The notes under the pieces: generated by a model | What the model saw: only the letters and a program-made list of their open reading frames with translations | What the model was told of the DNA's origin: nothing | Databases searched by the model: none | Program-made: the position numbers and the translations under genes | From: Chlamydiia bacterium | GTDB lineage: Bacteria > Chlamydiota > Chlamydiia > Chlamydiales > RGXB01 | NCBI GenBank assembly: GCA_040382515.1 | Contig: JBEIFH010000002.1 | Coordinates: forward strand, 29,806 to 93,805 | Reading direction: 5' to 3' | Length of the DNA stretch: 64,000 nt | Shown: piece by piece, positions 1-64,000 of the stretch | Numbering within the stretch: position 1 is the first letter of the stretch | Layout: each line of letters begins with the position of its first letter

Positions 1-1
1 A

Positions 2-784
2 TATCGCCTCTATGATTTTCCTTCCAAAAACGGTCTTGTTTGGGATGATCAAATCCGCGATACCATCAGGAGATTTGCCCGTATGGATCAGGGGCAGGTA
101 CCAGCGCTTTATTCCCAGATTCATAGTCCAGACATTGTAAAAATGGTCACCTGCCACGATGGTTTCACCCTTTACGATCTTGTAAGCTATGAACACAAAC
201 ACAACCTGATCAACGGAAACAAAAATCGGGATGGACACTCCTGGAACTATAGCTCGAATTGTGGATTCGAGGGGGAAACAAAAGACATGAGAATCATGAC
301 CAAAAGAATCCGTCGAGCCGAAACAATCTTTGCTCTACTTTTTTGCTTCAACGGGCCTATCCTAATCAACGCAGGGGATGAATTCTTAAGTACACATTAT
401 GGCAACAACAATCCCTACAATCAAGATAACCGGATTAGCTACTTGGAATGGAATCGACAAATTTACCCAAATTTCAAAGATTTTACCCAAAAACTGATCC
501 ATATTTTTAAAAATAGCTCTCTTTCAAATCCTCTTGCGATGGTGCAATTTTACGGCAGCTCACCCCACGAGCTTGGTCTTCTCCACTCAGACCATTTTTT
601 TTCATTCTCCAAAACAGATCGAACAAGCTCTGTTTTTATCGCAATCAATAGTTGGAAAGATCCGATCGAAGTCACGTTGCCGGTTTTGAGCAAGGGACAA
701 TGGGAAATCGTTTTATCCACCTCGGTTAATCCGCTAGTTTTAGAGGAAAACACCATTCTGATAGCGCTTTGCGATCTTACGTAA
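2..784 (+). CDS. glgX: Glycogen debranching enzyme GlgX (GH13 isoamylase-type), C-terminal part; 5' end lies outside the window
   Basis: The frame is open from nt 2 with no stop before the listed Met at 83. Translation carries VTCHDGFTLYDLVSYEHKHN..NG..NRDG...N.S.NCG.EGET.D and GDEF...H.GNNNPYNQDN, typical of GlgX/isoamylase C-terminal halves. Confidence 0.8.
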   Translation, partial: YRLYDFPSKNGLVWDDQIRDTIRRFARMDQGQVPALYSQIHSPDIVKMVTCHDGFTLYDLVSYEHKHNLINGNKNRDGHSWNYSSNCGFEGETKDMRIMTKRIRRAETIFALLFCFNGPILINAGDEFLSTHYGNNNPYNQDNRISYLEWNRQIYPNFKDFTQKLIHIFKNSSLSNPLAMVQFYGSSPHELGLLHSDHFFSFSKTDRTSSVFIAINSWKDPIEVTLPVLSKGQWEIVLSTSVNPLVLEENTILIALCDLT

Positions 785-822
785 TCCCATTCTGATAGCT
801 TTTTTACCGATCTCACGTAATC
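753..822. repeat. Imperfect tandem duplication (34 + 36 bp) straddling the glgX stop codon
   Basis: ccattctgatagcgctttgcgatcttacgtaatc (753-786) is followed directly by ccattctgatagcttttttaccgatctcacgtaatc (787-822). The glgX TAA lies inside copy 1. Confidence 0.75.
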
Positions 823-1033
823 CCTTAAGATGAAAAAGCGGGCAAACAGACCTGCTTTTTCTAGAAATTTGGCGGTGTCCATTTTTTGGGATCTAAACGG
901 GTGTCGGGCTCTAAAGCCAAAAGAAATCTTTCTTAATGCCGTCAAGGCCCTTTTTCAAAAGAAATCTTGAAATATTTTTTTTTCATAGAGGAAATTGTTG
1001 GCAACATTTCTTACAAGAAGTTATTGTAAAAAT

Positions 1034-1696
1034 ATGCTTCTTAGACACGCTATTCAAAATTTTTTCAAATCCTCCATCGTCTGTTTTCTTTTTTTTGGAT
1101 GCTCGCAAATGCATTTTCAGGATCAAACAGCCTACCATGACGATGGGAGAAAAAAACCGATGGTTTGCTTGCTTGGGGTATTCGATTCCTCCATGTCCGA
1201 CCTACCCTGGAGCCTTTCTGAGGAGTTCACCCTATCAATCCAACAGACAATCATGCAGTCGAAGCAACTCTATCTTCTGCAAGATTATCCCTTGGTCAAT
1301 TACCTCCTTTCTCAAGAAAGGAGCTACAAACCCTTTCTTCAAGATCTCAATGTGCTCCATAACCTCCCCCTACAATCGGAATATGTGGTTTTTCTGGAAT
1401 TGATTCGACACAATCTGGACAAATCGTCGGACGGGATTAGGCTTACCGAGCATCTGGATATGGCGGTCAGAGTCCGAATCATCGACTTAAGAGGAAAGGC
1501 GCCCCGTATTGTCCTGCAGGAGGTTTTTGAGAAAAAAACAGACATCTTAAGCTCCTTATCTCTTGTGGATTATAGAAGCACAACATGGGGCTCCGCCTCT
1601 TTTTCGGTACTCCCCCTAGGTGTTGCCCACAATGACTTCTGCCGCGCTTTGGCAGAAAGAATTGAGGAGTACATTCTGGTAGCTAAATATAAGTAG
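1034..1696 (+). CDS. Putative lipoprotein, function unknown
   Basis: ATG at 1034 gives MLLRHAIQNFFKSSIVCFLFFGC-SQ, a hydrophobic leader ending in a lipobox-like FFGC. The ORF track start at 995 is a TTG. No recognisable catalytic motif. Confidence 0.5.
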   Translation: MLLRHAIQNFFKSSIVCFLFFGCSQMHFQDQTAYHDDGRKKPMVCLLGVFDSSMSDLPWSLSEEFTLSIQQTIMQSKQLYLLQDYPLVNYLLSQERSYKPFLQDLNVLHNLPLQSEYVVFLELIRHNLDKSSDGIRLTEHLDMAVRVRIIDLRGKAPRIVLQEVFEKKTDILSSLSLVDYRSTTWGSASFSVLPLGVAHNDFCRALAERIEEYILVAKYK

Positions 1697-1704
1697 AGAG
1701 TCTT

Positions 1705-2487
1705 ATGGACGTGAAAAATTTCTTGGTTTCATCCCTAGTTTTGCTTGGCATCTCCTTTTTTACACACTGGTTAGGATACAAAAAAAATCTCTTCAGCTTG
1801 TTCAAAACCTCGTTCCAATCAAAATTATACCCTGTAACCGCGGGTCTCTTGACGCTCCTTTCTATTTTTTGCTACCTTTTTCCCATCCCTTTTATCCCTT
1901 GGTACATACCTCTTATTCTTTTGTTGTTTTATTTTGGCCTAAAAGGAAAAGAGCAGTTCGCTTCCTTGATAAAAGATCCTATGACGCTGCCAAAAACGGG
2001 GCTTCTTTGGGATCTCGCCATTGGGGTCATTCTTTTTATCGTCTCTCTCCCCTTCCTCTCTTTTATACAAAACGGGTTGGAATGGGTCCTCACCTATTTT
2101 TTCAAGATGGAAATTCCGAAGCAATACTTCATCGATTTTATTCAACAAATCAAAGGAAATAAACCCCTTCTTGCTTTCTTTTTCTCCCTTGTCTGTGTCC
2201 TCGTACCCGCCTATGAGGAGTTTCTATACAGGGCCAATATCCAAACTTGGCTTAAAAACTACCTCTCCCCTTTCTGGGCGATTTTCTTTACCTCCCTATT
2301 TTTTTCTATCTCCCACTTCTTTACGATCGAAACTATCCCCGGAAAAGTCATCGTAATAGCTACAACATTCACCGCATCTATGTATTTGGGCTTTGCCTAT
2401 GAACGGCAACGTTCTTTGATCGCCTCGATCGCATACCATTCGATGATCAACACAACAACTTTTTTGCAAGTGCTCATGACCGCTTAA
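1705..2487 (+). CDS. CPBP-family intramembrane metalloprotease (CAAX protease / Abi-like)
   Basis: Polytopic membrane protein with the three family motifs: EEFLYR (EExxxR), FFSISHFF (FxxxH) and YHSMIN (HxxxN). Confidence 0.75.
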   Translation: MDVKNFLVSSLVLLGISFFTHWLGYKKNLFSLFKTSFQSKLYPVTAGLLTLLSIFCYLFPIPFIPWYIPLILLLFYFGLKGKEQFASLIKDPMTLPKTGLLWDLAIGVILFIVSLPFLSFIQNGLEWVLTYFFKMEIPKQYFIDFIQQIKGNKPLLAFFFSLVCVLVPAYEEFLYRANIQTWLKNYLSPFWAIFFTSLFFSISHFFTIETIPGKVIVIATTFTASMYLGFAYERQRSLIASIAYHSMINTTTFLQVLMTA

Positions 2488-2569
2488 AAAAACACAGACC
2501 CACTCTTAACAAAAAATATTTAAAAATAAATCTTTACAAAATAAAAACGGTCGCTCTAAGCTGGGTTTT

Positions 2570-3325
2570 ATGATGGATCCAACCTATGGCCTCAGCGCTT
2601 TTGGCCACTCTGACAAAGGACTTTTTAGACAAAACAACGAAGACTATTTTGCTGTTTACGATGATTTATTTATTGTTGCAGACGGTCTTGGAGGTCACAA
2701 TGCCGGGGAAATCGCCTCTAAGATGGCTGTAGAAACGATCGCTGATAAAATCGAAACCCTAAGACCCATGCTTATAGAGGGTCAAGACTCTTTGAAAAAT
2801 CATATCCGCTATCTTGTAAAAGAGACCTCTAGGCATATTTACGAGACCGCCCTCAAAAGCCCCGAGCAAAAAGGGATGGGGACTACTATTGCATCCCTTT
2901 GGATACAAAAAGACCGATGCACCGCTTTTCATGTTGGCGATAGCAGGATCTACCGCTACAGGGATGGAAAATTGTCCCTTATAACAAGCGACCATGCGAA
3001 TGAGGTGAGCGTCGATGAAGACCAATTGGGAGAAATCAGACGCCGTTATCTAACACAGGCTATTGGGACAACTCTAGACTGCGAGGCAAAAGTGATTTTT
3101 GAGGACTTATGTCCGCAGGATCGTTTTATCGTTTGCTCCGACGGACTTACCGACTACGTAACCACCAAAGAAATGGAGCTCCTTCTTTTAAAAAACAGCG
3201 ATGCCAAACAGGCAACCCATGCTCTGATAGAAGCCGCTTTAAGTCGCGGCGGCCGAGACAATATCACCACGATTGTCCTAAATGTCTCTAAACAGAAAGA
3301 ACAGTCAATTGATCTAGAAAATTGA
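2570..3325 (+). CDS. PP2C-family Ser/Thr protein phosphatase
   Basis: Motifs NEDYF, VADGLGGHNAGEIAS, GMGTT, HVGDSRIY, CSDGL and GGRDNIT. Confidence 0.85.
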   Translation: MMDPTYGLSAFGHSDKGLFRQNNEDYFAVYDDLFIVADGLGGHNAGEIASKMAVETIADKIETLRPMLIEGQDSLKNHIRYLVKETSRHIYETALKSPEQKGMGTTIASLWIQKDRCTAFHVGDSRIYRYRDGKLSLITSDHANEVSVDEDQLGEIRRRYLTQAIGTTLDCEAKVIFEDLCPQDRFIVCSDGLTDYVTTKEMELLLLKNSDAKQATHALIEAALSRGGRDNITTIVLNVSKQKEQSIDLEN

Positions 3326-3737
3326 AAAAATCTATCTTGGATTTTTCCTCGTGAAATAAAGCCATTGCCAAAACTTTTTTACCCTTGGATTCCATTGCTC
3401 TAGCTACAAAAATCCAAGAAAATAAAAAAGGGTCTTGATATGTTCCCACCTCCAAAATTTTTCCCGTATGCATACGCACTTTTGTAAATCTCAAGGGGGA
3501 TAAAATCCTTTCAAGCTTTTGTAAAACCTGTTTTCCCTCCTCAAAATCCTGGAGCTTTCTCAACACTAAAAGAGATGTTTTTTCCTCAAAAACATAGGCG
3601 GATCCCCTCACGTTTTTTTTCAATAATGAAGGTTGCAGAATGCTTTCCAGAGCCACCCCTCCCACCTCCATTTTTGAAAAAAGAAGTAGCGGATAAAAAA
3701 GAGTAAGGACCAATTTCATAGAAAATAATTTAAACAT
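3288..3737 (-). CDS. Hypothetical protein with N-terminal hydrophobic leader
   Basis: 149-aa ORF. N-terminus MKLVLTLFYPLLLF looks like a signal or anchor. No motif recognised. Its 3' end overlaps the PP2C gene by 38 nt. Confidence 0.4.
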   Translation of the reverse strand: MFKLFSMKLVLTLFYPLLLFSKMEVGGVALESILQPSLLKKNVRGSAYVFEEKTSLLVLRKLQDFEEGKQVLQKLERILSPLRFTKVRMHTGKILEVGTYQDPFLFSWIFVARAMESKGKKVLAMALFHEEKSKIDFFNFLDQLTVLSV

Positions 3738-3905
3738 CCGTTGCTTTTACTTAAAGATATTTTTGATTTTTGGGCTAAAATTAGAGAATCATTTTTTGAT
3801 CCTCTTGTTGAGGCGGTAGGAATAACGGATTAAGTAAAGATCCCCTTCACAAAGCGATCGTTATTGTTGGTTTTTAACTCCCCTAAATATTAAAATAAGT
3901 AGGCT

Positions 3906-5009
3906 ATGATTTACTTGGACAACAACGCGACCACACCTCTCGATCCCCTTGTATTTGAGGAGATGCGGCGGATTTATATGATGGGGCCTTTAAACCCCTC
4001 TTCTATCCACCACCTCGGCAAAAAAGCTAAAGAAATTATTTTAATTTCTAGAGACCAAATAGCCGGGTTTTTTGACGTTTTTCCAAACGAACTCTATTTC
4101 ACCTCCTCAAGCACCGAGTCTCTCTCTACAGTGATACTGGGCCACATACGCGCTAAAAACGTCCGAAAAATTCTTTCCACAAAAATTGAACATAACGCAG
4201 TCGATGCCCTGCTGAAGAAACTCTCCCATGAGGGGATCCAAATCAGCTACCTTCCAGTAGGTATTGAGGGAAGTCCGTCGTTAGAGTCGATAGAAAAAGC
4301 CCTTACCCCCGATCTTGAACTTGTAGTCCTCTCCAGCGTCTACTCGGAAACGGGGGCGATGATCGATCTAGAGGGGATCAGCGAGCTTCTTTATAAAAGA
4401 AATATTCCGTTGATTATCGATGCCACAGCACATATCGGCAAAGCCCCCTTTATTGTACATAGGGGTATTTCGGCCTTCACTCTATCGGCACATAAATTTC
4501 ATGGCCCTCAAGGGGTCGGGCTATTTTTTGCCCGAAAGAATTTCCCCTTTCACCCTCTCCTTATAGGGGGGCACCAGGAGATGCAGCGCCGTGCAGGGAC
4601 AGAGAATGTCGCAGGGATCGTCGGATTAGCAAAAGCTTTAGATTTGATTGAACCTTCCCATTTTTCCTACATGAAAGGGCTCAAAACCGTTCTCTTGGAT
4701 TCAGTCTCTTCTTTAGGTTCTTTGAATGGGCGTGGGGAAATTGTTTCGAATACCTTCAATATGGCATTTGATACATGCGATGCAGAAACCTTGATGATCC
4801 GTCTGGATCAAAAAGGGGTTTTTGTGTCGATGGGGTCAGCCTGTTCCAGCGGCTCAATCGAACCCTCCCGTGTCTTGCTTGAAATGGGGTTAAAAAGAGA
4901 TGAGGCGAGATCCAGCTTACGTTTTTCCGTTTCGCGTAAAAATAACCTTGTGGAGATGCAAGCTGCGGCCCGATTGATTAGGGAAGAATTGTGCGGATGT
5001 GCACTCTAG
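3906..5009 (+). CDS. Cysteine desulfurase (NifS/IscS-type class V aminotransferase)
   Basis: IYLDNNATTP start, PLP-lysine context SAHKFHGPQGVG, and active-site cysteine loop SMGSACSSGSIEPS. Confidence 0.85.
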   Translation: MIYLDNNATTPLDPLVFEEMRRIYMMGPLNPSSIHHLGKKAKEIILISRDQIAGFFDVFPNELYFTSSSTESLSTVILGHIRAKNVRKILSTKIEHNAVDALLKKLSHEGIQISYLPVGIEGSPSLESIEKALTPDLELVVLSSVYSETGAMIDLEGISELLYKRNIPLIIDATAHIGKAPFIVHRGISAFTLSAHKFHGPQGVGLFFARKNFPFHPLLIGGHQEMQRRAGTENVAGIVGLAKALDLIEPSHFSYMKGLKTVLLDSVSSLGSLNGRGEIVSNTFNMAFDTCDAETLMIRLDQKGVFVSMGSACSSGSIEPSRVLLEMGLKRDEARSSLRFSVSRKNNLVEMQAAARLIREELCGCAL

Positions 5010-6189
5010 CATCCCCCAAAAAATCCCCCTCTTTGTAAATCAGCTCCAAATTCTTGAAACGGATCGATTCCCTCGAGTGGGGGCGCCGTTTTAGAACCTC
5101 TTCCATAAATTCGATCAACGTCTCTCCGTACTCTTTTGGCAGATCAAGATCAAACTGGGCGTTGACTTTATCTATCTCTGCATAGAGGTCAAACGAACGA
5201 TCGATCATAATATGCCCATGGGGTCCTAACTCTTTTTCTGACAAAAACATCGCCTGTAAAATCTGGTCCAGGTGAACGACCCCGACGGAGAGGCCGGTTG
5301 CATCGACAACGATTGCTATAGGCTGCCCATTTTTTCTAAAACCCTCGATCACTTTGAACACCGATTCGTTTTCGGCAACAAACCATCCATCCTGCATGTA
5401 AAGATCGCATCGGGCGTCATCCGAGGCCTTTAGAAGGTTTCTTGTGCTTATAATTCCTACAATCGTATGCCTTTGGTGATAGTAAACCGGAAGATGCTCA
5501 ATATTTTTATCCCTTATCAATCTTTTGATGTCTTTGATTCGTGTCCCTGTGGGAATCATTTCAACTTCATCAATAGGTGTCATGAAATCGCGCGGTGTAC
5601 GGGATTTTAAGCTGAATATAGCGTTGATCAGGTGGTTGAATTCCTCCTTTTCACTCACAGCGTGTTTTTCATCCAGCGCCTCAATCGCTTTTTGCAACTC
5701 CTCTTTAGATATGAACGGGACATGCCCACTCTCTTTTTTGAAAAAAAAGTCAATAAGCTCAAGGAGCTTGCCTAAAAACCAGGTTAAGGGGCGCATCAGA
5801 TAAGATAATAGATAGAGAGGGGCTATACCGAGCATCGCGACCGATTCTGGATGCCGTCTTGCAGCAAATAGGGGGGCCAACTCTGCAAAAAGCAATACAA
5901 GTAAAATTTGTGTTACAGGGGCTAAATCGGGATCGAGCCCATTTGATGCGTAAAATCTCCTTGAACACTCCGATCCTATTTGAAGGGCAGCATTCACCCC
6001 TACCAGAGTTGTTGCAAAAAGGCGTGTCGGATCTAAAAGCATCCGGCTGATCCACTTGGCTTTTTTACTGCCGCGCACCAAATAGTACTGCAGTCGCACT
6101 CTATTGAAAGAGACTATAGCCATCTCCATCATCGCAAAAAAAGCCTGGAATACAAGGCAAAGGATGGTCAAAACTAAAAAAAAATTCAT
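4978..6189 (-). CDS. CNNM/TlyC-type protein (DUF21 membrane domain + CBS pair + CorC_HlyC-like C-terminus)
   Basis: N-terminal 4-TM DUF21-like region, central CBS-pair-like region (MTPIDEVEMI...LPVYY...IVGIIS), and a C-terminal transporter-associated-like segment. ATGA overlap with the upstream paralogue. Confidence 0.8.
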   Translation of the reverse strand: MNFFLVLTILCLVFQAFFAMMEMAIVSFNRVRLQYYLVRGSKKAKWISRMLLDPTRLFATTLVGVNAALQIGSECSRRFYASNGLDPDLAPVTQILLVLLFAELAPLFAARRHPESVAMLGIAPLYLLSYLMRPLTWFLGKLLELIDFFFKKESGHVPFISKEELQKAIEALDEKHAVSEKEEFNHLINAIFSLKSRTPRDFMTPIDEVEMIPTGTRIKDIKRLIRDKNIEHLPVYYHQRHTIVGIISTRNLLKASDDARCDLYMQDGWFVAENESVFKVIEGFRKNGQPIAIVVDATGLSVGVVHLDQILQAMFLSEKELGPHGHIMIDRSFDLYAEIDKVNAQFDLDLPKEYGETLIEFMEEVLKRRPHSRESIRFKNLELIYKEGDFLGDARVHIRTILP

Positions 6190-7439
6190 TCCCCCTCCCC
6201 CTTGGTCGGCAATTTACGGATATACACCTTTTGCACCGTTTTTTCATCGGCAGCCAAAATGTGAAAAAGCAGAGGCTCAACAATCAGACGGTCTCCAACT
6301 TTGGGGATATCTCCTAGCCGCTCTGTCAACCATCCCCCGACAGTGACCATGTTTGAGGGGCTTTTAAGCTCCACATCAAAACGATTTTCTATCTCAACAA
6401 TTTCTAACAGGCCGTTTGAAATAAGGATATCTTCCGAGGACTCCAGCAACCGGTTTGGCGGGTCGATCTTGTCCTGAATAGGGCCTACCACAACCTCCAT
6501 CAAATCTTCCAGTGTGATCAGTCCGGCTATCGAACCATATTCGTCTACGACTATCGCTATCTCTTCTTTGCGGAAATGAAACTGCTGCATCAGATGTCTT
6601 GCCGATACCGATTCGGGGACATAAAAAGGTTTTCTCAGTAAAGGGACAACATCAAATCCCTTTCTAAAACCGCGGTTGTGCAAGAAGAGATCCCTAGAAA
6701 AAATAAAACCTAAGATTTTTTCGAGGCTGCCGTCATATACCGGGATTTTTGAACACTCTTTTGTTATCATAGTTTCCAAAAGCTTTTCTATAGGCGATTG
6801 GATATCATAGGCGATGATCTCATGCCTTGAGCGCATCAGCTCTTTGACAATGTGGTCATCCAGATCAAGATACCCGCGCATGAGGTACATCTCGTCGGGA
6901 CTGATCACCCCAAGTTCTTTCGAACTTTTGATTGCGGTTTCTAATTCTTTGACCGAAATCTCTTTTTCTTTAGGGAGAAAACAAAAAATTATTTTACTTA
7001 TAAAGAGGGCTGTTCCGGAAAGTACAAATCGTATGGGCGAAAGACAAATTTTAAAAAAGTGAATGACACGGACAAAACGGTAGGCGATCTGTTTATTGTA
7101 ACGTATTGCGATCGCTTTAGGGAGCATCTCTCCAAAAAGGAGAACTAAAACGAGGGGCACTCCGACCGAGAGAAGAAAAGACCCCCCGTCGCCAAATACG
7201 TTGGCTACAACATTCTGGATTAAAATATTGACCGCTATATTCAGCATCAATAGGCTCACAAGCAACTGATGCGGGGTACTGAGCAATTCCGCGATCAGCC
7301 TTTTTTTAGGATTGGGATCTCTTTTATAGAGATGAATTTTCAAGGAAGATAGTGAGAAAAAAGCGGTCTCGGATCCCGAAAGAAATGCCGAAAAGGAGAT
7401 TAAAGCAATCAGTATTGCTATGAAAAAACCTAACCACAT
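6186..7439 (-). CDS. CNNM/TlyC-type protein (DUF21 + CBS pair + CorC_HlyC), paralogue of the downstream gene
   Basis: SGSETAFFSL and GEMLPK DUF21 hallmarks, CBS region (IPVYDGSLEKILGFIFSRDL...IAIVVDEYGSIAGLITLEDL), and C-terminal VTVGGWLTERLGDIPKVGD. Confidence 0.8.
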   Translation of the reverse strand: MWLGFFIAILIALISFSAFLSGSETAFFSLSSLKIHLYKRDPNPKKRLIAELLSTPHQLLVSLLMLNIAVNILIQNVVANVFGDGGSFLLSVGVPLVLVLLFGEMLPKAIAIRYNKQIAYRFVRVIHFFKICLSPIRFVLSGTALFISKIIFCFLPKEKEISVKELETAIKSSKELGVISPDEMYLMRGYLDLDDHIVKELMRSRHEIIAYDIQSPIEKLLETMITKECSKIPVYDGSLEKILGFIFSRDLFLHNRGFRKGFDVVPLLRKPFYVPESVSARHLMQQFHFRKEEIAIVVDEYGSIAGLITLEDLMEVVVGPIQDKIDPPNRLLESSEDILISNGLLEIVEIENRFDVELKSPSNMVTVGGWLTERLGDIPKVGDRLIVEPLLFHILAADEKTVQKVYIRKLPTKGEGE

Positions 7440-7442
7440 ACT

Positions 7443-7730
7443 TTAATGGGACCTGAACACAATTTTCGTCTCCTTCTGACGAACAAGGCCTAGCTCTTCT
7501 TTAACGACCTCATCTAACCAGAAAGGGTCCTGAAAAGCCTCTATATCTCGAGATAACTCCTCTTTTCTTTGTTTTGCAAGATGAATAAATTGATTGAGCT
7601 GCTCAATTTTGTAAAAAGATGCCTGAGAGTCAACATGTAATTGACGTGTAAGAGAATTGCCAACAAAGTGGATTGTGAAAACTAGAAATACGACCCAAAA
7701 CCAGGAGCGATATTTTTTGATGCGTTGCAT
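7443..7730 (-). CDS. Septum-formation-initiator-like protein (FtsB/DivIC family candidate)
   Basis: 95 aa with one N-terminal TM (WFWVVFLVFTIHF), a coiled-coil-like middle and the C-terminal motif DEVVKEELGLVRQKETKIVF. That motif resembles the FtsB/DivIC ...ARxELxxVxPGExxF ending. The stop lies 3 nt before the next gene's start. Confidence 0.5.
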   Translation of the reverse strand: MQRIKKYRSWFWVVFLVFTIHFVGNSLTRQLHVDSQASFYKIEQLNQFIHLAKQRKEELSRDIEAFQDPFWLDEVVKEELGLVRQKETKIVFRSH

Positions 7731-7742
7731 ATTCAGATAAAA

Positions 7743-7769
7743 CTTACCGGCGAGAAATACGCCGGTAAG
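7743..7769 (-). terminator. Rho-independent terminator candidate after the small acidic secreted-protein gene
   Basis: Perfect 10-bp stem cttaccggcg/cgccggtaag with a 7-nt loop. On the minus strand it is followed by TTTTAT. Confidence 0.6.
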
Positions 7770-7780
7770 GAATCAAAAGA

Positions 7781-7963
7781 CTATTTTTGATCTTTTTGCT
7801 CTTCATCTTCATGAACGATTTCGTTATCTTCATCAGCATGAGCTATGTCTGCTGAGTGTTCAATAACAACAACTTCTTCTTGTTGTTTTTCTTCTTCATT
7901 TGCAAATGCATTGATAGAAAGAAGAGATACGAGAGCTGCCGCTAAGACTGATCTGATTTTCAT
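7781..7963 (-). CDS. Small secreted, highly acidic protein (hypothetical)
   Basis: ATG at 7963 is preceded by GGAG 8 nt upstream. MKIRSVLAAALVSLLSINAFA-NEEE is a classical signal peptide with an AFA cleavage site. The mature part is E/D/H-rich. Confidence 0.5.
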   Translation of the reverse strand: MKIRSVLAAALVSLLSINAFANEEEKQQEEVVVIEHSADIAHADEDNEIVHEDEEQKDQK

Positions 7964-8227
7964 ATTATCACTCCAATTATGTTTGGTTGGGGAATAAAGC
8001 AAATATACTTTAATATTGAGAAAATTTCAACGATGAAAAATGGGAAGAGGTAAACAATTCTAATTTTAATAGAAACCTATTCTCAATTTTCCCGTCGTTA
8101 ATAATTTCAAATAAATACCGTTCTAGACCTTACAAGAGTGGATTCTACGCATGTAGATAAAAGAGCTATGAACTCCTTAAAAAAATAAAAAACCTTTTTC
8201 GACGTGAAGATATTAGAGGTCCCATTT

Positions 8228-8581
8228 ATGGAAGCCATCACATTAAAAAAACTCAAAACCATGCTATTGGATAATCAAAACCCCATTTTTTTGCTAGACG
8301 TCCGCACGCCTCAAGAGCACTATAGCAAACGGATCAAAGGGTCAATAAACATCCCTCTTGACATACTCCCCTCACAAATATCCATCCTCAAAGATCAACC
8401 TTGCATCGTTGTCCACTGCGCGCATGGATTCAGAGCTAAAAGGGCAGCCGAATTTCTTTACGAAAGAGAGCAGCTCTCTGTTTATTATGTCAAAGGGGAT
8501 ATTGAGCTATGGGAACAGGCGGAACTTCCAGTTCTTTATGAAGATGGTGTTGCAGGGCCATCTGAAGGAGCGAGTCGATAA
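8228..8581 (+). CDS. Single-domain rhodanese-like sulfurtransferase
   Basis: LLDVRTPQEHYSKRIKGSINIP and the active-site loop VVHCAHGFRAKRAA (CxxxxxR). ATG 8228 has AGAGG 8 nt upstream. The ORF track starts at GTG 8204. Confidence 0.75.
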   Translation: MEAITLKKLKTMLLDNQNPIFLLDVRTPQEHYSKRIKGSINIPLDILPSQISILKDQPCIVVHCAHGFRAKRAAEFLYEREQLSVYYVKGDIELWEQAELPVLYEDGVAGPSEGASR

Positions 8582-9536
8582 GGGCAGTGTAACTGACACC
8601 CGTAATGCTCATTAGTTTCGGATATAAACTGATTGGGGTGAACCCAGGGATGGTATTGACCTCGTTGACATAGAGCGTTCCGTCGTAGAAAAAATCTACT
8701 CGGGCCATCATATCACATTCAAGTATTCTAAAGACCTTTAAAGCCTGCTGGCGTACCTGATATTCCAATTCTTCAGGGATACAAGCAGGCGCTACTACCT
8801 CAGCACCGTCGGATAAAATATACTTGGCTTCATAATCATAAAATTCATTTTTTGGAATCACCTGTCCAACTTTTGAAACAACCGGATTATCCAGACCTAA
8901 GACAGCACACTCCAGCTCAATGCCTCTTATCGCTTTTTCTACAAGAACCTTTGTTGAGAATTTTTTTGCCATATCTATAGCTTTGATAAGATCTTCTCTC
9001 CCTTTTACTTTTGAAACACCAATAGAAGAGCCGCTCGCTGCGGGTTTAACAAAACAAGGGTATCCGATCCTCTTTTCTAAAATCTCAAGGTCGACTGTAT
9101 CGTAGGGGCCAATACAAACCCAATCGGATACCTTCACGCCGGCTTGCACCAGCAATCTTTTAGCAACCTCTTTGTCCCAGCACAAAGAGGAGGAGAGGAC
9201 TGAAGCGCCTACAAAAGGGACACCCAGCAACCTAAAAGCACCCTGAACCGACCCATCCTCAGCATAATCACCATGCATAAGTGGGAAAACGACATCAAAT
9301 TTTTTTAAATCCTCTAGGTAAGACGGGTTGTCTGCCACATCAAAGCGGCTATACGGATGAAATCTCTCAAGGAATTCCTCTTTAGAAAAAAACTGTAATC
9401 TATTTTCAAAATCCAGACCAGCTATCGTCACCTCAAATTTTTTTGATGTATAGGACGTCAGTACCGATCTCACAGAGGTGATCGAGACCCCATGCTCATA
9501 AGATCTCCCCCCAAATAAAAAACAGGCCCTTTTCAT
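8490..9536 (-). CDS. ddl: D-alanine--D-alanine ligase
   Basis: FGGRSYEHGVS, HGDYAEDGSVQG, VKPAASGSSIGVS and EVNTIPGFT motifs. It is stand-alone, not fused to murC. Confidence 0.9.
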   Translation of the reverse strand: MKRACFLFGGRSYEHGVSITSVRSVLTSYTSKKFEVTIAGLDFENRLQFFSKEEFLERFHPYSRFDVADNPSYLEDLKKFDVVFPLMHGDYAEDGSVQGAFRLLGVPFVGASVLSSSLCWDKEVAKRLLVQAGVKVSDWVCIGPYDTVDLEILEKRIGYPCFVKPAASGSSIGVSKVKGREDLIKAIDMAKKFSTKVLVEKAIRGIELECAVLGLDNPVVSKVGQVIPKNEFYDYEAKYILSDGAEVVAPACIPEELEYQVRQQALKVFRILECDMMARVDFFYDGTLYVNEVNTIPGFTPISLYPKLMSITGVSYTALIDSLLQMALQHHLHKELEVPPVPIAQYPL

Positions 9537-9694
9537 CGTATCCCTATTGAAATTCCGTGATTTGTGAAAAACCTATCTTAAGAATCTTTTCCACGTAAAT
9601 ACTTTTTTTCAGCTCGCCCCCCTTTTTTTCCAAATTAGCGCCCCTTAAATGCTTTTACGCATTTATCCAAGTTTGCTATACTCCCTCCATCCTT

Positions 9695-10636
9695 ATGATC
9701 CTTTCAAAAAAAGAAGCTATAGATCTTTTAAAAACTGGCGGTATTGTTGCGGTCCCTTCGGAAACCGTCTATGGTTTGGCCGCATCAATTGACCATCCGC
9801 AAGCGGTTTCTAAAATTTTTTCTATGAAAGGGCGCCCCTCTAAAAATCCGTTGATTGTCCATTTCAAATCCATAGATCAGGTTCTTGAATATCTGGATTT
9901 GCAAAACGACGTAGCAGCCCATCTTAAACATTTCTGGCCCGGACCTCTGACAATTGTCGCTCCCCTCAAGAAAAAATTGGATCCGTCTATAACAGCCGGC
10001 CTTCCGACCTTGGCGGCGAGGATCCCCTCTCATCCGGTTTTTTTGGAACTGATCGAAGCTGTCGGACCGCTTGCGGCCCCTTCTGCAAACCGCTCCGGAC
10101 TCCCGTCAGCAACAAGAGCATGGCATATAGAAAACGATTATTTAGGAAACGTACCGATTGTTGAAGGCGACCCTCCAAAACATGGCCTTGAATCTACCAT
10201 CTTAATCCAGAAGGGGTCCTTGTTTGAAGTCGGACGGCTTGGTGCCCTCTCGATCGAAGAGCTTGAACGCTATTTTACCATTTCGCACCCCACGAGCACC
10301 CCTTCAACACCCGTTTGTCCGGGGCAGATGTTTCGCCATTATTCTCCCCGATGCGTACTTGTAGATGAATGGTCGGACAAAATTGAAGCCGTAGTCGGTT
10401 TTTCCGATGTCAAGTATCCCAACGATCTTTCTCTCTACGCACTTGGCCCGATCCATGACCCTGTCGCGATAGCCAGCAATCTTTTTGAAACCCTGCGCCT
10501 TTTAGATCAAAATCAGGTCCAAAAAGCGTTTGTGGATTTCAATTTCCCCCTCCATGGTCTTTACGCACCCATTCGCGAGAGATTGCTAAAAGCTACCCAA
10601 CAAACAACCAACCTAAAAGAGGCTACCCATGTCTAA
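9695..10636 (+). CDS. tsaC: L-threonylcarbamoyladenylate synthase (Sua5/TsaC, YrdC domain + Sua5 C-terminal domain)
   Basis: VPSETVYGLAA, KGRPSKNPLIVH and PSANRSG motifs. The 313-aa length fits the long Sua5 form. Confidence 0.85.
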   Translation: MILSKKEAIDLLKTGGIVAVPSETVYGLAASIDHPQAVSKIFSMKGRPSKNPLIVHFKSIDQVLEYLDLQNDVAAHLKHFWPGPLTIVAPLKKKLDPSITAGLPTLAARIPSHPVFLELIEAVGPLAAPSANRSGLPSATRAWHIENDYLGNVPIVEGDPPKHGLESTILIQKGSLFEVGRLGALSIEELERYFTISHPTSTPSTPVCPGQMFRHYSPRCVLVDEWSDKIEAVVGFSDVKYPNDLSLYALGPIHDPVAIASNLFETLRLLDQNQVQKAFVDFNFPLHGLYAPIRERLLKATQQTTNLKEATHV

Positions 10637-11027
10637 AATTGCAACTGTTCACTATACAGGTAAAAAAAAGGACGGCAAAACGTTTGATTCCTCCGTTGAC
10701 AGAGAGCCATTCAGCTTCCAAATCGGACAAAAGCAGGTGATCGAAGGTTTTGAGAAAGCTGTTTTGAGCCTTTTGGTAGGGCAAAAAAAAGAGTTTGAAA
10801 TTCCATTTTCAGAGGGGTATGGGCCTAAAAATCCTGATCTAGTAGGACGGGTCAAAAGAGATCTGTTCCCTCAAGATCTTGAACTTGAGGTGGGAATTGT
10901 GCTAGAGATCCGCGGTCAACCCGTCGTTGTAGTAGCCTTAGATGAAAATAGCGCAACTCTCGATGCAAACCATTTCCTTGCTGGCGAAGATCTCATTTTT
11001 GAAATCGAACTTTTGGATATCAAGTGA
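10629..11027 (+). CDS. FKBP-type peptidyl-prolyl cis-trans isomerase (SlyD-like, short form)
   Basis: VHYTGKKKDGKTFDSS...FSFQIGQKQVIEGFEKAVL..GQKKEF and ANHFLAGEDLIFEIELLDI. Overlaps both neighbours (8 nt upstream; GTGA downstream). Confidence 0.85.
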   Translation: MSKIATVHYTGKKKDGKTFDSSVDREPFSFQIGQKQVIEGFEKAVLSLLVGQKKEFEIPFSEGYGPKNPDLVGRVKRDLFPQDLELEVGIVLEIRGQPVVVVALDENSATLDANHFLAGEDLIFEIELLDIK

Positions 11028-12031
11028 TTTGTCTGGGAATTGAAAGCACATGCGACGAGACCTCAATTGCGGTGATCACAGACCGTTTTGAAATCCTTTC
11101 TAATGTCATCTATTCCCAAGCAGACCTGCACAGCCGGTTCGGCGGCGTTTTCCCCGAGCTGGCTGCACGTGAACACCTGGAAAAAATCACACCCTGTTAT
11201 TTAGAGGCCCTTGAAAAAGCAAACGTCAGACCTGAAGAGATCGATCTCATTGCCGTAGCGCATGGTCCGGGATTGATTGGTTCTATACAGATCGGCCTCA
11301 CATTTGCTAAAACGTTGGCCCTCTCTTTAAATATCCCCTTTGTTGCAGTCAATCACATACACGCCCACCTTGTCGCCCCTCTTTTAGAAAACAAACATGC
11401 TTTTGATCTTTTTGGAGCGCTGGGGATAGTCCTTTCCGGTGGCCATACGCAAATTTTTTGGATGGAAACCCCGCTCGAAATACAGACAATCGGCTCGACC
11501 ATTGATGACGCGATAGGAGAGTGTTTCGATAAATGCGCCAAACTTTGCGATCTTCCCTACCCGGGCGGCCCCCATGTGGAAAGGTTGGCTAAGAGCGGAA
11601 ATCGGTCAAAAATTTTGCTTAAAAGCTGTAAAGTCAAGGAAGCTCCCCTCTCCTTTTCCTTCAGCGGACTCAAGACCCAAGTGCTGTATGCGCTAAAAAA
11701 TCCCGAAATCCTCAAGGAAGATCTTTTAGCCTCTTTTCAACATGTCGCCTTCCAAGATGTTTTGGATAAAGCGCTTCTTGCGGTCCAAATGTTTCAACCA
11801 AAATCCCTGTTTATAGGGGGAGGGGTCGCATCAAGTCAAACACTTAGAACCTATTTTAATGAGTTCCCCTTCCCTGTTTTTTTCCCCTCCAAAGAGCTCG
11901 CTCTAGACAATGGAGCTATGATTGCAGCCCTTGGGATTTTGCAATTTAAAAAGACGGGACCCTCCCCCATCGATGTGGAGCCCAAAACACGGATACCATT
12001 CCCAAAATTTGCACCACTTGTCCTTTCATGA
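11024..12031 (+). CDS. tsaD: tRNA N6-adenosine threonylcarbamoyltransferase TsaD (Kae1/Gcp family)
   Basis: LGIESTCDETS, the metal-binding NHIHAHL, SGGHT and GGGVASS. The GTG start overlaps the FKBP stop. The stop codon is created at the junction of tandem repeat copies 1 and 2. Confidence 0.9.
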   Translation: MICLGIESTCDETSIAVITDRFEILSNVIYSQADLHSRFGGVFPELAAREHLEKITPCYLEALEKANVRPEEIDLIAVAHGPGLIGSIQIGLTFAKTLALSLNIPFVAVNHIHAHLVAPLLENKHAFDLFGALGIVLSGGHTQIFWMETPLEIQTIGSTIDDAIGECFDKCAKLCDLPYPGGPHVERLAKSGNRSKILLKSCKVKEAPLSFSFSGLKTQVLYALKNPEILKEDLLASFQHVAFQDVLDKALLAVQMFQPKSLFIGGGVASSQTLRTYFNEFPFPVFFPSKELALDNGAMIAALGILQFKKTGPSPIDVEPKTRIPFPKFAPLVLS

Positions 12032-12252
12032 TTGCAGCCCTTGGGATTTTGCAATTTAAAAAGACAAGGACCCTCCCCCATCGATGTGGAGTCAAAAACA
12101 AGGGATCCCATTTTCAAAATTTGCACCACTTGTCCTTTCATGATTGGAGCCCTTGGGATTTTGCAATTTAAAAAGACAAGAACCTCCCCCATCGATGTGG
12201 GGCCCAAAACAAGGATACCATTCCCAAAATTTGCGCCGCCTGCCCTTTGTCT
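11918..12252. repeat. Tandem triplication (110, 112 and about 111 bp) of the tsaD 3' end
   Basis: Units start with atgattgcagcccttgggattttgcaatttaaaaagac at 11918 and 12028, and with atgattggagcccttggg... at 12140. The copies are clearly homologous but diverged by substitutions and 1-2 nt indels. Confidence 0.9.
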
Positions 12253-12286
12253 AGAAAACTTGAAATCACATGGGTTTAAGTCCTAA
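12140..12286 (+). pseudogene. Detached duplicate of the TsaD C-terminal coding segment (repeat copy 3 plus native-looking tail)
   Basis: Reads MIGALGILQFKKTRTSPIDVGPKTRIPFPKFAPPALCLENLKSHGFKS. Compare the TsaD C-terminus MIAALGILQFKKTGPSPIDVEPKTRIPFPKFAPLVLS. It is part of track ORF 12032..12286. Confidence 0.55.
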
Positions 12287-12447
12287 AAACCTAGGGCGTT
12301 TCGGGTCGGTTTCTCACTCCATAAATGGGGTACATAAAAAGATTTTTATAAGACGAGTTTTTTTGAACCGGATCCGGTGCACCTTTCACTAGCGTAAAAT
12401 TCAAAAAAGCGCTAGAATCTCTAGGAAAGAATTCTAAGGTATTCAAA

Positions 12448-12612
12448 ATGGCCAAAAAGAAAGCTGCCCGTCATACGATTCAATTGAGAAGTAGCGAATC
12501 TTCCCACATGTACTCTACCCAAAAGAATAAGAACAATACCACCGGTCGTGTAGAGCTCATGAAATTCGATCCTATTGTTAAAAAACATGTAATGTATAAA
12601 GAGAAGAAGTAA
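12448..12612 (+). CDS. rpmG: 50S ribosomal protein L33
   Basis: 54-aa ORF absent from the track: [54 protein letters not shown]. This matches the L33 pattern (L.S.ES.H.Y.T.KNK.N......L.K.DP...KHV..KE.K). Confidence 0.9.
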
Positions 12613-12632
12613 TATTCTTTGAAAAATCTGCT

Positions 12633-14072
12633 TTGTTTGAATTAAAGACAATTTATCGTTTTATCATCCCGAGAAAAGGGGAGATTTCATCTTCCCTAAT
12701 GTCTTTTATTTCTCTTTTTATCATCACCCTTGTCACATGGCTTTCTTTAGTTTTCCTTTCGGTCGCTGACGGCATTGAAAGGGGCTGGGTGCATCGGCTC
12801 ACATCCATACACGGCCCTTTAAAAATCGTACCTACCGAAGCCTACCACTCCTCCTATTACAATAAAATCGACCTATACAAATACGATAGCGATTACAGAA
12901 CCAAATCCCTTAGAGAAAAAAGAGCTTCTGTCGAGCCTTTGGAAATCAATGCCGAGATTGATGAAGAGCTTCCGGAGGATTTCCCTACCCCTATCATGAA
13001 TCACGAGGGGAAACCCGTCGATTTATTGAAAAAAGTTTTTTCTATAATCGAAGATTTAAAAACTCAAAAATTGGTCGATAAAGCCGATGAGTATGAGATC
13101 ACCGGAGCGATGATGCGGCTCAGGATATTTTCCAAAAAGGATTATGGCTACAATTTGATTTCCCAGGCCTCTTACATCATGTCCTATGACTCTACTACGA
13201 TCCACCTATTACCTGAACCTGTAGCCCAAAAGACACACTACACCCCCATCTTTTTACCGAAAAGCTTTCAAGACGGGGGGGCAAAAATCCATGATGTGGG
13301 GCAATTAACGATCTACAATGGGTTTTCTACAGCAACCGTTGAGGAAAACAACCCTTTTGAAATCGTTGGATTTTATGATGCCGGTACGTTGCAAATAGGG
13401 CCTAAATGCTTGTTTGCCCCGTACGCTTTCGTCTCAAAGCTTAGAAGCCAGGGGCAACTGGAATCGATCGACCCTATACTTACCAGCGGAATCCGTTTAA
13501 AGCTTTTTTCAAGCGATGACGCCCTAAACGTGGCGAGCAAACTCAAGGAGGCTTTCGAAGCTGAAGGGCTTTCCCCTTTTTTTGACATCGTTCCCTACAC
13601 CGAGTACGGGTTTGTCAAAGAGATTCTTCTCTCCTTCAAAAGCGATAAAATCCTCTATAGCATCATCGCACTCCTTGTCCTTGTGGTTGCTGCAAGCAAT
13701 ATCGTATCGGTTCTGTTGCTCATCGTCCACCAATCACGCAAAGAAATCGCCCTCTTAACGGCTCTTGGAGCAAGTAAACGCTCTTTAAAGTTGATCTACT
13801 CGGGACTCGGTTTTACTTTGGGATCCATCGGGTCGATTTTAGGTCTGGCCCTTGCTTTTATTACGATGAAAAATCTCCCGGTAATTTTGCAAAAAGTCCA
13901 CATTTTCCAAGGATATGAAAACCTTTTCTCCCAATCTGTCCCGACCACCCTTAGCCCTTTTTCCCTGTTAGTGGTTCTGATTGGAACGCCTATGATTGCC
14001 TGGTTTGCGGGCTGGATACCGGCTTACAAAGCGACACGCTATAAACCTAGCGAACTCTTAAGGTCCTTATGA
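12633..14072 (+). CDS. ABC transporter permease, FtsX/MacB-type (LolC/E-like lipoprotein-release permease)
   Basis: N-terminal TM, a large periplasmic domain and a C-terminal FtsX-type 3-TM bundle (ALLTALGASKRSLKLIY...). TTG start. ATGA overlap with the downstream ATPase. Confidence 0.75.
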   Translation: MFELKTIYRFIIPRKGEISSSLMSFISLFIITLVTWLSLVFLSVADGIERGWVHRLTSIHGPLKIVPTEAYHSSYYNKIDLYKYDSDYRTKSLREKRASVEPLEINAEIDEELPEDFPTPIMNHEGKPVDLLKKVFSIIEDLKTQKLVDKADEYEITGAMMRLRIFSKKDYGYNLISQASYIMSYDSTTIHLLPEPVAQKTHYTPIFLPKSFQDGGAKIHDVGQLTIYNGFSTATVEENNPFEIVGFYDAGTLQIGPKCLFAPYAFVSKLRSQGQLESIDPILTSGIRLKLFSSDDALNVASKLKEAFEAEGLSPFFDIVPYTEYGFVKEILLSFKSDKILYSIIALLVLVVAASNIVSVLLLIVHQSRKEIALLTALGASKRSLKLIYSGLGFTLGSIGSILGLALAFITMKNLPVILQKVHIFQGYENLFSQSVPTTLSPFSLLVVLIGTPMIAWFAGWIPAYKATRYKPSELLRSL

Positions 14073-14698
14073 TGCTACTAGCCCAAAATCTTAAAAAAAG
14101 CTTTGATGATCGGGAGCTTTTCGGTGAGATTTCTCTCTCCATTCCTGAGGGGAAAAAGATAGCAATTACCGGAAGATCGGGTAGCGGAAAGACAACCCTA
14201 TTAAATATATTGGGGCTGATCGAGTCCTCTGACGAGGGGAAGCTTGAGATTGAGGGGATCTTGGTGGATCAAAATTCCAACAAAGTCCGGAATCAAAAAA
14301 TCGGGTTTATTTTTCAGTTTCACTACCTTAACCCCGATCTGACCGTTTTTGAGAATTTAGAGCTCCCTAGGCTAATTCAAGGAAAGAGGCTTACGAGACA
14401 AGAGGCTCTAGAGCTTCTTAAAAAAGTTCACCTAGAGGAAAAATTGGAGGCGCCGGCCAAAATCTTGAGCGGAGGGCAGAAGCAACGGGTAGCTTTTGCG
14501 AGAGCTCTGGTCAATCAGCCGAAACTCATCCTTGCCGACGAACCTACCGGTCAACTTGATCCGTCAATGGCGCTCGAAATGATGGATATTCTTACCTCCT
14601 TGCCACAGGCGGTAGTCTTGGTCACCCACGACCGTCAATTTGCGATGAAAATGGAAGAGCGGTATGAACTTGTAAACCAGCGTCTGGTTGCATGGTAG
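14069..14698 (+). CDS. ABC transporter ATP-binding protein (LolD-like)
   Basis: Walker A GRSGSGKTT, signature LSGGQKQR, Walker B ILADEPTGQLD, H-loop VTHD. Confidence 0.85.
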   Translation: MMLLAQNLKKSFDDRELFGEISLSIPEGKKIAITGRSGSGKTTLLNILGLIESSDEGKLEIEGILVDQNSNKVRNQKIGFIFQFHYLNPDLTVFENLELPRLIQGKRLTRQEALELLKKVHLEEKLEAPAKILSGGQKQRVAFARALVNQPKLILADEPTGQLDPSMALEMMDILTSLPQAVVLVTHDRQFAMKMEERYELVNQRLVAW

Positions 14699-15249
14699 TT
14701 TCTATAGTACCCATTTGTGTTTTAGCAATATCCAACCGCTTCTCTAAAATGCGGGCCTTTTGGATTTGTGCCGCATTAGGCTTTATAGCAGATTTGTTCG
14801 TGCTTACGCTGCCATTAGGCTTTTACACATTTCTTTGTCCGCTGTTATCGTTTATATGGACAACGGCCTCCCCTTACCTGCCACCGGTTAAGAGCTTCTT
14901 CGCCCTACCGGGAATTTTTCTATTTTTTTCCCTTTTTTCTCTTCTGGAGTCTATTCCACTAGGCTATTTTGACCACCCCTTGATCGATTTCGTAGTGGGC
15001 CCTTTGATCGATTGTTCAATTTTTGGTCTTTTAGTCTTATCAGCATTAGCCTATAGGTATTTCCAACCGGCCCTTTTATTAGTTGACCTTTTAGAAAAAA
15101 CCGGAACCTTCTTTTTCCTTAAAAAGGGTTTTTTTCGTATCTTGAAAATTAGATCCGAAACGGGGATACGAACTGGACCACTTTCATTTGGTGGCAGGAC
15201 ATCTAAAGCAACACTTAAAGCTAACAAAGGTACCTATGGAACTGAGTAG
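14692..15249 (+). CDS. Hypothetical polytopic membrane protein (weak MreD-like pattern)
   Basis: Several hydrophobic spans. The segment ALGFIADLFVLTLPLGFYTF loosely resembles the MreD G..-D-......LG core. No firm assignment. Confidence 0.4.
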   Translation: MVVSIVPICVLAISNRFSKMRAFWICAALGFIADLFVLTLPLGFYTFLCPLLSFIWTTASPYLPPVKSFFALPGIFLFFSLFSLLESIPLGYFDHPLIDFVVGPLIDCSIFGLLVLSALAYRYFQPALLLVDLLEKTGTFFFLKKGFFRILKIRSETGIRTGPLSFGGRTSKATLKANKGTYGTE

Positions 15250-15919
15250 ACTGGAACTAGCAAAAAAAATGGCAGTAGAGGTCGGAGACTTGGCTCATGC
15301 ACGCTTCAAGGAGACCCACTCGGTTCTATACAAAGATATCTTAAAAACCGATCCGGTCACAGATGTAGATCGTATCTGCGAACAGATGATTGTTGCATCG
15401 ATCAGTAAATATTTTCCCGAGGATGGAATTCTTGGTGAGGAAGGGGGCTCTTATAATACCAATACGCAAAATTTTTGGGTGATCGATCCGTTGGACGGAA
15501 CACAAAACTATATCCACCATCTCCCCCTTTTTTGCGTCTCCATTTGCTATGTCGAGCATAATGTACCGCAAATCGGCGTCATTTACGCACCGGTTTTCGG
15601 CGAGCTTTATGTTTCTACGAAAGGGGGTGGCGCGACGATGAACGGTCAAAAAATCTCCGTATCGGCTGAAACCTATGATTTTAGCCGTCATTTCGGGACC
15701 TCTGTCCTCTCATTAGCGTGGGTCTCTTGCGGGCGTTTATCGTATTACAAAGCGCATGAACTTTTCCCATGGGATTTTGCCGCCGGAGCGCTCATGGTTC
15801 AAGAGGCGGGCGGTATCGCTTGCACTCTTGAAAATACGCCGCTCATTTTTTTTCAACCCCAGTCGTTTTTCGCATCTAACCTCCACCTGAAAACAAAACA
15901 CTTCGAAGGTACGAAATGA
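15236..15919 (+). CDS. suhB: Inositol monophosphatase family protein (SuhB-like)
   Basis: GEEGG, WVIDPLDGTQNYIH and WDFAAG motifs. ATG 15236 is preferred over the upstream track start at 15188. Confidence 0.85.
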   Translation: MELSRLELAKKMAVEVGDLAHARFKETHSVLYKDILKTDPVTDVDRICEQMIVASISKYFPEDGILGEEGGSYNTNTQNFWVIDPLDGTQNYIHHLPLFCVSICYVEHNVPQIGVIYAPVFGELYVSTKGGGATMNGQKISVSAETYDFSRHFGTSVLSLAWVSCGRLSYYKAHELFPWDFAAGALMVQEAGGIACTLENTPLIFFQPQSFFASNLHLKTKHFEGTK

Positions 15920-16761
15920 CTCTGATCCTCGACGGAAAATACGCAAGCCAGACCCTCTTATCAAGACAAAAAATCCCTACAACAACCTCCCCGCAGATCG
16001 TATTTATTTTAGTAGGGAACCACCCTGCCTCGTTGTCTTACATCTCGATTAAACAAAAAGCCTGCCAACAGCAGGCGATCCGCTCTCATATAGTACGCCT
16101 TGAGGAGCACACCACCCTAAAACACCTGATTGAGGAGATTAAAAAGCTCAACAACGATCCGGATGTGGACGGTATCTTGGTGCAACTTCCGCTCCCGGTT
16201 CACATCCCTATGCAGCCGGTGATCGAAGCGATAGATCCTAAAAAAGATGTCGATTGCCTCCACCCTTTCAACCTAGGGCGGCTGACGATGGGTGACACGA
16301 CAGGCCTACTCCCCTGCACTCCGTGCGGAATTTTAGAGCTTTTAAATTTTTACGAGATCGATGCGTATCAAAAAGAGATTTGCATCCTAGGAAGAAGCTC
16401 GATTGTCGGACGCCCTCTTTCAATCCTGGTCTCTTTGAAGTCTACTCTAGATTCTACAGTTACCCTTTGTCATCAGGGGACAAAAAATCTTTTTGAACAC
16501 ACAAAAAAAGCAGACATCCTGGTGGCTGCGATGGGCAAACCCCATTTTATAAAAAAAGAGCACATTAAAGAGGGTGCCGTGGTGATCGATGTAGGGATCA
16601 ATCGGGAGGGGGATAGACTCGTAGGAGACATCGACTTTTCTAGCGTCAAACAAAAAGCAAAAGCAATAACCCCTGTTCCCGGTGGTGTGGGGCCAATGAC
16701 CGTTTATGCATTGCTACAAAATGCCCTAAAAGCACATAAACAAAGAATAGAGAACACATAG
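15916..16761 (+). CDS. folD: Bifunctional methylenetetrahydrofolate dehydrogenase/cyclohydrolase
   Basis: ILDGK, DGILVQLPLP, GRSSIVGRP and PGGVGPMT motifs. ATGA overlap with the upstream gene. Confidence 0.9.
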   Translation: MTLILDGKYASQTLLSRQKIPTTTSPQIVFILVGNHPASLSYISIKQKACQQQAIRSHIVRLEEHTTLKHLIEEIKKLNNDPDVDGILVQLPLPVHIPMQPVIEAIDPKKDVDCLHPFNLGRLTMGDTTGLLPCTPCGILELLNFYEIDAYQKEICILGRSSIVGRPLSILVSLKSTLDSTVTLCHQGTKNLFEHTKKADILVAAMGKPHFIKKEHIKEGAVVIDVGINREGDRLVGDIDFSSVKQKAKAITPVPGGVGPMTVYALLQNALKAHKQRIENT

Positions 16762-16779
16762 AACATAAGCCAGGTCCCC

Positions 16780-18933
16780 TTGACTAAAAAAAATAGCCCA
16801 AATCTCCTTGATCTTGAAAAAGAATTTGCGATCAAGGCGCCCCATTTGAAAGCTGAAATGCAACACTGTCTGGAATTGATTAAGATGTACCTCGATAAGA
16901 AAGGGCGTAACGTTTTCAATCTGCATGATTTAAATAAATCTTTTCGACTTCCAAACAAGCTCAAAGCGGTTCTAGTCCTGCTAGTGGAACAGTTGACAAA
17001 AGAAGGCTTTCTAAAAAAAGATCTGGATATCTACAGCCTAAATCAGGCGAGAGAATCTTTGACCCCGCTCGAGGAAAATGTGGGTAAAATTTCTATCCAT
17101 CCGAATGGTTTTGGTTTTGTTAGCCTAAAGCAATTCGACGTTTTCATCCCAAAACACCTCGTTCTTAACGCGATGGACCAAGATCTTGTAGAGATCGAAG
17201 TTCTCTCTATTGAAGGGAGAAACAAAAAAGGGCCCGAGGGGCGGGTAACACGGGTTGTAAAAAGAAACAAATCCTCAATATTGGGGACTGTTGTAGAGAT
17301 CAAACCCGGCTCTTTACACGTACGCGCCTCCTTGCAAGGGGAATCGGAGCTGGCCCATGTGCCTATGCCGACAACCCCCGTTGAAGTAGGAGATCGGGTC
17401 TTGCTCGAGGTCCATTCATTACGAAATCAACTCCATTTGACTTTTGAAAGAAAGCTTGGCTCTATCTATGACCCGTTAAAAGACTTAGAAGCTATAAAAG
17501 AAGAATACACCCTTCCAAAAGAATTTCCCGACGAAGCTCTTAACGAAGCGCGCTCTTTTGGCGACAAAGTTGACAAAAGCCAGCATCAGGACCGTAAAGA
17601 TCTTACCGATCTTTTCACCATCACCATCGATCCAAAAACGGCAAAAGATTACGACGACGCCCTTTCTATCGAAAAAACCAAAAACGGCTATAAGCTATTT
17701 GTCCATGTCGCAGACGCCTCCTACTATGTGCAAAAAGGATCAGCTCTGGATCAAGAGGCTATTTTAAGAAAAAATTCCACCTACCTCGTCGGGACTTGCA
17801 TCCCTATGCTTCCCCATGTTTTATCAGATAATCTTTGCAGCTTAAAAGAGGGTGTCCCCCGTTTGGCTGTTACAATCGAGATGGACTTGAACCACAGTGG
17901 CCACCTTGAAAAGAGTCAAATTTACCGCAGTATTATCCAGAGCAATCATCGCCTCTCTTACGAGCAGGCCTTTGAGATCATGCACCAAGAGGATAAAACT
18001 TTTCTAAAAGAGCAACTTGTTTTGATGAAAGAACTGGCGCTCCATCTCAAGTCTTTAAAGCATCAAAGGGGTTCGGTCGACCTCTCTTTGAGTGAGATTG
18101 TTTGGAGGCTTGGGGAGGACGGTGTCCCGAGCGGATTTGAAATCAGCCACTACGATATCACCCACCAACTTGTCGAAGAGTTTATGCTCAAAGCCAATGA
18201 GGTGATCGCAACAGAGCTCAAAAATCGGGACGTAGCCCTGATTTACAGAGTGCATGAACCCCCATCCCCTGAAACAATGATGGAATTCAAAAATTTCTGC
18301 GTACGCCTTGGGGTCATTATTCCACAAGAATTTGGTCCAAAAGAGCTCGCAAAAGTCTTTGAAGCACATAGGGAATCGGCCTTTATCTCTGAACTTTCTT
18401 CAAGATATATCCGCAGCATGCGCCTTGCCACCTACTCAACGGACAGAATCGGCCATCATGGCCTTATGCTTGAAAATTACACCCATTTCACTAGCCCGAT
18501 TCGCAGATATGTCGATATTATTATCCACAGGCTGGTGTTTGGTGAAACGTACTCCCAAGAGGAGCTCGATGAGATTTCAAAAAACGCCTCGGAAAGAGAG
18601 CGTCACAGCGCTAGAGCCGAAATGAGCTATCTCATGCTGAAAAAAATCCGCTACCTTCACAGAAAGCATGAAAAAGATTCTGAGCGCATCTACAAGGCAA
18701 CAATCACCCGTGTCAAGCCCTACGGTATTGTTTTTGAAGTGAAAGAGTACGGGGTTGAGGGCTTTCTTCATATATCAAAATTAGGAAACGACTATTTTGA
18801 ATTCCATCCTAAAAAAGAAAAAATCACCGGACAGCGCTCTTTGAAAACATTTGAGATTGGCTATCAATTCACTGTTCAAATAGAATCGGTGAATCTCTTA
18901 TTTCAAGAGATCTTTTGGAAAATGAGCTCATAG
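16780..18933 (+). CDS. rnr: Ribonuclease R (RNase II/RNB family with C-terminal S1 domain)
   Basis: DPKTAKDYDDALS and HFTSPIRRYVDIIIHR RNB motifs. C-terminal S1-like YKATITRVKPYGIVFEV..GVEGFLHIS. TTG start as listed. Confidence 0.9.
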   Translation: MTKKNSPNLLDLEKEFAIKAPHLKAEMQHCLELIKMYLDKKGRNVFNLHDLNKSFRLPNKLKAVLVLLVEQLTKEGFLKKDLDIYSLNQARESLTPLEENVGKISIHPNGFGFVSLKQFDVFIPKHLVLNAMDQDLVEIEVLSIEGRNKKGPEGRVTRVVKRNKSSILGTVVEIKPGSLHVRASLQGESELAHVPMPTTPVEVGDRVLLEVHSLRNQLHLTFERKLGSIYDPLKDLEAIKEEYTLPKEFPDEALNEARSFGDKVDKSQHQDRKDLTDLFTITIDPKTAKDYDDALSIEKTKNGYKLFVHVADASYYVQKGSALDQEAILRKNSTYLVGTCIPMLPHVLSDNLCSLKEGVPRLAVTIEMDLNHSGHLEKSQIYRSIIQSNHRLSYEQAFEIMHQEDKTFLKEQLVLMKELALHLKSLKHQRGSVDLSLSEIVWRLGEDGVPSGFEISHYDITHQLVEEFMLKANEVIATELKNRDVALIYRVHEPPSPETMMEFKNFCVRLGVIIPQEFGPKELAKVFEAHRESAFISELSSRYIRSMRLATYSTDRIGHHGLMLENYTHFTSPIRRYVDIIIHRLVFGETYSQEELDEISKNASERERHSARAEMSYLMLKKIRYLHRKHEKDSERIYKATITRVKPYGIVFEVKEYGVEGFLHISKLGNDYFEFHPKKEKITGQRSLKTFEIGYQFTVQIESVNLLFQEIFWKMSS

Positions 18934-18939
18934 GAACTC

Positions 18940-19593
18940 ATGAAGAAATACCTCATAACAGGAATGATCATCCTTCTTCCGCTCGCTGTAACAATAGGAT
19001 TGGTGGCCTTTATAGTAAAGCTGCTTACAAATCCTTTTGTAGGCTGGGTGACAAATTTCCTGGAAATGCACGATTTGCACACCGGCAAGATCTTTTTATT
19101 GAGCCAGGAACAGATTATTTTAATTCTTGCCCAATTGCTGATCCTTTTATCGTTATTTATCTTCACCCTATTTTTAGGGACGGTAACAAAATGGTTTTTT
19201 ATAAAAACAATCATCGATTCATTCGATGCCCTTTTGCTTAAAATACCTCTTGTCAACAAAATATACAAAACTTCCCAGGAGATCATCCGCACCCTTTTTT
19301 CCTCCGAAAAAAATTCGTTTAAAGAGGTGGTTCTGGCACCCTACCCCAATAAAAATACGTATACCCTTGGGTTGATATCGAGAGATGCTCCCAAATATTG
19401 CTCAACCGCAACTGGCAAAGACTTGATCACTGTATTTGTTATGACGGCACCTAATCCAACTACAGGATATCTCCTTTTGTTCAAGCGTGAAGAGCTGATA
19501 CCCGTAAACATGAAAATTGAAGATGCGGTGAAATATATTATATCCTGCGGTATCCTTTTACCCGATTCTTCAAAAGAGAGAGGGCCCGAATGA
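18940..19593 (+). CDS. DUF502-family membrane protein
   Basis: Two N-terminal TMs, IPLVNKIYKTSQEI, and APNPTTGYLLLFKREELIPVNMKIEDAVKYIISCG, the typical DUF502 C-terminal signature. Confidence 0.7.
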   Translation: MKKYLITGMIILLPLAVTIGLVAFIVKLLTNPFVGWVTNFLEMHDLHTGKIFLLSQEQIILILAQLLILLSLFIFTLFLGTVTKWFFIKTIIDSFDALLLKIPLVNKIYKTSQEIIRTLFSSEKNSFKEVVLAPYPNKNTYTLGLISRDAPKYCSTATGKDLITVFVMTAPNPTTGYLLLFKREELIPVNMKIEDAVKYIISCGILLPDSSKERGPE

Positions 19594-20186
19594 GACAATC
19601 GTTTATTACAGGCTTACTACTTTTGATCCCATTGGCAATCACATTTTGGGTTGTTAAGGTGTTTTTTGATCTCCTCTCAAATCCGCTTCTGACTTTGATC
19701 TCTCCGTTTGTCGATGCGATCAACCAATCCTGGGACCACCCCTATATTTTGCATTTTCTTGCCCGGATCTGCTCCATTTTCATCCTTTTTACGGGGGTGC
19801 TTTTGATCGGATTTATTGGGGAGCACCTTTTTGAGGGGTGGCTCCATAGGGCGATCGATGCCGTTGTATCCAGAATGCCTGTTGTAAAAACTGTGCATAA
19901 AGTGATCAAAGAGGTTTTGAAGCAGTTTACTACAAGCTCGCAATCTCCTTTGGAAAAACCCTCACTCATTCCCTACACTCTCGACACAAGCTACATCGTC
20001 ACCTCCCAGCTCCCGAAAGTACCGGTAGAAATCCAATCGCTCATTCCGGGATTTAAAGCCTACTATCTCCCCACCTCCCCGCAACCTCTGCATGGGATCC
20101 TCCTTTTTTCAAAAGAGGGCAAACAACTTGATACGAACTCCGAGGAAATGATAAAGTTTATTATTTCCTGTGGTGTGATTTCATGA
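19590..20186 (+). CDS. DUF502-family membrane protein, tandem paralogue
   Basis: Same architecture: MPVVKTVHKVIKEV, then TSPQPLHGILLFSKEG..LDTNSEEMIKFIISCG. ATGA overlaps on both sides. Confidence 0.65.
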   Translation: MRQSFITGLLLLIPLAITFWVVKVFFDLLSNPLLTLISPFVDAINQSWDHPYILHFLARICSIFILFTGVLLIGFIGEHLFEGWLHRAIDAVVSRMPVVKTVHKVIKEVLKQFTTSSQSPLEKPSLIPYTLDTSYIVTSQLPKVPVEIQSLIPGFKAYYLPTSPQPLHGILLFSKEGKQLDTNSEEMIKFIISCGVIS

Positions 20187-20593
20187 ATGTAACCCTTTTT
20201 AATGTGAAAAAAAAAGCGGACACTACCGCTAAAATTTTGACTATATGCCGTAAAGCGGCAGAAAAAAAGATTTACCTCCAGATATGCTGCCCCAATCAAA
20301 AAGCGGCGGTTTTTTTAGATGAATTTTTATGGAAATTTTCGGGAGAAGTTTTTTTACCCCACGCTGTAGATGAAACCCATACGATTGAACCTATTTTGGT
20401 CAGCCTAAAAACAGAGTTGACAAGACCTTTCACCCACGTTTTATGGCTTTGCCCCACCCCTCCTCCCAAAGAGCTGCGATGGGTACACCTATACGATTTT
20501 GACGATGAAACGTCTGTGGGCTCCAGAGAAAAATCGCAGTCCAGATACCATTTTTATAAAGAGCTCGGTTGTAAAATCTCCCTTTTAAGCTAA
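20183..20593 (+). CDS. holC: DNA polymerase III chi subunit-like protein
   Basis: 136 aa. The pattern K.AA.KKIYLQICCPNQKAAVFLDEFLWKFSGEVFLPH parallels the HolC core (....L.A.DE.QA..LDE.LW......F.PH). Confidence 0.6.
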   Translation: MNVTLFNVKKKADTTAKILTICRKAAEKKIYLQICCPNQKAAVFLDEFLWKFSGEVFLPHAVDETHTIEPILVSLKTELTRPFTHVLWLCPTPPPKELRWVHLYDFDDETSVGSREKSQSRYHFYKELGCKISLLS

Positions 20594-20664
20594 GTCTTTA
20601 TCGGGTATTAAATTTTTTATTTTAACCCATCTTCCCCTTTTGCAGGACGGACCGATTTTTCAAG

Positions 20665-20693
20665 TTGATTCATAACGGTCGAGTTGGTATACT
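20665..20693 (+). promoter_or_regulatory. Sigma-70-type promoter candidate for the small-protein/ybeY operon
   Basis: TTGATT (20665-20670), a 17-nt spacer, then TATACT (20688-20693), about 30 nt upstream of the first small ORF. Confidence 0.45.
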
Positions 20694-20723
20694 CTTTTTA
20701 AAACTTTTAGACTGGTATCAACC

Positions 20724-20885
20724 ATGGTAAGAATCAGCAAACAACAAGAAAGACGTTCCGTTTCTCCACGTAAACTTGCTTACAAACGCAAAATCACGAC
20801 CGGACCACTTCCTCAAAAAGAATTGAAGAGTAAGGTCAACGCGATCCAAAACGGAAACATCGCAGCTTTCATTCCTCAACTTTAA
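20724..20885 (+). CDS. Small basic ORF (53 aa), hypothetical
   Basis: MVRISKQQERRSVSPRKLAYKRKITTGPLPQKELKSKVNAIQNGNIAAFIPQL. Not in the track. It sits between the promoter candidate and the next small gene. No family recognised. Confidence 0.3.
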   Translation: MVRISKQQERRSVSPRKLAYKRKITTGPLPQKELKSKVNAIQNGNIAAFIPQL

Positions 20886-20908
20886 CGCTTTATTCATAGG
20901 CTTTTAAG

Positions 20909-21061
20909 ATGTCAAAACATACAAGTTACGGAAAACGTTTCCAAGCTCAGGGTGCTAAAACAGTTCTCCCGAGATATGAAAGGATCGCTATCCTCAAAAA
21001 AGAGGGTCGCCTCGAAAAAGACAGCCGCAAAATTACCGGCTTGCCAAAAACCAGGACCTAG
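20909..21061 (+). CDS. Small basic protein of the type seen in Planctomycetes/Verrucomicrobia/Chlamydiae
   Basis: 50 aa, not in the track: MSKHTSYGKRFQAQGAKTVLPRYERIAILKKEGRLEKDSRKITGLPKTRT. It has the family-like pattern VL.R.ERI..L........I.GLPK.R at the C-terminus. The stop abuts the ybeY GTG. Confidence 0.6.
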   Translation: MSKHTSYGKRFQAQGAKTVLPRYERIAILKKEGRLEKDSRKITGLPKTRT

Positions 21062-21511
21062 GTGAACGTCGAAGTTTTCGATACCCAAAGATCTCTTTTG
21101 GTTTCAAAAGAAAGGGTAGTGCACATTGTTGAAACTACCCTCGATTTTTTAAAAATATCCACAGATTGTATCGCAGTGCACCTTGTTTCGAAAAAGCGAA
21201 TCAAAGAGCTTCACAACCAGCTTTTTAACGACCCCTCTATCACCGACTGCATCACCCAGCCTTTCGACCCCCCAAAAAATAAGAAAAACCCCCATTTTCT
21301 AGGCGAAGTTTTCATCTGCCCTTGGGTAGCTAAGACCTACGCAATCTCCAATAAGCTCGACCCCTACGATGAGCTCACTTTATATATTATTCATACTATT
21401 CTCCACTTAAGCGGCCTGGAGGACACCACCCCCGAAAAAGCGGATAAAATGCGTATTGCAGAAAAAAAAGTATTGGAGCATCTAAAGAGCAAGAACGTGC
21501 ACCTTAAATGA
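21062..21511 (+). CDS. ybeY: Endoribonuclease YbeY (rRNA maturation factor)
   Basis: Zinc-binding motif region IIHTILHLSGLED (H..LHL.G.[DE]), size about 150 aa, followed by a CorC-type gene as in many bacteria. Confidence 0.85.
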   Translation: MNVEVFDTQRSLLVSKERVVHIVETTLDFLKISTDCIAVHLVSKKRIKELHNQLFNDPSITDCITQPFDPPKNKKNPHFLGEVFICPWVAKTYAISNKLDPYDELTLYIIHTILHLSGLEDTTPEKADKMRIAEKKVLEHLKSKNVHLK

Positions 21512-22833
21512 TAGCTTTATTTATAATTTCCTCCCTTTTTTTGCTAGGTTCCATAGCACTTGCAGCGATCATGACCGCTATAGAGAAAATTGGGTATCTT
21601 GAATTCAAGGAAGCGCTCAAACGCCACCCCTATACCTTTTTCATCCTGGATATTATCCAAAAAACGAATAAAGAGGACCGGATAGACGAGGTCTTAAATT
21701 TCATTTCCCAAACCTACCAGATCGTTCGGCTCTGTTTTGGAATTTGCGGCACACTCCTCATCGTCTCTTTTCCCAACTTCAGACATTTTATATCCGAGGG
21801 GGCCCAAGGGCTTGAATTCACCTCCCTTTTTGTATTGTTCATCGTTTTTTCCCTTCTGTTCCTTACGACAATCTTAGACACCTTGACCCACATACTCACG
21901 TCAATAGTCCCCTACTCGGTCCTAAAAATTTTATCCTGGGTTGCCTATATATTCCTGGTTGTGTTGTATCCTATAGTCTCCCTCACACTGAGGGCTCAAA
22001 GGAGACTATCCAAGGGGGAAGACACCTCAGGATCACAGGGAGCCGAGATCCGCTTCAGGCGTCGCCTCATCGAACTTTTGGATGAGACCGACAGTGAGAA
22101 AAGTCTGGACGACGAGGGGCAACGGATCATGATTGCCATCTCAAAATTGGGATCAAGGCTCTGTAAAGAGGTCATGATTCCCAGAGTGAATATCACCTCG
22201 TTGAATGAAACTACCTCTTTTAAAGTCGCAGCCGAAGTTTTTCTAAAAGAAAACTATAGCCGCATCCCTATTTACCACAATTCTCCGGATGACATTATCG
22301 GCGTTGTCCATTTTAAGGATCTTTTTGGCAAGCTTCACGAAAAACAGGACGGAATTGTCAAAGATCTGGTACGCCCCGTACTTTTTTCTCCTGAGACAAA
22401 AAAGATCTCTCTTTTGCTCAAAGAGTTTCAAAAAAAACAGATGCACATGGCGATCGTCATAGATGAGTACGGCGGTACAGAGGGACTCGTCACCGTAGAG
22501 GACATCCTTGAAGAGATTGTAGGCGATATCTTTGACGAGTACGACCATGATGAGATTGTCCATAAGATCGACCAAGATACCGACGGCTCTTATTTAGTGG
22601 ATGCCAAGATGAATCTGGTAGATATCGAAGCGATTACCGGGATAGTTTTTCCAAAATTACCCGATTACGATACCCTAGGGGGTTTTGTGTACCACAAAGC
22701 TGGTACCATTCCCGAGATAGGATATAAGATATTTTTAGAAAACTTCTCTCTGGAAGTGATCAAGGGAAGCGATCGCCTGATCGACAAAGTACGGTTGACC
22801 CCGGCCCCCTCACCCGAAAGTTTTTTCGAGTAG
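21508..22833 (+). CDS. CNNM/CorC-type protein (DUF21 + CBS pair + CorC_HlyC), third paralogue in the window
   Basis: VMIPRVNITSL, SRIPIYHNSPDDIIGVVHFKDL, MAIVIDEYGGTEGLVTVEDILEEIVGDI, and C-terminal DTLGGFVYHKAGTIPEIG. ATGA overlap with ybeY. Confidence 0.85.
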   Translation: MIALFIISSLFLLGSIALAAIMTAIEKIGYLEFKEALKRHPYTFFILDIIQKTNKEDRIDEVLNFISQTYQIVRLCFGICGTLLIVSFPNFRHFISEGAQGLEFTSLFVLFIVFSLLFLTTILDTLTHILTSIVPYSVLKILSWVAYIFLVVLYPIVSLTLRAQRRLSKGEDTSGSQGAEIRFRRRLIELLDETDSEKSLDDEGQRIMIAISKLGSRLCKEVMIPRVNITSLNETTSFKVAAEVFLKENYSRIPIYHNSPDDIIGVVHFKDLFGKLHEKQDGIVKDLVRPVLFSPETKKISLLLKEFQKKQMHMAIVIDEYGGTEGLVTVEDILEEIVGDIFDEYDHDEIVHKIDQDTDGSYLVDAKMNLVDIEAITGIVFPKLPDYDTLGGFVYHKAGTIPEIGYKIFLENFSLEVIKGSDRLIDKVRLTPAPSPESFFE

Positions 22834-22967
22834 CCTTAGCAAAATCTACATCGGTTGTATTACAAACATTAAAGTAAGCAAACTTCCTTAGGCTGTGAAA
22901 AAAAAGGCTCAAAATAGAGCATAAGCACTCCCATCAACTTCCCTACTGAACTTGGATGTCTAAATTG

Positions 22968-22996
22968 TTGACGCCGACAAAAAATCTTGTTATCCT
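22968..22996 (+). promoter_or_regulatory. Sigma-70-type promoter candidate upstream of the 582-aa gene
   Basis: TTGACG (22968-22973), a 17-nt spacer, then TATCCT (22991-22996), 30 nt before the ATG at 23026. Confidence 0.3.
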
Positions 22997-23025
22997 TAGG
23001 GCTTATTTTTCCCTAGGATATCTTC

Positions 23026-24774
23026 ATGGCCCGTGCCGTAACATTCGTGGAACCTAAACAAATAGCGGCCGGAGCTAAAGCTTCCTTCCGTTTTTTATTT
23101 GTTACCGATATTACCCTGCCCCAAAAATGTCTGCTCCGTTTTGATTTAGGGATTATCGACCCTGAAAAAGATTTTGAGATCCCTTCTACAAACCTTAAGG
23201 ACCAGCAAAATTGTATTTGGCTGACACTAAGCGATGGAAAAGTCGTTGAAGGGAAACAAAAAAAAGATCTTCAGGGGCGCCCCGTGTTCGATTTCGTCCT
23301 CCCCAAATCGGTAGAGGTAGGCGAAAAACTCATGATAGTTCTTGGGTCCCAGATAGCCGAAAAAGCGAAAGAATTTGGTACCAGAGCACCCCTTAAATCT
23401 CAAAGAAAACGTCCCATCCACCTTTTCATCGACCCTAAAGGAAAGGGGGATTTTGCCGATCCGTATGTATTTAATCTTGATATCAAAGGGGCGGAGCTTA
23501 AAAACATCCGTATTTTAGCCCCCTCATTAGTATCGAGAAACCAGCGCTTTGATGTCGTCGTCCGTTTTGAAGATAAATACTCAAATTTGACTTCCAACGC
23601 ACCCGAAAACACCCTGATTGAATTTTCTCATGACAGACTTCGAGACAATCTCAGAATGCGCCTTTTTGTCTCGGAATCGGGAGTTACCTGCCTGCCTAAC
23701 CTCTACTTCAATGAGCCGGGAGTCTACCGCCTAAGCTTTAAAAACACCCTTACCGGAGAAGTGACCCAGTCTCATCCAATTTTTTGCCAGGCGGAGGAAG
23801 GGGATCAAGCGTTTTATGGTGTTTTCCAAGGGATGCGCTCCATCGAGAGCCTTGATCAGGTAGAGTCTCTACTTCGAGAGGCCCGCGACACCGAGCACCT
23901 GCAATTTTTTTCTCTATCTCCTCAGGATGCCGAATCGGAGACTAGCAATGAGTTGTGGAAAGAGATCCAAACGTATACTACCGAATTCAATGAGGAGGAT
24001 CGCTTCGTCGCCTTCTTAGGTTTTACTTACAATACCCAGGATCCAGCCGAAGGGACTAAAATCATCCTTTTTTCAAAAGATCAAAAACCGATCTACAGAA
24101 AGAAAGAGACTAAAACATCCTCTTTATCGAAAATTTTAAAAGCACACGTTCCAAAAGATCTTTTCGTGATTAGCCTTGACCCATCGGCCAAGTTTGCTGA
24201 GGAATTCGAAAAAGGGATCGTCTACCATCCGAATAAGCACAAAGAAATTTTCAAACTCTACGACGAGGGGAAAAAATTCGCCCTTATCGGCGAGGATTTG
24301 ACCTGTATTTTAGCAAATCAGCTGAATCGTGATACCCTTATAACCGCCATCGAAAACCGAAAAACTTTCGCCTCGGCCAAAGGGAGAATGCTGGCCCAGT
24401 TTTCAATTGCAACACAACCGATAGGGTCGGTATTAACAACAAAAACGCGTCCCGGTCTAATGTACGTCCGCCATTTAAAAGGGTTTATAGCAGGCAACCG
24501 CCCCTTTAAAGAGCTGACTATTTACCGCAATGACACCCCGGTCGTAACTCTTAAAAACCTCGATTCTTTTATCGACTTTGAAGAGTATGATGAATCTCCT
24601 TTGAATAAATCTTTGGTCCACGAATCCCATGGTATCAGGTTTTGCTACTATTACCTAAAAGCCGTTCAGGACGATGGGGCGTACCTAATCACCTCCCCTA
24701 TCTTTATTGAGGACAACGAGCACCAAGAAACCGACGAGACGCTTAATAAGAAAAAAGCGACAGTCAAAAAGTAA
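23026..24774 (+). CDS. Hypothetical protein: N-terminal beta-rich region plus PHP/CehA-like domain lacking the metal ligands
   Basis: A long ORF with its own promoter candidate and terminator. Segments FYGVFQGMRS, LQFFSLSPQD, FLGFTYNT, ALIGEDLT....L.RDTLITAIENRKTFAS and the C-terminal YYYLKAVQDDGAYLITSPIFIE follow the order of PHP-family motifs, but the His/Asp ligands are substituted. Confidence 0.6.
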   Translation: MARAVTFVEPKQIAAGAKASFRFLFVTDITLPQKCLLRFDLGIIDPEKDFEIPSTNLKDQQNCIWLTLSDGKVVEGKQKKDLQGRPVFDFVLPKSVEVGEKLMIVLGSQIAEKAKEFGTRAPLKSQRKRPIHLFIDPKGKGDFADPYVFNLDIKGAELKNIRILAPSLVSRNQRFDVVVRFEDKYSNLTSNAPENTLIEFSHDRLRDNLRMRLFVSESGVTCLPNLYFNEPGVYRLSFKNTLTGEVTQSHPIFCQAEEGDQAFYGVFQGMRSIESLDQVESLLREARDTEHLQFFSLSPQDAESETSNELWKEIQTYTTEFNEEDRFVAFLGFTYNTQDPAEGTKIILFSKDQKPIYRKKETKTSSLSKILKAHVPKDLFVISLDPSAKFAEEFEKGIVYHPNKHKEIFKLYDEGKKFALIGEDLTCILANQLNRDTLITAIENRKTFASAKGRMLAQFSIATQPIGSVLTTKTRPGLMYVRHLKGFIAGNRPFKELTIYRNDTPVVTLKNLDSFIDFEEYDESPLNKSLVHESHGIRFCYYYLKAVQDDGAYLITSPIFIEDNEHQETDETLNKKKATVKK

Positions 24775-24781
24775 GGTCTTT

Positions 24782-24818
24782 AAAAAAACATCGCTCTTCT
24801 TAGGGCGATGTTTTATTC
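24782..24818. terminator. Bidirectional rho-independent terminator candidate
   Basis: Stem aaaacatcgc/gcgatgtttt with a 10-nt loop. It is flanked by an A-run upstream and a T-run downstream, and lies between convergent genes. Confidence 0.6.
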
Positions 24819-24917
24819 TAGAACCTCAACTTCTCCTCCCTACCCTTTTGAAAGATTGACCCAAGCACATATATGAGCCGGTCTCAAAACAAGTAAGGGT
24901 ATAACAGCCCTATTTTT

Positions 24918-25316
24918 TTAGATGGTGCTTTTCTTTATGAAACAGCTTAAAAAAAAATCGCAGCAGCAGTTTTTTGAATCCTCTTCTTCTTGCTGAGGCG
25001 TCTCAGGAACTGAAGATTTTTCCACACATTTTGGCTCCGTCAGCATCGTATTCTTTTTTACAGGAAACTCCCTTAATTCAAAGATCGGATCTTTCGACTG
25101 ATCCGGACCAAGGGCCACTTGATCGACAATCTTTTGTATTTTTAAATTAGTTTCCTTGGATGTTTGTTTGAAAGGTCTCTCCTTAGAATCGGTGATTGAG
25201 CCCAAAATGACCGTACCTTCCAACTCTTCATCAGAACTTTCGTGCTTTTCCATATCTATAAAGGTAAACTCCTCCCCACCTGCCCTCAATTTCTGTCCTG
25301 AATTATCCGGAATCAT
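24918..25316 (-). CDS. Hypothetical acidic protein with Cys-rich hydrophobic C-terminus
   Basis: 132 aa, no signal peptide, E/D/S/K-rich, ending in ..EEEDSKNCCCDFFLSCFIKKSTI. Confidence 0.45.
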   Translation of the reverse strand: MIPDNSGQKLRAGGEEFTFIDMEKHESSDEELEGTVILGSITDSKERPFKQTSKETNLKIQKIVDQVALGPDQSKDPIFELREFPVKKNTMLTEPKCVEKSSVPETPQQEEEDSKNCCCDFFLSCFIKKSTI

Positions 25317-25515
25317 ACTCGCCTCTTTTTTGCTGCATCCACTATTTAGGATATTTTCTTATGAAGATTAAAATGCTCTAGGTTTTTTTTAAATTTCTAC
25401 AAGGTACTCCAAGGGATCCCTATCCTAGCTTGAAAATTTATGTCAAAACCAACCTGGAACTTTAAAAGATCTTTAAGGTTGCAAACCATAGCTTAATTAA
25501 ATATTTATTGGTAGA

Positions 25516-26130
25516 ATGAAATCTATGCAAAAATCTATCCTACTCGCGTCTAACTCTAAAAGACGTCACCAGATTTTAAATAAAGTTCACGTAAGACATA
25601 CGATCAAGCCCTCCTATTTTGACGAAGACCAGGTCCCATTAAGCCTGAGCGTAAAAGAGTATTCCCTTGAAGTTGCCCTTAGAAAGGGGGAATCTGTGGC
25701 CAAAACCTTCCCAGATGCCTGGGTTTTATCTGCCGATACGTCAGTCCATTTTGAAAATTGCCACCTCAATAAACCTAAATCGATGGCCGAGGCGCATCAG
25801 ATGCTCTTTAAGCTCCAAGGCAATGAGCATATTGTCTCTTCAGCTATGGCGCTTTATCATAAAAATAGGGTGTTTTCAATTGCACATTTCAACAAAGTTT
25901 TCTTTAAACCTTTAAAATCGGACTGGATTCGATATTACCATAGTACTATAGATGTATTAGATGCGGCTGGAAGCTATATGATTGATGGTTTGAGTTCTTT
26001 ATTTATCGAAAAGATAGAGGGAACTTTAGAATCTGTTATGGGACTTCCTGTACACTTATTAGAAGATCTTATAGAAAAACATGGAGGTAACCTGTGCGAT
26101 TTTACCGAATTTTCCCTCTCATTGCCCTGA
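25516..26130 (+). CDS. maf: Maf-like nucleoside triphosphate pyrophosphatase
   Basis: ILLASNSKRRHQIL, VLSADTSV and GSYMIDG...IEKIEG...VMGLP. Confidence 0.85.
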   Translation: MKSMQKSILLASNSKRRHQILNKVHVRHTIKPSYFDEDQVPLSLSVKEYSLEVALRKGESVAKTFPDAWVLSADTSVHFENCHLNKPKSMAEAHQMLFKLQGNEHIVSSAMALYHKNRVFSIAHFNKVFFKPLKSDWIRYYHSTIDVLDAAGSYMIDGLSSLFIEKIEGTLESVMGLPVHLLEDLIEKHGGNLCDFTEFSLSLP

Positions 26131-27773
26131 TTTTATTTTCCCCCATCCACCCCATATCAGAAGCCGCTCAAAAACAAATCCTCCATCTAGCGGCAATCGG
26201 AGAGGTGGACGAAGCTATAAAAAGTTATCTTTTGCATTCTAAAGCAACGAAAGAACACTCGATCGACATTTTAGAACAAATCGGGACAAGAATCATCCAG
26301 CTTGGATTTAAAACACAAGAACCCGACACCTGCCTTTTATCCCTTTTCGGCGCAAACATAGCCCGACTTCCCGTTGATCGTAAATTTTTGACCCGCGCAT
26401 TTAGAAGCTCCAACCCCCTGCTCCAAAGCGCCGCTTTGCAAACACTTTCCATGGAAGAGATGGACGACACCGAATCGATCCTAAAAGAGGGGGTAAAATC
26501 GGATTATTTAATGATCAGACTAGAAACTCTCTTTCAGTTGGTTCATCGCCACTCAAGACACGCTATGGGTCTTGTCGAGTCATTAAAAAATATCCTACAT
26601 CCTCAATTGCATTTTGTTTTTCCGGAGTTTTATGCTTTGGATGGAACAGACGAATCGATCAATATTTTGAAACAGATGACCCATGACCCCAATATCCACG
26701 TGAGGGTGAGCGCTATTTTATCGGCAGTAAAATACGACCGAGATGCCCTTTTGCCGGTTATAAGAGCTGTTGTTACCCATCCCCACCCCATTGAGCAGGA
26801 GGCCGCAGCTTTGGCTCTTGGATTTTTCAAAGATATTGATGCGAAACCAAAACTGGAAAGACTCTTGAAATCTACTAGTCCCGATGTGAGGCTAGCCGCC
26901 TCCCTTTCTCTCTTGAAGCTCGGTTTTTTCGAACATAAAGACGAAATTGTAAAACTTGCTAAAGGGGGGCACCCTTTTGCAATCTCTACTTTGGGCGAGG
27001 TGGGGGGTGGCACACAGGAATTACTCGAACATTTAAAAAATCCGCATCACATCACTCGCTACAGAGCCGCTTACGCTCTCTTAAAACAAAGGGATCCGCG
27101 ATGCCTCTCGACGATCACAGAAATTCTCATTACCCCGTCGCATGACCTCAACCTAGTCCCTTTTTTCAGTCCTGCAAGAAGCCTCTCTAGCTTTGAATCC
27201 TACTTCGGACCTATCAAAGAGGTGGAGTTAAAAAACTCGATAGCCGCCTATACTAACCACATTAAGCAATCGATGCTTATAGATGCTCTTGATTTGGGAG
27301 AGCCCTATTTCCTCAATATTGCGAACACCCTCATCTCTTTAAAAAAATCGGAAATGATCCCGATTCTTGTCCGCCTGCTCGAAAATTTGCAATCAAAAGA
27401 GGCCGTGGAGCTATTGAAAAAATCAACACAAATGCCCGGAGCCCCCTTTATCCGTTCCTATGCGAACCTGGCTATGTACCGTTTAGGCAACTACAAAGAA
27501 TTCGATAAATCAACGATGGACTTTGTTCGCGACTCTGTATCCAATGAAATGATCTCTTTCCAACCTGTCGACCTCGATCCTAGGAACAGAAACAAGGCCA
27601 ATCCATTTCAACTCACCCCTTCCGAAAGATCGCAGCTTCTTTTGGAGACATTCGAAGCTCTTTTAATCCGGCACGAAACTGACGGAATCGACCTTATCTT
27701 AGAATGTATCTTGAAAGGTCACCCCAATAATCGTTATGCCTTAGCAGGATTGTTACTTAAGATGGTGCAGTGA
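26094..27773 (+). CDS. Secreted/periplasmic HEAT-repeat protein, function unknown
   Basis: GTG start with GGAGG 8 nt upstream. Signal-like N-terminus MRFYRIFPLIALILFSPIHPISEA. Repeated HEAT-like units (DPNIHVRVSAILSAV, SPDVRLAASLSLLKLG, HHITRYRAAYALLK). Confidence 0.7.
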   Translation: MRFYRIFPLIALILFSPIHPISEAAQKQILHLAAIGEVDEAIKSYLLHSKATKEHSIDILEQIGTRIIQLGFKTQEPDTCLLSLFGANIARLPVDRKFLTRAFRSSNPLLQSAALQTLSMEEMDDTESILKEGVKSDYLMIRLETLFQLVHRHSRHAMGLVESLKNILHPQLHFVFPEFYALDGTDESINILKQMTHDPNIHVRVSAILSAVKYDRDALLPVIRAVVTHPHPIEQEAAALALGFFKDIDAKPKLERLLKSTSPDVRLAASLSLLKLGFFEHKDEIVKLAKGGHPFAISTLGEVGGGTQELLEHLKNPHHITRYRAAYALLKQRDPRCLSTITEILITPSHDLNLVPFFSPARSLSSFESYFGPIKEVELKNSIAAYTNHIKQSMLIDALDLGEPYFLNIANTLISLKKSEMIPILVRLLENLQSKEAVELLKKSTQMPGAPFIRSYANLAMYRLGNYKEFDKSTMDFVRDSVSNEMISFQPVDLDPRNRNKANPFQLTPSERSQLLLETFEALLIRHETDGIDLILECILKGHPNNRYALAGLLLKMVQ

Positions 27774-28166
27774 AGTTTCTCTTATGGTTGTTAGCATTCT
27801 TAGCGCTATCAAAGCTGTTACCATAGACATTCGAAGCTCTTTTGATCCGGCACGAAACTGACGGAATTGATCTTATCTTAGAATGTATCTTGAAAGGTCA
27901 CCCCAAAAACCGTTATACTTAAGCTGGATTGTTACTTAAGATGGTGCAGTGAAGTTTCTCTTTTGGTTGTTAGCTTTCTTACCGCTATCAAAGCTGCTGC
28001 CATAGACATTTCAAGCTCTTTTTGATCCGGCACGAAACTGACGGAATAGATCTTATCTTAGAATGTATCTTGAAAGGTCACCCCAATAACCGTTATACTT
28101 AAGCTGGATTGTTAATTAAGATGGTGCAGTGAAGTTTCTCTTTTGGCTGTTAGCTTTCCTACCGCT
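27647..28166. repeat. Tandem triplication (179-bp unit, about 2.9 copies) of the HEAT-repeat gene 3' end / lptD 5' end junction
   Basis: Units start with gacattcgaagctc at 27647 and 27826, and with gacatttcaagctc at 28005. Each unit holds the ...aagatggtgcaGTGAagtttctc junction. Copy 1 supplies the upstream gene's real stop and copy 3 supplies the real lptD start. Confidence 0.9.
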
Positions 28167-30156
28167 GTTGGGTGAAGTCAGAATTTACCTAAACGATTTG
28201 CATATCAAAGGGGAGCGCTACGAGACGTCGAGTGGCGGACTTGTTTTCACAAATACCCTTGATCTGCAAGCCAAAAATATCACCTACGATAGAAATCAAG
28301 GGGTTCTAGAGGCAAGTGAGAACCTCCTTTTTATCCTTAACGGGGAAATTTTTGTCGCCAAAACCCTTTTTATCGATCTAAAAACAGAAACGGGCTGGTT
28401 TGAAGACCTCACCTACAAAATCCACTCGCTCTACATAAGATCAAAAAAAACCGGTTTAGATGCAAATAAAACAATCACGTTTGAAAACGTAGAGATCACC
28501 CCCTTCGATCAACCGCCCCTTTTTTTCTCCTTTAGAGTTCTGGATGGATCGATTGATAAAGATAAAAATCTTGAAGCAAAATCGATTTCTGCCCAGTTGA
28601 TAGGCGCCCCGGTCTTCTATTTACCAAAAATTAAATGGAACCTCGACGCACTACCGAGTACCGGAGTCCGCTACTTCGTCATGTACAACACAGGGCAAAA
28701 TCCCCTCTTCTCTTTCAGATATCCGATCCTTTCAGAAGAAAAATACAAAGCGCTTTTCAGATTTGACTACAGAGTTGGTAAAGGGTACGGATCTGCACTT
28801 GAAACTGACCTCAAAGCAAATAAGGATCGTTTGCACTATTGGACCCAAAACTTTGTAAACTACGATACCTTCTTCAATGACAACAATGACCGGGAAGTGC
28901 TGTTGCGCTACCGTTTCAAAGGGATGCTGCAAGCCTTTCCGAAAGAAGAAGAGATCAACCTTAAATTTCAATACGACATCCAGTCCGACCGCGATTTAAG
29001 ATTGAATTTCTACGCCGCTCAATTTGAAGCCCGAGATGTGATGCGTACTGAAGGGATTTTTGGGTTTAATGGCCCTTTTATCCAAAATTTTCTAAGCTTT
29101 CGCCCTAGGGCAAACACGTATGAAAGTTTGAATCAGCAGCTCCCCTCTCTAAAAATTCGCCTAGACCCTTTTGTTCTCAAACCGCTAGGTCTTCAATTCA
29201 AAAACCGGTTCGATTTGAGCTACCAAGATTACGTCTATTCAAACAATCTTTTCAATGCGGTGCAACCCTTTCATGCAGGACGTTTGCAGACGATACAAGA
29301 ACTCGATTGGCCCATCGATTTTGGGGTAGTAAAAATTGAGCCTGAGGGGTTATTTAGTGCCATCTACTACAACAACACCCCCCAAAATATTGGAAAAACG
29401 CTAGTCTATTTCAATTACGGAGTCAAAGCTTCTACACTTGTTGAAAGCTGTTCAGATAAACTACGCCATGTTGTACAGCCTTACGTTGACTACCATGCCT
29501 TTTCAACCCCTACCGTCGCCCCCAACGACCGTTACATATTTTCCCTTTATGATGGAATTTACCAAATTCAAGAGCTGAAGACAGGAATCTTGCAAACCCT
29601 TTACCTGAGCGATCTAGAGTCCACGTGTACCTGGGACCTCTATGGACTGAATTTTTTTGGACAATCCTCGTTCGATGTCTTGTTCCCAAAACTTAGAAGT
29701 TTTCTACATGTTGATACCCCTTGGTGCAGCTTTAAAAATAGTTTTGGATACAACTTTCAAAAAAACTCGGTAGATATGTTCAATATAGAGTGGGGTTGGA
29801 CTTTCAAAAAAGAATTCGCATTTCACCTTGATTGGCTCTATAGAGGTCCCTATGAGTGGAAAAAAGATTCAAAAGAAAACTATCAACTGGATGTAGCCTA
29901 CCCGATTGACGTTTTAGCCCAGACTCCCCTGTCAGACAAAAGAAATACCTTTATCAGCAGGGTAGAATGGCATTTTTTACCTAATTGGACAGTAAGATTT
30001 GAGCACCACAACTGTTTTTGGCGCACAGTTGAGCCCCCCTATTTGGAATTTCGTGCCGGCATATCTACGATTTTCCGTTCAGCGCTCGAGGTGAATTTAT
30101 CGGTGATCAAATCGGTCAATGACACCCAGGTGCTTTGCAGTATGAACCTAGTGTAG
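28129..30156 (+). CDS. lptD: LPS-assembly outer membrane protein LptD-like (OstA N-terminal domain + beta-barrel)
   Basis: Signal peptide VKFLFWLLAFLPLLGEV. OstA-like N-terminal beta-jellyroll pattern (L.A..I.YDRN.GVLEA..N). A long C-terminal region has alternating aromatic and hydrophilic strands. Confidence 0.65.
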   Translation: MKFLFWLLAFLPLLGEVRIYLNDLHIKGERYETSSGGLVFTNTLDLQAKNITYDRNQGVLEASENLLFILNGEIFVAKTLFIDLKTETGWFEDLTYKIHSLYIRSKKTGLDANKTITFENVEITPFDQPPLFFSFRVLDGSIDKDKNLEAKSISAQLIGAPVFYLPKIKWNLDALPSTGVRYFVMYNTGQNPLFSFRYPILSEEKYKALFRFDYRVGKGYGSALETDLKANKDRLHYWTQNFVNYDTFFNDNNDREVLLRYRFKGMLQAFPKEEEINLKFQYDIQSDRDLRLNFYAAQFEARDVMRTEGIFGFNGPFIQNFLSFRPRANTYESLNQQLPSLKIRLDPFVLKPLGLQFKNRFDLSYQDYVYSNNLFNAVQPFHAGRLQTIQELDWPIDFGVVKIEPEGLFSAIYYNNTPQNIGKTLVYFNYGVKASTLVESCSDKLRHVVQPYVDYHAFSTPTVAPNDRYIFSLYDGIYQIQELKTGILQTLYLSDLESTCTWDLYGLNFFGQSSFDVLFPKLRSFLHVDTPWCSFKNSFGYNFQKNSVDMFNIEWGWTFKKEFAFHLDWLYRGPYEWKKDSKENYQLDVAYPIDVLAQTPLSDKRNTFISRVEWHFLPNWTVRFEHHNCFWRTVEPPYLEFRAGISTIFRSALEVNLSVIKSVNDTQVLCSMNLV

Positions 30157-30161
30157 AATGA

Positions 30162-30196
30162 GGTAAAAAATTTAACATCCTTTTACCCTTTTTTTG
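30162..30196 (+). terminator. Rho-independent terminator candidate after lptD
   Basis: Stem ggtaaaa/ttttacc (AT-rich, with a 12-nt loop) followed by CTTTTTTT. Confidence 0.45.
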
Positions 30197-30286
30197 AGGG
30201 AGAAAAATCCGGTTTTTTCTTAAGAATTGCCGTACTAAAGAAGTCTATTGCAAAGGTACAAAAAAAGGGTTAAAATCTATTCAAAT

Positions 30287-30970
30287 ATGTATCTTATAGC
30301 CAATTTAAAAGCACACGCTGTCGATATAGAGTCTTATATCCGCAAGCTGGAATCTTTGAAGAGGTGTAAAGTAAAAATCATACTTGCACCTCCCTACCCC
30401 TACCTTAATCAGGTTTGTCGTTCAGGATTTCTCACGTCATCTCAAGATGTAAGCTTTTGTGCTGAGGGGGCTTTTACCGGAGAAATCCCTGCGTCTCTTT
30501 TAAAATCCTTAGGGGTCCGCTACTGCCTTCTAGGTCACTCCGAGCGGCGCACCCTTTTTCATGAAGATACCGAAATTTTAAAAAATAAATACGACAAATG
30601 CGTTCAGTACGGCCTTCAACCGGTCCTCTGCGTCGGAGAAACAAAAGAGGAGCATAACAGCGGGCATTACCTAGAAAAAATACGTAATCAAGTCCTTGAA
30701 ATTTTCTCGTTTTCTACGGTTGCACCCCTGATCGCTTATGAACCTATCTGGTCTATCGGTAGCGGTCAAATCCCCGAGCCCTCAAAAATTAAGCAGGTCG
30801 TATCTGTAATTAAAGAGGCTCTACCGGGCTCAGTGGTTCTCTACGGCGGTTCTGTAAATCCTTCCAATGCAGCTGGACTTGCGACCCTCTGCGACGGCCT
30901 TTTGGTAGGCAGCGCCTCAAAAGATCCTGAAACATTAACACAAATCATTCAACAACTTGAAAAACTATGA
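30287..30970 (+). CDS. tpiA: Triosephosphate isomerase
   Basis: LLGHSERR, CVGET, AYEPIWSIGSG and YGGSV. ATG 30287 is preferred over the TTG 30248 listed in the track. Confidence 0.9.
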   Translation: MYLIANLKAHAVDIESYIRKLESLKRCKVKIILAPPYPYLNQVCRSGFLTSSQDVSFCAEGAFTGEIPASLLKSLGVRYCLLGHSERRTLFHEDTEILKNKYDKCVQYGLQPVLCVGETKEEHNSGHYLEKIRNQVLEIFSFSTVAPLIAYEPIWSIGSGQIPEPSKIKQVVSVIKEALPGSVVLYGGSVNPSNAAGLATLCDGLLVGSASKDPETLTQIIQQLEKL

Positions 30971-31254
30971 TTTTTTTATATTATTTTTCCTTGATACTAT
31001 TTGTCCTTTTATGTCTTGTCACCTGCTTTTGCGTCTTAATCCAAGAAAGCAAGTCGATGGGTTTGGGAGCAACATTCGGCGGTGAATCTGCAAACGCATT
31101 ATTCGGGGCCTCTACTGCAGACGTGCTCAAGAAATTTACTGCTGTTATCGGCGGAATTTTTCTAGCAAGCTGCCTGCTTTTGTCTATATGGTCATCTCTA
31201 ATTCAGCCTCCAAAAATGGATGCCCGTCCTGAGCAGATCGAGCAAAACGGTTAA
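30967..31254 (+). CDS. secG: Preprotein translocase subunit SecG
   Basis: Two-TM, 95-aa protein with LIQESKSMGLGATFGG. The conserved tpiA-secG order is kept, with an ATGA overlap. Confidence 0.8.
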   Translation: MIFLYYFSLILFVLLCLVTCFCVLIQESKSMGLGATFGGESANALFGASTADVLKKFTAVIGGIFLASCLLLSIWSSLIQPPKMDARPEQIEQNG

Positions 31255-31264
31255 TTTAAATTTG

Positions 31265-31840
31265 ATGCAAGAAAAACATCGGCTTATTTTTTATCCCGAC
31301 ACTATTTTAAGAAAAAAAACGGAAGATATAACGGATCTAACTCCGTCTATCCTCCGTTTTATCGATAAAATGAAAGAGGTATGCGCCCAAAAAAAAGGGC
31401 TCGGGATTGCAGCTCCCCAAGTGAACGAATCTTTAAGTATTTTTGTGACACCTATTACAGGAACAAACATCAAAACTAAAGATCCTATTTACGCAAAAGA
31501 TTTGAAAGACTGGACAGTCATCATCAACCCAAGAGTTCTAAGTTTTTCTAAAGAGGCTGTCGGCTACGAGGAGGGGTGCCTCTCTTTGCCAAAACTTTAT
31601 TCCACTGTTTTTCGCCCCAAAAGTATTGAGGTATCCTTTCTGGATTCCCAACTAAAAGTCCACACAAAAGTCCTTTCCCATTGGTTTGCCCGCCTTTTTT
31701 TGCATGAATACGACCATCTCCAAGGGATACTTTTTACCGACTACCTACTCGGTAAAATATCTAATGGTTTTGAGCAGGATGCCGATTTTGAAGAAAAATT
31801 ACGCCTTTCTGAGGCCCTGCAGAACTTTGAAGCGCTTTAG
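31265..31840 (+). CDS. def: Peptide deformylase
   Basis: The three motifs GLGIAAPQV, EGCLSLP and HEYDHL. ATG 31265 is preferred over the upstream track start. Confidence 0.9.
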   Translation: MQEKHRLIFYPDTILRKKTEDITDLTPSILRFIDKMKEVCAQKKGLGIAAPQVNESLSIFVTPITGTNIKTKDPIYAKDLKDWTVIINPRVLSFSKEAVGYEEGCLSLPKLYSTVFRPKSIEVSFLDSQLKVHTKVLSHWFARLFLHEYDHLQGILFTDYLLGKISNGFEQDADFEEKLRLSEALQNFEAL

Positions 31841-31852
31841 GGAGACGCCGCT

Positions 31853-33256
31853 ATGTCCATTTCGGTTTCAGAGTTAACAAACAGAATCAAAAAACATTTA
31901 GAGCCTACCTTCAAGGGTGTCACCGTCCAGGGGGAGATTTCTAATTTTAAGGCGCAGTCCTCCGGACATTATTACTTTACCCTAAAAGACGAGGGTTCCC
32001 AACTTTCAGTCTCCTTCTTTAACGCCGCCCGCTACAAGCTTCCCAGGATTCCAAAAGATGGCGACAAAGTCATCATCACGGGCGATATCAACATTTATGC
32101 TCCACGAGGGAATTATCAACTTGTGGCTCAGGGGTTGGTATTTACGGGTGTAGGCGACCTTCTACTCAAATTGCACCAACTCAAACTGGAGATCAAAGAG
32201 CTAGGCTGGTTCGAAAAAGAATGGAAAAAGCCCCTCCCCTCCCATCCTAAAAAAATAGGGGTGATCACAAGTCCTACCGGAGCGGTAATTCAAGACATTA
32301 TCCATGTTTTAAGCCGGCGGATGGCAAATTTTCACCTCATCCTATACCCGGTAAAGGTCCAGGGCGAGGGGGCCAAAGAAGAGATCGCCTTAGCTATTAA
32401 CGAGATGAACCGCTACCAAATCTGCGATGTCCTCATCGTCGGGCGTGGGGGTGGATCGATCGAAGACCTCTGGGCATTCAATGAAAAAATTGTAGCAAAA
32501 TCCATCTTCGACTCTCAAATCCCGATTGTAGCGGCAATCGGACATGAAACCGATTTTACCATTGCCGATTTTGTAGCGGATGTAAGAGCTCCGACTCCTT
32601 CAGCTGCTGCTGAAATGGTATGCGCTAAAACAAGCGATATTTTAGACCGCCTCAAACAATTTGAAAAAAGGCTTGATCAAATCATCAAAGGGATCTCTGA
32701 GAAAGTCTACCTCCGTTTAGAGCAGTTCAAAAAACAACCTGCCCTGCGCGGGATCGGCCTTTTGCATCCCTTCCTCCAAAGGATGGATCATATGTGCAAC
32801 TCCCTAGATTTAGCGGTACAGTCCTCAGTTTTATCTGAAAAAAACAGACTGGAACTTTTAGCTATCACCCTGCAGGGATTTGCCCCCCAAAAAAAACTTA
32901 GAGACCAGAGGGTGGCCCTTGTCCAAATAGAGCAAGCGATAAGCTCTTTTGTCGTACAGCTCTCGACCTATCGCAAAAAAGATCTTGAAGTGATGCAGGC
33001 CCGTTTAAACCCCTACGACCCTTCAAAAAAACTTCAGGAGCTTAAAGAGCGCCATCTTCGCATGGCAGAGCATTTAAAATCACTCAATCCAAAGACGATA
33101 TTGAAACGTGGATTCTGTATCCCCCAGAATAAACAGGGTGCTATCATTCGCAGCGTCGAGGATATCTCATTAGGGGAAAACTTAGACCTTATTTTTTACA
33201 ACGGTACAATAGGAGCGCACGTCGATGGAGTTCGAAGCAGCCTTCAAGAGACTTGA
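31853..33256 (+). CDS. xseA: Exodeoxyribonuclease VII large subunit
   Basis: N-terminal OB fold VQGEISNFKAQSSGHYYFTLKD, then GRGGGSIEDLWAFN and IGHETDFT. Confidence 0.9.
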   Translation: MSISVSELTNRIKKHLEPTFKGVTVQGEISNFKAQSSGHYYFTLKDEGSQLSVSFFNAARYKLPRIPKDGDKVIITGDINIYAPRGNYQLVAQGLVFTGVGDLLLKLHQLKLEIKELGWFEKEWKKPLPSHPKKIGVITSPTGAVIQDIIHVLSRRMANFHLILYPVKVQGEGAKEEIALAINEMNRYQICDVLIVGRGGGSIEDLWAFNEKIVAKSIFDSQIPIVAAIGHETDFTIADFVADVRAPTPSAAAEMVCAKTSDILDRLKQFEKRLDQIIKGISEKVYLRLEQFKKQPALRGIGLLHPFLQRMDHMCNSLDLAVQSSVLSEKNRLELLAITLQGFAPQKKLRDQRVALVQIEQAISSFVVQLSTYRKKDLEVMQARLNPYDPSKKLQELKERHLRMAEHLKSLNPKTILKRGFCIPQNKQGAIIRSVEDISLGENLDLIFYNGTIGAHVDGVRSSLQET

Positions 33257-33461
33257 AGAAATTTTAGAAAAAATGCAGTCCGAAAACCTCTCCCTAGATG
33301 CATCTTTGAAGCTATACGCTGAGGCGGATAAACTGATTCAGATTTCGTCTAAAAACTTGGCAAAAGCGGAAAAGACAATCGAAATGATTATAAAAAACCG
33401 GGATAACGGTATCGAAGTGGATGGGGCCCTACAGCCCGTCTTGACTAATTTTGAAGTCTGA
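33225..33461 (+). CDS. xseB: Exodeoxyribonuclease VII small subunit
   Basis: FEAAFKRLEEILEKMQSENLSLDASLKLYAEADKLI, a typical XseB helical hairpin. Overlaps the xseA 3' end. Confidence 0.8.
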   Translation: MEFEAAFKRLEEILEKMQSENLSLDASLKLYAEADKLIQISSKNLAKAEKTIEMIIKNRDNGIEVDGALQPVLTNFEV

Positions 33462-33486
33462 ATCCCATTTGTAAAAAGGAACGCGT

Positions 33487-35253
33487 GTGGAAGACAATAA
33501 AATGGCAGTGGCTCTCTCTTTAAAAAAACAGGCCTTTTTGCTCCGCCAACAAATCATTGATGTCGTTTCAAAAAATGGGGGTCATTTAGGGGCCTCTTTA
33601 GGCGCTACCGACCTTATATTAGCTTTGCATCAAGTTTTCAATTCTCCAAAAGACAAACTGATATTCGATACCGGTCATCAAACCTATGCGCATAAGCTAC
33701 TTACAGGGAGAAAAGATCGATTCCATACTTTAAGAACCCATCGAGGGCTCTGCGGATTCACAGACCCTAATGAATCTTCACACGACCATTTTTTTGCCGG
33801 CCACGCAGGCACTGCCCTCTCTTTAGCACTTGGCGTGCACGATGCGAGTGTCTTTTCCGAGGATCGCCCCTGGGTAATCGCCGTTATAGGAGACGCCAGT
33901 CTTTCTTGCGGACTCACCCTTGAAGCATTCAACAATATAAGCCCGAAACAGGATCGTCTAATTGTTCTTTTGAACGACAACGGGATGAGCATTTCAAAGG
34001 GGTGCGGAAATTTTCATGAGTATCTTCAAAAAATTGGCACTTTTGCCCCGAATTCGCTGAAAGAGAATTTTCCAGATATTTTTTCCATTTTTAACTGTAA
34101 ATACCTTGGCCCGATAGACGGGCATGATCCCGATCAACTTGTTATGCTATTTAGTCGACTCAAAAGTGGTAAAGGCCCTTTTATTGTCCATGCAAAGACG
34201 ATAAAAGGATACGGTCTCGAGTATGCCGAAAATTCCCCGACGGTCTGGCATGGGCCCAAACCTTTTTGTATTGAATCGGGAACATTTAAACAAAAAGCAA
34301 GTGCGCTTACCCCGTTTCCGAAAATTTTTGGAAAAACTCTTTTAGAGATGCAAAAAAACCACCAAGATTTGCAAGTTATCACCCCTGCAACCGCTACAGG
34401 AGCATCTCTTGAGGAATTTGCAGCGCTTCATCCTTTAAATTTTCATGATGTGGGTATAGCCGAAGGCCATGCCATCACCTATGCGGCCGGGCTGGCCCGT
34501 TTTAAAAATTCCAAGGTGATCGCGTCTATTTATGCAACGTTTTTACACCGCGCCCTAGACAACCTGTTTCATGACGTTGTTTTGCAAAATATCCCCCTCA
34601 TACTAGCAATCGATCGGGCGGGTCTATCTCCCCAGGATGGTTCCACTCATCATGGAATATACGACATCGCTTTTTTAAAAACGATGCCCGGGCTCATGAT
34701 TGCCCAACCAAGAAACGGTAAGGTTTTACAAGAGTTGCTCCATTCCGGATTAGCCTATACAAGTCCGATCGCAATTCGATACCCTAATTTGGATACCCAC
34801 ACTGGGGAAGGTGGATTGGCATACCGGGAACCTGGGGTAGGAGATCTTTTAGCTAAAACTGCGATTCTATCTAAAAAAATCCTCTTTGTTTCCCTTGGAC
34901 ACATGGCGGAGGTAGCATTTTCTGTACGCAATAAATTACTGGAAATTGGGCTGGACGCAACGATATTTGATCCTATTTTTATAAAACCTCTGGATCACAA
35001 ACAACTCCATGGTTTGATTTTAGAGCATGATTACCTGTTTATCCTAGAGGAGCATGCAGAAAAATCGGGACTTGGTTCTATCATTTTAAACTTTATCAAC
35101 GAGAATCAACTTTTCAATAAAAAAGTTAAAGTTTTCGGAATACCGGACCGTTTTTTTGCGCACGGTACCTATAAAGAGCTCATCGAGGAGATCGGTCTTA
35201 GCGACAATCAGATTTTCGACAGAATAGTTGAGTTTTTAGATAGAGTCTTTTAA
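33487..35253 (+). CDS. dxs: 1-deoxy-D-xylulose-5-phosphate synthase
   Basis: GGHLGASLGATDL, DTGHQTYAHK, the ThDP motif IGDASLSCG...NDN, and DRAGLSPQDGSTHHG. Confidence 0.9.
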   Translation: MEDNKMAVALSLKKQAFLLRQQIIDVVSKNGGHLGASLGATDLILALHQVFNSPKDKLIFDTGHQTYAHKLLTGRKDRFHTLRTHRGLCGFTDPNESSHDHFFAGHAGTALSLALGVHDASVFSEDRPWVIAVIGDASLSCGLTLEAFNNISPKQDRLIVLLNDNGMSISKGCGNFHEYLQKIGTFAPNSLKENFPDIFSIFNCKYLGPIDGHDPDQLVMLFSRLKSGKGPFIVHAKTIKGYGLEYAENSPTVWHGPKPFCIESGTFKQKASALTPFPKIFGKTLLEMQKNHQDLQVITPATATGASLEEFAALHPLNFHDVGIAEGHAITYAAGLARFKNSKVIASIYATFLHRALDNLFHDVVLQNIPLILAIDRAGLSPQDGSTHHGIYDIAFLKTMPGLMIAQPRNGKVLQELLHSGLAYTSPIAIRYPNLDTHTGEGGLAYREPGVGDLLAKTAILSKKILFVSLGHMAEVAFSVRNKLLEIGLDATIFDPIFIKPLDHKQLHGLILEHDYLFILEEHAEKSGLGSIILNFINENQLFNKKVKVFGIPDRFFAHGTYKELIEEIGLSDNQIFDRIVEFLDRVF

Positions 35254-35356
35254 AGGGGGATCTCTCAAGAAAAAGAACAATAAAAAAATCTAAGTTTCAT
35301 AGTTGTTCTTTCTCTGAAATTCGTTCCGTTGTAATCTAAGATAAATTTGGATCCAT

Positions 35357-36208
35357 ATGAAGAAATCCCTTTGTTTAGTCCCAACACGCTATAAGGCCTC
35401 AACAGTTGAGATCGCTCGCGAACTTGTCACGATGCTTACACAACTGGATTTTGCAATTTTTGTTGAAGAGGGTTTTGAAGAGGTAGGGGTTCCTGCCATT
35501 GCCCCCTTTCAAAAAATTGACTATTTTGTGTTGATTGGTGGCGACGGCAGCTTTGTTGCCAGCGCCAGAAAATATCTGGCATGGCAAGCCCCTTTTATTG
35601 GAGTGAGCGCAGGGCATCTAAACTTTTTAGCAGACACATCCATATCTTTAGCTCTTTTGGATTTCAAACAACTTCTAGACGATAACGTAGCCGTCGAGGA
35701 GCGTGAAGTACTGGAATGCACCCTCCCGAACAAAGAAAAGTTTTTTGCCATCAATGACATAGTCCTTCACAGGGGTGTTAACCCCGGGATAGTGGAACTG
35801 ACTGTGTTTTCGAATAACGAGTTCATCTGCGACTACTTGTGCGACGGGCTTATTCTATCTACACCTACTGGCTCTACAGCCTACTCCCTTTCTGCCGGAG
35901 GACCTATAGTCTACCCTCAGGCCCAAACAACTACTATGGCCAGCATATGCCCCCAATCCCTGGCATACCGCCCGATCGTCCTGCCTTCCACAATGGAGCT
36001 TGAAATCCAGTATATTTCCAATCAAAAGCCGATTCAAATCTCTGTGGATGGCCAAATCAACCGCCTGATCAGCACCATGGAGCGGATTATAGTTAAATCA
36101 GCACCTCTGAAACTAAAATTAGTAAAGTTGAAGAACCACTCTTACTGGGTGAAGCTGAGCCAAAAATTGGGCTTAAAAGTCAAAAGTCGGGCGGACCAAC
36201 CCGGCTAA
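35357..36208 (+). CDS. nadK: NAD kinase
   Basis: GGDGSF, NDIVL and DGLILSTPTGSTAYSLSAGGPIV. Confidence 0.9.
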   Translation: MKKSLCLVPTRYKASTVEIARELVTMLTQLDFAIFVEEGFEEVGVPAIAPFQKIDYFVLIGGDGSFVASARKYLAWQAPFIGVSAGHLNFLADTSISLALLDFKQLLDDNVAVEEREVLECTLPNKEKFFAINDIVLHRGVNPGIVELTVFSNNEFICDYLCDGLILSTPTGSTAYSLSAGGPIVYPQAQTTTMASICPQSLAYRPIVLPSTMELEIQYISNQKPIQISVDGQINRLISTMERIIVKSAPLKLKLVKLKNHSYWVKLSQKLGLKVKSRADQPG

Positions 36209-36218
36209 GGATTCTAAT

Positions 36219-36647
36219 TTGATTTTTGATATCACGATTTATTCCGTCGGAAAAAACAAAGAAAGTTGGTTGAAAGAGGCCCTTGAAGAGTACGAAAAAA
36301 GGCTAAAATCCTCTGTCAAGTTTCATTGGGTCCTTGCGAAAAATAATCACGAACTTGAAGAACGCATGGATGCCGAAAAAAATTGGATCGCACTAGACCC
36401 GATGGGTAAAACGTTTACCAGCGAAGAATTCAGTAAGTTTCTCATGGAGAATTTGGAATCGGAAGGTGGGAAACTTCGTTTGGTCATAGGTAGCAGCGAG
36501 GGGCTTACACCCAAATTAAAAAATAAAGCTAAGTACCTTATCTCTTTTTCAAAACTCACCTTCACCCATCAAATCACCCGTCTGATTCTCTTGGAACAAA
36601 TCTACCGCGGAATACAAATATCTAAATGCACCCCCTACCATAAATAG
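36219..36647 (+). CDS. rlmH: 23S rRNA (pseudouridine1915-N3)-methyltransferase RlmH (SPOUT)
   Basis: IGSSEGL and SFSKLTFTHQITRLILLEQIYR. TTG start preceded by AAGGA. Confidence 0.85.
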   Translation: MIFDITIYSVGKNKESWLKEALEEYEKRLKSSVKFHWVLAKNNHELEERMDAEKNWIALDPMGKTFTSEEFSKFLMENLESEGGKLRLVIGSSEGLTPKLKNKAKYLISFSKLTFTHQITRLILLEQIYRGIQISKCTPYHK

Positions 36648-36683
36648 GATAGCCCCCCCCTTTTAGAGGTGGGTCTATGTTCC

Positions 36684-37715
36684 CTAGTAGCTTGTTTTAT
36701 GGAGTGAGGTTTTTCCACTAAAGCTTTTATAGAGCCATGCCCCGTAGGCAAAGACTAACGGCAATCCAAGGCAGGCCACAGTCAAAAGAATGATCAGTGA
36801 GGTTTGTGATACTGCAGTGTTATGCAAATTAATTGTATAGGCAGGATCTATGGTGGAACGCAAAATATTTGGATAAAATCCTATGCTTGCAAGCCCAAAA
36901 AGTGTCGAGATATTCATACATGAAAAAATAAACGCCCAACCTGGTCTGTTTCTGCGAATCGCTTCGTGAACCATCCAGATAAACACATATATCAAAACCG
37001 GAAACAAATAATAGATTTTGTAATCGTCGTATCTCTCAAACATTTCAGGAACATCCATCGCCATAGTTATGGAGGATATAAAATAGGCCAACAAATACAG
37101 AGCCATGTAAAAAGGGATCGCCTTTTTCACCCTCTCGTGTAATTCCCCTTCAGTCTTTAACAACAAAAAGACCCCTCCGTGCATGGCAAACAGAAAAGCT
37201 CCCATGAAGGCAACATTAATTGGAAAAGGGCGAAGAAAGGACATGAAGTTCCCTACAAACAGGACATTCCCCGCCTCATTTGTAAAAGGGACTCCCGTGA
37301 TCATCGAACCGAGTAAAAGACCGGCTCCGAAAGTGATGATCAAAGAAGCTATACCGAAAATAGTATCCCAGGTCAATCTCCAACGGTGGTTCTCAACCTT
37401 AGAGCGAAACTCGATCGCAACAGCTCTTAATATAATCCCAAAAAGGAGAAACATCACAAGTGTGTAATAGATCGAACATATCGCTGCATACGCAGGAGGA
37501 AATCCTGCAAACAAACCCCCACCGATTATAATCAACCATACCTCATTTCCATCCCACAAGGGACCGATAGTGTTGAGCATCAGTCTTCTTTCCTGATCGG
37601 TTTTCCCTAAGTATAAAAGGCTTCCTACCCCAAGATCAAAGCCGTCGAGCAAAATATACATGACAACAGCGATACAGATAATTAAATACCAACCTATTTC
37701 CAAATATTCCGTCAT
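36684..37715 (-). CDS. cydB: Cytochrome bd ubiquinol oxidase subunit II
   Basis: Polytopic. YILLDGFDLGVG and WDGNEVWLI motifs. ATGA overlap with cydA. Confidence 0.9.
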   Translation of the reverse strand: MTEYLEIGWYLIICIAVVMYILLDGFDLGVGSLLYLGKTDQERRLMLNTIGPLWDGNEVWLIIIGGGLFAGFPPAYAAICSIYYTLVMFLLFGIILRAVAIEFRSKVENHRWRLTWDTIFGIASLIITFGAGLLLGSMITGVPFTNEAGNVLFVGNFMSFLRPFPINVAFMGAFLFAMHGGVFLLLKTEGELHERVKKAIPFYMALYLLAYFISSITMAMDVPEMFERYDDYKIYYLFPVLIYVFIWMVHEAIRRNRPGWAFIFSCMNISTLFGLASIGFYPNILRSTIDPAYTINLHNTAVSQTSLIILLTVACLGLPLVFAYGAWLYKSFSGKTSLHKTSY

Positions 37716-39100
37716 ACCCTGTTCTCCGAATTTGTATAAAGATCTACATCCTCTTCGTGTTCTCCACCAACAAGATCGGGGCCATGTTGGATCTTTTTAT
37801 CTAAAAGGAAAATAAAAAGGGCAAACAAAAGGGCGAACATCAGACTGAACATCGTGAGCGAACCCATGATCTGCCCGCTAGATACAGTTGCATTCGTCAC
37901 ACCCTCTCTAGTACGCAAGAGGCCTTGAACCAGCCAAGGCTGACGTCCTAGCTCAGCGGTCATCCAGCCGGTCAGATTACCCACATAAGGGAGCAGTACC
38001 GAAACAACAGAAACTCTCAAAAGCCACTTGGACTCCTCAAGTTTTTTCTGCCAATAACGCCACATAGCCCACATGATAATCATGACCATCATCCCCCAGG
38101 TCGCGACCATGATATGATAGGTCTGAAAAACAAGTTGTATGTTCGGACGATCTTTTGGATCGGGTGCCACCTCTTTCAACCCTTTCACGGGCTCTTTAAA
38201 ATTCCCGGTTGCAAGGAAACTCAGAAGACCGGGGACTTTCAATCCATATACTTTTTCATTTTTTTCGTCGACCCAACCAAATAGGGAAATCGGTGTGTAC
38301 TCCTCGGTGTCGTAAACCCCTTCTAGAGCTGCAAATTTTACCGGTTGGTTTTTATAGACACCCCGTGCGGTAGAATCTGCGGAGACAAATTGCACAAGAA
38401 GCATAACCGCTAAAAAAATAATCGAGATCTTTTGACAGGTTTTCGCAAAAAGGTGGTGCCTATTTTTCAGAACATAGTAGCTTGCCACGCTCAAAACCAA
38501 AAACCCGCCCAAAACCCAACATCCAACCAGAACATGGAAAATCCTGTCTAAAGTCGACGGGGTGAAGTAGACTTTCCACAAATCGACGATCACGGCCCTT
38601 TTTTGGGCACCGGCGCCGATAATTTTGTAGCCATCGGGCGTGTGCATCCATGAGTTTGCCATCACAATCCAAATAGCGCTGAAGTGGGCGCCGAAAACAA
38701 CCATGCAAGTTGAAAGATAATGCATTTTGCGGCTTACCCTCTCCCAACCGAAAAGCATGAAACCAATGAAACTTGCCTCAAGAAAAAAGGCAAAAATCCC
38801 TTCAGGAGCAAGTAGAGAACCAAAAATGTCCCCTACAAAGGTGGAAAATCTGGCCCAGTTATTTCCAAAAGAAAAAAGTTGCACAAAACCGGTAGCAACG
38901 CCCATTGCAAAGAAAAGGGCAAAAATCCTTGTCCAAAAACGGCAGATCTCCTTCATTTCAGGATCTTTTGTTTTTACATAGATCCCCTCAAAAATGACCA
39001 GTATCAAACCGAGACCAATACTCATAGGGGGGAATAGATAGTGGAAGGAGATAGTCAATGCATACTGAATGCGTGCCAAAATCAATGATAACTCGTCCAT
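37712..39100 (-). CDS. cydA: Cytochrome bd ubiquinol oxidase subunit I
   Basis: LARIQYALTISFHYLFPP, the Q-loop region, and GWMTAELGRQPW. Confidence 0.9.
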   Translation of the reverse strand: MDELSLILARIQYALTISFHYLFPPMSIGLGLILVIFEGIYVKTKDPEMKEICRFWTRIFALFFAMGVATGFVQLFSFGNNWARFSTFVGDIFGSLLAPEGIFAFFLEASFIGFMLFGWERVSRKMHYLSTCMVVFGAHFSAIWIVMANSWMHTPDGYKIIGAGAQKRAVIVDLWKVYFTPSTLDRIFHVLVGCWVLGGFLVLSVASYYVLKNRHHLFAKTCQKISIIFLAVMLLVQFVSADSTARGVYKNQPVKFAALEGVYDTEEYTPISLFGWVDEKNEKVYGLKVPGLLSFLATGNFKEPVKGLKEVAPDPKDRPNIQLVFQTYHIMVATWGMMVMIIMWAMWRYWQKKLEESKWLLRVSVVSVLLPYVGNLTGWMTAELGRQPWLVQGLLRTREGVTNATVSSGQIMGSLTMFSLMFALLFALFIFLLDKKIQHGPDLVGGEHEEDVDLYTNSENRV

Positions 39101-39294
39101 AGTACCCTTTTTATCTCGTGATTCATCATTCTAAAGACCAGCTTCAAGAAAAAAAATCCCGAAAAAAACCTTTTTCTATTTTGTAAAGTGATCTTTGAAT
39201 GCCCCTTTGGTTTTTGTCTAGATTTATTTTTTTTTCTTAGGTAACATCAAAGATAAAGCTATAAACTATATTTATCGACGGGGTTTTTTTTACC

Positions 39295-40092
39295 GTGCTG
39301 CAATTTTCTTATATCGTTAGCTCGTTTTTTGAAATCCTGATCATCTCGGTCATGATGAACTATCTCCTTGCATTTTTCTGGAATACGAGGGCTCTGGATA
39401 CGTTCATAGGACTTTCGGCCTTCATCACCCTTTACGCCCTCTCAAGTTGGCTTGATTTCCCGGTTCTGCATCAAATTCTAATCTTATTGACAAACGTAGC
39501 TTTGATCGCAGTGATTGTCATATTCCAACCCGAGTTAAGAGTCGCACTATCACGCCTTTCATTCAAGGGGCGGCGCTATAAGGAAATCTTAGAATTTGAT
39601 CAATTTTTGGATGGTTTTGCAAAGTCCGTTTACAATTTCTCCGAAAAAGGGATAGGCGCATTGATTGCTATTGAGAATGAAGATAGTTTGGAGGAATTTG
39701 GGCCAAAAGGTGTCATAATGCATGCCCGTTTCTCCCAAGAACTTCTAGAAACCATTTTTATCACCTCGACCCCTTTGCACGACGGGGCGGTTCTTTTGAG
39801 AGAAAAGGAGATCATAGCAGCTGCTGTTATCCTCCCCTTAACGCAGGGTTCCGGGCTGGCGAAGTCTATGGGGACAAGGCACCGTGCCGCGATAGGGCTT
39901 TCTGAGGTATCCGATGCCATCATAGTGGTTGTTTCTGAGGAGAATCATTATGTTTCGATCGCAAGGGACGGTATTTTGACTAAAAATATAAAGATAGACC
40001 GCTTCAAGGCAATTTTCAGAAGCATTTTTGCGCCGGAGAGGCGGGAAGAGAGCGTTTGGTATAAAGAAATTCTCGATTGGTTCCGACAATGA
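39295..40092 (+). CDS. cdaA: Diadenylate cyclase (membrane-anchored CdaA/DacA type)
   Basis: Three N-terminal TMs plus DisA_N motifs GALIAIE, TPLHDGAVLL, GTRHRAAIGLSE and VVVSEE. GTG start. Confidence 0.9.
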   Translation: MLQFSYIVSSFFEILIISVMMNYLLAFFWNTRALDTFIGLSAFITLYALSSWLDFPVLHQILILLTNVALIAVIVIFQPELRVALSRLSFKGRRYKEILEFDQFLDGFAKSVYNFSEKGIGALIAIENEDSLEEFGPKGVIMHARFSQELLETIFITSTPLHDGAVLLREKEIIAAAVILPLTQGSGLAKSMGTRHRAAIGLSEVSDAIIVVVSEENHYVSIARDGILTKNIKIDRFKAIFRSIFAPERREESVWYKEILDWFRQ

Positions 40093-41333
40093 AACAGTTT
40101 TTGCACGATCTTTTTTTTGAGAACATCCCTAGAAAATTAGTGGCAATGCTAACCGCTATCATCATTTTCTTTTTTGTAAATCAGTCTCTCACTGTAACGA
40201 AAATTGTCAACAACGTTTCGATACGTCTCATAAATATCCCTCCCCAGAAAACCGTTGAGGGGCTTTTGCCGAATGGTTATCTCTCAAAAAAAATCACTCT
40301 TACCTTAAACGGAAAAAAATCCTCTTTGGAGGAGATTTCCTCTACAGACATTGAAGTTGTTTTAGATCTTTCGGGAAAAAAAGAGAGTTTTACAGCCCAA
40401 ATCACAGAAAAAAATCTATTCTCTCTCAATCCTCAAATCAAAATAGCTAGAGATATCCGAAAAGTATCCACCAGACAGCTGTATATCCAACTATTAAATC
40501 TTGTGAGCGACAAGATTCCCGTTTACCTGCTTAAACCCTCGGGCGAAGCTCCCAAAGGGTACCAATTTGTCGATATCCATCCCCATATGGTATTTGTGGA
40601 TGTGACCGGACCTGATGAAATTATAAAAAAACTGAAAGTACAGGGCTTGGTGAAAGTTTTCAGCTTAAATGATATCTCTCTAGAGGGTCTTGACGGAATC
40701 GCTTCCAACACCTCAAAAAATGATGTTTTGACCTATAATGTCCCGCTGGATCAGTGCTTTGTATATATTCCCTCCCTAGCACCTGATAAAAAATTCTACT
40801 TCGACCCCACCTCCGAGAAAGTTAAAATTGATTTCTTAAAAACGCAAAATCTTCCTCTCGATACCAAAATACCGGTCACTTTCTTTGTTCCCTCAAAACA
40901 TCCTAAAGAGATCGATGTTTCTCAAATCTCGATACAAGAAAATTCCGTTGTGACAACGTTGATGAATCAAAAGGTATTGGCCCCTAAGCTCTATGCTAAA
41001 AATGTGAGCCAGCCTTTTCTCGATACGATCCAATCGATGATGCAAATTGTTGTTGTGCCCCCCATTTTGCTTGGGCAACGCCCCAGCTGGTCAGTAGAGT
41101 TTATCGGCTTAAAAGACCTTGAGGAGCGCTATATCAATAAAATGATCCAAGAAAGCTCGATTACCCGCTCTAACGACCAGCCCGAATCGATCAAACGGGG
41201 ATTATATAAATCAAGGTTTAGAAATTATGCGAGCCAGCTGGTCCTCACGCTCGAAGATGGAACCCCTCTCGATTTTTCGATCCAATTTAAAAACACAAAA
41301 ATTACCCTTCTATTAAAGACCGATGCCGGCTAA
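40089..41333 (+). CDS. cdaR: YbbR-domain protein (CdaR-like regulator of CdaA)
   Basis: N-terminal TM followed by repeated beta-rich YbbR-like modules. ATGA overlap with cdaA. The cdaA-ybbR pairing is conserved. Confidence 0.7.
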   Translation: MKQFLHDLFFENIPRKLVAMLTAIIIFFFVNQSLTVTKIVNNVSIRLINIPPQKTVEGLLPNGYLSKKITLTLNGKKSSLEEISSTDIEVVLDLSGKKESFTAQITEKNLFSLNPQIKIARDIRKVSTRQLYIQLLNLVSDKIPVYLLKPSGEAPKGYQFVDIHPHMVFVDVTGPDEIIKKLKVQGLVKVFSLNDISLEGLDGIASNTSKNDVLTYNVPLDQCFVYIPSLAPDKKFYFDPTSEKVKIDFLKTQNLPLDTKIPVTFFVPSKHPKEIDVSQISIQENSVVTTLMNQKVLAPKLYAKNVSQPFLDTIQSMMQIVVVPPILLGQRPSWSVEFIGLKDLEERYINKMIQESSITRSNDQPESIKRGLYKSRFRNYASQLVLTLEDGTPLDFSIQFKNTKITLLLKTDAG

Positions 41334-42060
41334 CCGCTATTTTACCCATCAAGACTTAGAAAAAGACCCTTTAATCCAGCTTGAAGGCGATGAAGCGCTC
41401 CACCTAAGGACAGTGATGAGGAATGTCGAGGGGGATGCAGTAGAGCTGATAAACGGCAAAGGGCTTTTGGCTCATGCTAAAGTCACAGAGATCTCAAAAA
41501 AAGCGGTTTGTTTAAAAATTGAACATGTTGAACGTTTCATAAAGCCTTTCGAAATCGAAATTGGTATCGGTATGCTTGTGCAAGAGCGCCTCGATTTGAT
41601 ACTGGAGAAGGGGTGCGAGCTTGGGGTGACTAAAATTTTTTTAATTCGGACCCAAAGTGTCGGTAAATCCGGATTTACCGACGGGCAAATGGAGCGGATG
41701 CAAAGGGTTTTAATAGCTGCTTTGAAACAGTCGGGGCGAGTATGGCTTCCCTCGATCGATCTTGTCCCTTCGCTGGATGCGTTTGTGAGCACCGCAAAGA
41801 ATATCTACTTTGGAGACATCAATTCTAATTCCCCTGCCCTGCTCGAAGTTTTTGACACCACCTCGCCGTTTCGGCTTCTTGTGGGACCGGCCAAAGGGTT
41901 CACCAAAGAAGAGTTGGATCTTTTGAAAAATAAAATTAATATCCAAGGGGTCTATTTGAGCGATGCTATCTTGAGGGCAGAGACGGCTGCTGTTTTGATG
42001 ATCGGTCTTGTCAACCACGCTTTTTTGCTAAAACAACCCCATTCAAAGGATCGAGGGTAA
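41323..42060 (+). CDS. rsmE: 16S rRNA (uracil1498-N3)-methyltransferase RsmE
   Basis: NRYF....L.GDEALHL..VMR...GD.VELINGKG, then the C-terminal SPOUT region LLVGPAKGFTKEE and LRAETAA. Confidence 0.85.
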   Translation: MPANRYFTHQDLEKDPLIQLEGDEALHLRTVMRNVEGDAVELINGKGLLAHAKVTEISKKAVCLKIEHVERFIKPFEIEIGIGMLVQERLDLILEKGCELGVTKIFLIRTQSVGKSGFTDGQMERMQRVLIAALKQSGRVWLPSIDLVPSLDAFVSTAKNIYFGDINSNSPALLEVFDTTSPFRLLVGPAKGFTKEELDLLKNKINIQGVYLSDAILRAETAAVLMIGLVNHAFLLKQPHSKDRG

Positions 42061-43756
42061 CATAAAGCCCTTTTTTGATTGCAAGAGGATTCCCATGGGC
42101 TCTATAAACACAGGGTATGCCCATTTTTTCTACATCTTCTAGAAATTTTTTTTCTTCCTCGCTGTTTTCACTGTGTCTGATAAGAATAGCACCGGCCACA
42201 TACTTTAAAATAGCGCTATACTCCGGTCTATAATCGATCAAAACAACGATATTTCCCTTAGCAGCATGAGGAGATATAGGATCTAGAGGGAAATTATGAA
42301 CAATCGGGGCTTCGACAATTTTATTCCCTTTTCCTAATCCGCGGAAAAACACCTCTCCGATACTTACAAGCTGGATGGTGTTTGTCGTCCCGGGTCGATT
42401 GAACGGGATTCCGTAAGTCATCACTAGGAGGTCGCCGAACTGCACCCAGTTTTTTTCCAAGCTCAACTTTGAGGCTTTCTGGATCCCTTCTTGCAGATCC
42501 TTATACTCTGCTATAATAGGGCAGACTCCCCATTGTATCGCTAATCGATGGAAAGTCCTCAAAGAGCTCGTGAGGGCAAAAATTGGGGTATCTGGTCTCA
42601 ATGAACTTAAAGAACAGGCAGAACGTCCCGTAGTAGAAAATGAGAGGATCCCTTTGGTTTTAGAGCTCATCGAAAGTATAACCGCCCCATGAGCTAAGGC
42701 GAGATTCATATCAAAATGGTTATTAGGACCCCGGTAAATGTTAGAATCGGTATAATCTATATGCTTTTCTGCATCGACAATGATGCGCCGCATCTGATCT
42801 ACCGTCTCGATAGGATATTTTCCAACTGCTGTTTCCCCGGACAACATCACCGCAGATGCCCCATCGTAAATCGCATTCGCCACATCGCTCACTTCCGCCC
42901 TGGTAGGTCTTGGATTTTCTATCATAGATTCCAACATCTGGGTGGCGACAATTGTGTATTTATTCCATTCCCTTGCCTTTGAAAGGAGCATTTTTTGCAA
43001 TGAGGGCAAAAGCTCCATTTTCAATTCGATTCCGAGGTCCCCTCTTGCAACCATGATCCCGTCAGCCTCTTGAAGAATCGATTCATACTGGTCGACAGCA
43101 TTTACGGTCTCGATTTTGGCTATCACACCCACATCTTCAAATCCGTTTTCCAAAAGGAGCTGTTTGATCGCCAAAACGTTTTCTTTTGTATTCACAAATG
43201 AGGCCGCGATCAGGTCTATACCGTTTTTTATTCCGAAAAGGATATCTTTACGGTCTTGGTCGGTGATATCGGGTATTTCAAGCAGGGCTTGGGGTATATG
43301 GCAATTTTTGTTTTGTTTTAAAATCCGCTCATTTTTGAATTGGATCAAGACACCATCCGGCTCTTTTGCCAAGCAAGTTGCCATAAGATAACCGTCATCA
43401 AAAAGAAGATCCATTCCGGGTTCAATTTTTTTTACGACATCATAAGGTCTTAAATTTAAATCCCCATTGATCCCAAGTCGGTAAGTTTTATTTTTGTCGA
43501 TCCGGATTTCGCCGTCTTTGAGGGGCTCTACCCTCACCTCATACCCTTTTGTGTCCAATAAAATAGCTACGGGCTCCTTAAGCTCTTCTCGAATCTTTTG
43601 AATCCGTTGTATCACCTCTAGATGCTCTTCATGGCTTCCATGACTGAAATTCAGCCGAAATACGTTCACCCCTGATTTTATAAGATTTTTTATCATGTCG
43701 CAGCTTTTGGTACTCGGCCCTACTGTGGCTATAATTTTTGTACGTGGTTGACCCAT
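42011..43756 (-). CDS. pyk: Pyruvate kinase with about 100-aa C-terminal PEP-utilizer-like extension
   Basis: RTKIIATVGPST, NFSHG, DTKGYEVR, MVARGDLGIE and ATQMLESM. ATG 43756 is preferred; a TTG at 43810 is the longest-ORF alternative. Confidence 0.9.
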   Translation of the reverse strand: MGQPRTKIIATVGPSTKSCDMIKNLIKSGVNVFRLNFSHGSHEEHLEVIQRIQKIREELKEPVAILLDTKGYEVRVEPLKDGEIRIDKNKTYRLGINGDLNLRPYDVVKKIEPGMDLLFDDGYLMATCLAKEPDGVLIQFKNERILKQNKNCHIPQALLEIPDITDQDRKDILFGIKNGIDLIAASFVNTKENVLAIKQLLLENGFEDVGVIAKIETVNAVDQYESILQEADGIMVARGDLGIELKMELLPSLQKMLLSKAREWNKYTIVATQMLESMIENPRPTRAEVSDVANAIYDGASAVMLSGETAVGKYPIETVDQMRRIIVDAEKHIDYTDSNIYRGPNNHFDMNLALAHGAVILSMSSKTKGILSFSTTGRSACSLSSLRPDTPIFALTSSLRTFHRLAIQWGVCPIIAEYKDLQEGIQKASKLSLEKNWVQFGDLLVMTYGIPFNRPGTTNTIQLVSIGEVFFRGLGKGNKIVEAPIVHNFPLDPISPHAAKGNIVVLIDYRPEYSAILKYVAGAILIRHSENSEEEKKFLEDVEKMGIPCVYRAHGNPLAIKKGLYVTLDPLNGVVLAKKRG

Positions 43757-44073
43757 ATATTTTGCTATATTGCTTAGAAGCGGATTATTTGCAAAACATC
43801 TTAGCTGCAAGCCCCCCCTTTTTTCTCCATTCGGGCCGGGCTTATAGAAATAATGGTAATTTAGGGAAAATAATCCAAATAAACGGTAAAATGAATCCCG
43901 GGACTCACTTTGAAGTTTTGGCTCGATCAGTTTGTTTAGATGATTTTTTTCTTAAAAAGAGGACACGAATCGATACAAACCCGCTTCTCAAAGGAAGAGA
44001 GAAAATATTAATTTTTATTATTTAAAAATTCTATAACCCTTGTCATCAATACGAATGAAGGTTTGATCAAATT

Positions 44074-47000
44074 ATGCCCCACAATGAGATCGTTTTAAAA
44101 AATGTACGCGTTCATAATTTGAAAGGGGTCAATCTCTCTTTAAAAACTAACCAACTTATCGTTTTTGCAGGGGTATCAGGCTCCGGGAAATCCTCGTTAG
44201 CTTTTGATACTATCTACATGGAAGGGCAAAGGCGTTATTTAGAATCTCTCACTACATTTGCAAAAAGGCATATCGGGGGTCTGAAAAAACCTGAGGCCGA
44301 CTCGATAGAGGGGCTCACACCGTGCATAGCGATTGAGCAAAAAACGATCGGGAGGAATCCGAGGTCGACTGTGGGGACCATGACGGGAGTGTACGATTTC
44401 TTAAGGGTTCTTTTCGCAAGAGCTGGTATTCCAAGATGTCCCGACACCCTCGAACCTTTGTCTAAACTGTCAAAAGAAAGCATCCACCGTCAGCTTCTCA
44501 AAGATTTTTTAGGTGAAGCTATTTATGTCCTGGCGCCGGTTTTAGAAAATAAACGGGCCGAAGCCAAGGAGTTAATACAAAATTTTTATAAAAAAGGGTA
44601 TACCCAAGCCCGTCTCAACGGAAAACTCATAGAACTTGACTCCGAAACGGAAATTGACCTGACCCAAAGCATCCACCTCCAAATCGTAATCGATCGGATC
44701 AAAGTGGAATCGAAAGGGGAAAAAAGGCTCATGGAGGCAATTGAGAACGCTCTGCGTATCGGCCAAAAAAAGTTTTCGATACTCAACCGCGATACCGGTC
44801 AAGAGACCTTTTTTTCGACCGAAAGTTACGCATTCTCTACAAAAAAAAGTTACCCAACTCTAGAACCTTTCCACTTTTCATTCAATCATCCGGAAGGGAT
44901 GTGCCCCACCTGCGAAGGTTTAGGGACAGAAAAAACATTTCAACTAGAGACTCTGGTGGTTCAAGATAAAAGCATCCCTGAGGGGGCTTTAGATGCGATC
45001 ACCCCTTTTGATACACAAATTTGGGGCAATATCTACACCAATCTGGCTAGAATCTACAAATTCAATCTCCACACCCCTTTTCAAGAGCTTTCGGATAAAG
45101 CAAAAAAAATCTTGTTGGACGGAACCGAGGACAAATACTTGACTATGGTTTTTGTCCATCCCAAAACAAGGGAAAAAACTACCCAGTATATCCCCTGGAA
45201 AGGGATCAAGCACGAGCTCAAAAAAAGGTATAATGAGGCGAAAAGCGAGCTCTACAAAGAGAAATTTAAGGAATTTATCATCGATATCCCCTGCTCTCTT
45301 TGTGGCGGGGCCAGAATCGATCGTTTTGCAAAAGTGACCCTTTTCCATGGCAAAATGATCCATGAATTGACACGCCTCTCTCTAAAAGAACTGGGAGAAT
45401 TTTTTTCCCAGTTGTCAATAGATCCGGCAGATGTTGTGATAGCAGAAGAGCTGATCCGTGAAATCCAAAGACGGCTCTATTTTTTGATAGACGTGGGTGT
45501 GGGCTACTTATCCCTTGAAAGGACCTCATCGACTCTAAGCGGAGGGGAAGCCCAACGGGTAAGACTTGCGTCACAACTCGGCCAAGGTCTGGTTGGGACC
45601 ACCTATATACTTGATGAGCCCAGCATCGGATTGCACCCCTCGGACAACTTGAAGTTGTTAAAGACCCTTCGGGATCTGACACGCCAGGGAAATACCGTGA
45701 TCGTTGTAGAGCACGACGAAGAGACCATCAGGCATGCAGATACAATAGTCGATGTGGGCCCTTTGGGTGGGGAAGCAGGCGGCGAGATCGTTGGACTAGG
45801 AAAAGTGGAAGATCTCATAAGATCCAAAAAATCGATCACAGGCATGTACCTGAGTCGTAAAAAGCAGATCCCCATTCCTGCAAAAAGGCGTCAACCCACC
45901 GGTTTTTTGCAAATCAAAGGGGCAGAGCACCACAATCTCAAATCGATAGATGTCTCGTTTCCACTGGGAGTTTTTTGCGCGGTGACCGGTGTTTCGGGTT
46001 CTGGAAAATCGTCGCTTGTCAATGACATCCTTTTTCCTGTGACAAGCAACAGGCTGATGCAATCGAAACTTATGCATGGTGCCTATAAATCGATAGAGGG
46101 TCTGGAGCAGCTTGATAAAGTGATCATGATAGACCAGCAACCCATAGGCAAAACCCCCAGGTCTAATCCGGCCACATACATAAAAGTCTTCGATGCCATT
46201 CGGGACCTATTTGCATCTCTGCCCGAGAGCCTTGCGCTGGGATTTAAAGCAGGTCGCTTCAGCTTTAATGTCAAAGAGGGGTCCTGCCTTTCATGCAAAG
46301 GGATGGGGCTCATCCGTATCGACATGGATTTTCTAGAGGACAGTTGGATTGAATGTCCCCACTGCGAAGGGGAGAGATTCGATCCCAGAACATTGTCTGT
46401 AAAATTCAAGGGGTTTAATATCTACGAGGTCCTCGAACTTTCTGTTGACGAGGCAGAAAAGCTTTTTGAGGCGATCCCCTCGATTGCAAAAAAGCTCTAT
46501 ATGCTCCAGGAGGTAGGTCTAGGGTACATGAAAATCGGCCAGTCCTCCACCACCCTTTCAGGAGGTGAGGCTCAAAGAATCAAGCTTGCAAAAGAATTAT
46601 CAAGGCCAAGTACATCAAAAACTTTGTACCTGTTAGATGAACCCTCCACCGGTTTACATTTTGAAGACATCCAGAAAATGGTCAAAATCCTGAATAAGCT
46701 TGTTGAAAAACAAAACACCGTCTTAGTGATCGAGCATAACCTGGACCTCATAAAAATTGCAGACTGGATCATCGATTTAGGCCCGAAAGGGGGGCAAGAG
46801 GGGGGATACCTGATGGCAGAGGGGACGCCCGAGATGATTGCTAAATCCTCCTCCCCTACCGGACAATTTGTTAAAGATGCCCTCAATGACACTCTGAAAT
46901 TTACCACACATCAGGTTGCAAGCGATGAAAAACCGATCACTCATATAGAGGTTAAAAATGCGAGTCAAAACCATCTAAAGAACATCGACATCCGTATCGA

Positions 47001-49710
47001 AAGGAATGAGATCACCGCATTCACAGGCCCCTCCGGTTCCGGTAAATCGTCCCTAGCCATACAAACCATTTTTGCCGAAGGTCAAAGACGCTACTATGAA
47101 ACGCTGAATGCGTACGCCCGCCAATTCATCGATCAGATGCCGAAACCTAAGGTGGAATCTATTCACGGTCTGTCCGCTTCGATTGTGATCGAGCAAAAAA
47201 GGCATGCCGGAAATCCCCGATCTACGGTCGGCACCATCACCGAAATACTGGATTATCTTCGCATTTTATACGCTAAAGAGGGAATCGCCGTTTGTCCTGA
47301 AACAAAAGAGCCCCTTGTCCACGTCACAAAAGAGTATGTGGCTCAAGATCTTTTAGAAAAATATCCGGATGAAAAGTGCATTGTCCTTGCCCCTTTAACG
47401 CTAAAAAAAGAAGAGACCTACCAGGATCTTTTGAGCGCTTACATGAAAGAGGGTTTTTTACGTGTGCGCATACAAGGTGTCATTTACGAGCTCCAGGATG
47501 AACTCCCCTCGACCGGCGGACTGAAAGAATCTGTTGAGCTGGTGATCGACCGGATCCAAATCCAGCCACAAGGAAAAAAAAGACTTTTGGACGCAATTGA
47601 GACGGCAACCCAAATCAACCCCGTTTCGATTTTGTTTTTGATCGGAGATACCTCCTTAAACAAAAAAGGGGCTTCGATAAAGCCTGCCAAGTATTTTCTG
47701 GCCTTTTCGGCCCCTTCGACAGGAAAAACGTATCCTAAAATAGAACCGAAAACATTTTCTTTCAATGCGGATGAGGGGATGTGTACGACGTGTGAAGGGA
47801 TCGGATCTCTGAGTACAGTCGACCTTAGAGAGGTTCCTAAACTTTTCAAGTTGCCGCTGAAAGATATCATAGACCACCTTTTGAACTACGAGTACTCCCC
47901 TATCCGCACCCTTTTGAAGCTTTTCACCGATGCCGGTATAGATCCCAAGGAGCGGCTGGATAAAATGTCCGAGGAGCACTTGTCGTTTGTTCTTGAGGGG
48001 GATAAAGAAAAGAACAGCGTCTATAGATGGATCGGGCTCCACCCCTTTTTTGAAAGGCTCTTCCGTTTCGGCAAAGCCCCGCAAAAAGAGGCCCTAGCCC
48101 CATTATGCCAAAACAAAGCTTGCCCAAGTTGCAAGGGTTCGCGCCTAAATGCCCTGGCATCAAATGTCCACATTCAAAACACCACTCTGCCCCAATTGTT
48201 GCACAAACCAATAAACGAGGCTTGTGCTTTTCTAAACCGGCTTGAAGTTCCCTTGGCACTCGAGGATGTTTTAGAATCTATCTTGAGTAAGTTAAAGCTT
48301 TTAATCCAAATAGGTGTCGAGTATTTATCCTTGGACAGGACCTCCCTTACACTTTCAGGCGGTGAGATCCAACGGATTCATTTGGCACGACAGCTCGGCG
48401 TCAATCTTAGCAACTGCCTTTACGTTTTAGACGAACCTAGTATCGGTCTGCACCCTCATGACCACCAAAAACTCCTGGATGCTTTGATTCAATTAAAAAA
48501 GGAGGGAAATACTCTCCTTCTGGTAGAGCATGACCCGATGACGCTCCAGATAGCGAAGACCATCTTCGAATTTGGTCCTGAAGGGGGTGAAAAAGGGGGG
48601 CAAATTCTTGCCAAAGGCTCTCTTGAAAGCCTTGAAAAAGACCCCAAAAGTATCACCGGGTCTGTTCTTAGAAAAGAACTTTTTTACAATCGCAAGAAAA
48701 AAGAGATCGATGCCTCGACAGAGTGGATTGAGATCAAAAATGCGACCAAATACACACTCCATGATGTGCATTTAGAAATTCCGAAAAATAGGATCACTGC
48801 CCTCACCGGGGTCTCGGGCTCCGGGAAATCGACGCTTATGCATGAAATTCTTGCCCCTATTTTGAAAAAGAGCACTGTTTCTAGAAAACGTTTTGATTCT
48901 TTTTCACTCGATGGTTGTACGGTAAGCTCGATGAAAGAGTTTAAGCATCTCATTTTCGTAGATCAAAATCCGATCGGGACCACCTCACGTGCAGACATCT
49001 GTTCTTATACCGATCTATTGGGGAATTTCCGCACTTTTTATGCAGAGCTAAAAGAGTCGCAAGCTTATGGTCTGATGCCTCGCCATTTCAGCCCAAACCA
49101 TATTCAAGGGATGTGTACGGAATGCTTTGGCCTCGGCCATATCGAGGTAAAGCTGCAGCTATTACCCCCGGCAAGAAAAATATGCCCCCTATGTCAAGGC
49201 AAACGGCTCTCGTTGATTGCTCTAAAAATCAAGTACCGGGGCTTCAGTCTCGGAGATCTTTTCCAGATGCGCGCTGTCGATCTTTTGGACATGTTTTCTT
49301 TCCATCCCAAAGTTGCCCCGATCCTGCAGCTTTTGATCGATGTAGGGATGGGAAATTTACAGATAGGGCAAGAGGTGCAAACTTTGTCACATGGGGAATC
49401 TCAAAGATTGAGATTCGTCAGAGAGCTTGTCACCCCTACAAAGGGGCCTGCCCTTATTTTTCTCGATGAACCGACGACAGGTTTGCACGATGCGGACATC
49501 CTGAAACTTCTCCCTATTTTCGACAGACTCATCGACAGGGGGGACACCCTTTTGATCATCGAACACAACCTCACTGTTCTTAGACAGGTGGACTATCTGA
49601 TCGAAATGGGGCCAAAAGCCGGAAAGGAGGGGGGAAAGATTGTCGCCTACGGCCCCTACAAGCAGTTTGTTGAAGAACAAAAAGGGGTCACCGCCCCTTA
49701 CCTTTTGTAA
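44074..49710 (+). CDS. uvrA: Excinuclease ABC subunit A, tandemly duplicated single-chain form (two complete UvrA modules, 1878 aa)
   Basis: Four Walker A sites (GVSGSGKSS, GVSGSGKSS, GPSGSGKSS, GVSGSGKST). Four signature motifs (LSGGEAQR x2, LSGGEIQR, LSHGESQR). Four Walker B sites (LDEPS/T.GLH). Paired CxxC zinc modules occur in both halves. Module 2 starts near aa 955 (nt about 46936). Confidence 0.95.
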   Translation: MPHNEIVLKNVRVHNLKGVNLSLKTNQLIVFAGVSGSGKSSLAFDTIYMEGQRRYLESLTTFAKRHIGGLKKPEADSIEGLTPCIAIEQKTIGRNPRSTVGTMTGVYDFLRVLFARAGIPRCPDTLEPLSKLSKESIHRQLLKDFLGEAIYVLAPVLENKRAEAKELIQNFYKKGYTQARLNGKLIELDSETEIDLTQSIHLQIVIDRIKVESKGEKRLMEAIENALRIGQKKFSILNRDTGQETFFSTESYAFSTKKSYPTLEPFHFSFNHPEGMCPTCEGLGTEKTFQLETLVVQDKSIPEGALDAITPFDTQIWGNIYTNLARIYKFNLHTPFQELSDKAKKILLDGTEDKYLTMVFVHPKTREKTTQYIPWKGIKHELKKRYNEAKSELYKEKFKEFIIDIPCSLCGGARIDRFAKVTLFHGKMIHELTRLSLKELGEFFSQLSIDPADVVIAEELIREIQRRLYFLIDVGVGYLSLERTSSTLSGGEAQRVRLASQLGQGLVGTTYILDEPSIGLHPSDNLKLLKTLRDLTRQGNTVIVVEHDEETIRHADTIVDVGPLGGEAGGEIVGLGKVEDLIRSKKSITGMYLSRKKQIPIPAKRRQPTGFLQIKGAEHHNLKSIDVSFPLGVFCAVTGVSGSGKSSLVNDILFPVTSNRLMQSKLMHGAYKSIEGLEQLDKVIMIDQQPIGKTPRSNPATYIKVFDAIRDLFASLPESLALGFKAGRFSFNVKEGSCLSCKGMGLIRIDMDFLEDSWIECPHCEGERFDPRTLSVKFKGFNIYEVLELSVDEAEKLFEAIPSIAKKLYMLQEVGLGYMKIGQSSTTLSGGEAQRIKLAKELSRPSTSKTLYLLDEPSTGLHFEDIQKMVKILNKLVEKQNTVLVIEHNLDLIKIADWIIDLGPKGGQEGGYLMAEGTPEMIAKSSSPTGQFVKDALNDTLKFTTHQVASDEKPITHIEVKNASQNHLKNIDIRIERNEITAFTGPSGSGKSSLAIQTIFAEGQRRYYETLNAYARQFIDQMPKPKVESIHGLSASIVIEQKRHAGNPRSTVGTITEILDYLRILYAKEGIAVCPETKEPLVHVTKEYVAQDLLEKYPDEKCIVLAPLTLKKEETYQDLLSAYMKEGFLRVRIQGVIYELQDELPSTGGLKESVELVIDRIQIQPQGKKRLLDAIETATQINPVSILFLIGDTSLNKKGASIKPAKYFLAFSAPSTGKTYPKIEPKTFSFNADEGMCTTCEGIGSLSTVDLREVPKLFKLPLKDIIDHLLNYEYSPIRTLLKLFTDAGIDPKERLDKMSEEHLSFVLEGDKEKNSVYRWIGLHPFFERLFRFGKAPQKEALAPLCQNKACPSCKGSRLNALASNVHIQNTTLPQLLHKPINEACAFLNRLEVPLALEDVLESILSKLKLLIQIGVEYLSLDRTSLTLSGGEIQRIHLARQLGVNLSNCLYVLDEPSIGLHPHDHQKLLDALIQLKKEGNTLLLVEHDPMTLQIAKTIFEFGPEGGEKGGQILAKGSLESLEKDPKSITGSVLRKELFYNRKKKEIDASTEWIEIKNATKYTLHDVHLEIPKNRITALTGVSGSGKSTLMHEILAPILKKSTVSRKRFDSFSLDGCTVSSMKEFKHLIFVDQNPIGTTSRADICSYTDLLGNFRTFYAELKESQAYGLMPRHFSPNHIQGMCTECFGLGHIEVKLQLLPPARKICPLCQGKRLSLIALKIKYRGFSLGDLFQMRAVDLLDMFSFHPKVAPILQLLIDVGMGNLQIGQEVQTLSHGESQRLRFVRELVTPTKGPALIFLDEPTTGLHDADILKLLPIFDRLIDRGDTLLIIEHNLTVLRQVDYLIEMGPKAGKEGGKIVAYGPYKQFVEEQKGVTAPYLL

Positions 49711-49902
49711 AGAAAAAAAGGGGCTTAAAACCCCACCCCCGCCGGGTTCTATTTTGTGAGCGACTGGTTCTAAGGTTTAAGGGCTAATGAGATAGATCAG
49801 CCCTTTTGCAGGTGAGACGGGAATAGGGATTTCCAAATGGTTAAATATTTTTTTAATTTTCAGCCCTTTTCCTAAAAGGGGGTCTTCTGTTAAAGTATAT
49901 AT

Positions 49903-49993
49903 GAGGATTGGCTGAGCGATGCGGCTCGAACTGAGTCAGGGCGGGAACGCAGCAGCTATAAGAGTACCGTTCGCGGCAGCCAATACCTCTTTT
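49903..49993 (+). ncRNA. ffs: Signal recognition particle RNA (small 4.5S type)
   Basis: Domain IV core GAGUCAGGGCG-GGAA-CGCAGCAGCU matches the conserved UCAGG...GGAA...AGCAGC helix-8 motif. Closing helix gaggattggctg / cagccaatacctc. A U-rich tail follows. Confidence 0.8.
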
Positions 49994-49994
49994 C

Positions 49995-50954
49995 TCAAAA
50001 AAGATCCAACTCAATACTTATATTCGCCCCGTAGAATACATAGTGATTTTTCCTGTAAATTCCTGTTTTTGTAAATACCTGACCGGGCTGGGTCAAAGCC
50101 GATCCCAAATAATTTAGACTTTCTACGCCAAAAGCCCCTTTAATCCGGAGCCTATCGAACAGATTGATCCCCAAGTAAACATCCCCTTGTAAGAGGGTGC
50201 TTGGCCAAGAATTTGTGGCATAGAATACATAATTAGAAGCTGAGCTCAAAGGGATGCTTTGACTTACGGTAGAGCGCTGCCTATAAACATCTGCGTAGAC
50301 CCCGAAAGACCCCCTTAACCCCCAAATAAATGGGGCAGGAGTTCCTATGATCTCTGCATAACCCCGAGCTCCGATAAAATGGTTCGTGGCTTCTATTATG
50401 TATTGTTTTAAATATGTAGCGGAACTGAGTGTTTGGTCTAATTCATCCATCAAGTAAATGTACGAGGGGCCTACTAAGGCCCGTACCCCAAAAAACTTGT
50501 CATAAAGGGGCGCTATGTTCCATAAAAAAAGGAGGTCCCCCGACTCATATTTCATCCGGTAATCTTCAATCACTTGAGAAGCGTCCGTAAAGCTTATCGG
50601 GGTGGTGGGCGAGATCTGAAGGCTGTATGTTAGAGATGTTTCGGTTGTAGAAATTGCATAGACCTTCTTCCATTCTAGCAAACCTAAAAAGCGTGCCTCC
50701 AATCCAAACTTTTCGGTTGGCAAAATGGCGGCGCGCGCAAAAAGGCCAGGGACCCACTGATTGATTTTCGCGACTTTTTGAGCCGAGATCACAGGGGCTG
50801 TGGTTGTTCCAATCGTTTCATAAGCCAGAGTTGTCATAGGAAGGTGCAGTCTGGCCCAAGGGGTGGCACCTGCCTCTAATTCGAGATGTTTTACATCTGA
50901 GAATAGGACTTGGTGCATGCAAAATAACGTGGGTACCAAATAAAAAAACTTCAT
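49995..50954 (-). CDS. Putative outer-membrane beta-barrel protein (porin/MOMP-like candidate)
   Basis: Signal-like MKFFYLVPTLFCMHQVLFS. Alternating beta-strand pattern throughout. C-terminal ...YGANISIELDLF ends in Phe. Low cysteine content. Confidence 0.6.
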   Translation of the reverse strand: MKFFYLVPTLFCMHQVLFSDVKHLELEAGATPWARLHLPMTTLAYETIGTTTAPVISAQKVAKINQWVPGLFARAAILPTEKFGLEARFLGLLEWKKVYAISTTETSLTYSLQISPTTPISFTDASQVIEDYRMKYESGDLLFLWNIAPLYDKFFGVRALVGPSYIYLMDELDQTLSSATYLKQYIIEATNHFIGARGYAEIIGTPAPFIWGLRGSFGVYADVYRQRSTVSQSIPLSSASNYVFYATNSWPSTLLQGDVYLGINLFDRLRIKGAFGVESLNYLGSALTQPGQVFTKTGIYRKNHYVFYGANISIELDLF

Positions 50955-51213
50955 AAAAAAAACCCCTCTATAAACATCCTGAAACAATATTAGGCCTCTT
51001 TCTAATGAGGTCTATTAAAAGACAAAAAGTCTTTTTTTAAAACAGTGTATCCCATTTTTCAAAAAAAAACCTAAAAGGATATTTTTGATCAAGACGTAAC
51101 CCTTTTTTCAAGGCCGTTTTATTCTGGATCCAAAAGCAACAATTTAATCTTTTCTTAAAAAGTTGTTGATTTAGAATGCATCCATCCTTTTAAAATTATC
51201 AAAAAAGGTTTTC

Positions 51214-54021
51214 ATGCTTCAAGGTATTAGAGGCTTTCTAGGCAGGGCCACAGGTCATATGCTGGGCAGTCTCAACCGTCATCTTATGCATCGTGTCGCC
51301 GGCCCCTCACCCGTTGGTCTTGAGGATTTACTGAAGATTTGTGAAAGCAGCCAAAATCCCGAGAGGGTTGCAGATCTTAGAGGACGTATCGCACAACTTT
51401 TGTCAGAACCGGAAAACCATGCCATAAGACAAAAACTTGAGAGTTGGATCCAAAAAATTGAGATGGTAACAGATGAGGATCTCATAGCAACTATCAGGGA
51501 GATTCAGCTTGACATTCAGGACACCATTGTTGTCCAAAAACCGATCTTTGGACATATCTCGGCTCAGATAGGGCAAACGCTGAACCAGGTATTCAAAACA
51601 GCGCCCGACTGTCTGGTCAAGGCTCACCTGCAGCTTAGTCGTAAAAACCTTAATCTCCCTTTCGATAGAGATCATCTTCTTCTCCATTTGAACTCCTGCA
51701 GGGAAAAAGATTTTTGGGATGATCGTCAACTAGGGGCCCTTTCCCAGGCTATTTTATGCTTGGAATCGGGAGAGGGAAACTGTGACTGGAGGAACCTTCA
51801 GGAGATCTTGGCAGGTAAAGAGAGTGAGCTTCATGGTGCGATATTAATAAGTTCCGACCAAATACGATCGAAAACACAACTTTTTCTTAATGAGTGTCTC
51901 AACACGATCGGGTACGGTCTATTTAGAAACGCCGATCCGGTGCGTAATAAAATTGAACTCAGTATGGATATCATCAGGAGAGCAACCCTTGCCGAAAACC
52001 CCCACCTCAATCACCCAGATCTTTTCAACCATCTCGCAAACTTGATACTAACGGCACGAGCTATTTTTATCGACGACAGGCAATTTCAAGCAAATGTCGA
52101 TGCTTTGGAGCTTTTATGTCGTCAAAAAGAATCTAATCCGGAAGAGCCCGTAATTTTTCTTCAAAGGGCTTACAGATGCCTCCAAAATTTTCTCCCCTTT
52201 TTTGAATCTGCCGGAATTGCGGTAAAAATTTATGAAACAGTGTTTTCCACCTTTTTTACCCAAAAAAATGAACAGATTATCTCCACAACCCACTTACCCT
52301 ACAACAGGTCCCATGCAAATCTGATTGAATTACCGAGTTCGCCTTTTGAAAGCCCAAGAGGAGATCCTAAAACCCGTCTTTTGCTCCCTATTGGGGAAAG
52401 TTGCCAAATACACCCAAGAGAAGAGCTGAATTGTGATCTGTTGATCGAGGCTCTTAGGCCTTGGGCCGACACCTTGAAAACAGATCTCTTTTGCAGCCTG
52501 ACAGGGAGCACGAGCACCTCTCTTAGCCTATTTTCTAAACGAAGGAAATCTTTTTCGCAAATAAAGGGGGAGGTTTGTCAGAATTTTGTTAGGGGCGATC
52601 TGCACCTTTTAGTGCCACTCAAGGAGGTGCTGGCAGAAAGATTCGAGCCCTGGTTTGATGCCATCTGTAATTTGTTATTTACCAAATGGATCCCTAGAAT
52701 CTACACCAATTTGCAAACGTTCCTTGATACATCCTCCGAGATATCGGTAGCTCCCTTAAAAAAATTGAATCTTACCATTAGACAGCTATCAATAGATATA
52801 CAGCAGTACAGCACCCTTTTGACGGTTACCTCTAGAGATGAGTATTTAAAACATAAGCGCTTAGAAGTGCAAAGCTCTTGGAAAAACACCTTAAAGGCTC
52901 ATTGGCGCATCAGCGGGATTTTAAGTCGGGAAATGATCGATGATTTTAGTTATCTTAAACTCTTTCGTTTGATTGTTCGAGACAAAAGGAACACCCTTAA
53001 AAGACTATATTCTACAACCGGGCCCAAAGAACTCTTTTACGTTGCCGACGTAGTAACAAAAAAATGCCTAGAGCTTCTCTTGCGTATTTTTTTAATGGTA
53101 TTGCCCTACCAACGGGTGATGGAGGCTCTGACGGACAAATTTTTGTCATCCAAAAATCTTATAAAAATATACAGGTCCTGTTTAGAGTCTCTTTTGGATG
53201 ATTATAGAAAAGGGGCAAAAAGCCATTTCAACAAACTTTTAGGTGCAAATGTCGATCCTAGCGCCTCTAAAGAACTGGTGAAATCTATCCTGGAAATCTT
53301 CCCGAGGAATAGTGGGATGGATTCGGAGGGTCTTAAGAACAACCCTTTTATGCAGATCCCCTCACTTTTGAGGGCTCTCATTTATGAAAAAGGGGGTCAA
53401 GGGGTTGCTTTGTTGTGGGGGAACGTTGTAACACCGGAATTTTTCTTGGATTTACAGAAAAGTCTTATCCAAATCATAAAAACCGCCCACACAGACACTT
53501 CATTTGAAAGTTTGGATTTACAAAAACCGATTGATTTGTCCTTAGTCGACCTGGAACATGCTATCTGCGTATACCTGGTCAGGGATCTTACCTCAATAGA
53601 GGTTCCCGACGAGTGGGACGCAGGGCTTGAATATATCAAAAAACAAATTTTATCCCTTCCCGTGCAGACAGAACTTTCCGAATTTGTCCCCTATTTTGAA
53701 AAGCTTAAAAGAGAGGTTACCAATTTAATCCAGCAGCAGAACTCACCTCTTTCCGGTCTGAATTTAAAAACAATCACCCAGTATCTCAATGAAATCAACG
53801 AGCTGGTAGAAAGCCAACAAGATCCGTCTGAAAAAATAGGACAATTCAAAATAGAAATCGCACAGCTAAAACAGGATCGTCCGCCAGCAAAAGGGAAGAT
53901 GAAATTTATGGAACAGATTCTTATCGATGCATTCCAATTAGGTTTTATCCACCTAAGGGAATGGATGCTCGATAAGGAGTTATTTAAAAGAGTTTTAGCA
54001 GACCAGCTTCTACCGAATTAA
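51214..54021 (+). CDS. Large hypothetical protein (935 aa), no TM segment or signal peptide; helix-favouring Leu/Glu/Lys/Gln-rich composition
   Basis: Uninterrupted long ORF with its own AT-rich upstream region and a downstream terminator. No motif recognised. Confidence 0.6.
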   Translation: MLQGIRGFLGRATGHMLGSLNRHLMHRVAGPSPVGLEDLLKICESSQNPERVADLRGRIAQLLSEPENHAIRQKLESWIQKIEMVTDEDLIATIREIQLDIQDTIVVQKPIFGHISAQIGQTLNQVFKTAPDCLVKAHLQLSRKNLNLPFDRDHLLLHLNSCREKDFWDDRQLGALSQAILCLESGEGNCDWRNLQEILAGKESELHGAILISSDQIRSKTQLFLNECLNTIGYGLFRNADPVRNKIELSMDIIRRATLAENPHLNHPDLFNHLANLILTARAIFIDDRQFQANVDALELLCRQKESNPEEPVIFLQRAYRCLQNFLPFFESAGIAVKIYETVFSTFFTQKNEQIISTTHLPYNRSHANLIELPSSPFESPRGDPKTRLLLPIGESCQIHPREELNCDLLIEALRPWADTLKTDLFCSLTGSTSTSLSLFSKRRKSFSQIKGEVCQNFVRGDLHLLVPLKEVLAERFEPWFDAICNLLFTKWIPRIYTNLQTFLDTSSEISVAPLKKLNLTIRQLSIDIQQYSTLLTVTSRDEYLKHKRLEVQSSWKNTLKAHWRISGILSREMIDDFSYLKLFRLIVRDKRNTLKRLYSTTGPKELFYVADVVTKKCLELLLRIFLMVLPYQRVMEALTDKFLSSKNLIKIYRSCLESLLDDYRKGAKSHFNKLLGANVDPSASKELVKSILEIFPRNSGMDSEGLKNNPFMQIPSLLRALIYEKGGQGVALLWGNVVTPEFFLDLQKSLIQIIKTAHTDTSFESLDLQKPIDLSLVDLEHAICVYLVRDLTSIEVPDEWDAGLEYIKKQILSLPVQTELSEFVPYFEKLKREVTNLIQQQNSPLSGLNLKTITQYLNEINELVESQQDPSEKIGQFKIEIAQLKQDRPPAKGKMKFMEQILIDAFQLGFIHLREWMLDKELFKRVLADQLLPN

Positions 54022-54023
54022 AA

Positions 54024-54068
54024 GAGATACATCTGCCCCAATCACATTAAAGCAGATGTACATCTTTT
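54024..54068. terminator. Bidirectional rho-independent terminator candidate
   Basis: gagatacatctgc ... gcagatgtacatc stem (9 bp, a 2-nt bulge, then 3 bp) with a 15-nt loop. TTTT follows on the + strand and CTCTTT on the - strand. It lies between convergent genes. Confidence 0.5.
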
Positions 54069-54079
54069 GAGACAGGAAA

Positions 54080-54229
54080 CTACTTGTTATTCCCTTTTTT
54101 CGTGCACTTATCGCACTTATCACAATTTTTATTTTGTGTGTTATTCTTTTTATTCATCTGACCATTACCGCAAGAAACAAGACCTGCCGATACTAAAGCA
54201 AATGTTGCATAACTTAAAAACTTCTTCAT
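54080..54229 (-). CDS. Small lipoprotein (49 aa) with CxxCxxC basic tail
   Basis: Not in the track: MKKFLSYATFALVSAGLVS-C-GNGQMNKKNNTQNKNCDKCDKCTKKGNNK. It has a lipobox LVSC, and GAGAGG lies 5-6 nt upstream of the ATG. Confidence 0.55.
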   Translation of the reverse strand: MKKFLSYATFALVSAGLVSCGNGQMNKKNNTQNKNCDKCDKCTKKGNNK

Positions 54230-54336
54230 ATATACCTCTCTATATCTTTTATTTAAAAAATTTTAGTATATTTAGACAAGAAAAAATTTAAAAATTTTTT
54301 AGTGATTATCAGTTAGAGTGTTATGGAGGATAAGCT

Positions 54337-55128
54337 TTACCCCTTAATTTTCCCCATAAAGCGGTCAAACTCGTCAGGTGTTTTAGAGAAAATTGTGATT
54401 TCTTTGTTTAGGAAGGGGTGTGAAAACTGCAACATGTTTGCATGCAGATACATACGCTCATATTTTTTGGTTTTTTCCCCATAAAGAAGGTCCCCCACTA
54501 TCGGGTGACCCACAGCTTTGAGGTGGACACGTATTTGATGGGTTCGACCGGTTGTAGGGGTGCACGCGACCATTGTAAAATGGGGGGTCTCGCTCATTGG
54601 TTTGATATGGGTTATAGCCTTACGCCCCGTCGGAAGAACACCAAAGTGCTCAAATCCCTCAATACGACCAACTCTTCCTATCGGAAGATCGATGGTGACC
54701 CCGTTTTTAAAATGGCCCACCACGATTGCCAAGTAACCCTTATGGATTTTTCTCTCCTTAAAGAGCTCCTCAAAGGCCCTTTGTGCCTCTTCTGTTTTTG
54801 CCCTTATGAGCAAACCGGAAGTCTCTTTATCTAATCGGTGTACCAATCCCTTGAACCGTTTGGGGTCACTCTCGACCCCTACCGGTTTGTCTATAACCTC
54901 GATATGGGAGTCGTCGTAAATGACGGTGAACCGGATCTTAGATTTTTTCTGTTCCGTTAGAGGTGCAAGTCGTAGCTCGACCATGTCCTGGCGGCGACAA
55001 GGTGTCGTTGCAACCCTATGCATTTTTCCGTTCAAAAATGCGTATCCTAAATCAATAAAAGAACGTATCTTTGTTTTTGTGTATGCCCCATCCGCAGCAG
55101 CAAATAGTCGGTCTACAAATTTTTCCAC
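54337..55128 (-). CDS. RluA-family pseudouridine synthase
   Basis: HRLDKETSGLL (catalytic Asp) and GRTHQIRVHL. N-terminal S4-like segment. Confidence 0.85.
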   Translation of the reverse strand: MEKFVDRLFAAADGAYTKTKIRSFIDLGYAFLNGKMHRVATTPCRRQDMVELRLAPLTEQKKSKIRFTVIYDDSHIEVIDKPVGVESDPKRFKGLVHRLDKETSGLLIRAKTEEAQRAFEELFKERKIHKGYLAIVVGHFKNGVTIDLPIGRVGRIEGFEHFGVLPTGRKAITHIKPMSETPHFTMVACTPTTGRTHQIRVHLKAVGHPIVGDLLYGEKTKKYERMYLHANMLQFSHPFLNKEITIFSKTPDEFDRFMGKIKG

Positions 55129-56441
55129 GTTCTGATGAAATCCAACATAAGTTTCAGCCCGTAGGAGGTTCCTTGAGATTTTTCCATGGTTGTCCCTGCG
55201 ATGTCCAAATGTGCAAAAGGGATATCCTTATTTAAGTGCTGGTAGATGAACACAGCTCCTTGAGTGGCGGAAGCCTCTTTTTTTCCGGCGTTTTTCATGT
55301 CGGCAACTTCAGATTTCAAAAGATCCATAAAGGAATTCTTATCAAAAGGCAGGGTCCACAACGGTTCATGGGCCCTCTCCGAAGACTCGAGTAAAGCCAT
55401 CCTAAGTTTAGGATTTTCGGAAAAAAGACCGGCCATCCGTTTACCCAAAGCTACGATGACGGCACCGGTCAGCGTAGCTGCAGTTATAATGCAATTCAAC
55501 TTCATTGTATCTGCAAGATAAGCGACCGAATCGGCTAATATTAAACGCCCCTCTGCATCTGTATTCGTTATCTCAACGCTCTTTTTTGATCTACCAATCA
55601 CTATATCGCTCAAACGTAAGGCGCGACTAGAGATAGAATTATCGGCAATGGGCAAAGCGACGGCCACATTTTTTTTGACCCCAAGTTTAGCGATCATATA
55701 GACCAAATGCAGATACAGCACTGCCCCCGCGCAATCCCCATGCATCTCGATCATGGAATCGCTCGGTTTCAGACTATAACCTCCGGTATCAAAAACCATC
55801 CCTTTACCTACTAACCCGATAAACGGCTCATCTTGAGCTCCCCCACGGTACTCGATCACCACAAGCTGCGGTGGATCAATTTCTAGAGAACCTTTACCGA
55901 CCGCGTAGTGGAGCTCCATCCCCTCTTTAAGAAGCCACTTATGGTCGTGCACCTCAAATTGAACCCCTTTCAGGGGGGCCAATAGCTCTTTAGCATAGGC
56001 GACAAAATCGGCGACATTCCGGTCTTTGTAGGGTGTGCTCAAAAGCTCTTTCATCATAAACTGAGCATCCAGGATCGTCTCAATTTCTTTGATATTTGAG
56101 GGCAAAGCATCCAGATAGATCTTTGAAATAAAAACAGGCTTTTTAGATATGTAGCGATCAAAACAATAGTTTCCTTCAAATAGAGCAAATAGTTGCTCCT
56201 GCAGTGCCCCTTTGATCTCGGGCAGATGGGCATGTGCAACCTTTTTATCTCTTAAAAAGGCGCCCACTTTCTTATGGGCCTCACGAAAAGCCTCCGGAGT
56301 CATGTCTGCTTTCAGACCGACCTCAACCACATTTTTATGTAAATAGACTTCAAAACTCTCTTTCGTTGAGTAGCGGATCTCTACACAATCTGCGGGTTTA
56401 TTTGCAAGAAATTCGATGGGAAGATGTCTTGGCTTTGTCAT
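55113..56441 (-). CDS. pepA: Leucyl aminopeptidase (M17 family)
   Basis: VGKGMVFDTGGYSLKP and NTDAEGRLILAD motifs. Confidence 0.9.
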   Translation of the reverse strand: MTKPRHLPIEFLANKPADCVEIRYSTKESFEVYLHKNVVEVGLKADMTPEAFREAHKKVGAFLRDKKVAHAHLPEIKGALQEQLFALFEGNYCFDRYISKKPVFISKIYLDALPSNIKEIETILDAQFMMKELLSTPYKDRNVADFVAYAKELLAPLKGVQFEVHDHKWLLKEGMELHYAVGKGSLEIDPPQLVVIEYRGGAQDEPFIGLVGKGMVFDTGGYSLKPSDSMIEMHGDCAGAVLYLHLVYMIAKLGVKKNVAVALPIADNSISSRALRLSDIVIGRSKKSVEITNTDAEGRLILADSVAYLADTMKLNCIITAATLTGAVIVALGKRMAGLFSENPKLRMALLESSERAHEPLWTLPFDKNSFMDLLKSEVADMKNAGKKEASATQGAVFIYQHLNKDIPFAHLDIAGTTMEKSQGTSYGLKLMLDFIRTWKNL

Positions 56442-56457
56442 AGAGGCCTCCTACTAC

Positions 56458-56913
56458 TTAAAACGGGATCTCGTCGTCTTGCAATGCGGAATGCTGGCTT
56501 CCTTGCAGTACCGGTTCAAAATCAAAATCGCTTGGCTCAAAACCTGCCGGGTTTGCCTGCGACGTTTTATTTCCAGAATTTGAACCGTTAGAACTCTCCG
56601 ATTTCCCAAATGGGCTAAAAGAGATGTTCGTAGCGGTGATCTCTAAAGAGGTCTGAGGTTTCCCTTCACGGTCATTGTAAATTTGCGGTTTGCTCAATTC
56701 CCCTTGAATCATCAACGCGGTACCCTTCTTCATGTACGGGAGCATTTTATCATATTGATCCCCCCAAACAGTGACACGCCACCAAATCGTGTCTTCCTTG
56801 CCCCCTTTTTTGGAGCTGCAAGCAAAGCGGAAATTTGTGACCTTTTGCCCGGATGGGGTAAAACGGGTCTCCGGATCAGAGCCCAAACGGCCTGCAATAA
56901 AAACAAAATTCAT
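56458..56913 (-). CDS. ssb: Single-stranded DNA-binding protein
   Basis: MNFVFIAGRLGSDPETRFTPSGQKV OB-fold start, WWRVTVWG, and an acidic tail ending in DDEIPF. ATG 56913 is preferred over the longer track ORF. Confidence 0.9.
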   Translation of the reverse strand: MNFVFIAGRLGSDPETRFTPSGQKVTNFRFACSSKKGGKEDTIWWRVTVWGDQYDKMLPYMKKGTALMIQGELSKPQIYNDREGKPQTSLEITATNISFSPFGKSESSNGSNSGNKTSQANPAGFEPSDFDFEPVLQGSQHSALQDDEIPF

Positions 56914-57089
56914 CTGGTAATTCCTGTAAATTTTACATCCAAACATTAGCACAACAAAATCTATCTTTGCACCAAAAATTTGCTCCCCAAATTCGAACAA
57001 AACCGATTTTTAAACGCTGAAGTTGTTTTCAGAGCATTCGCTAAAACCTTCGGTGGACTTAAAAGAAAAAATAGATTAAAAAAGTTTTT

Positions 57090-58814
57090 ATGCAAGCGCT
57101 TGAAAACGAAGATCCTGCTGTTATCCAATCCGACTCTCTAGAGAGTTCCTTAGATGCTTTAGTCAGTAAACGACTCCTTGAAACGGTACAAAAGACCGAG
57201 GTAAAGCGTTGGAACCATAAAATAGAATCTATGGTTCTAAAAAAACTTTTGCCCGACCTTGTAGAAAAATTCTCCAGCTTAAGCCCTGCAGAAGGGTACA
57301 TTAAAAAAAGCGTAGAGCGAGCTATCAAACATGTTCGTCTACTGTATCGGGAAAAAGGTGCTATTGCTTCCAACGGAACGATCAATTTGCCGATGATGAT
57401 CCAAAATTGCATCGAAACCAATAAAGACCAATCTACATTCGAGGTTTACAACCAAGCGCTTTTAGAGGCAAAAACCCTTTCGGGCCTATTTATTGAGCCG
57501 AAAGAAAAGGTCGAAAAAAGGGTAGCAAAAGCAATTTTTTCAATAGGACAGCATGCCTGCACATCCAAAGGGCCTAAAACACCTTTTGAAAGAATGGAGC
57601 TCATAGATTATCTAATTTTAGAGCAGCAATTTGATCTGTTGTCCTCCTATGAGGTGCTTTCCTACGAGGAGTTGAAAGAAAAAATGCTCACACGGCTTAA
57701 AAGCATGGAGTCTATCGCACACATGGATCATCTCCCAGTGTTGATCGCTGGTGTCCATGCCCGAAACCTCGCCTCAAATCTCGATTTTGAAAAAAAATGG
57801 GGAAAAAAGAATCTGGATGCCCTGAAGCGATTCGTCTCTTCCCAGATAGAGATGCACGCCTCTATGCATCCGATTGAGCTTGTAAATCGGATCCTTTTTC
57901 TGTACCACTTGAGCTCTCAAAAAGACAAAAAGGCTGAAATTGTACGTGCTGCCGGCGACTATTTAACTTCACTTTCTACAGATCTGTATTCGCCCACGCT
58001 GCACCGGTTAGGCCATGAGGTGTATGCCTTCATCAACAATGAAATCCGTAAAATCAAATCGGGCCGCCCCCTGACTACTCTAAAAGAGATCCTTTTAGAG
58101 GTGCAGCAGATGTTTTCATTTGTAGATGAACTGGCTGCTATTTTGCCCCATCAAAAGGAGCTTCTGGAGATCTTCCTTTTTTCCCATTTTTTTGACCATC
58201 ATCCATTGATGCAAAATCTGGAGGATTCCCATACCGATCTTTTGTCGAGACAATTGGCGAGAGTGGCTGTTGAAAAGGGGCAAAAAGAATTTCGTGAGAC
58301 GGTGCACACAACCTACGACCGGGTGATCCGCTATAAAAAGTTAGAGGTCCCCTTGGCTCAAGAGGATAATTTTTTTAGGGAAGAAACGTTTGTCGATAAA
58401 ATAGCCCACTTTGCCTCGCAAAACGAGCTTGTCATGGATCAATTCAGACCCTCCGCCGAACACCCCCTTTTTAGGTTGGTGCGCAAGTCGGCCGCAAAAG
58501 ACGAGGCCGGATCTTTGACAAAAGAGGAGCTAAGCTCCATTCTAGAAAAATTTTTCTCTTCTCAACACCTATTGACATCTTACTCCAAATATCTCGCAGA
58601 GGAGATTGTTTTTTTCAGTAAGATTTCCTGGTACAATCAGATGAAAAGGGGACATAAAACACCCCTTGAAAGGTTTTATCAGTGGCATTACCAACTAATT
58701 AAACAAAAAAATCCGGACCTGAAAGGGCGTGAACTTATTAAAAAAATGGAGGAGCTCACAACAAAAACGCTTCCGCTAATGCCCTCCTATCGTCAACAAA
58801 ATGTAGCCATCTGA
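57090..58814 (+). CDS. Hypothetical protein (574 aa), no TM segment or signal peptide; helix-favouring composition
   Basis: Long ORF with an internal motif recurrence (KGPKTPFERMELIDYLI near aa 170; RGHKTPLERFYQWHYQLI near aa 535). No known motif recognised. Confidence 0.55.
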   Translation: MQALENEDPAVIQSDSLESSLDALVSKRLLETVQKTEVKRWNHKIESMVLKKLLPDLVEKFSSLSPAEGYIKKSVERAIKHVRLLYREKGAIASNGTINLPMMIQNCIETNKDQSTFEVYNQALLEAKTLSGLFIEPKEKVEKRVAKAIFSIGQHACTSKGPKTPFERMELIDYLILEQQFDLLSSYEVLSYEELKEKMLTRLKSMESIAHMDHLPVLIAGVHARNLASNLDFEKKWGKKNLDALKRFVSSQIEMHASMHPIELVNRILFLYHLSSQKDKKAEIVRAAGDYLTSLSTDLYSPTLHRLGHEVYAFINNEIRKIKSGRPLTTLKEILLEVQQMFSFVDELAAILPHQKELLEIFLFSHFFDHHPLMQNLEDSHTDLLSRQLARVAVEKGQKEFRETVHTTYDRVIRYKKLEVPLAQEDNFFREETFVDKIAHFASQNELVMDQFRPSAEHPLFRLVRKSAAKDEAGSLTKEELSSILEKFFSSQHLLTSYSKYLAEEIVFFSKISWYNQMKRGHKTPLERFYQWHYQLIKQKNPDLKGRELIKKMEELTTKTLPLMPSYRQQNVAI

Positions 58815-58820
58815 ATATTT

Positions 58821-59660
58821 TTAAGAGATTCGGCTCCAGAAAGGCTCTTTAAGCCTGTCATTCAAGGCAAAAGCCAATCCCACCAATCCTACCAAAAGCA
58901 TGGGCAGAGATAAGATCTGCCCCATGTTGAGATAGAGTCCAACTGTGTGGACACTCTGGTCTTCCTTGATAAATTCGACAAAAAAACGACCCAAAGACAT
59001 GGCTACGGTAAGCACGAAGGCGACCACACCTGTCCTGGCATTTTTCTTCAAAAGAGCTAGCCCCAAAAACGCTAGTGCAAAATACAATAGGGACTCATAG
59101 ATTTGGACAGGGTGCCTTGGATAAATCCCATACTCCATATGCGATTGTGGGTTTTGAAAAACCACACCCCAGGGCAAAAGGGTTTTTAAGCCAAGTATCT
59201 CCTGGTTCATAAAATTCCCCAAACGGATGCAACCCCCCATCAACATCCCGCAGGGAAAAATGCGATCCATTAATTTGAAAAACGGAACTCTGTAGTGGCG
59301 TACAAAAGCCAGTGTAGCCAAAACCGAGCACAAGATTCCCCCATGGCTTGCCAACCCCCCTTCCCAAAAGCGAAAAAGCTTCCAAGGATCCTGCATGGTA
59401 GCATCCAAAGGTTCGTAAAAAACAATGTGAAACAGGCGGGCCCCAAAAACTATCCCTATCATCATGTAGTTCACAATTTTTTCGCTGAGGTAACTTCCGG
59501 GGAGCGTGGTGAAGGGGCGCCAGTCGCATAAAAGGCTGAAAAGCCGAAGGGCAAGCCAAAACCCGAACGCAAAAAAAACCCCATACCAGGCAATAGGATA
59601 ATCGATAAACGGGAGATGGAAGGCGATCCGGGGGGGATCAACAAAAATCGCAAGGATCAT
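58821..59660 (-). CDS. lgt: Prolipoprotein diacylglyceryl transferase
   Basis: YGVFFAFGF, GGLASHGG and RLGNFMNQEILG motifs. Polytopic. Confidence 0.85.
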   Translation of the reverse strand: MILAIFVDPPRIAFHLPFIDYPIAWYGVFFAFGFWLALRLFSLLCDWRPFTTLPGSYLSEKIVNYMMIGIVFGARLFHIVFYEPLDATMQDPWKLFRFWEGGLASHGGILCSVLATLAFVRHYRVPFFKLMDRIFPCGMLMGGCIRLGNFMNQEILGLKTLLPWGVVFQNPQSHMEYGIYPRHPVQIYESLLYFALAFLGLALLKKNARTGVVAFVLTVAMSLGRFFVEFIKEDQSVHTVGLYLNMGQILSLPMLLVGLVGLAFALNDRLKEPFWSRIS

Positions 59661-60040
59661 TTTGACCCTAGAGCGGTTTGCTCATCCACCAAGCGACGAA
59701 CTCTAAATGTAGCTCCGCGTAATAAAGCGAACCCTATCGCAATTTGCAACAGCCCCCTCGCCTCAATAGGCATCGAAAGATGGGAAAAAACTAGGCCAAC
59801 CCCCATCATCACCGCCACAAACAAAAAATCCTTTGGCAAAGGATCTCTCGCAGCGCTGCGGAAAAGGATCATCCTGGATTTCAGCTCGCCTAAAAGGTAA
59901 CCGACTACCAAAAGGGAAATGTGCAGAACGCGGTTTTCCGATATAAACGCTAAATTTTTGGCCCCTTTTGTGAAAAGGATCAACCCTGCCGAAAGCCACA
60001 AAATTAGAAGAATTATTTTTTGAATACGTAATGAAATCAT
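59657..60040 (-). CDS. Hypothetical small membrane protein upstream of lgt
   Basis: 127 aa with 3-4 hydrophobic spans. ATGA overlap with lgt suggests co-translation. Confidence 0.45.
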   Translation of the reverse strand: MISLRIQKIILLILWLSAGLILFTKGAKNLAFISENRVLHISLLVVGYLLGELKSRMILFRSAARDPLPKDFLFVAVMMGVGLVFSHLSMPIEARGLLQIAIGFALLRGATFRVRRLVDEQTALGSK

Positions 60041-60067
60041 AGTTCCAACATAGCAGAAAATGGCTTA

Positions 60068-61207
60068 ATGGGCGACAAAAAATCTCTTCACTTTTTTTTA
60101 AAAGTATCTTATACTGCTCTAGTCATGAATGTAGCTCTAGCTTTTACACGTATTTTCTTTACGATTCTCACCATCTTCTTTATCACCCTCTACTCGATTC
60201 AATCGAATACCGGGGATTTTCCTACAAGAGTCATCGCGGGTCTTCTGGGGGGATTCAGCTTTAGCCTCCTTTTAATAGGTTTCGATACTTTTTTTAGAAA
60301 ATTTAATTTACGCTCTTTCAATATCGCCATCGTCGGTCTGTTTCTTGGCTACCTTATGGGTGAAGCTCTTGTTTTGATTTTAAAAGCCATCCTTAAGATC
60401 AGCGCCCTCTCGTTCTCTCTCGATATCACGAGCATAGAAATCATCTCCATTTGCCTTTTCTTATTTGGGACGTACCTGGGGACGATCATGACCTTACGCT
60501 GGTCTGACGAGCTATATGTGAGCATCCCTTTTGTAAAATTTAGCCAAATGAACCAAAAGCGCAGGGATCTGATGATTGATGTAGCAACATTGACCGACCC
60601 TCGCTTTAGCGATTTTTGTACGACTCACCTGCTCGACCAGTCGATTATTCTCCCCCGGTTTGTGGTCAAGGAATTGTATGCGCTCTTGGAGCATCCGGAC
60701 GAAAATAACAAATCCAAGGCCCGCAAGGCGATCGAGACGCTCAAAAGATTGGAAACTCTTCCGGGATTTGGGCTTCGGTACAACGAGACCGACTTTCCCG
60801 AAATCAAAGAGGCAGCCCAAAAGATCGTCCGTTTAGGGCGACTCGTCGACGCGAACATCTTAACGGCCGAATCTAAGCAGTACCAACTCAGTGGAGCGGA
60901 AGGGGTCGAGATCTTAAATATAAACTCCTTGGCAGCCGCCCTGAAACCTCTTATGCAGTCGGGCGAATTCATCCACATTAAAGTACAGCGCCAGGGAAAA
61001 GAGCCCGGCCAGGGGGTCGGTTATCTCGAAGACGGCACCATGGTTGTGATCAACAACGCCGGTGAAGCGATAGGACAAACTATCCGAGCGACTATTTTGT
61101 CCTCAAAACCAAGCCCCTCGGGAAGAATTATCTTTTGTAATGCGGTCGATAAATCCGGTAGGGAAATAGGATACTCCTACGATGATTATCCTGACGAGGA
61201 AGCTTGA
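60068..61207 (+). CDS. Membrane-anchored PIN + TRAM domain protein (YacL-like)
   Basis: An N-terminal multi-TM region, then a PIN-like segment (IDVATLTDPRFSDFC...ILPRFVVKELYAL) and a TRAM-like end (GEFIHIKVQRQGKEPGQGVGYLEDGTMVVINNAG...RIIF). The order parallels B. subtilis YacL. Confidence 0.8.
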   Translation: MGDKKSLHFFLKVSYTALVMNVALAFTRIFFTILTIFFITLYSIQSNTGDFPTRVIAGLLGGFSFSLLLIGFDTFFRKFNLRSFNIAIVGLFLGYLMGEALVLILKAILKISALSFSLDITSIEIISICLFLFGTYLGTIMTLRWSDELYVSIPFVKFSQMNQKRRDLMIDVATLTDPRFSDFCTTHLLDQSIILPRFVVKELYALLEHPDENNKSKARKAIETLKRLETLPGFGLRYNETDFPEIKEAAQKIVRLGRLVDANILTAESKQYQLSGAEGVEILNINSLAAALKPLMQSGEFIHIKVQRQGKEPGQGVGYLEDGTMVVINNAGEAIGQTIRATILSSKPSPSGRIIFCNAVDKSGREIGYSYDDYPDEEA

Positions 61208-61548
61208 AGGGGTTAGGAACCGATATCATTGAAATCGCCCGAATCGAAGACTCGATTGCTGAGTTCGGCGACCATTTTTTGAAGCGCCATTTCACCTTGG
61301 TGGAAATAGCCTACTGCCTCTCTTTTAAGCGTCCTGCCGAGCGATTTGCGGGCCGTTTTAGCGCTAAAGAAGCGATTGTGAAAGCTTTAGGTACCGGTTT
61401 TACAAAAATTGGTTTTTTGGACATCGAAATCGTCAATAACCCTCAAGGAGCCCCGGTAGCAAAAGTGTTCCCCCTTCCAAATGAACAATTTATGATCTCC
61501 ATCTCCCACTGTAAATTATTTGCAACTGCCACCGCGGTTTGGATTTAA
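61204..61548 (+). CDS. acpS: Holo-[acyl-carrier-protein] synthase
   Basis: GLGTDIIEIARI and FSAKEAIVKALG. The TTG start overlaps the upstream stop. Confidence 0.85.
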   Translation: MKGLGTDIIEIARIEDSIAEFGDHFLKRHFTLVEIAYCLSFKRPAERFAGRFSAKEAIVKALGTGFTKIGFLDIEIVNNPQGAPVAKVFPLPNEQFMISISHCKLFATATAVWI

Positions 61549-61708
61549 TTTTTTAAATTTAATTTATAATTATTCCCCTATCTGGTACAATTATACCTTA
61601 ATAAATTAGCCCTAGACACTAACTATTAAGACTGAGGGATGTAAAATAATTTATCTACAGCCCCTCTAAAGCGGTTAGGAATAACGTAAATTTGGGTGAG
61701 GCCTGAAG

Positions 61709-62944
61709 ATGATTTCATCAGAAGATTTAGCAAATAAAATCCGTACGGATCTTCAGCTTTTGAGCCAAGCGCCATTTATTGCAAACAAAGAGTTTTTAGA
61801 CGACTTTGCTAAAAAAATATTAGAGACCCGAAAGAATATCCCCTGTTTGGATAAAAAAGGGGTAGAATGTCAAGGTTATTATGAAGCAAAGGATTTGCAA
61901 TTCTACTATCAATTAAATCCAAAAGGGGCAAAAAACCCCGGCGCCTTGCTGGTGGAATTGGGTATTATCATAGAGGATTACAAAAATAAAAATTTTTCAG
62001 TTTGGGTCAAAATCCCCCGTAAGGTTACCCCTGATCTGCATTTAAAATACCGTATTTCGATTGCAAACTTCAGAGCAACCGAAGATCAAAAAAAAATCTT
62101 CCGTTCTATTTATGACAAAGAGCGCCTATTTAGGGAAAGATTTAAGATGCATCGAGGTTCTTTTTTTCCAAAACTTTACCCCACTCATCTGTTTAAGGAG
62201 GACGCTGTTGTAATCAGCAAATTTTACCCCAAAATGGATCTTCTTTTTCAATCTCTCAGCCCGGATTTCATGAAAAGAAGTTACCAAATTGTGAAAGATC
62301 TAGCGATGAAACTCTATCTTCTCCATTTGAATGATTATGTCCATTTGGACATCAAACCGGACAATATCTTTTTAAAAACCGACTCAAATGGGGACTTGCG
62401 CTGCCTTTTAGGCGATTTGGAGACCTTGCGCCCCTCTAAAGATCTTACTTTGTTTGAAGGGACTATCCCCTACACCGCTCCGGAGGTACTTTTGGCCAAA
62501 AAAAATAAAAAGCAGCTCGAAAATCCTAAAGCTCAGGACATATGGTCTTTAGGCTGTCTACTATTTTTTATCGCGTCGGATCGGAAACTATTTATGGTCG
62601 AACTGATGAGCGAATACTTCCCGGAAAAGACCCATGATTGGAAATGCCTCAATTACCCTGATTTCATCTCTGAGCAAGCAAAGCCTGAAAATAAGCGTAA
62701 ACTAGAAATAATGATTCAAGAAACGATTGCGGCCCATACACCCAAAATTCTTCATCCCCTTCTCAACGGTCTTCTAAATCCCGAACAAAGAACACGCTTA
62801 AGCATCAGTGACGCCCTTATACTTTTGGGAGAAATTAGGCAGCAGAAGTGGTCTGAGGCATTCATAGAATCGGAATCGGCAAGTCCAGCTGCACAAAAAA
62901 CCCCTGACGCCCCTGTGGAAACGCCCTCGCAAAAAGGCGATTAA
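61709..62944 (+). CDS. Eukaryotic-like (Hanks-type) Ser/Thr protein kinase, non-RD
   Basis: Catalytic loop VHLDIKPDNIFL, GDLE in place of DFG, GTIPYTAPEVL (APE), DIWSLGCLLF (subdomain IX), candidate VAIK-like lysine in SVWVKIP. No TM or signal peptide. Low-complexity P/S/A tail. Confidence 0.8.
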   Translation: MISSEDLANKIRTDLQLLSQAPFIANKEFLDDFAKKILETRKNIPCLDKKGVECQGYYEAKDLQFYYQLNPKGAKNPGALLVELGIIIEDYKNKNFSVWVKIPRKVTPDLHLKYRISIANFRATEDQKKIFRSIYDKERLFRERFKMHRGSFFPKLYPTHLFKEDAVVISKFYPKMDLLFQSLSPDFMKRSYQIVKDLAMKLYLLHLNDYVHLDIKPDNIFLKTDSNGDLRCLLGDLETLRPSKDLTLFEGTIPYTAPEVLLAKKNKKQLENPKAQDIWSLGCLLFFIASDRKLFMVELMSEYFPEKTHDWKCLNYPDFISEQAKPENKRKLEIMIQETIAAHTPKILHPLLNGLLNPEQRTRLSISDALILLGEIRQQKWSEAFIESESASPAAQKTPDAPVETPSQKGD

Positions 62945-63704
62945 AGTACCCTACCGAAAGCGATCCCTCCTCAAGAATTGCGTAGCTCATAAGGACTTCT
63001 ACGTCTATGGACCTGTAGGCGGTGAATGCATATCCGCGAAATTGACTCACATCGATCGTCGTTCTATTCCCAAACCCAAAACTACCGAGAAAAGAGAGAT
63101 CTATCAAAAAAGGATCCATAGACAGCCTTCCCCCTAGGAATGGATTCAGCCAAGGGTACCCCCGGTTAGCCATACCCAAATCGGCCCCAAGCACCGGGGT
63201 TATTGTGATAGCATCTCCTCGAAACAGAAAATTTTTGTAAATCTCACCGAAAAGGGTAAAATTTGCTATGTCATTGTAGGGAGTTATAGGGTCTCTCAGC
63301 CGATTTGTGGGGACAAATTGTACAAGCACGCCGGCATCCAGGCCGAATTTATCCCCGCTCCAGTCATCAAAGAAGTTCTTTTTTCCATAAAATCCACCGC
63401 TTTCTAGATTAAAAGGGAGTCTATCTGTTTGGTTGAATTCAAATAATAGACCCAGCTCCAAATGACTCATTGTGGTCATCCATCCACTGAGCGTCAACTT
63501 ATTCTCATCGGTGGAATAATTGGAGGGGTTAAATCCCCCCTGAATTCGGGGTATATGGGCAAAACTATAGGCAGCATCCAGGTGAAACAGGTAAGGCATA
63601 GGGGGATCCAGGTCCTTGATGGCCCCTTTCAAAGAGCAAAAAGATCCCAATAGACCTAGCCCGACTTTTGCAACAAAGAGGCTCGCTTCATAATGAAATT
63701 TCAA
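62862..63704 (-). CDS. Putative outer-membrane beta-barrel protein
   Basis: Alternating aromatic and small-residue strands (YAFTAYRSIDVEVLMSYAI, GFFVQLDL). Hydrophobic N-terminus. The start overlaps the trxB stop (ATGA). The 3' end overlaps the kinase gene by 83 nt. Confidence 0.5.
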   Translation of the reverse strand: MKFHYEASLFVAKVGLGLLGSFCSLKGAIKDLDPPMPYLFHLDAAYSFAHIPRIQGGFNPSNYSTDENKLTLSGWMTTMSHLELGLLFEFNQTDRLPFNLESGGFYGKKNFFDDWSGDKFGLDAGVLVQFVPTNRLRDPITPYNDIANFTLFGEIYKNFLFRGDAITITPVLGADLGMANRGYPWLNPFLGGRLSMDPFLIDLSFLGSFGFGNRTTIDVSQFRGYAFTAYRSIDVEVLMSYAILEEGSLSVGYFNRLFARAFPQGRQGFFVQLDLPIPIL

Positions 63705-64000
63705 CCTGCAATGCTCCCGGCATGGACTTCACTTAAAAATTTTTCCGCCTCAAGAGCCGCTATACAACCGCTACCGGCCGCCGTGACAGCTTGCCTGTAA
63801 CGAAAATCCTGCACATCGCCTGCTGCAAATAAGCCTTCTACCGAAGTTTTAGTGCTATCAGAATGGGTTTTGATGTACCCGTTTGGGTGCTTTTCTATCC
63901 CCATCGCGTCAACAAGCTCTGTCAACGGGGTGTGCCCGATCGCAAAAAAAAGACCCCTTACCTCTTTTGTAAAAACATCTCCGTTTTGCTTGATCTTAAT
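63701..64000 (-). CDS. trxB: Thioredoxin reductase, C-terminal part (5' end outside the window)
   Basis: The frame is open to nt 64000 (..GLFFAIGHTP..). GLFAAGDVQDFRYRQAVTAAGSGCIAALEAEKFL is the canonical TrxB C-terminus. Confidence 0.85.
   Translation of the reverse strand: MKIKQNGDVFTKEVRGLFFAIGHTPLTELVDAMGIEKHPNGYIKTHSDSTKTSVEGLFAAGDVQDFRYRQAVTAAGSGCIAALEAEKFLSEVHAGSIAG

Follow-up and report, generated by a model that had tools for sequence, protein, structure and literature searches.

Why three tandem duplications that bear no resemblance to one another should all sit at gene ends is the question raised by the window, a 64,000-nucleotide (64-kb) stretch of DNA from a Chlamydiia bacterium. 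TRF called three unrelated head-to-tail arrays in it: R1 at 753-824 (36 bp x2.1, score 102), R2 at 11918-12248 (112 bp x3.0, score 541) and R3 at 27646-28166 (179 bp x2.9, score 893). These arrays are real and lie far above chance expectation. Cross-comparison of their units in the 64-kb window found neither mutual similarity nor dispersed copies elsewhere, in agreement with the earlier note on this DNA, which had described three tandem duplications without mutual similarity. From 28 to 64 kb, TRF and a direct-repeat search gave no additional array, and a direct-repeat search of the whole window for older, diverged gene-end duplications (seed 10, distance up to 1500) returned only pairs of 20-33 nt at chance level. 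Rfam at gathering thresholds found only SRP RNA (49900-49995) in the window; the arrays match no curated RNA family. Identical arrays, at 99.8-100% identity, are present in independent metagenome assemblies from several samples, and in more remote genomes of the same clade they occur with different copy numbers. Both observations bear out the view that they are not assembly artefacts. Exact-protein look-ups with TsaD (GTG start) and Maf returned no contigs.

R1 lies at the end of a gene for a GlgX-like glycogen debranching enzyme, of which the window contains the 3' part (1..784, + strand, TAA at 782-784; 589 aa at full length in the relative L008). Its match to TIGR02100 has an E-value of 6e-95, under the curated cut-off, and the JGI name is isoamylase. 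Copy 1 (753..786, + strand, 34 nt), the functional one, holds the last 9 codons of the gene with its stop codon and 2 further nt. Copy 2 (787..822, + strand, 36 nt) is a spare, non-coding copy carrying a second TAA; it is missing in the ~93% identity relative L024, where the unit is single, and about 5 copies are found in L052 and L053. R1 lies 9 nt upstream of a terminator-like feature, an 11-bp hairpin followed by a U run (832..861, + strand, −15.1 kcal/mol, z −3.3), which is likely the glgX terminator displaced downstream by R1. A simple terminator scan left this hairpin unflagged.

R2 is an out-of-frame duplication within tsaD that trims TsaD at its tail, to 335 from 346 aa. The truncated present form of the gene spans 11024..12031 (+ strand). 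Copy 1 (11918..12027, + strand, 110 nt) is read in frame, encodes MIAALGILQFKKTGPSPIDVEPKTRIPFPKFAPLVL and is the functional copy. The length of the unit is not a multiple of 3, and a new TGA (12029..12031, + strand) therefore arises at the junction of copies 1 and 2, ..CTT TCA TGA TT... Copy 2 (12028..12139, + strand, 112 nt) is a spare with indels and has no counterpart in L028 and L030, which carry two copies. Copy 3 (12140..12249, + strand, 110 nt), likewise spare, has its ortholog in the last copy of L028 and runs into a remnant of the ancestral tsaD tail with its TAA (12250..12286, + strand), where the copy-3 frame reads ..PKFAPPALCLENLKSHGFKS followed by the stop. This remnant matches how the unduplicated 346-aa allele P0138 ends, ..PKFAPPVLCRENLKSHGFKS; P0138 is the single-copy allele of L047-49, and its tail is precisely what the copy-3 frame of the window predicts. 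Within the clade R2 occurs at 1, 2 or 3 copies with a constant junction, CTTTC/ATGATT, and L028 shares the copy 1/copy 2 junction including the new TGA. The tail itself is dispensable, judging from relatives that stop right after RIPF and from close relatives with frameshifted tails.

R3 connects the gene for a HEAT-repeat protein (26094..27773, + strand, 559 aa), whose length is constant among relatives at 74 to 97% identity, with a gene for a CT351-family outer-membrane beta-barrel-like protein (28129..30156, + strand, 675 aa, GTG start at 28129). The name lptD given previously to the latter gene has to be dropped, as there is no Pfam LptD match; its sole match is to the NCBIfam CT351 outer-membrane beta-barrel family, beneath the curated cut-off. 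In the ancestral state, retained by L019, L038, L020 and L021, the HEAT stop and the downstream start overlap by 4 bp; R3 is located at this stop/start overlap, within an operon. Copy 1 (27646..27824, + strand) contains the functional HEAT 3' end (stop at 27771-27773) and a downstream-gene start that survives as a decaying remnant, and closes with a 17-nt junction filler (27808-27824, + strand). Copy 2 (27825..28003, + strand) is wholly spare, with a HEAT remnant bearing a TAA and two amino-acid changes, and closes with the second junction filler (27987-28003, + strand). Copy 3 (28004..28166, + strand) combines a frameshifted HEAT remnant with the functional GTG start of the downstream gene. 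In the window as in L051, one and the same filler is found at both junctions. When the window was searched for the source of the filler with up to 3 mismatches allowed, the only hits were its two junctions and a single site at 22693 with 3 mismatches. In the ancestral sequence a 7-nt match, ATCAAAG, was noticed by eye ~45 nt downstream; no convincing deletion model for the filler could be built from it.

The claim that all three units include a stop codon holds for R1 and R3 and fails for R2, whose unit (110-112 bp) stops 36 nt short of the ancestral tsaD TAA (12284-12286). Similarly, gene ends had been described as remodelled in all three cases; R2 does truncate TsaD, whereas R1 and R3 leave all three adjoining proteins unchanged; what they lengthened is the spacer and not the protein ends.

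The comparison of orthologous loci in relatives, which the earlier note had proposed, revealed single-copy ancestors and varying copy numbers. R1, R2 and R3 are absent from the ~93% identity relative and from all more distant ones. In the clade at 96% identity or above, R1 has 2 or ~5 copies, R2 has 1, 2 or 3 and R3 has 1 or 3. The arrays therefore arose after the split from the ~93% relative and their copy number is still changing, which qualifies their earlier description as not very recent. The shared junctions indicate that R2 and R3 were each born once. Tandem duplications are the only insertions of at least 6 bp in the window lineage over 38 kb compared with close relatives. In the flanks of R3, L050 and L051 share 100% identity upstream and 99.98% downstream, yet they have 1 and 3 copies of it, respectively; the single-copy states within the clade (R3 in L050, R2 in L047-49) could reflect assembly collapse instead of biological contraction. 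The R3 copies are 98-99% alike in L051, compared with 90-96% in the window, and this higher likeness points to gene conversion.

A fourth locus, R4, which was not on the list of the earlier note, is single-copy in the window, in the interior of xseA (codons 314-359; 32794..32928, + strand). There, 135 bp (45 codons) are duplicated in tandem and in frame in L017 and L050. The duplication of L017 is at a contig end and that of L050 is inside a contig; in L051 the second copy starts at the contig end.

Substitutions in the arrays differ according to whether a copy still completes or starts a gene. Such working copies have synonymous changes only, and spare copies have acquired stops and frameshifts. 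At the HEAT end, copy 1 of R3 differs from L019 in 9 synonymous and 0 non-synonymous codons, the HEAT remnant in copy 2 shows 4 synonymous and 3 non-synonymous changes, a stop among them, and the downstream-gene start in copy 3 codes for the ancestral peptide. The copies that still have a job are under purifying selection.

Positions were evaluated with a placement model based on the gene map of this window. Uniform placement gave probabilities of 0.032 x 0.124 x 0.177, jointly ~7e-4, and is rejected. When placements were dropped in which a gene is frameshifted over more than 15 codons, the probabilities became ~0.16-0.30, 0.61 and 0.67 and the joint value rose to ~0.07-0.12; with this readability filter there is nothing remarkable in the gene-end pattern. 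We ourselves chose the 15-codon tolerance and the share of in-frame insertions taken as harmful, and with n=3 or 4 loci the model has little power. The in-frame position of R4 inside a gene is exactly what the readable-gene filter predicts. No locus is duplicated over a 5' end alone, a class to which the model assigns ~20-25% of cases.

We therefore favor, as the probable explanation, minisatellites that were born locally and owe their gene-end positions to a filter of purifying selection. Each array would begin as a single illegitimate tandem duplication whose breakpoints had at most slight microhomology (0-3 nt), the founding junction of R3 including the 17-nt filler, and all arrays would date from the stem of a single chlamydial clade. 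In a genome that is 89% coding, duplications probably occur anywhere, and those frameshifting or splitting a gene would be purged by purifying selection. The expected survivors would be units over a stop codon, where the first copy still ends the gene (R1 and R3), units over a start codon, where the last copy still begins the gene (R3), and duplications that only truncate a dispensable tail (R2) or stay in frame (R4 in xseA). From two copies on, unequal recombination or slippage would grow or shrink the array, gene conversion could homogenise it, and spare copies would decay. The earlier note had offered a mechanism acting at gene termini or selection as the two options. The placement model, the in-frame R4 and the selection signature favor selection, and a terminus mechanism is not needed; a mutational bias toward gene ends may be additional to it. 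Both the mutational mechanism and the priority of selection over mutational targeting are what we infer from these patterns.

Such targeting would mean that replication forks stall or switch template at transcription units or transcript 3' ends and thereby generate gene-end duplications. The rejection of uniform placement is in its favor, as is the position of R1 just upstream of the terminator-like hairpin. The + strand has a negative GC skew whether measured in + genes, in − genes or in spacers, which by the usual convention makes the + strand the lagging one, so that the four affected + genes would be head-on to the fork and their 3' ends met first. Replication-transcription collisions induce indels according to a review of the work of Sankar et al. 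2016 (PMC7451550), and the orientation suggested by the skew resembles the situation summarised there. Here, however, the placement model explains the array positions without collisions, and the pattern is no longer unusual once selection is modelled. With 72% of the window genes on the + strand, four out of four affected genes on that strand is uninformative. The proposal that duplications arise at termination sites does not fit R2 and R3, since R3 lies in an intra-operon stop/start overlap and no terminator-like site was found on the + strand at R2 or R3. Moreover, the fourth locus is in a gene interior, and arrays are lacking in sister lineages that share this gene order and orientation. 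Altogether, we consider mutational targeting of gene ends distinctly unlikely. A search of the literature on tandem-duplication bias toward gene ends, in bacteria generally and in chlamydiae, returned nothing specific. Two candidates for a motif common to the junctions, a recurring GCTATCA and a 10-nt inverted match (AGCGCTATCA, E about 0.02-0.06) linking the R1 unit to the R3 junction, were judged to be chance, allowing for multiple comparisons. The gene dnaA lies 2.7 kb upstream; proximity to a replication origin was discarded as an account of the arrays, no origin-type GC-skew switch being seen across the window and most of the 10 kb before it.

Less probable again is that the arrays have been kept as useful, with R3 uncoupling two overlapping genes and giving sequence ahead of the outer-membrane gene the freedom to become a promoter, R2 toggling the TsaD tail and R1 shifting a terminator. 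In the spare parts of R3 copies 2 and 3 we noted TTGAAA-18-TATACT, with 10/12 matches, ending 30 nt before the GTG, and the change behind the better −10 hexamer would wreck a HEAT reading frame that was still coding; against this, 2 promoter-like sites were found where 1.8 are expected in shuffled sequence. Growth or shrinkage of R2 toggles TsaD between 335 and 346 aa; the tail concerned is, however, unconserved and frameshifted in close relatives. In M. tuberculosis, the copy number of an intergenic VNTR tracks downstream-gene expression; the rnc-fpg1 VNTR, between two genes, has a length correlated with how the next gene is expressed (PMC2734929; VNTRs also PMC3635867). Evidence against useful arrays in the present clade is that spare copies decay like neutral DNA and that single-copy alleles persist. 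Promoters or terminators as anchors of the arrays were set aside, with promoter-like sites at shuffle level and + strand terminators lacking at R2 and R3.

That short-read assemblers joined strain variants of one segment head to tail is extremely improbable. In its favor, every dataset is a short-read metagenome assembly, there are breaks of Logan contigs within R2, L050 and L051 differ in R3 copy number despite identical flanks, and the xseA duplication of L017 is at a contig end. Against it, the same arrays recur in at least 5 samples and in assemblies from several separate sources, orthologous junctions, including a 17-nt filler found nowhere else, are common to genomes 3.5% apart, stitched alleles would not give rise to the position-specific selection signature, and the xseA duplication is also present in a contig interior in L050.

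Among known systems, selective retention of gene ends recalls the duplication and random-loss model of mitochondrial genomes, in which a tandem duplication is followed by degeneration of redundant copies. Here too, a boundary-spanning duplication keeps one intact copy per gene and the redundant parts decay; unlike in that model, the units are partial gene ends of 36-179 bp and not whole genes, and gene order is unchanged. Phase-variable contingency loci have repeats of 1-7 nt whose length changes switch the reading frame. This class was rejected, with units of 36-179 bp and only R2 altering a protein, and then only in its unconserved last residues. An IS or MITE footprint, in which an inserted element has short direct repeats on either side or inverted repeats at its termini, was rejected as well: the inserted DNA is a copy of adjacent sequence, with no foreign sequence save the 17-nt filler of R3. 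Supply et al. (1997) are said to have placed MIRUs between genes transcribed together, with the stop and start codons taking part. The position of R3 is exactly of this sort. MIRUs are intergenic and hypothesised to be transcribed within polycistronic operons (PMC3635867), and they are a dispersed family, with one consensus common to 41 loci (PMC2734929). Unlike MIRUs, the present arrays are unrelated to each other, and no other copies and no MIRU-like dispersed unit consensus were found in the 64-kb window.

The closest likeness is to minisatellites or VNTRs. R1, R2 and R3 consist of head-to-tail units in the range of ~10-200 bp, as called by TRF, and their copy number varies between close genomes (93-100% identical to the window). 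The ETR/VNTR typing loci of M. tuberculosis similarly have head-to-tail units of tens to ~200 bp that differ between close strains, and bacterial VNTRs, like the present arrays, are mostly intergenic or in frame and change length by recombination or slippage. In contrast to VNTRs, the birth of the arrays is visible here, with single-copy ancestor, first junction and later steps kept in relatives, and the units are flanking gene ends whose spare copies are recognisable as gene-end pseudocopies. This uncultured freshwater chlamydia thereby offers a clean natural example of minisatellite birth in a compact bacterial genome, as its relatives preserve the single-copy ancestor, the founding junction, subsequent expansion, contraction or homogenisation, and the decay of spare copies. 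That a gene-end pattern can stem from purifying selection alone cautions against inferring mutational mechanisms from fixed structural variants.

Four independent loci occur in ~44 kb of the clade and none in the same syntenic region of at least 5 sister lineages, which hints at a raised duplication rate in this clade. A lineage-specific burst of tandem duplication in one freshwater chlamydial clade, through a change in replication or repair or through unusually many head-on genes, nevertheless seems unlikely to us; if there was one, the arrays would be raw material for uncoupling overlapping genes and for new regulation upstream of an outer-membrane gene. Array loci of this kind break or collapse in short-read assemblies and yield spurious small ORFs in annotation, and they could serve as strain markers for the uncultured lineage. 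Finally, the gene that follows tsaD is rpmG (L33; 12448..12612, + strand), and the tsaD-rpmG spacer holds variable cargo in relatives.

Tandem Repeats Finder (TRF) placed three head-to-tail arrays in the window: R1 at 753-824 (36 bp x2.1, 84% match), R2 at 11918-12248 (112 bp x3.0, 89% match) and R3 at 27646-28166 (179 bp x2.9, 93% match). All remaining rows had periods of at most 17 bp and scores of at most 50, and a direct-repeat search found no comparable array in the remaining 36 kb. Comparison of the three units within the window showed them to be mutually dissimilar and without dispersed copies there, and Rfam gave no RNA family at any of the arrays. The observation of three unrelated duplications, made in the earlier note, is thus confirmed, with corrections. 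Its statement that every unit includes a stop codon holds for R1, which repeats the stop of the gene for a GlgX-like debranching enzyme (gene end at 784), but the 110-112-bp R2 unit lies wholly within tsaD (11024-12031). R3 is flanked by a HEAT-repeat protein gene (26094-27773) and a 675-aa gene (28129-30156), whose previous label lptD could not be confirmed because it showed no Pfam LptD match and its sole match, to NCBIfam family CT351 (outer-membrane beta-barrel proteins), lay below the curated cut-off.

Contigs from the same population, found by exact-protein look-up in several samples and assemblies (ENA ERZ17175168/170/176/177/178, GROS21 scaffolds and Logan contigs), carried the arrays at equal length and with 99.8-100% identity to the window. 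The arrays are therefore not artefacts of a single assembly, as had been argued before. Two Logan contigs ended in R2 copy 1, as expected where a repeat breaks short-read assembly. For the history of the arrays, the closest outgroup was a Lake Tanganyika chlamydial MAG (VGMF01000001.1, K_DeepCast_35m_m2_096) with its sister contigs (loci L019, L024 and L038), which diverged from the window by about 7% at all sites and by 0.21-0.22 at four-fold degenerate sites; for closer contigs (L028/L030 and L047-L053) the corresponding values were about 3.5% and about 0.09. This comparison of orthologous loci, proposed in the earlier note, yielded single-copy outgroup states and differing copy numbers.

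R1 is present as a single copy in L024, relative to which the window has a 36-nt insertion repeating the final nine codons together with the stop and two more bases, so that the end of the GlgX-like protein (..CDLT, stop) is not altered. In L052/L053 about five copies were found, made by duplication of a two-unit block. An 11-bp hairpin and a U run lie 3' of the array.

Since the R2 unit is not a multiple of three, translation passes from copy 1 to copy 2 in a shifted frame and meets an immediate TGA (..CTT TCA TGA). Copy 3 in its own frame runs on into ..RIPFPKFAPPALCLENLKSHGFKS and a stop, and exactly this tail is present in a 346-aa TsaD allele (P0138, ..PKFAPPVLCRENLKSHGFKS), encoded on three contigs, each with a single R2 unit and, as in the window, a 162-bp spacer to rpmG (12448-12612 in the window). 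Two copies were found in L028/L030 and three in the window, with a CTTTC|ATGATT junction common to both. The single-copy contigs were nearer to L028 (97-98% identity) than to the window (96.6%), so that their state is probably a contraction restoring full-length tsaD. Copy 1 remained near the single-copy allele, and copies 2 and 3 carried indels. The part of TsaD truncated by R2 is dispensable, because conservation among homologues extends only as far as RIPF, more distant homologues stop there, and the tails of close relatives (P0139, P0140) are frameshifted.

An 84-aa ORF starting with TTG (12032-12286) is made up of the redundant R2 copies plus the former end of tsaD, and its 46-aa counterpart in L028 was called as a gene; both are annotation artefacts made by the duplication. 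The tsaD-rpmG spacer is also a hotspot of variable cargo (L024 17490-21101; L036 3813-6001; L027 4959-6001), which in L024, L038 and L036 comprises GNAT acetyltransferase genes and in L027/L034 a methyltransferase-like gene on the minus strand. In mid-tsaD (around 11400-12003) the identity of the window to the Tanganyika MAG fell from about 94% to only about 71%. The Tanganyika TsaD is a mosaic, in which the N-terminal 125 aa share 96% identity with the window protein and the remainder shares 94% with that of a more distant lineage (P0014).

No R3 array was found in L019, L038, L020 (84% amino-acid identity) or L021 (74%), where the stop of the HEAT gene and the start of the next gene share 4 bp (GTGA). 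Relative to this ancestral state the window has two additional units, and each junction holds a 17-nt filler (ATCAAAGCTGTTACCAT at 27808-27824 and ATCAAAGCTGCTGCCAT at 27987-28003) without counterpart in the ancestor or elsewhere in the window. L051 has three copies and the same two fillers, from which it follows that R3 arose once, before these two lineages split. The few inter-copy differences in L051 (1-3 of 162 positions, versus 7-16 in the window) indicate that its copies were homogenised. L050, 100% identical to L051 over 11.7 kb upstream of R3 and 99.98% downstream, has a single copy, so that either the array itself collapsed very recently or it was collapsed in assembly. Differences between the window copies read as a signature of selection: compared with L019, the functional HEAT end in copy 1 showed nine changed codons, all synonymous, whereas the HEAT remnant in copy 2 had four synonymous and three non-synonymous changes, one of them a stop, and that in copy 3 was frameshifted. 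Conversely, the downstream-gene start in copy 3 kept the ancestral peptide with two synonymous changes, and its remnant in copy 1 had two amino-acid changes.

A TTGAAA-18-TATACT motif (10/12 matches) occurs in copies 2 and 3 (27890-27919 and 28070-28099), in copy 3 about 30 nt before the GTG at which the downstream gene starts; the G-to-A change improving the -10 hexamer could arise only where the sequence is freed from encoding the HEAT protein, as in these copies. The number of promoter-like sites did not exceed shuffle expectation. The first 7 nt of the filler, ATCAAAG, recur about 45 nt past the end of the array, and a 10-nt inverted match (AGCGCTATCA) between an R3 junction and the R1 unit is probably due to chance.

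A fourth locus, single-copy in the window, is a 135-bp (45-codon) in-frame tandem duplication within xseA (codons 314-359, window-equivalent 32794-32928). It was present in L017 from the same population (19769-20090) and in L050, an approximately 96% relative (16345-16606), where XseA has 512 instead of 467 aa; the L051 contig ends where a second copy of the unit begins. All four loci fall in one clade. A TRF scan of the orthologous region (period at least 15, score at least 60) returned no arrays in the Tanganyika lineage and at least four other lineages of the group, bar one 21-bp x1.9 match. Among indels of at least 4 bp over 38 kb compared with close relatives, the window lineage gained only R1, R3, the additional R2 copy and a single 5-bp insertion. 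This suggests a raised tandem-duplication rate in this lineage, which with four events is only a suggestion. The sole large indel between L019 and the window other than tandem duplications lies in the dxs-nadK spacer, where L019 (18813-18992) has 159 + 14 bp extra relative to window 35261-35268.

To evaluate the gene-end position, every possible placement on the window's gene map (89% coding, arrays collapsed) was classified per unit length, counting units that include a stop or lie at most 45 nt upstream of one. Uniform placement gave probabilities of 0.032 (36 bp), 0.124 (112 bp) and 0.177 (179 bp), jointly about 7e-4. After removal of placements frameshifting a gene by more than 15 codons, the conditional values rose to about 0.61 (112 bp), about 0.67 (179 bp) and, depending on the fraction of in-frame insertions assumed tolerable, 0.16-0.30 (36 bp), with a joint probability of about 0.07-0.12 for the three arrays. 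The pattern is therefore real against the naive null and unremarkable once genes must stay readable; such a filter also passes in-frame units, the class to which the xseA duplication belongs. The earlier interpretation is thus partly supported, and of its two explanations selection is favoured over a dedicated mechanism.

The founding duplications may have arisen by illegitimate, RecA-independent template switching or slippage, which fits the breakpoint microhomologies of 0-3 nt (R1 CC; R2 none clear; R3 filler), and later copy-number changes by unequal recombination or slippage with gene conversion. Replication-transcription conflict (PMC7451550) is kept alive as a possible cause: + strand GC skew was negative throughout the window and L052 1-10000, in + genes, - genes and spacers alike, which by the usual convention puts most window genes, including all four affected, head-on to replication on the lagging strand. 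This orientation is, however, not discriminating, because 39 of the 54 genes (72%) are on the + strand and sister lineages with identical gene layout have no arrays. No terminator-like site was found on the + strand at R2 or R3, and no origin-type skew switch near dnaA, 2.7 kb upstream of the window. The arrays are neither mobile-element footprints nor classical phase-variation tracts.

R1-R3 and the xseA duplication behave like bacterial minisatellites (VNTRs), and R3 lies between cistrons, as mycobacterial MIRU and ETR loci are known to do (PMC3635867, PMC2734929), although MIRU are a dispersed family and the arrays, by unit comparison within the window, are not. Their main value is as a well-resolved instance of minisatellite birth and turnover and as a warning not to take a positional bias for a mutational one.

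Elsewhere in the window, a very large ORF (1878 aa) spans 44074-49710 and a bacterial small SRP RNA (Rfam RF00169, 48 bits) lies at 49900-49995; the 64 kb yielded no tRNA gene. Finally, in L017 (18195-18815) the peptide deformylase gene has TGA instead of TGC for the catalytic cysteine of EGCLS (window 31579), among 8 SNPs clustered within 74 bp (window 31533-31606). Either a strain variant or a recombinant patch has made the gene a pseudogene there, or the consensus is in error.
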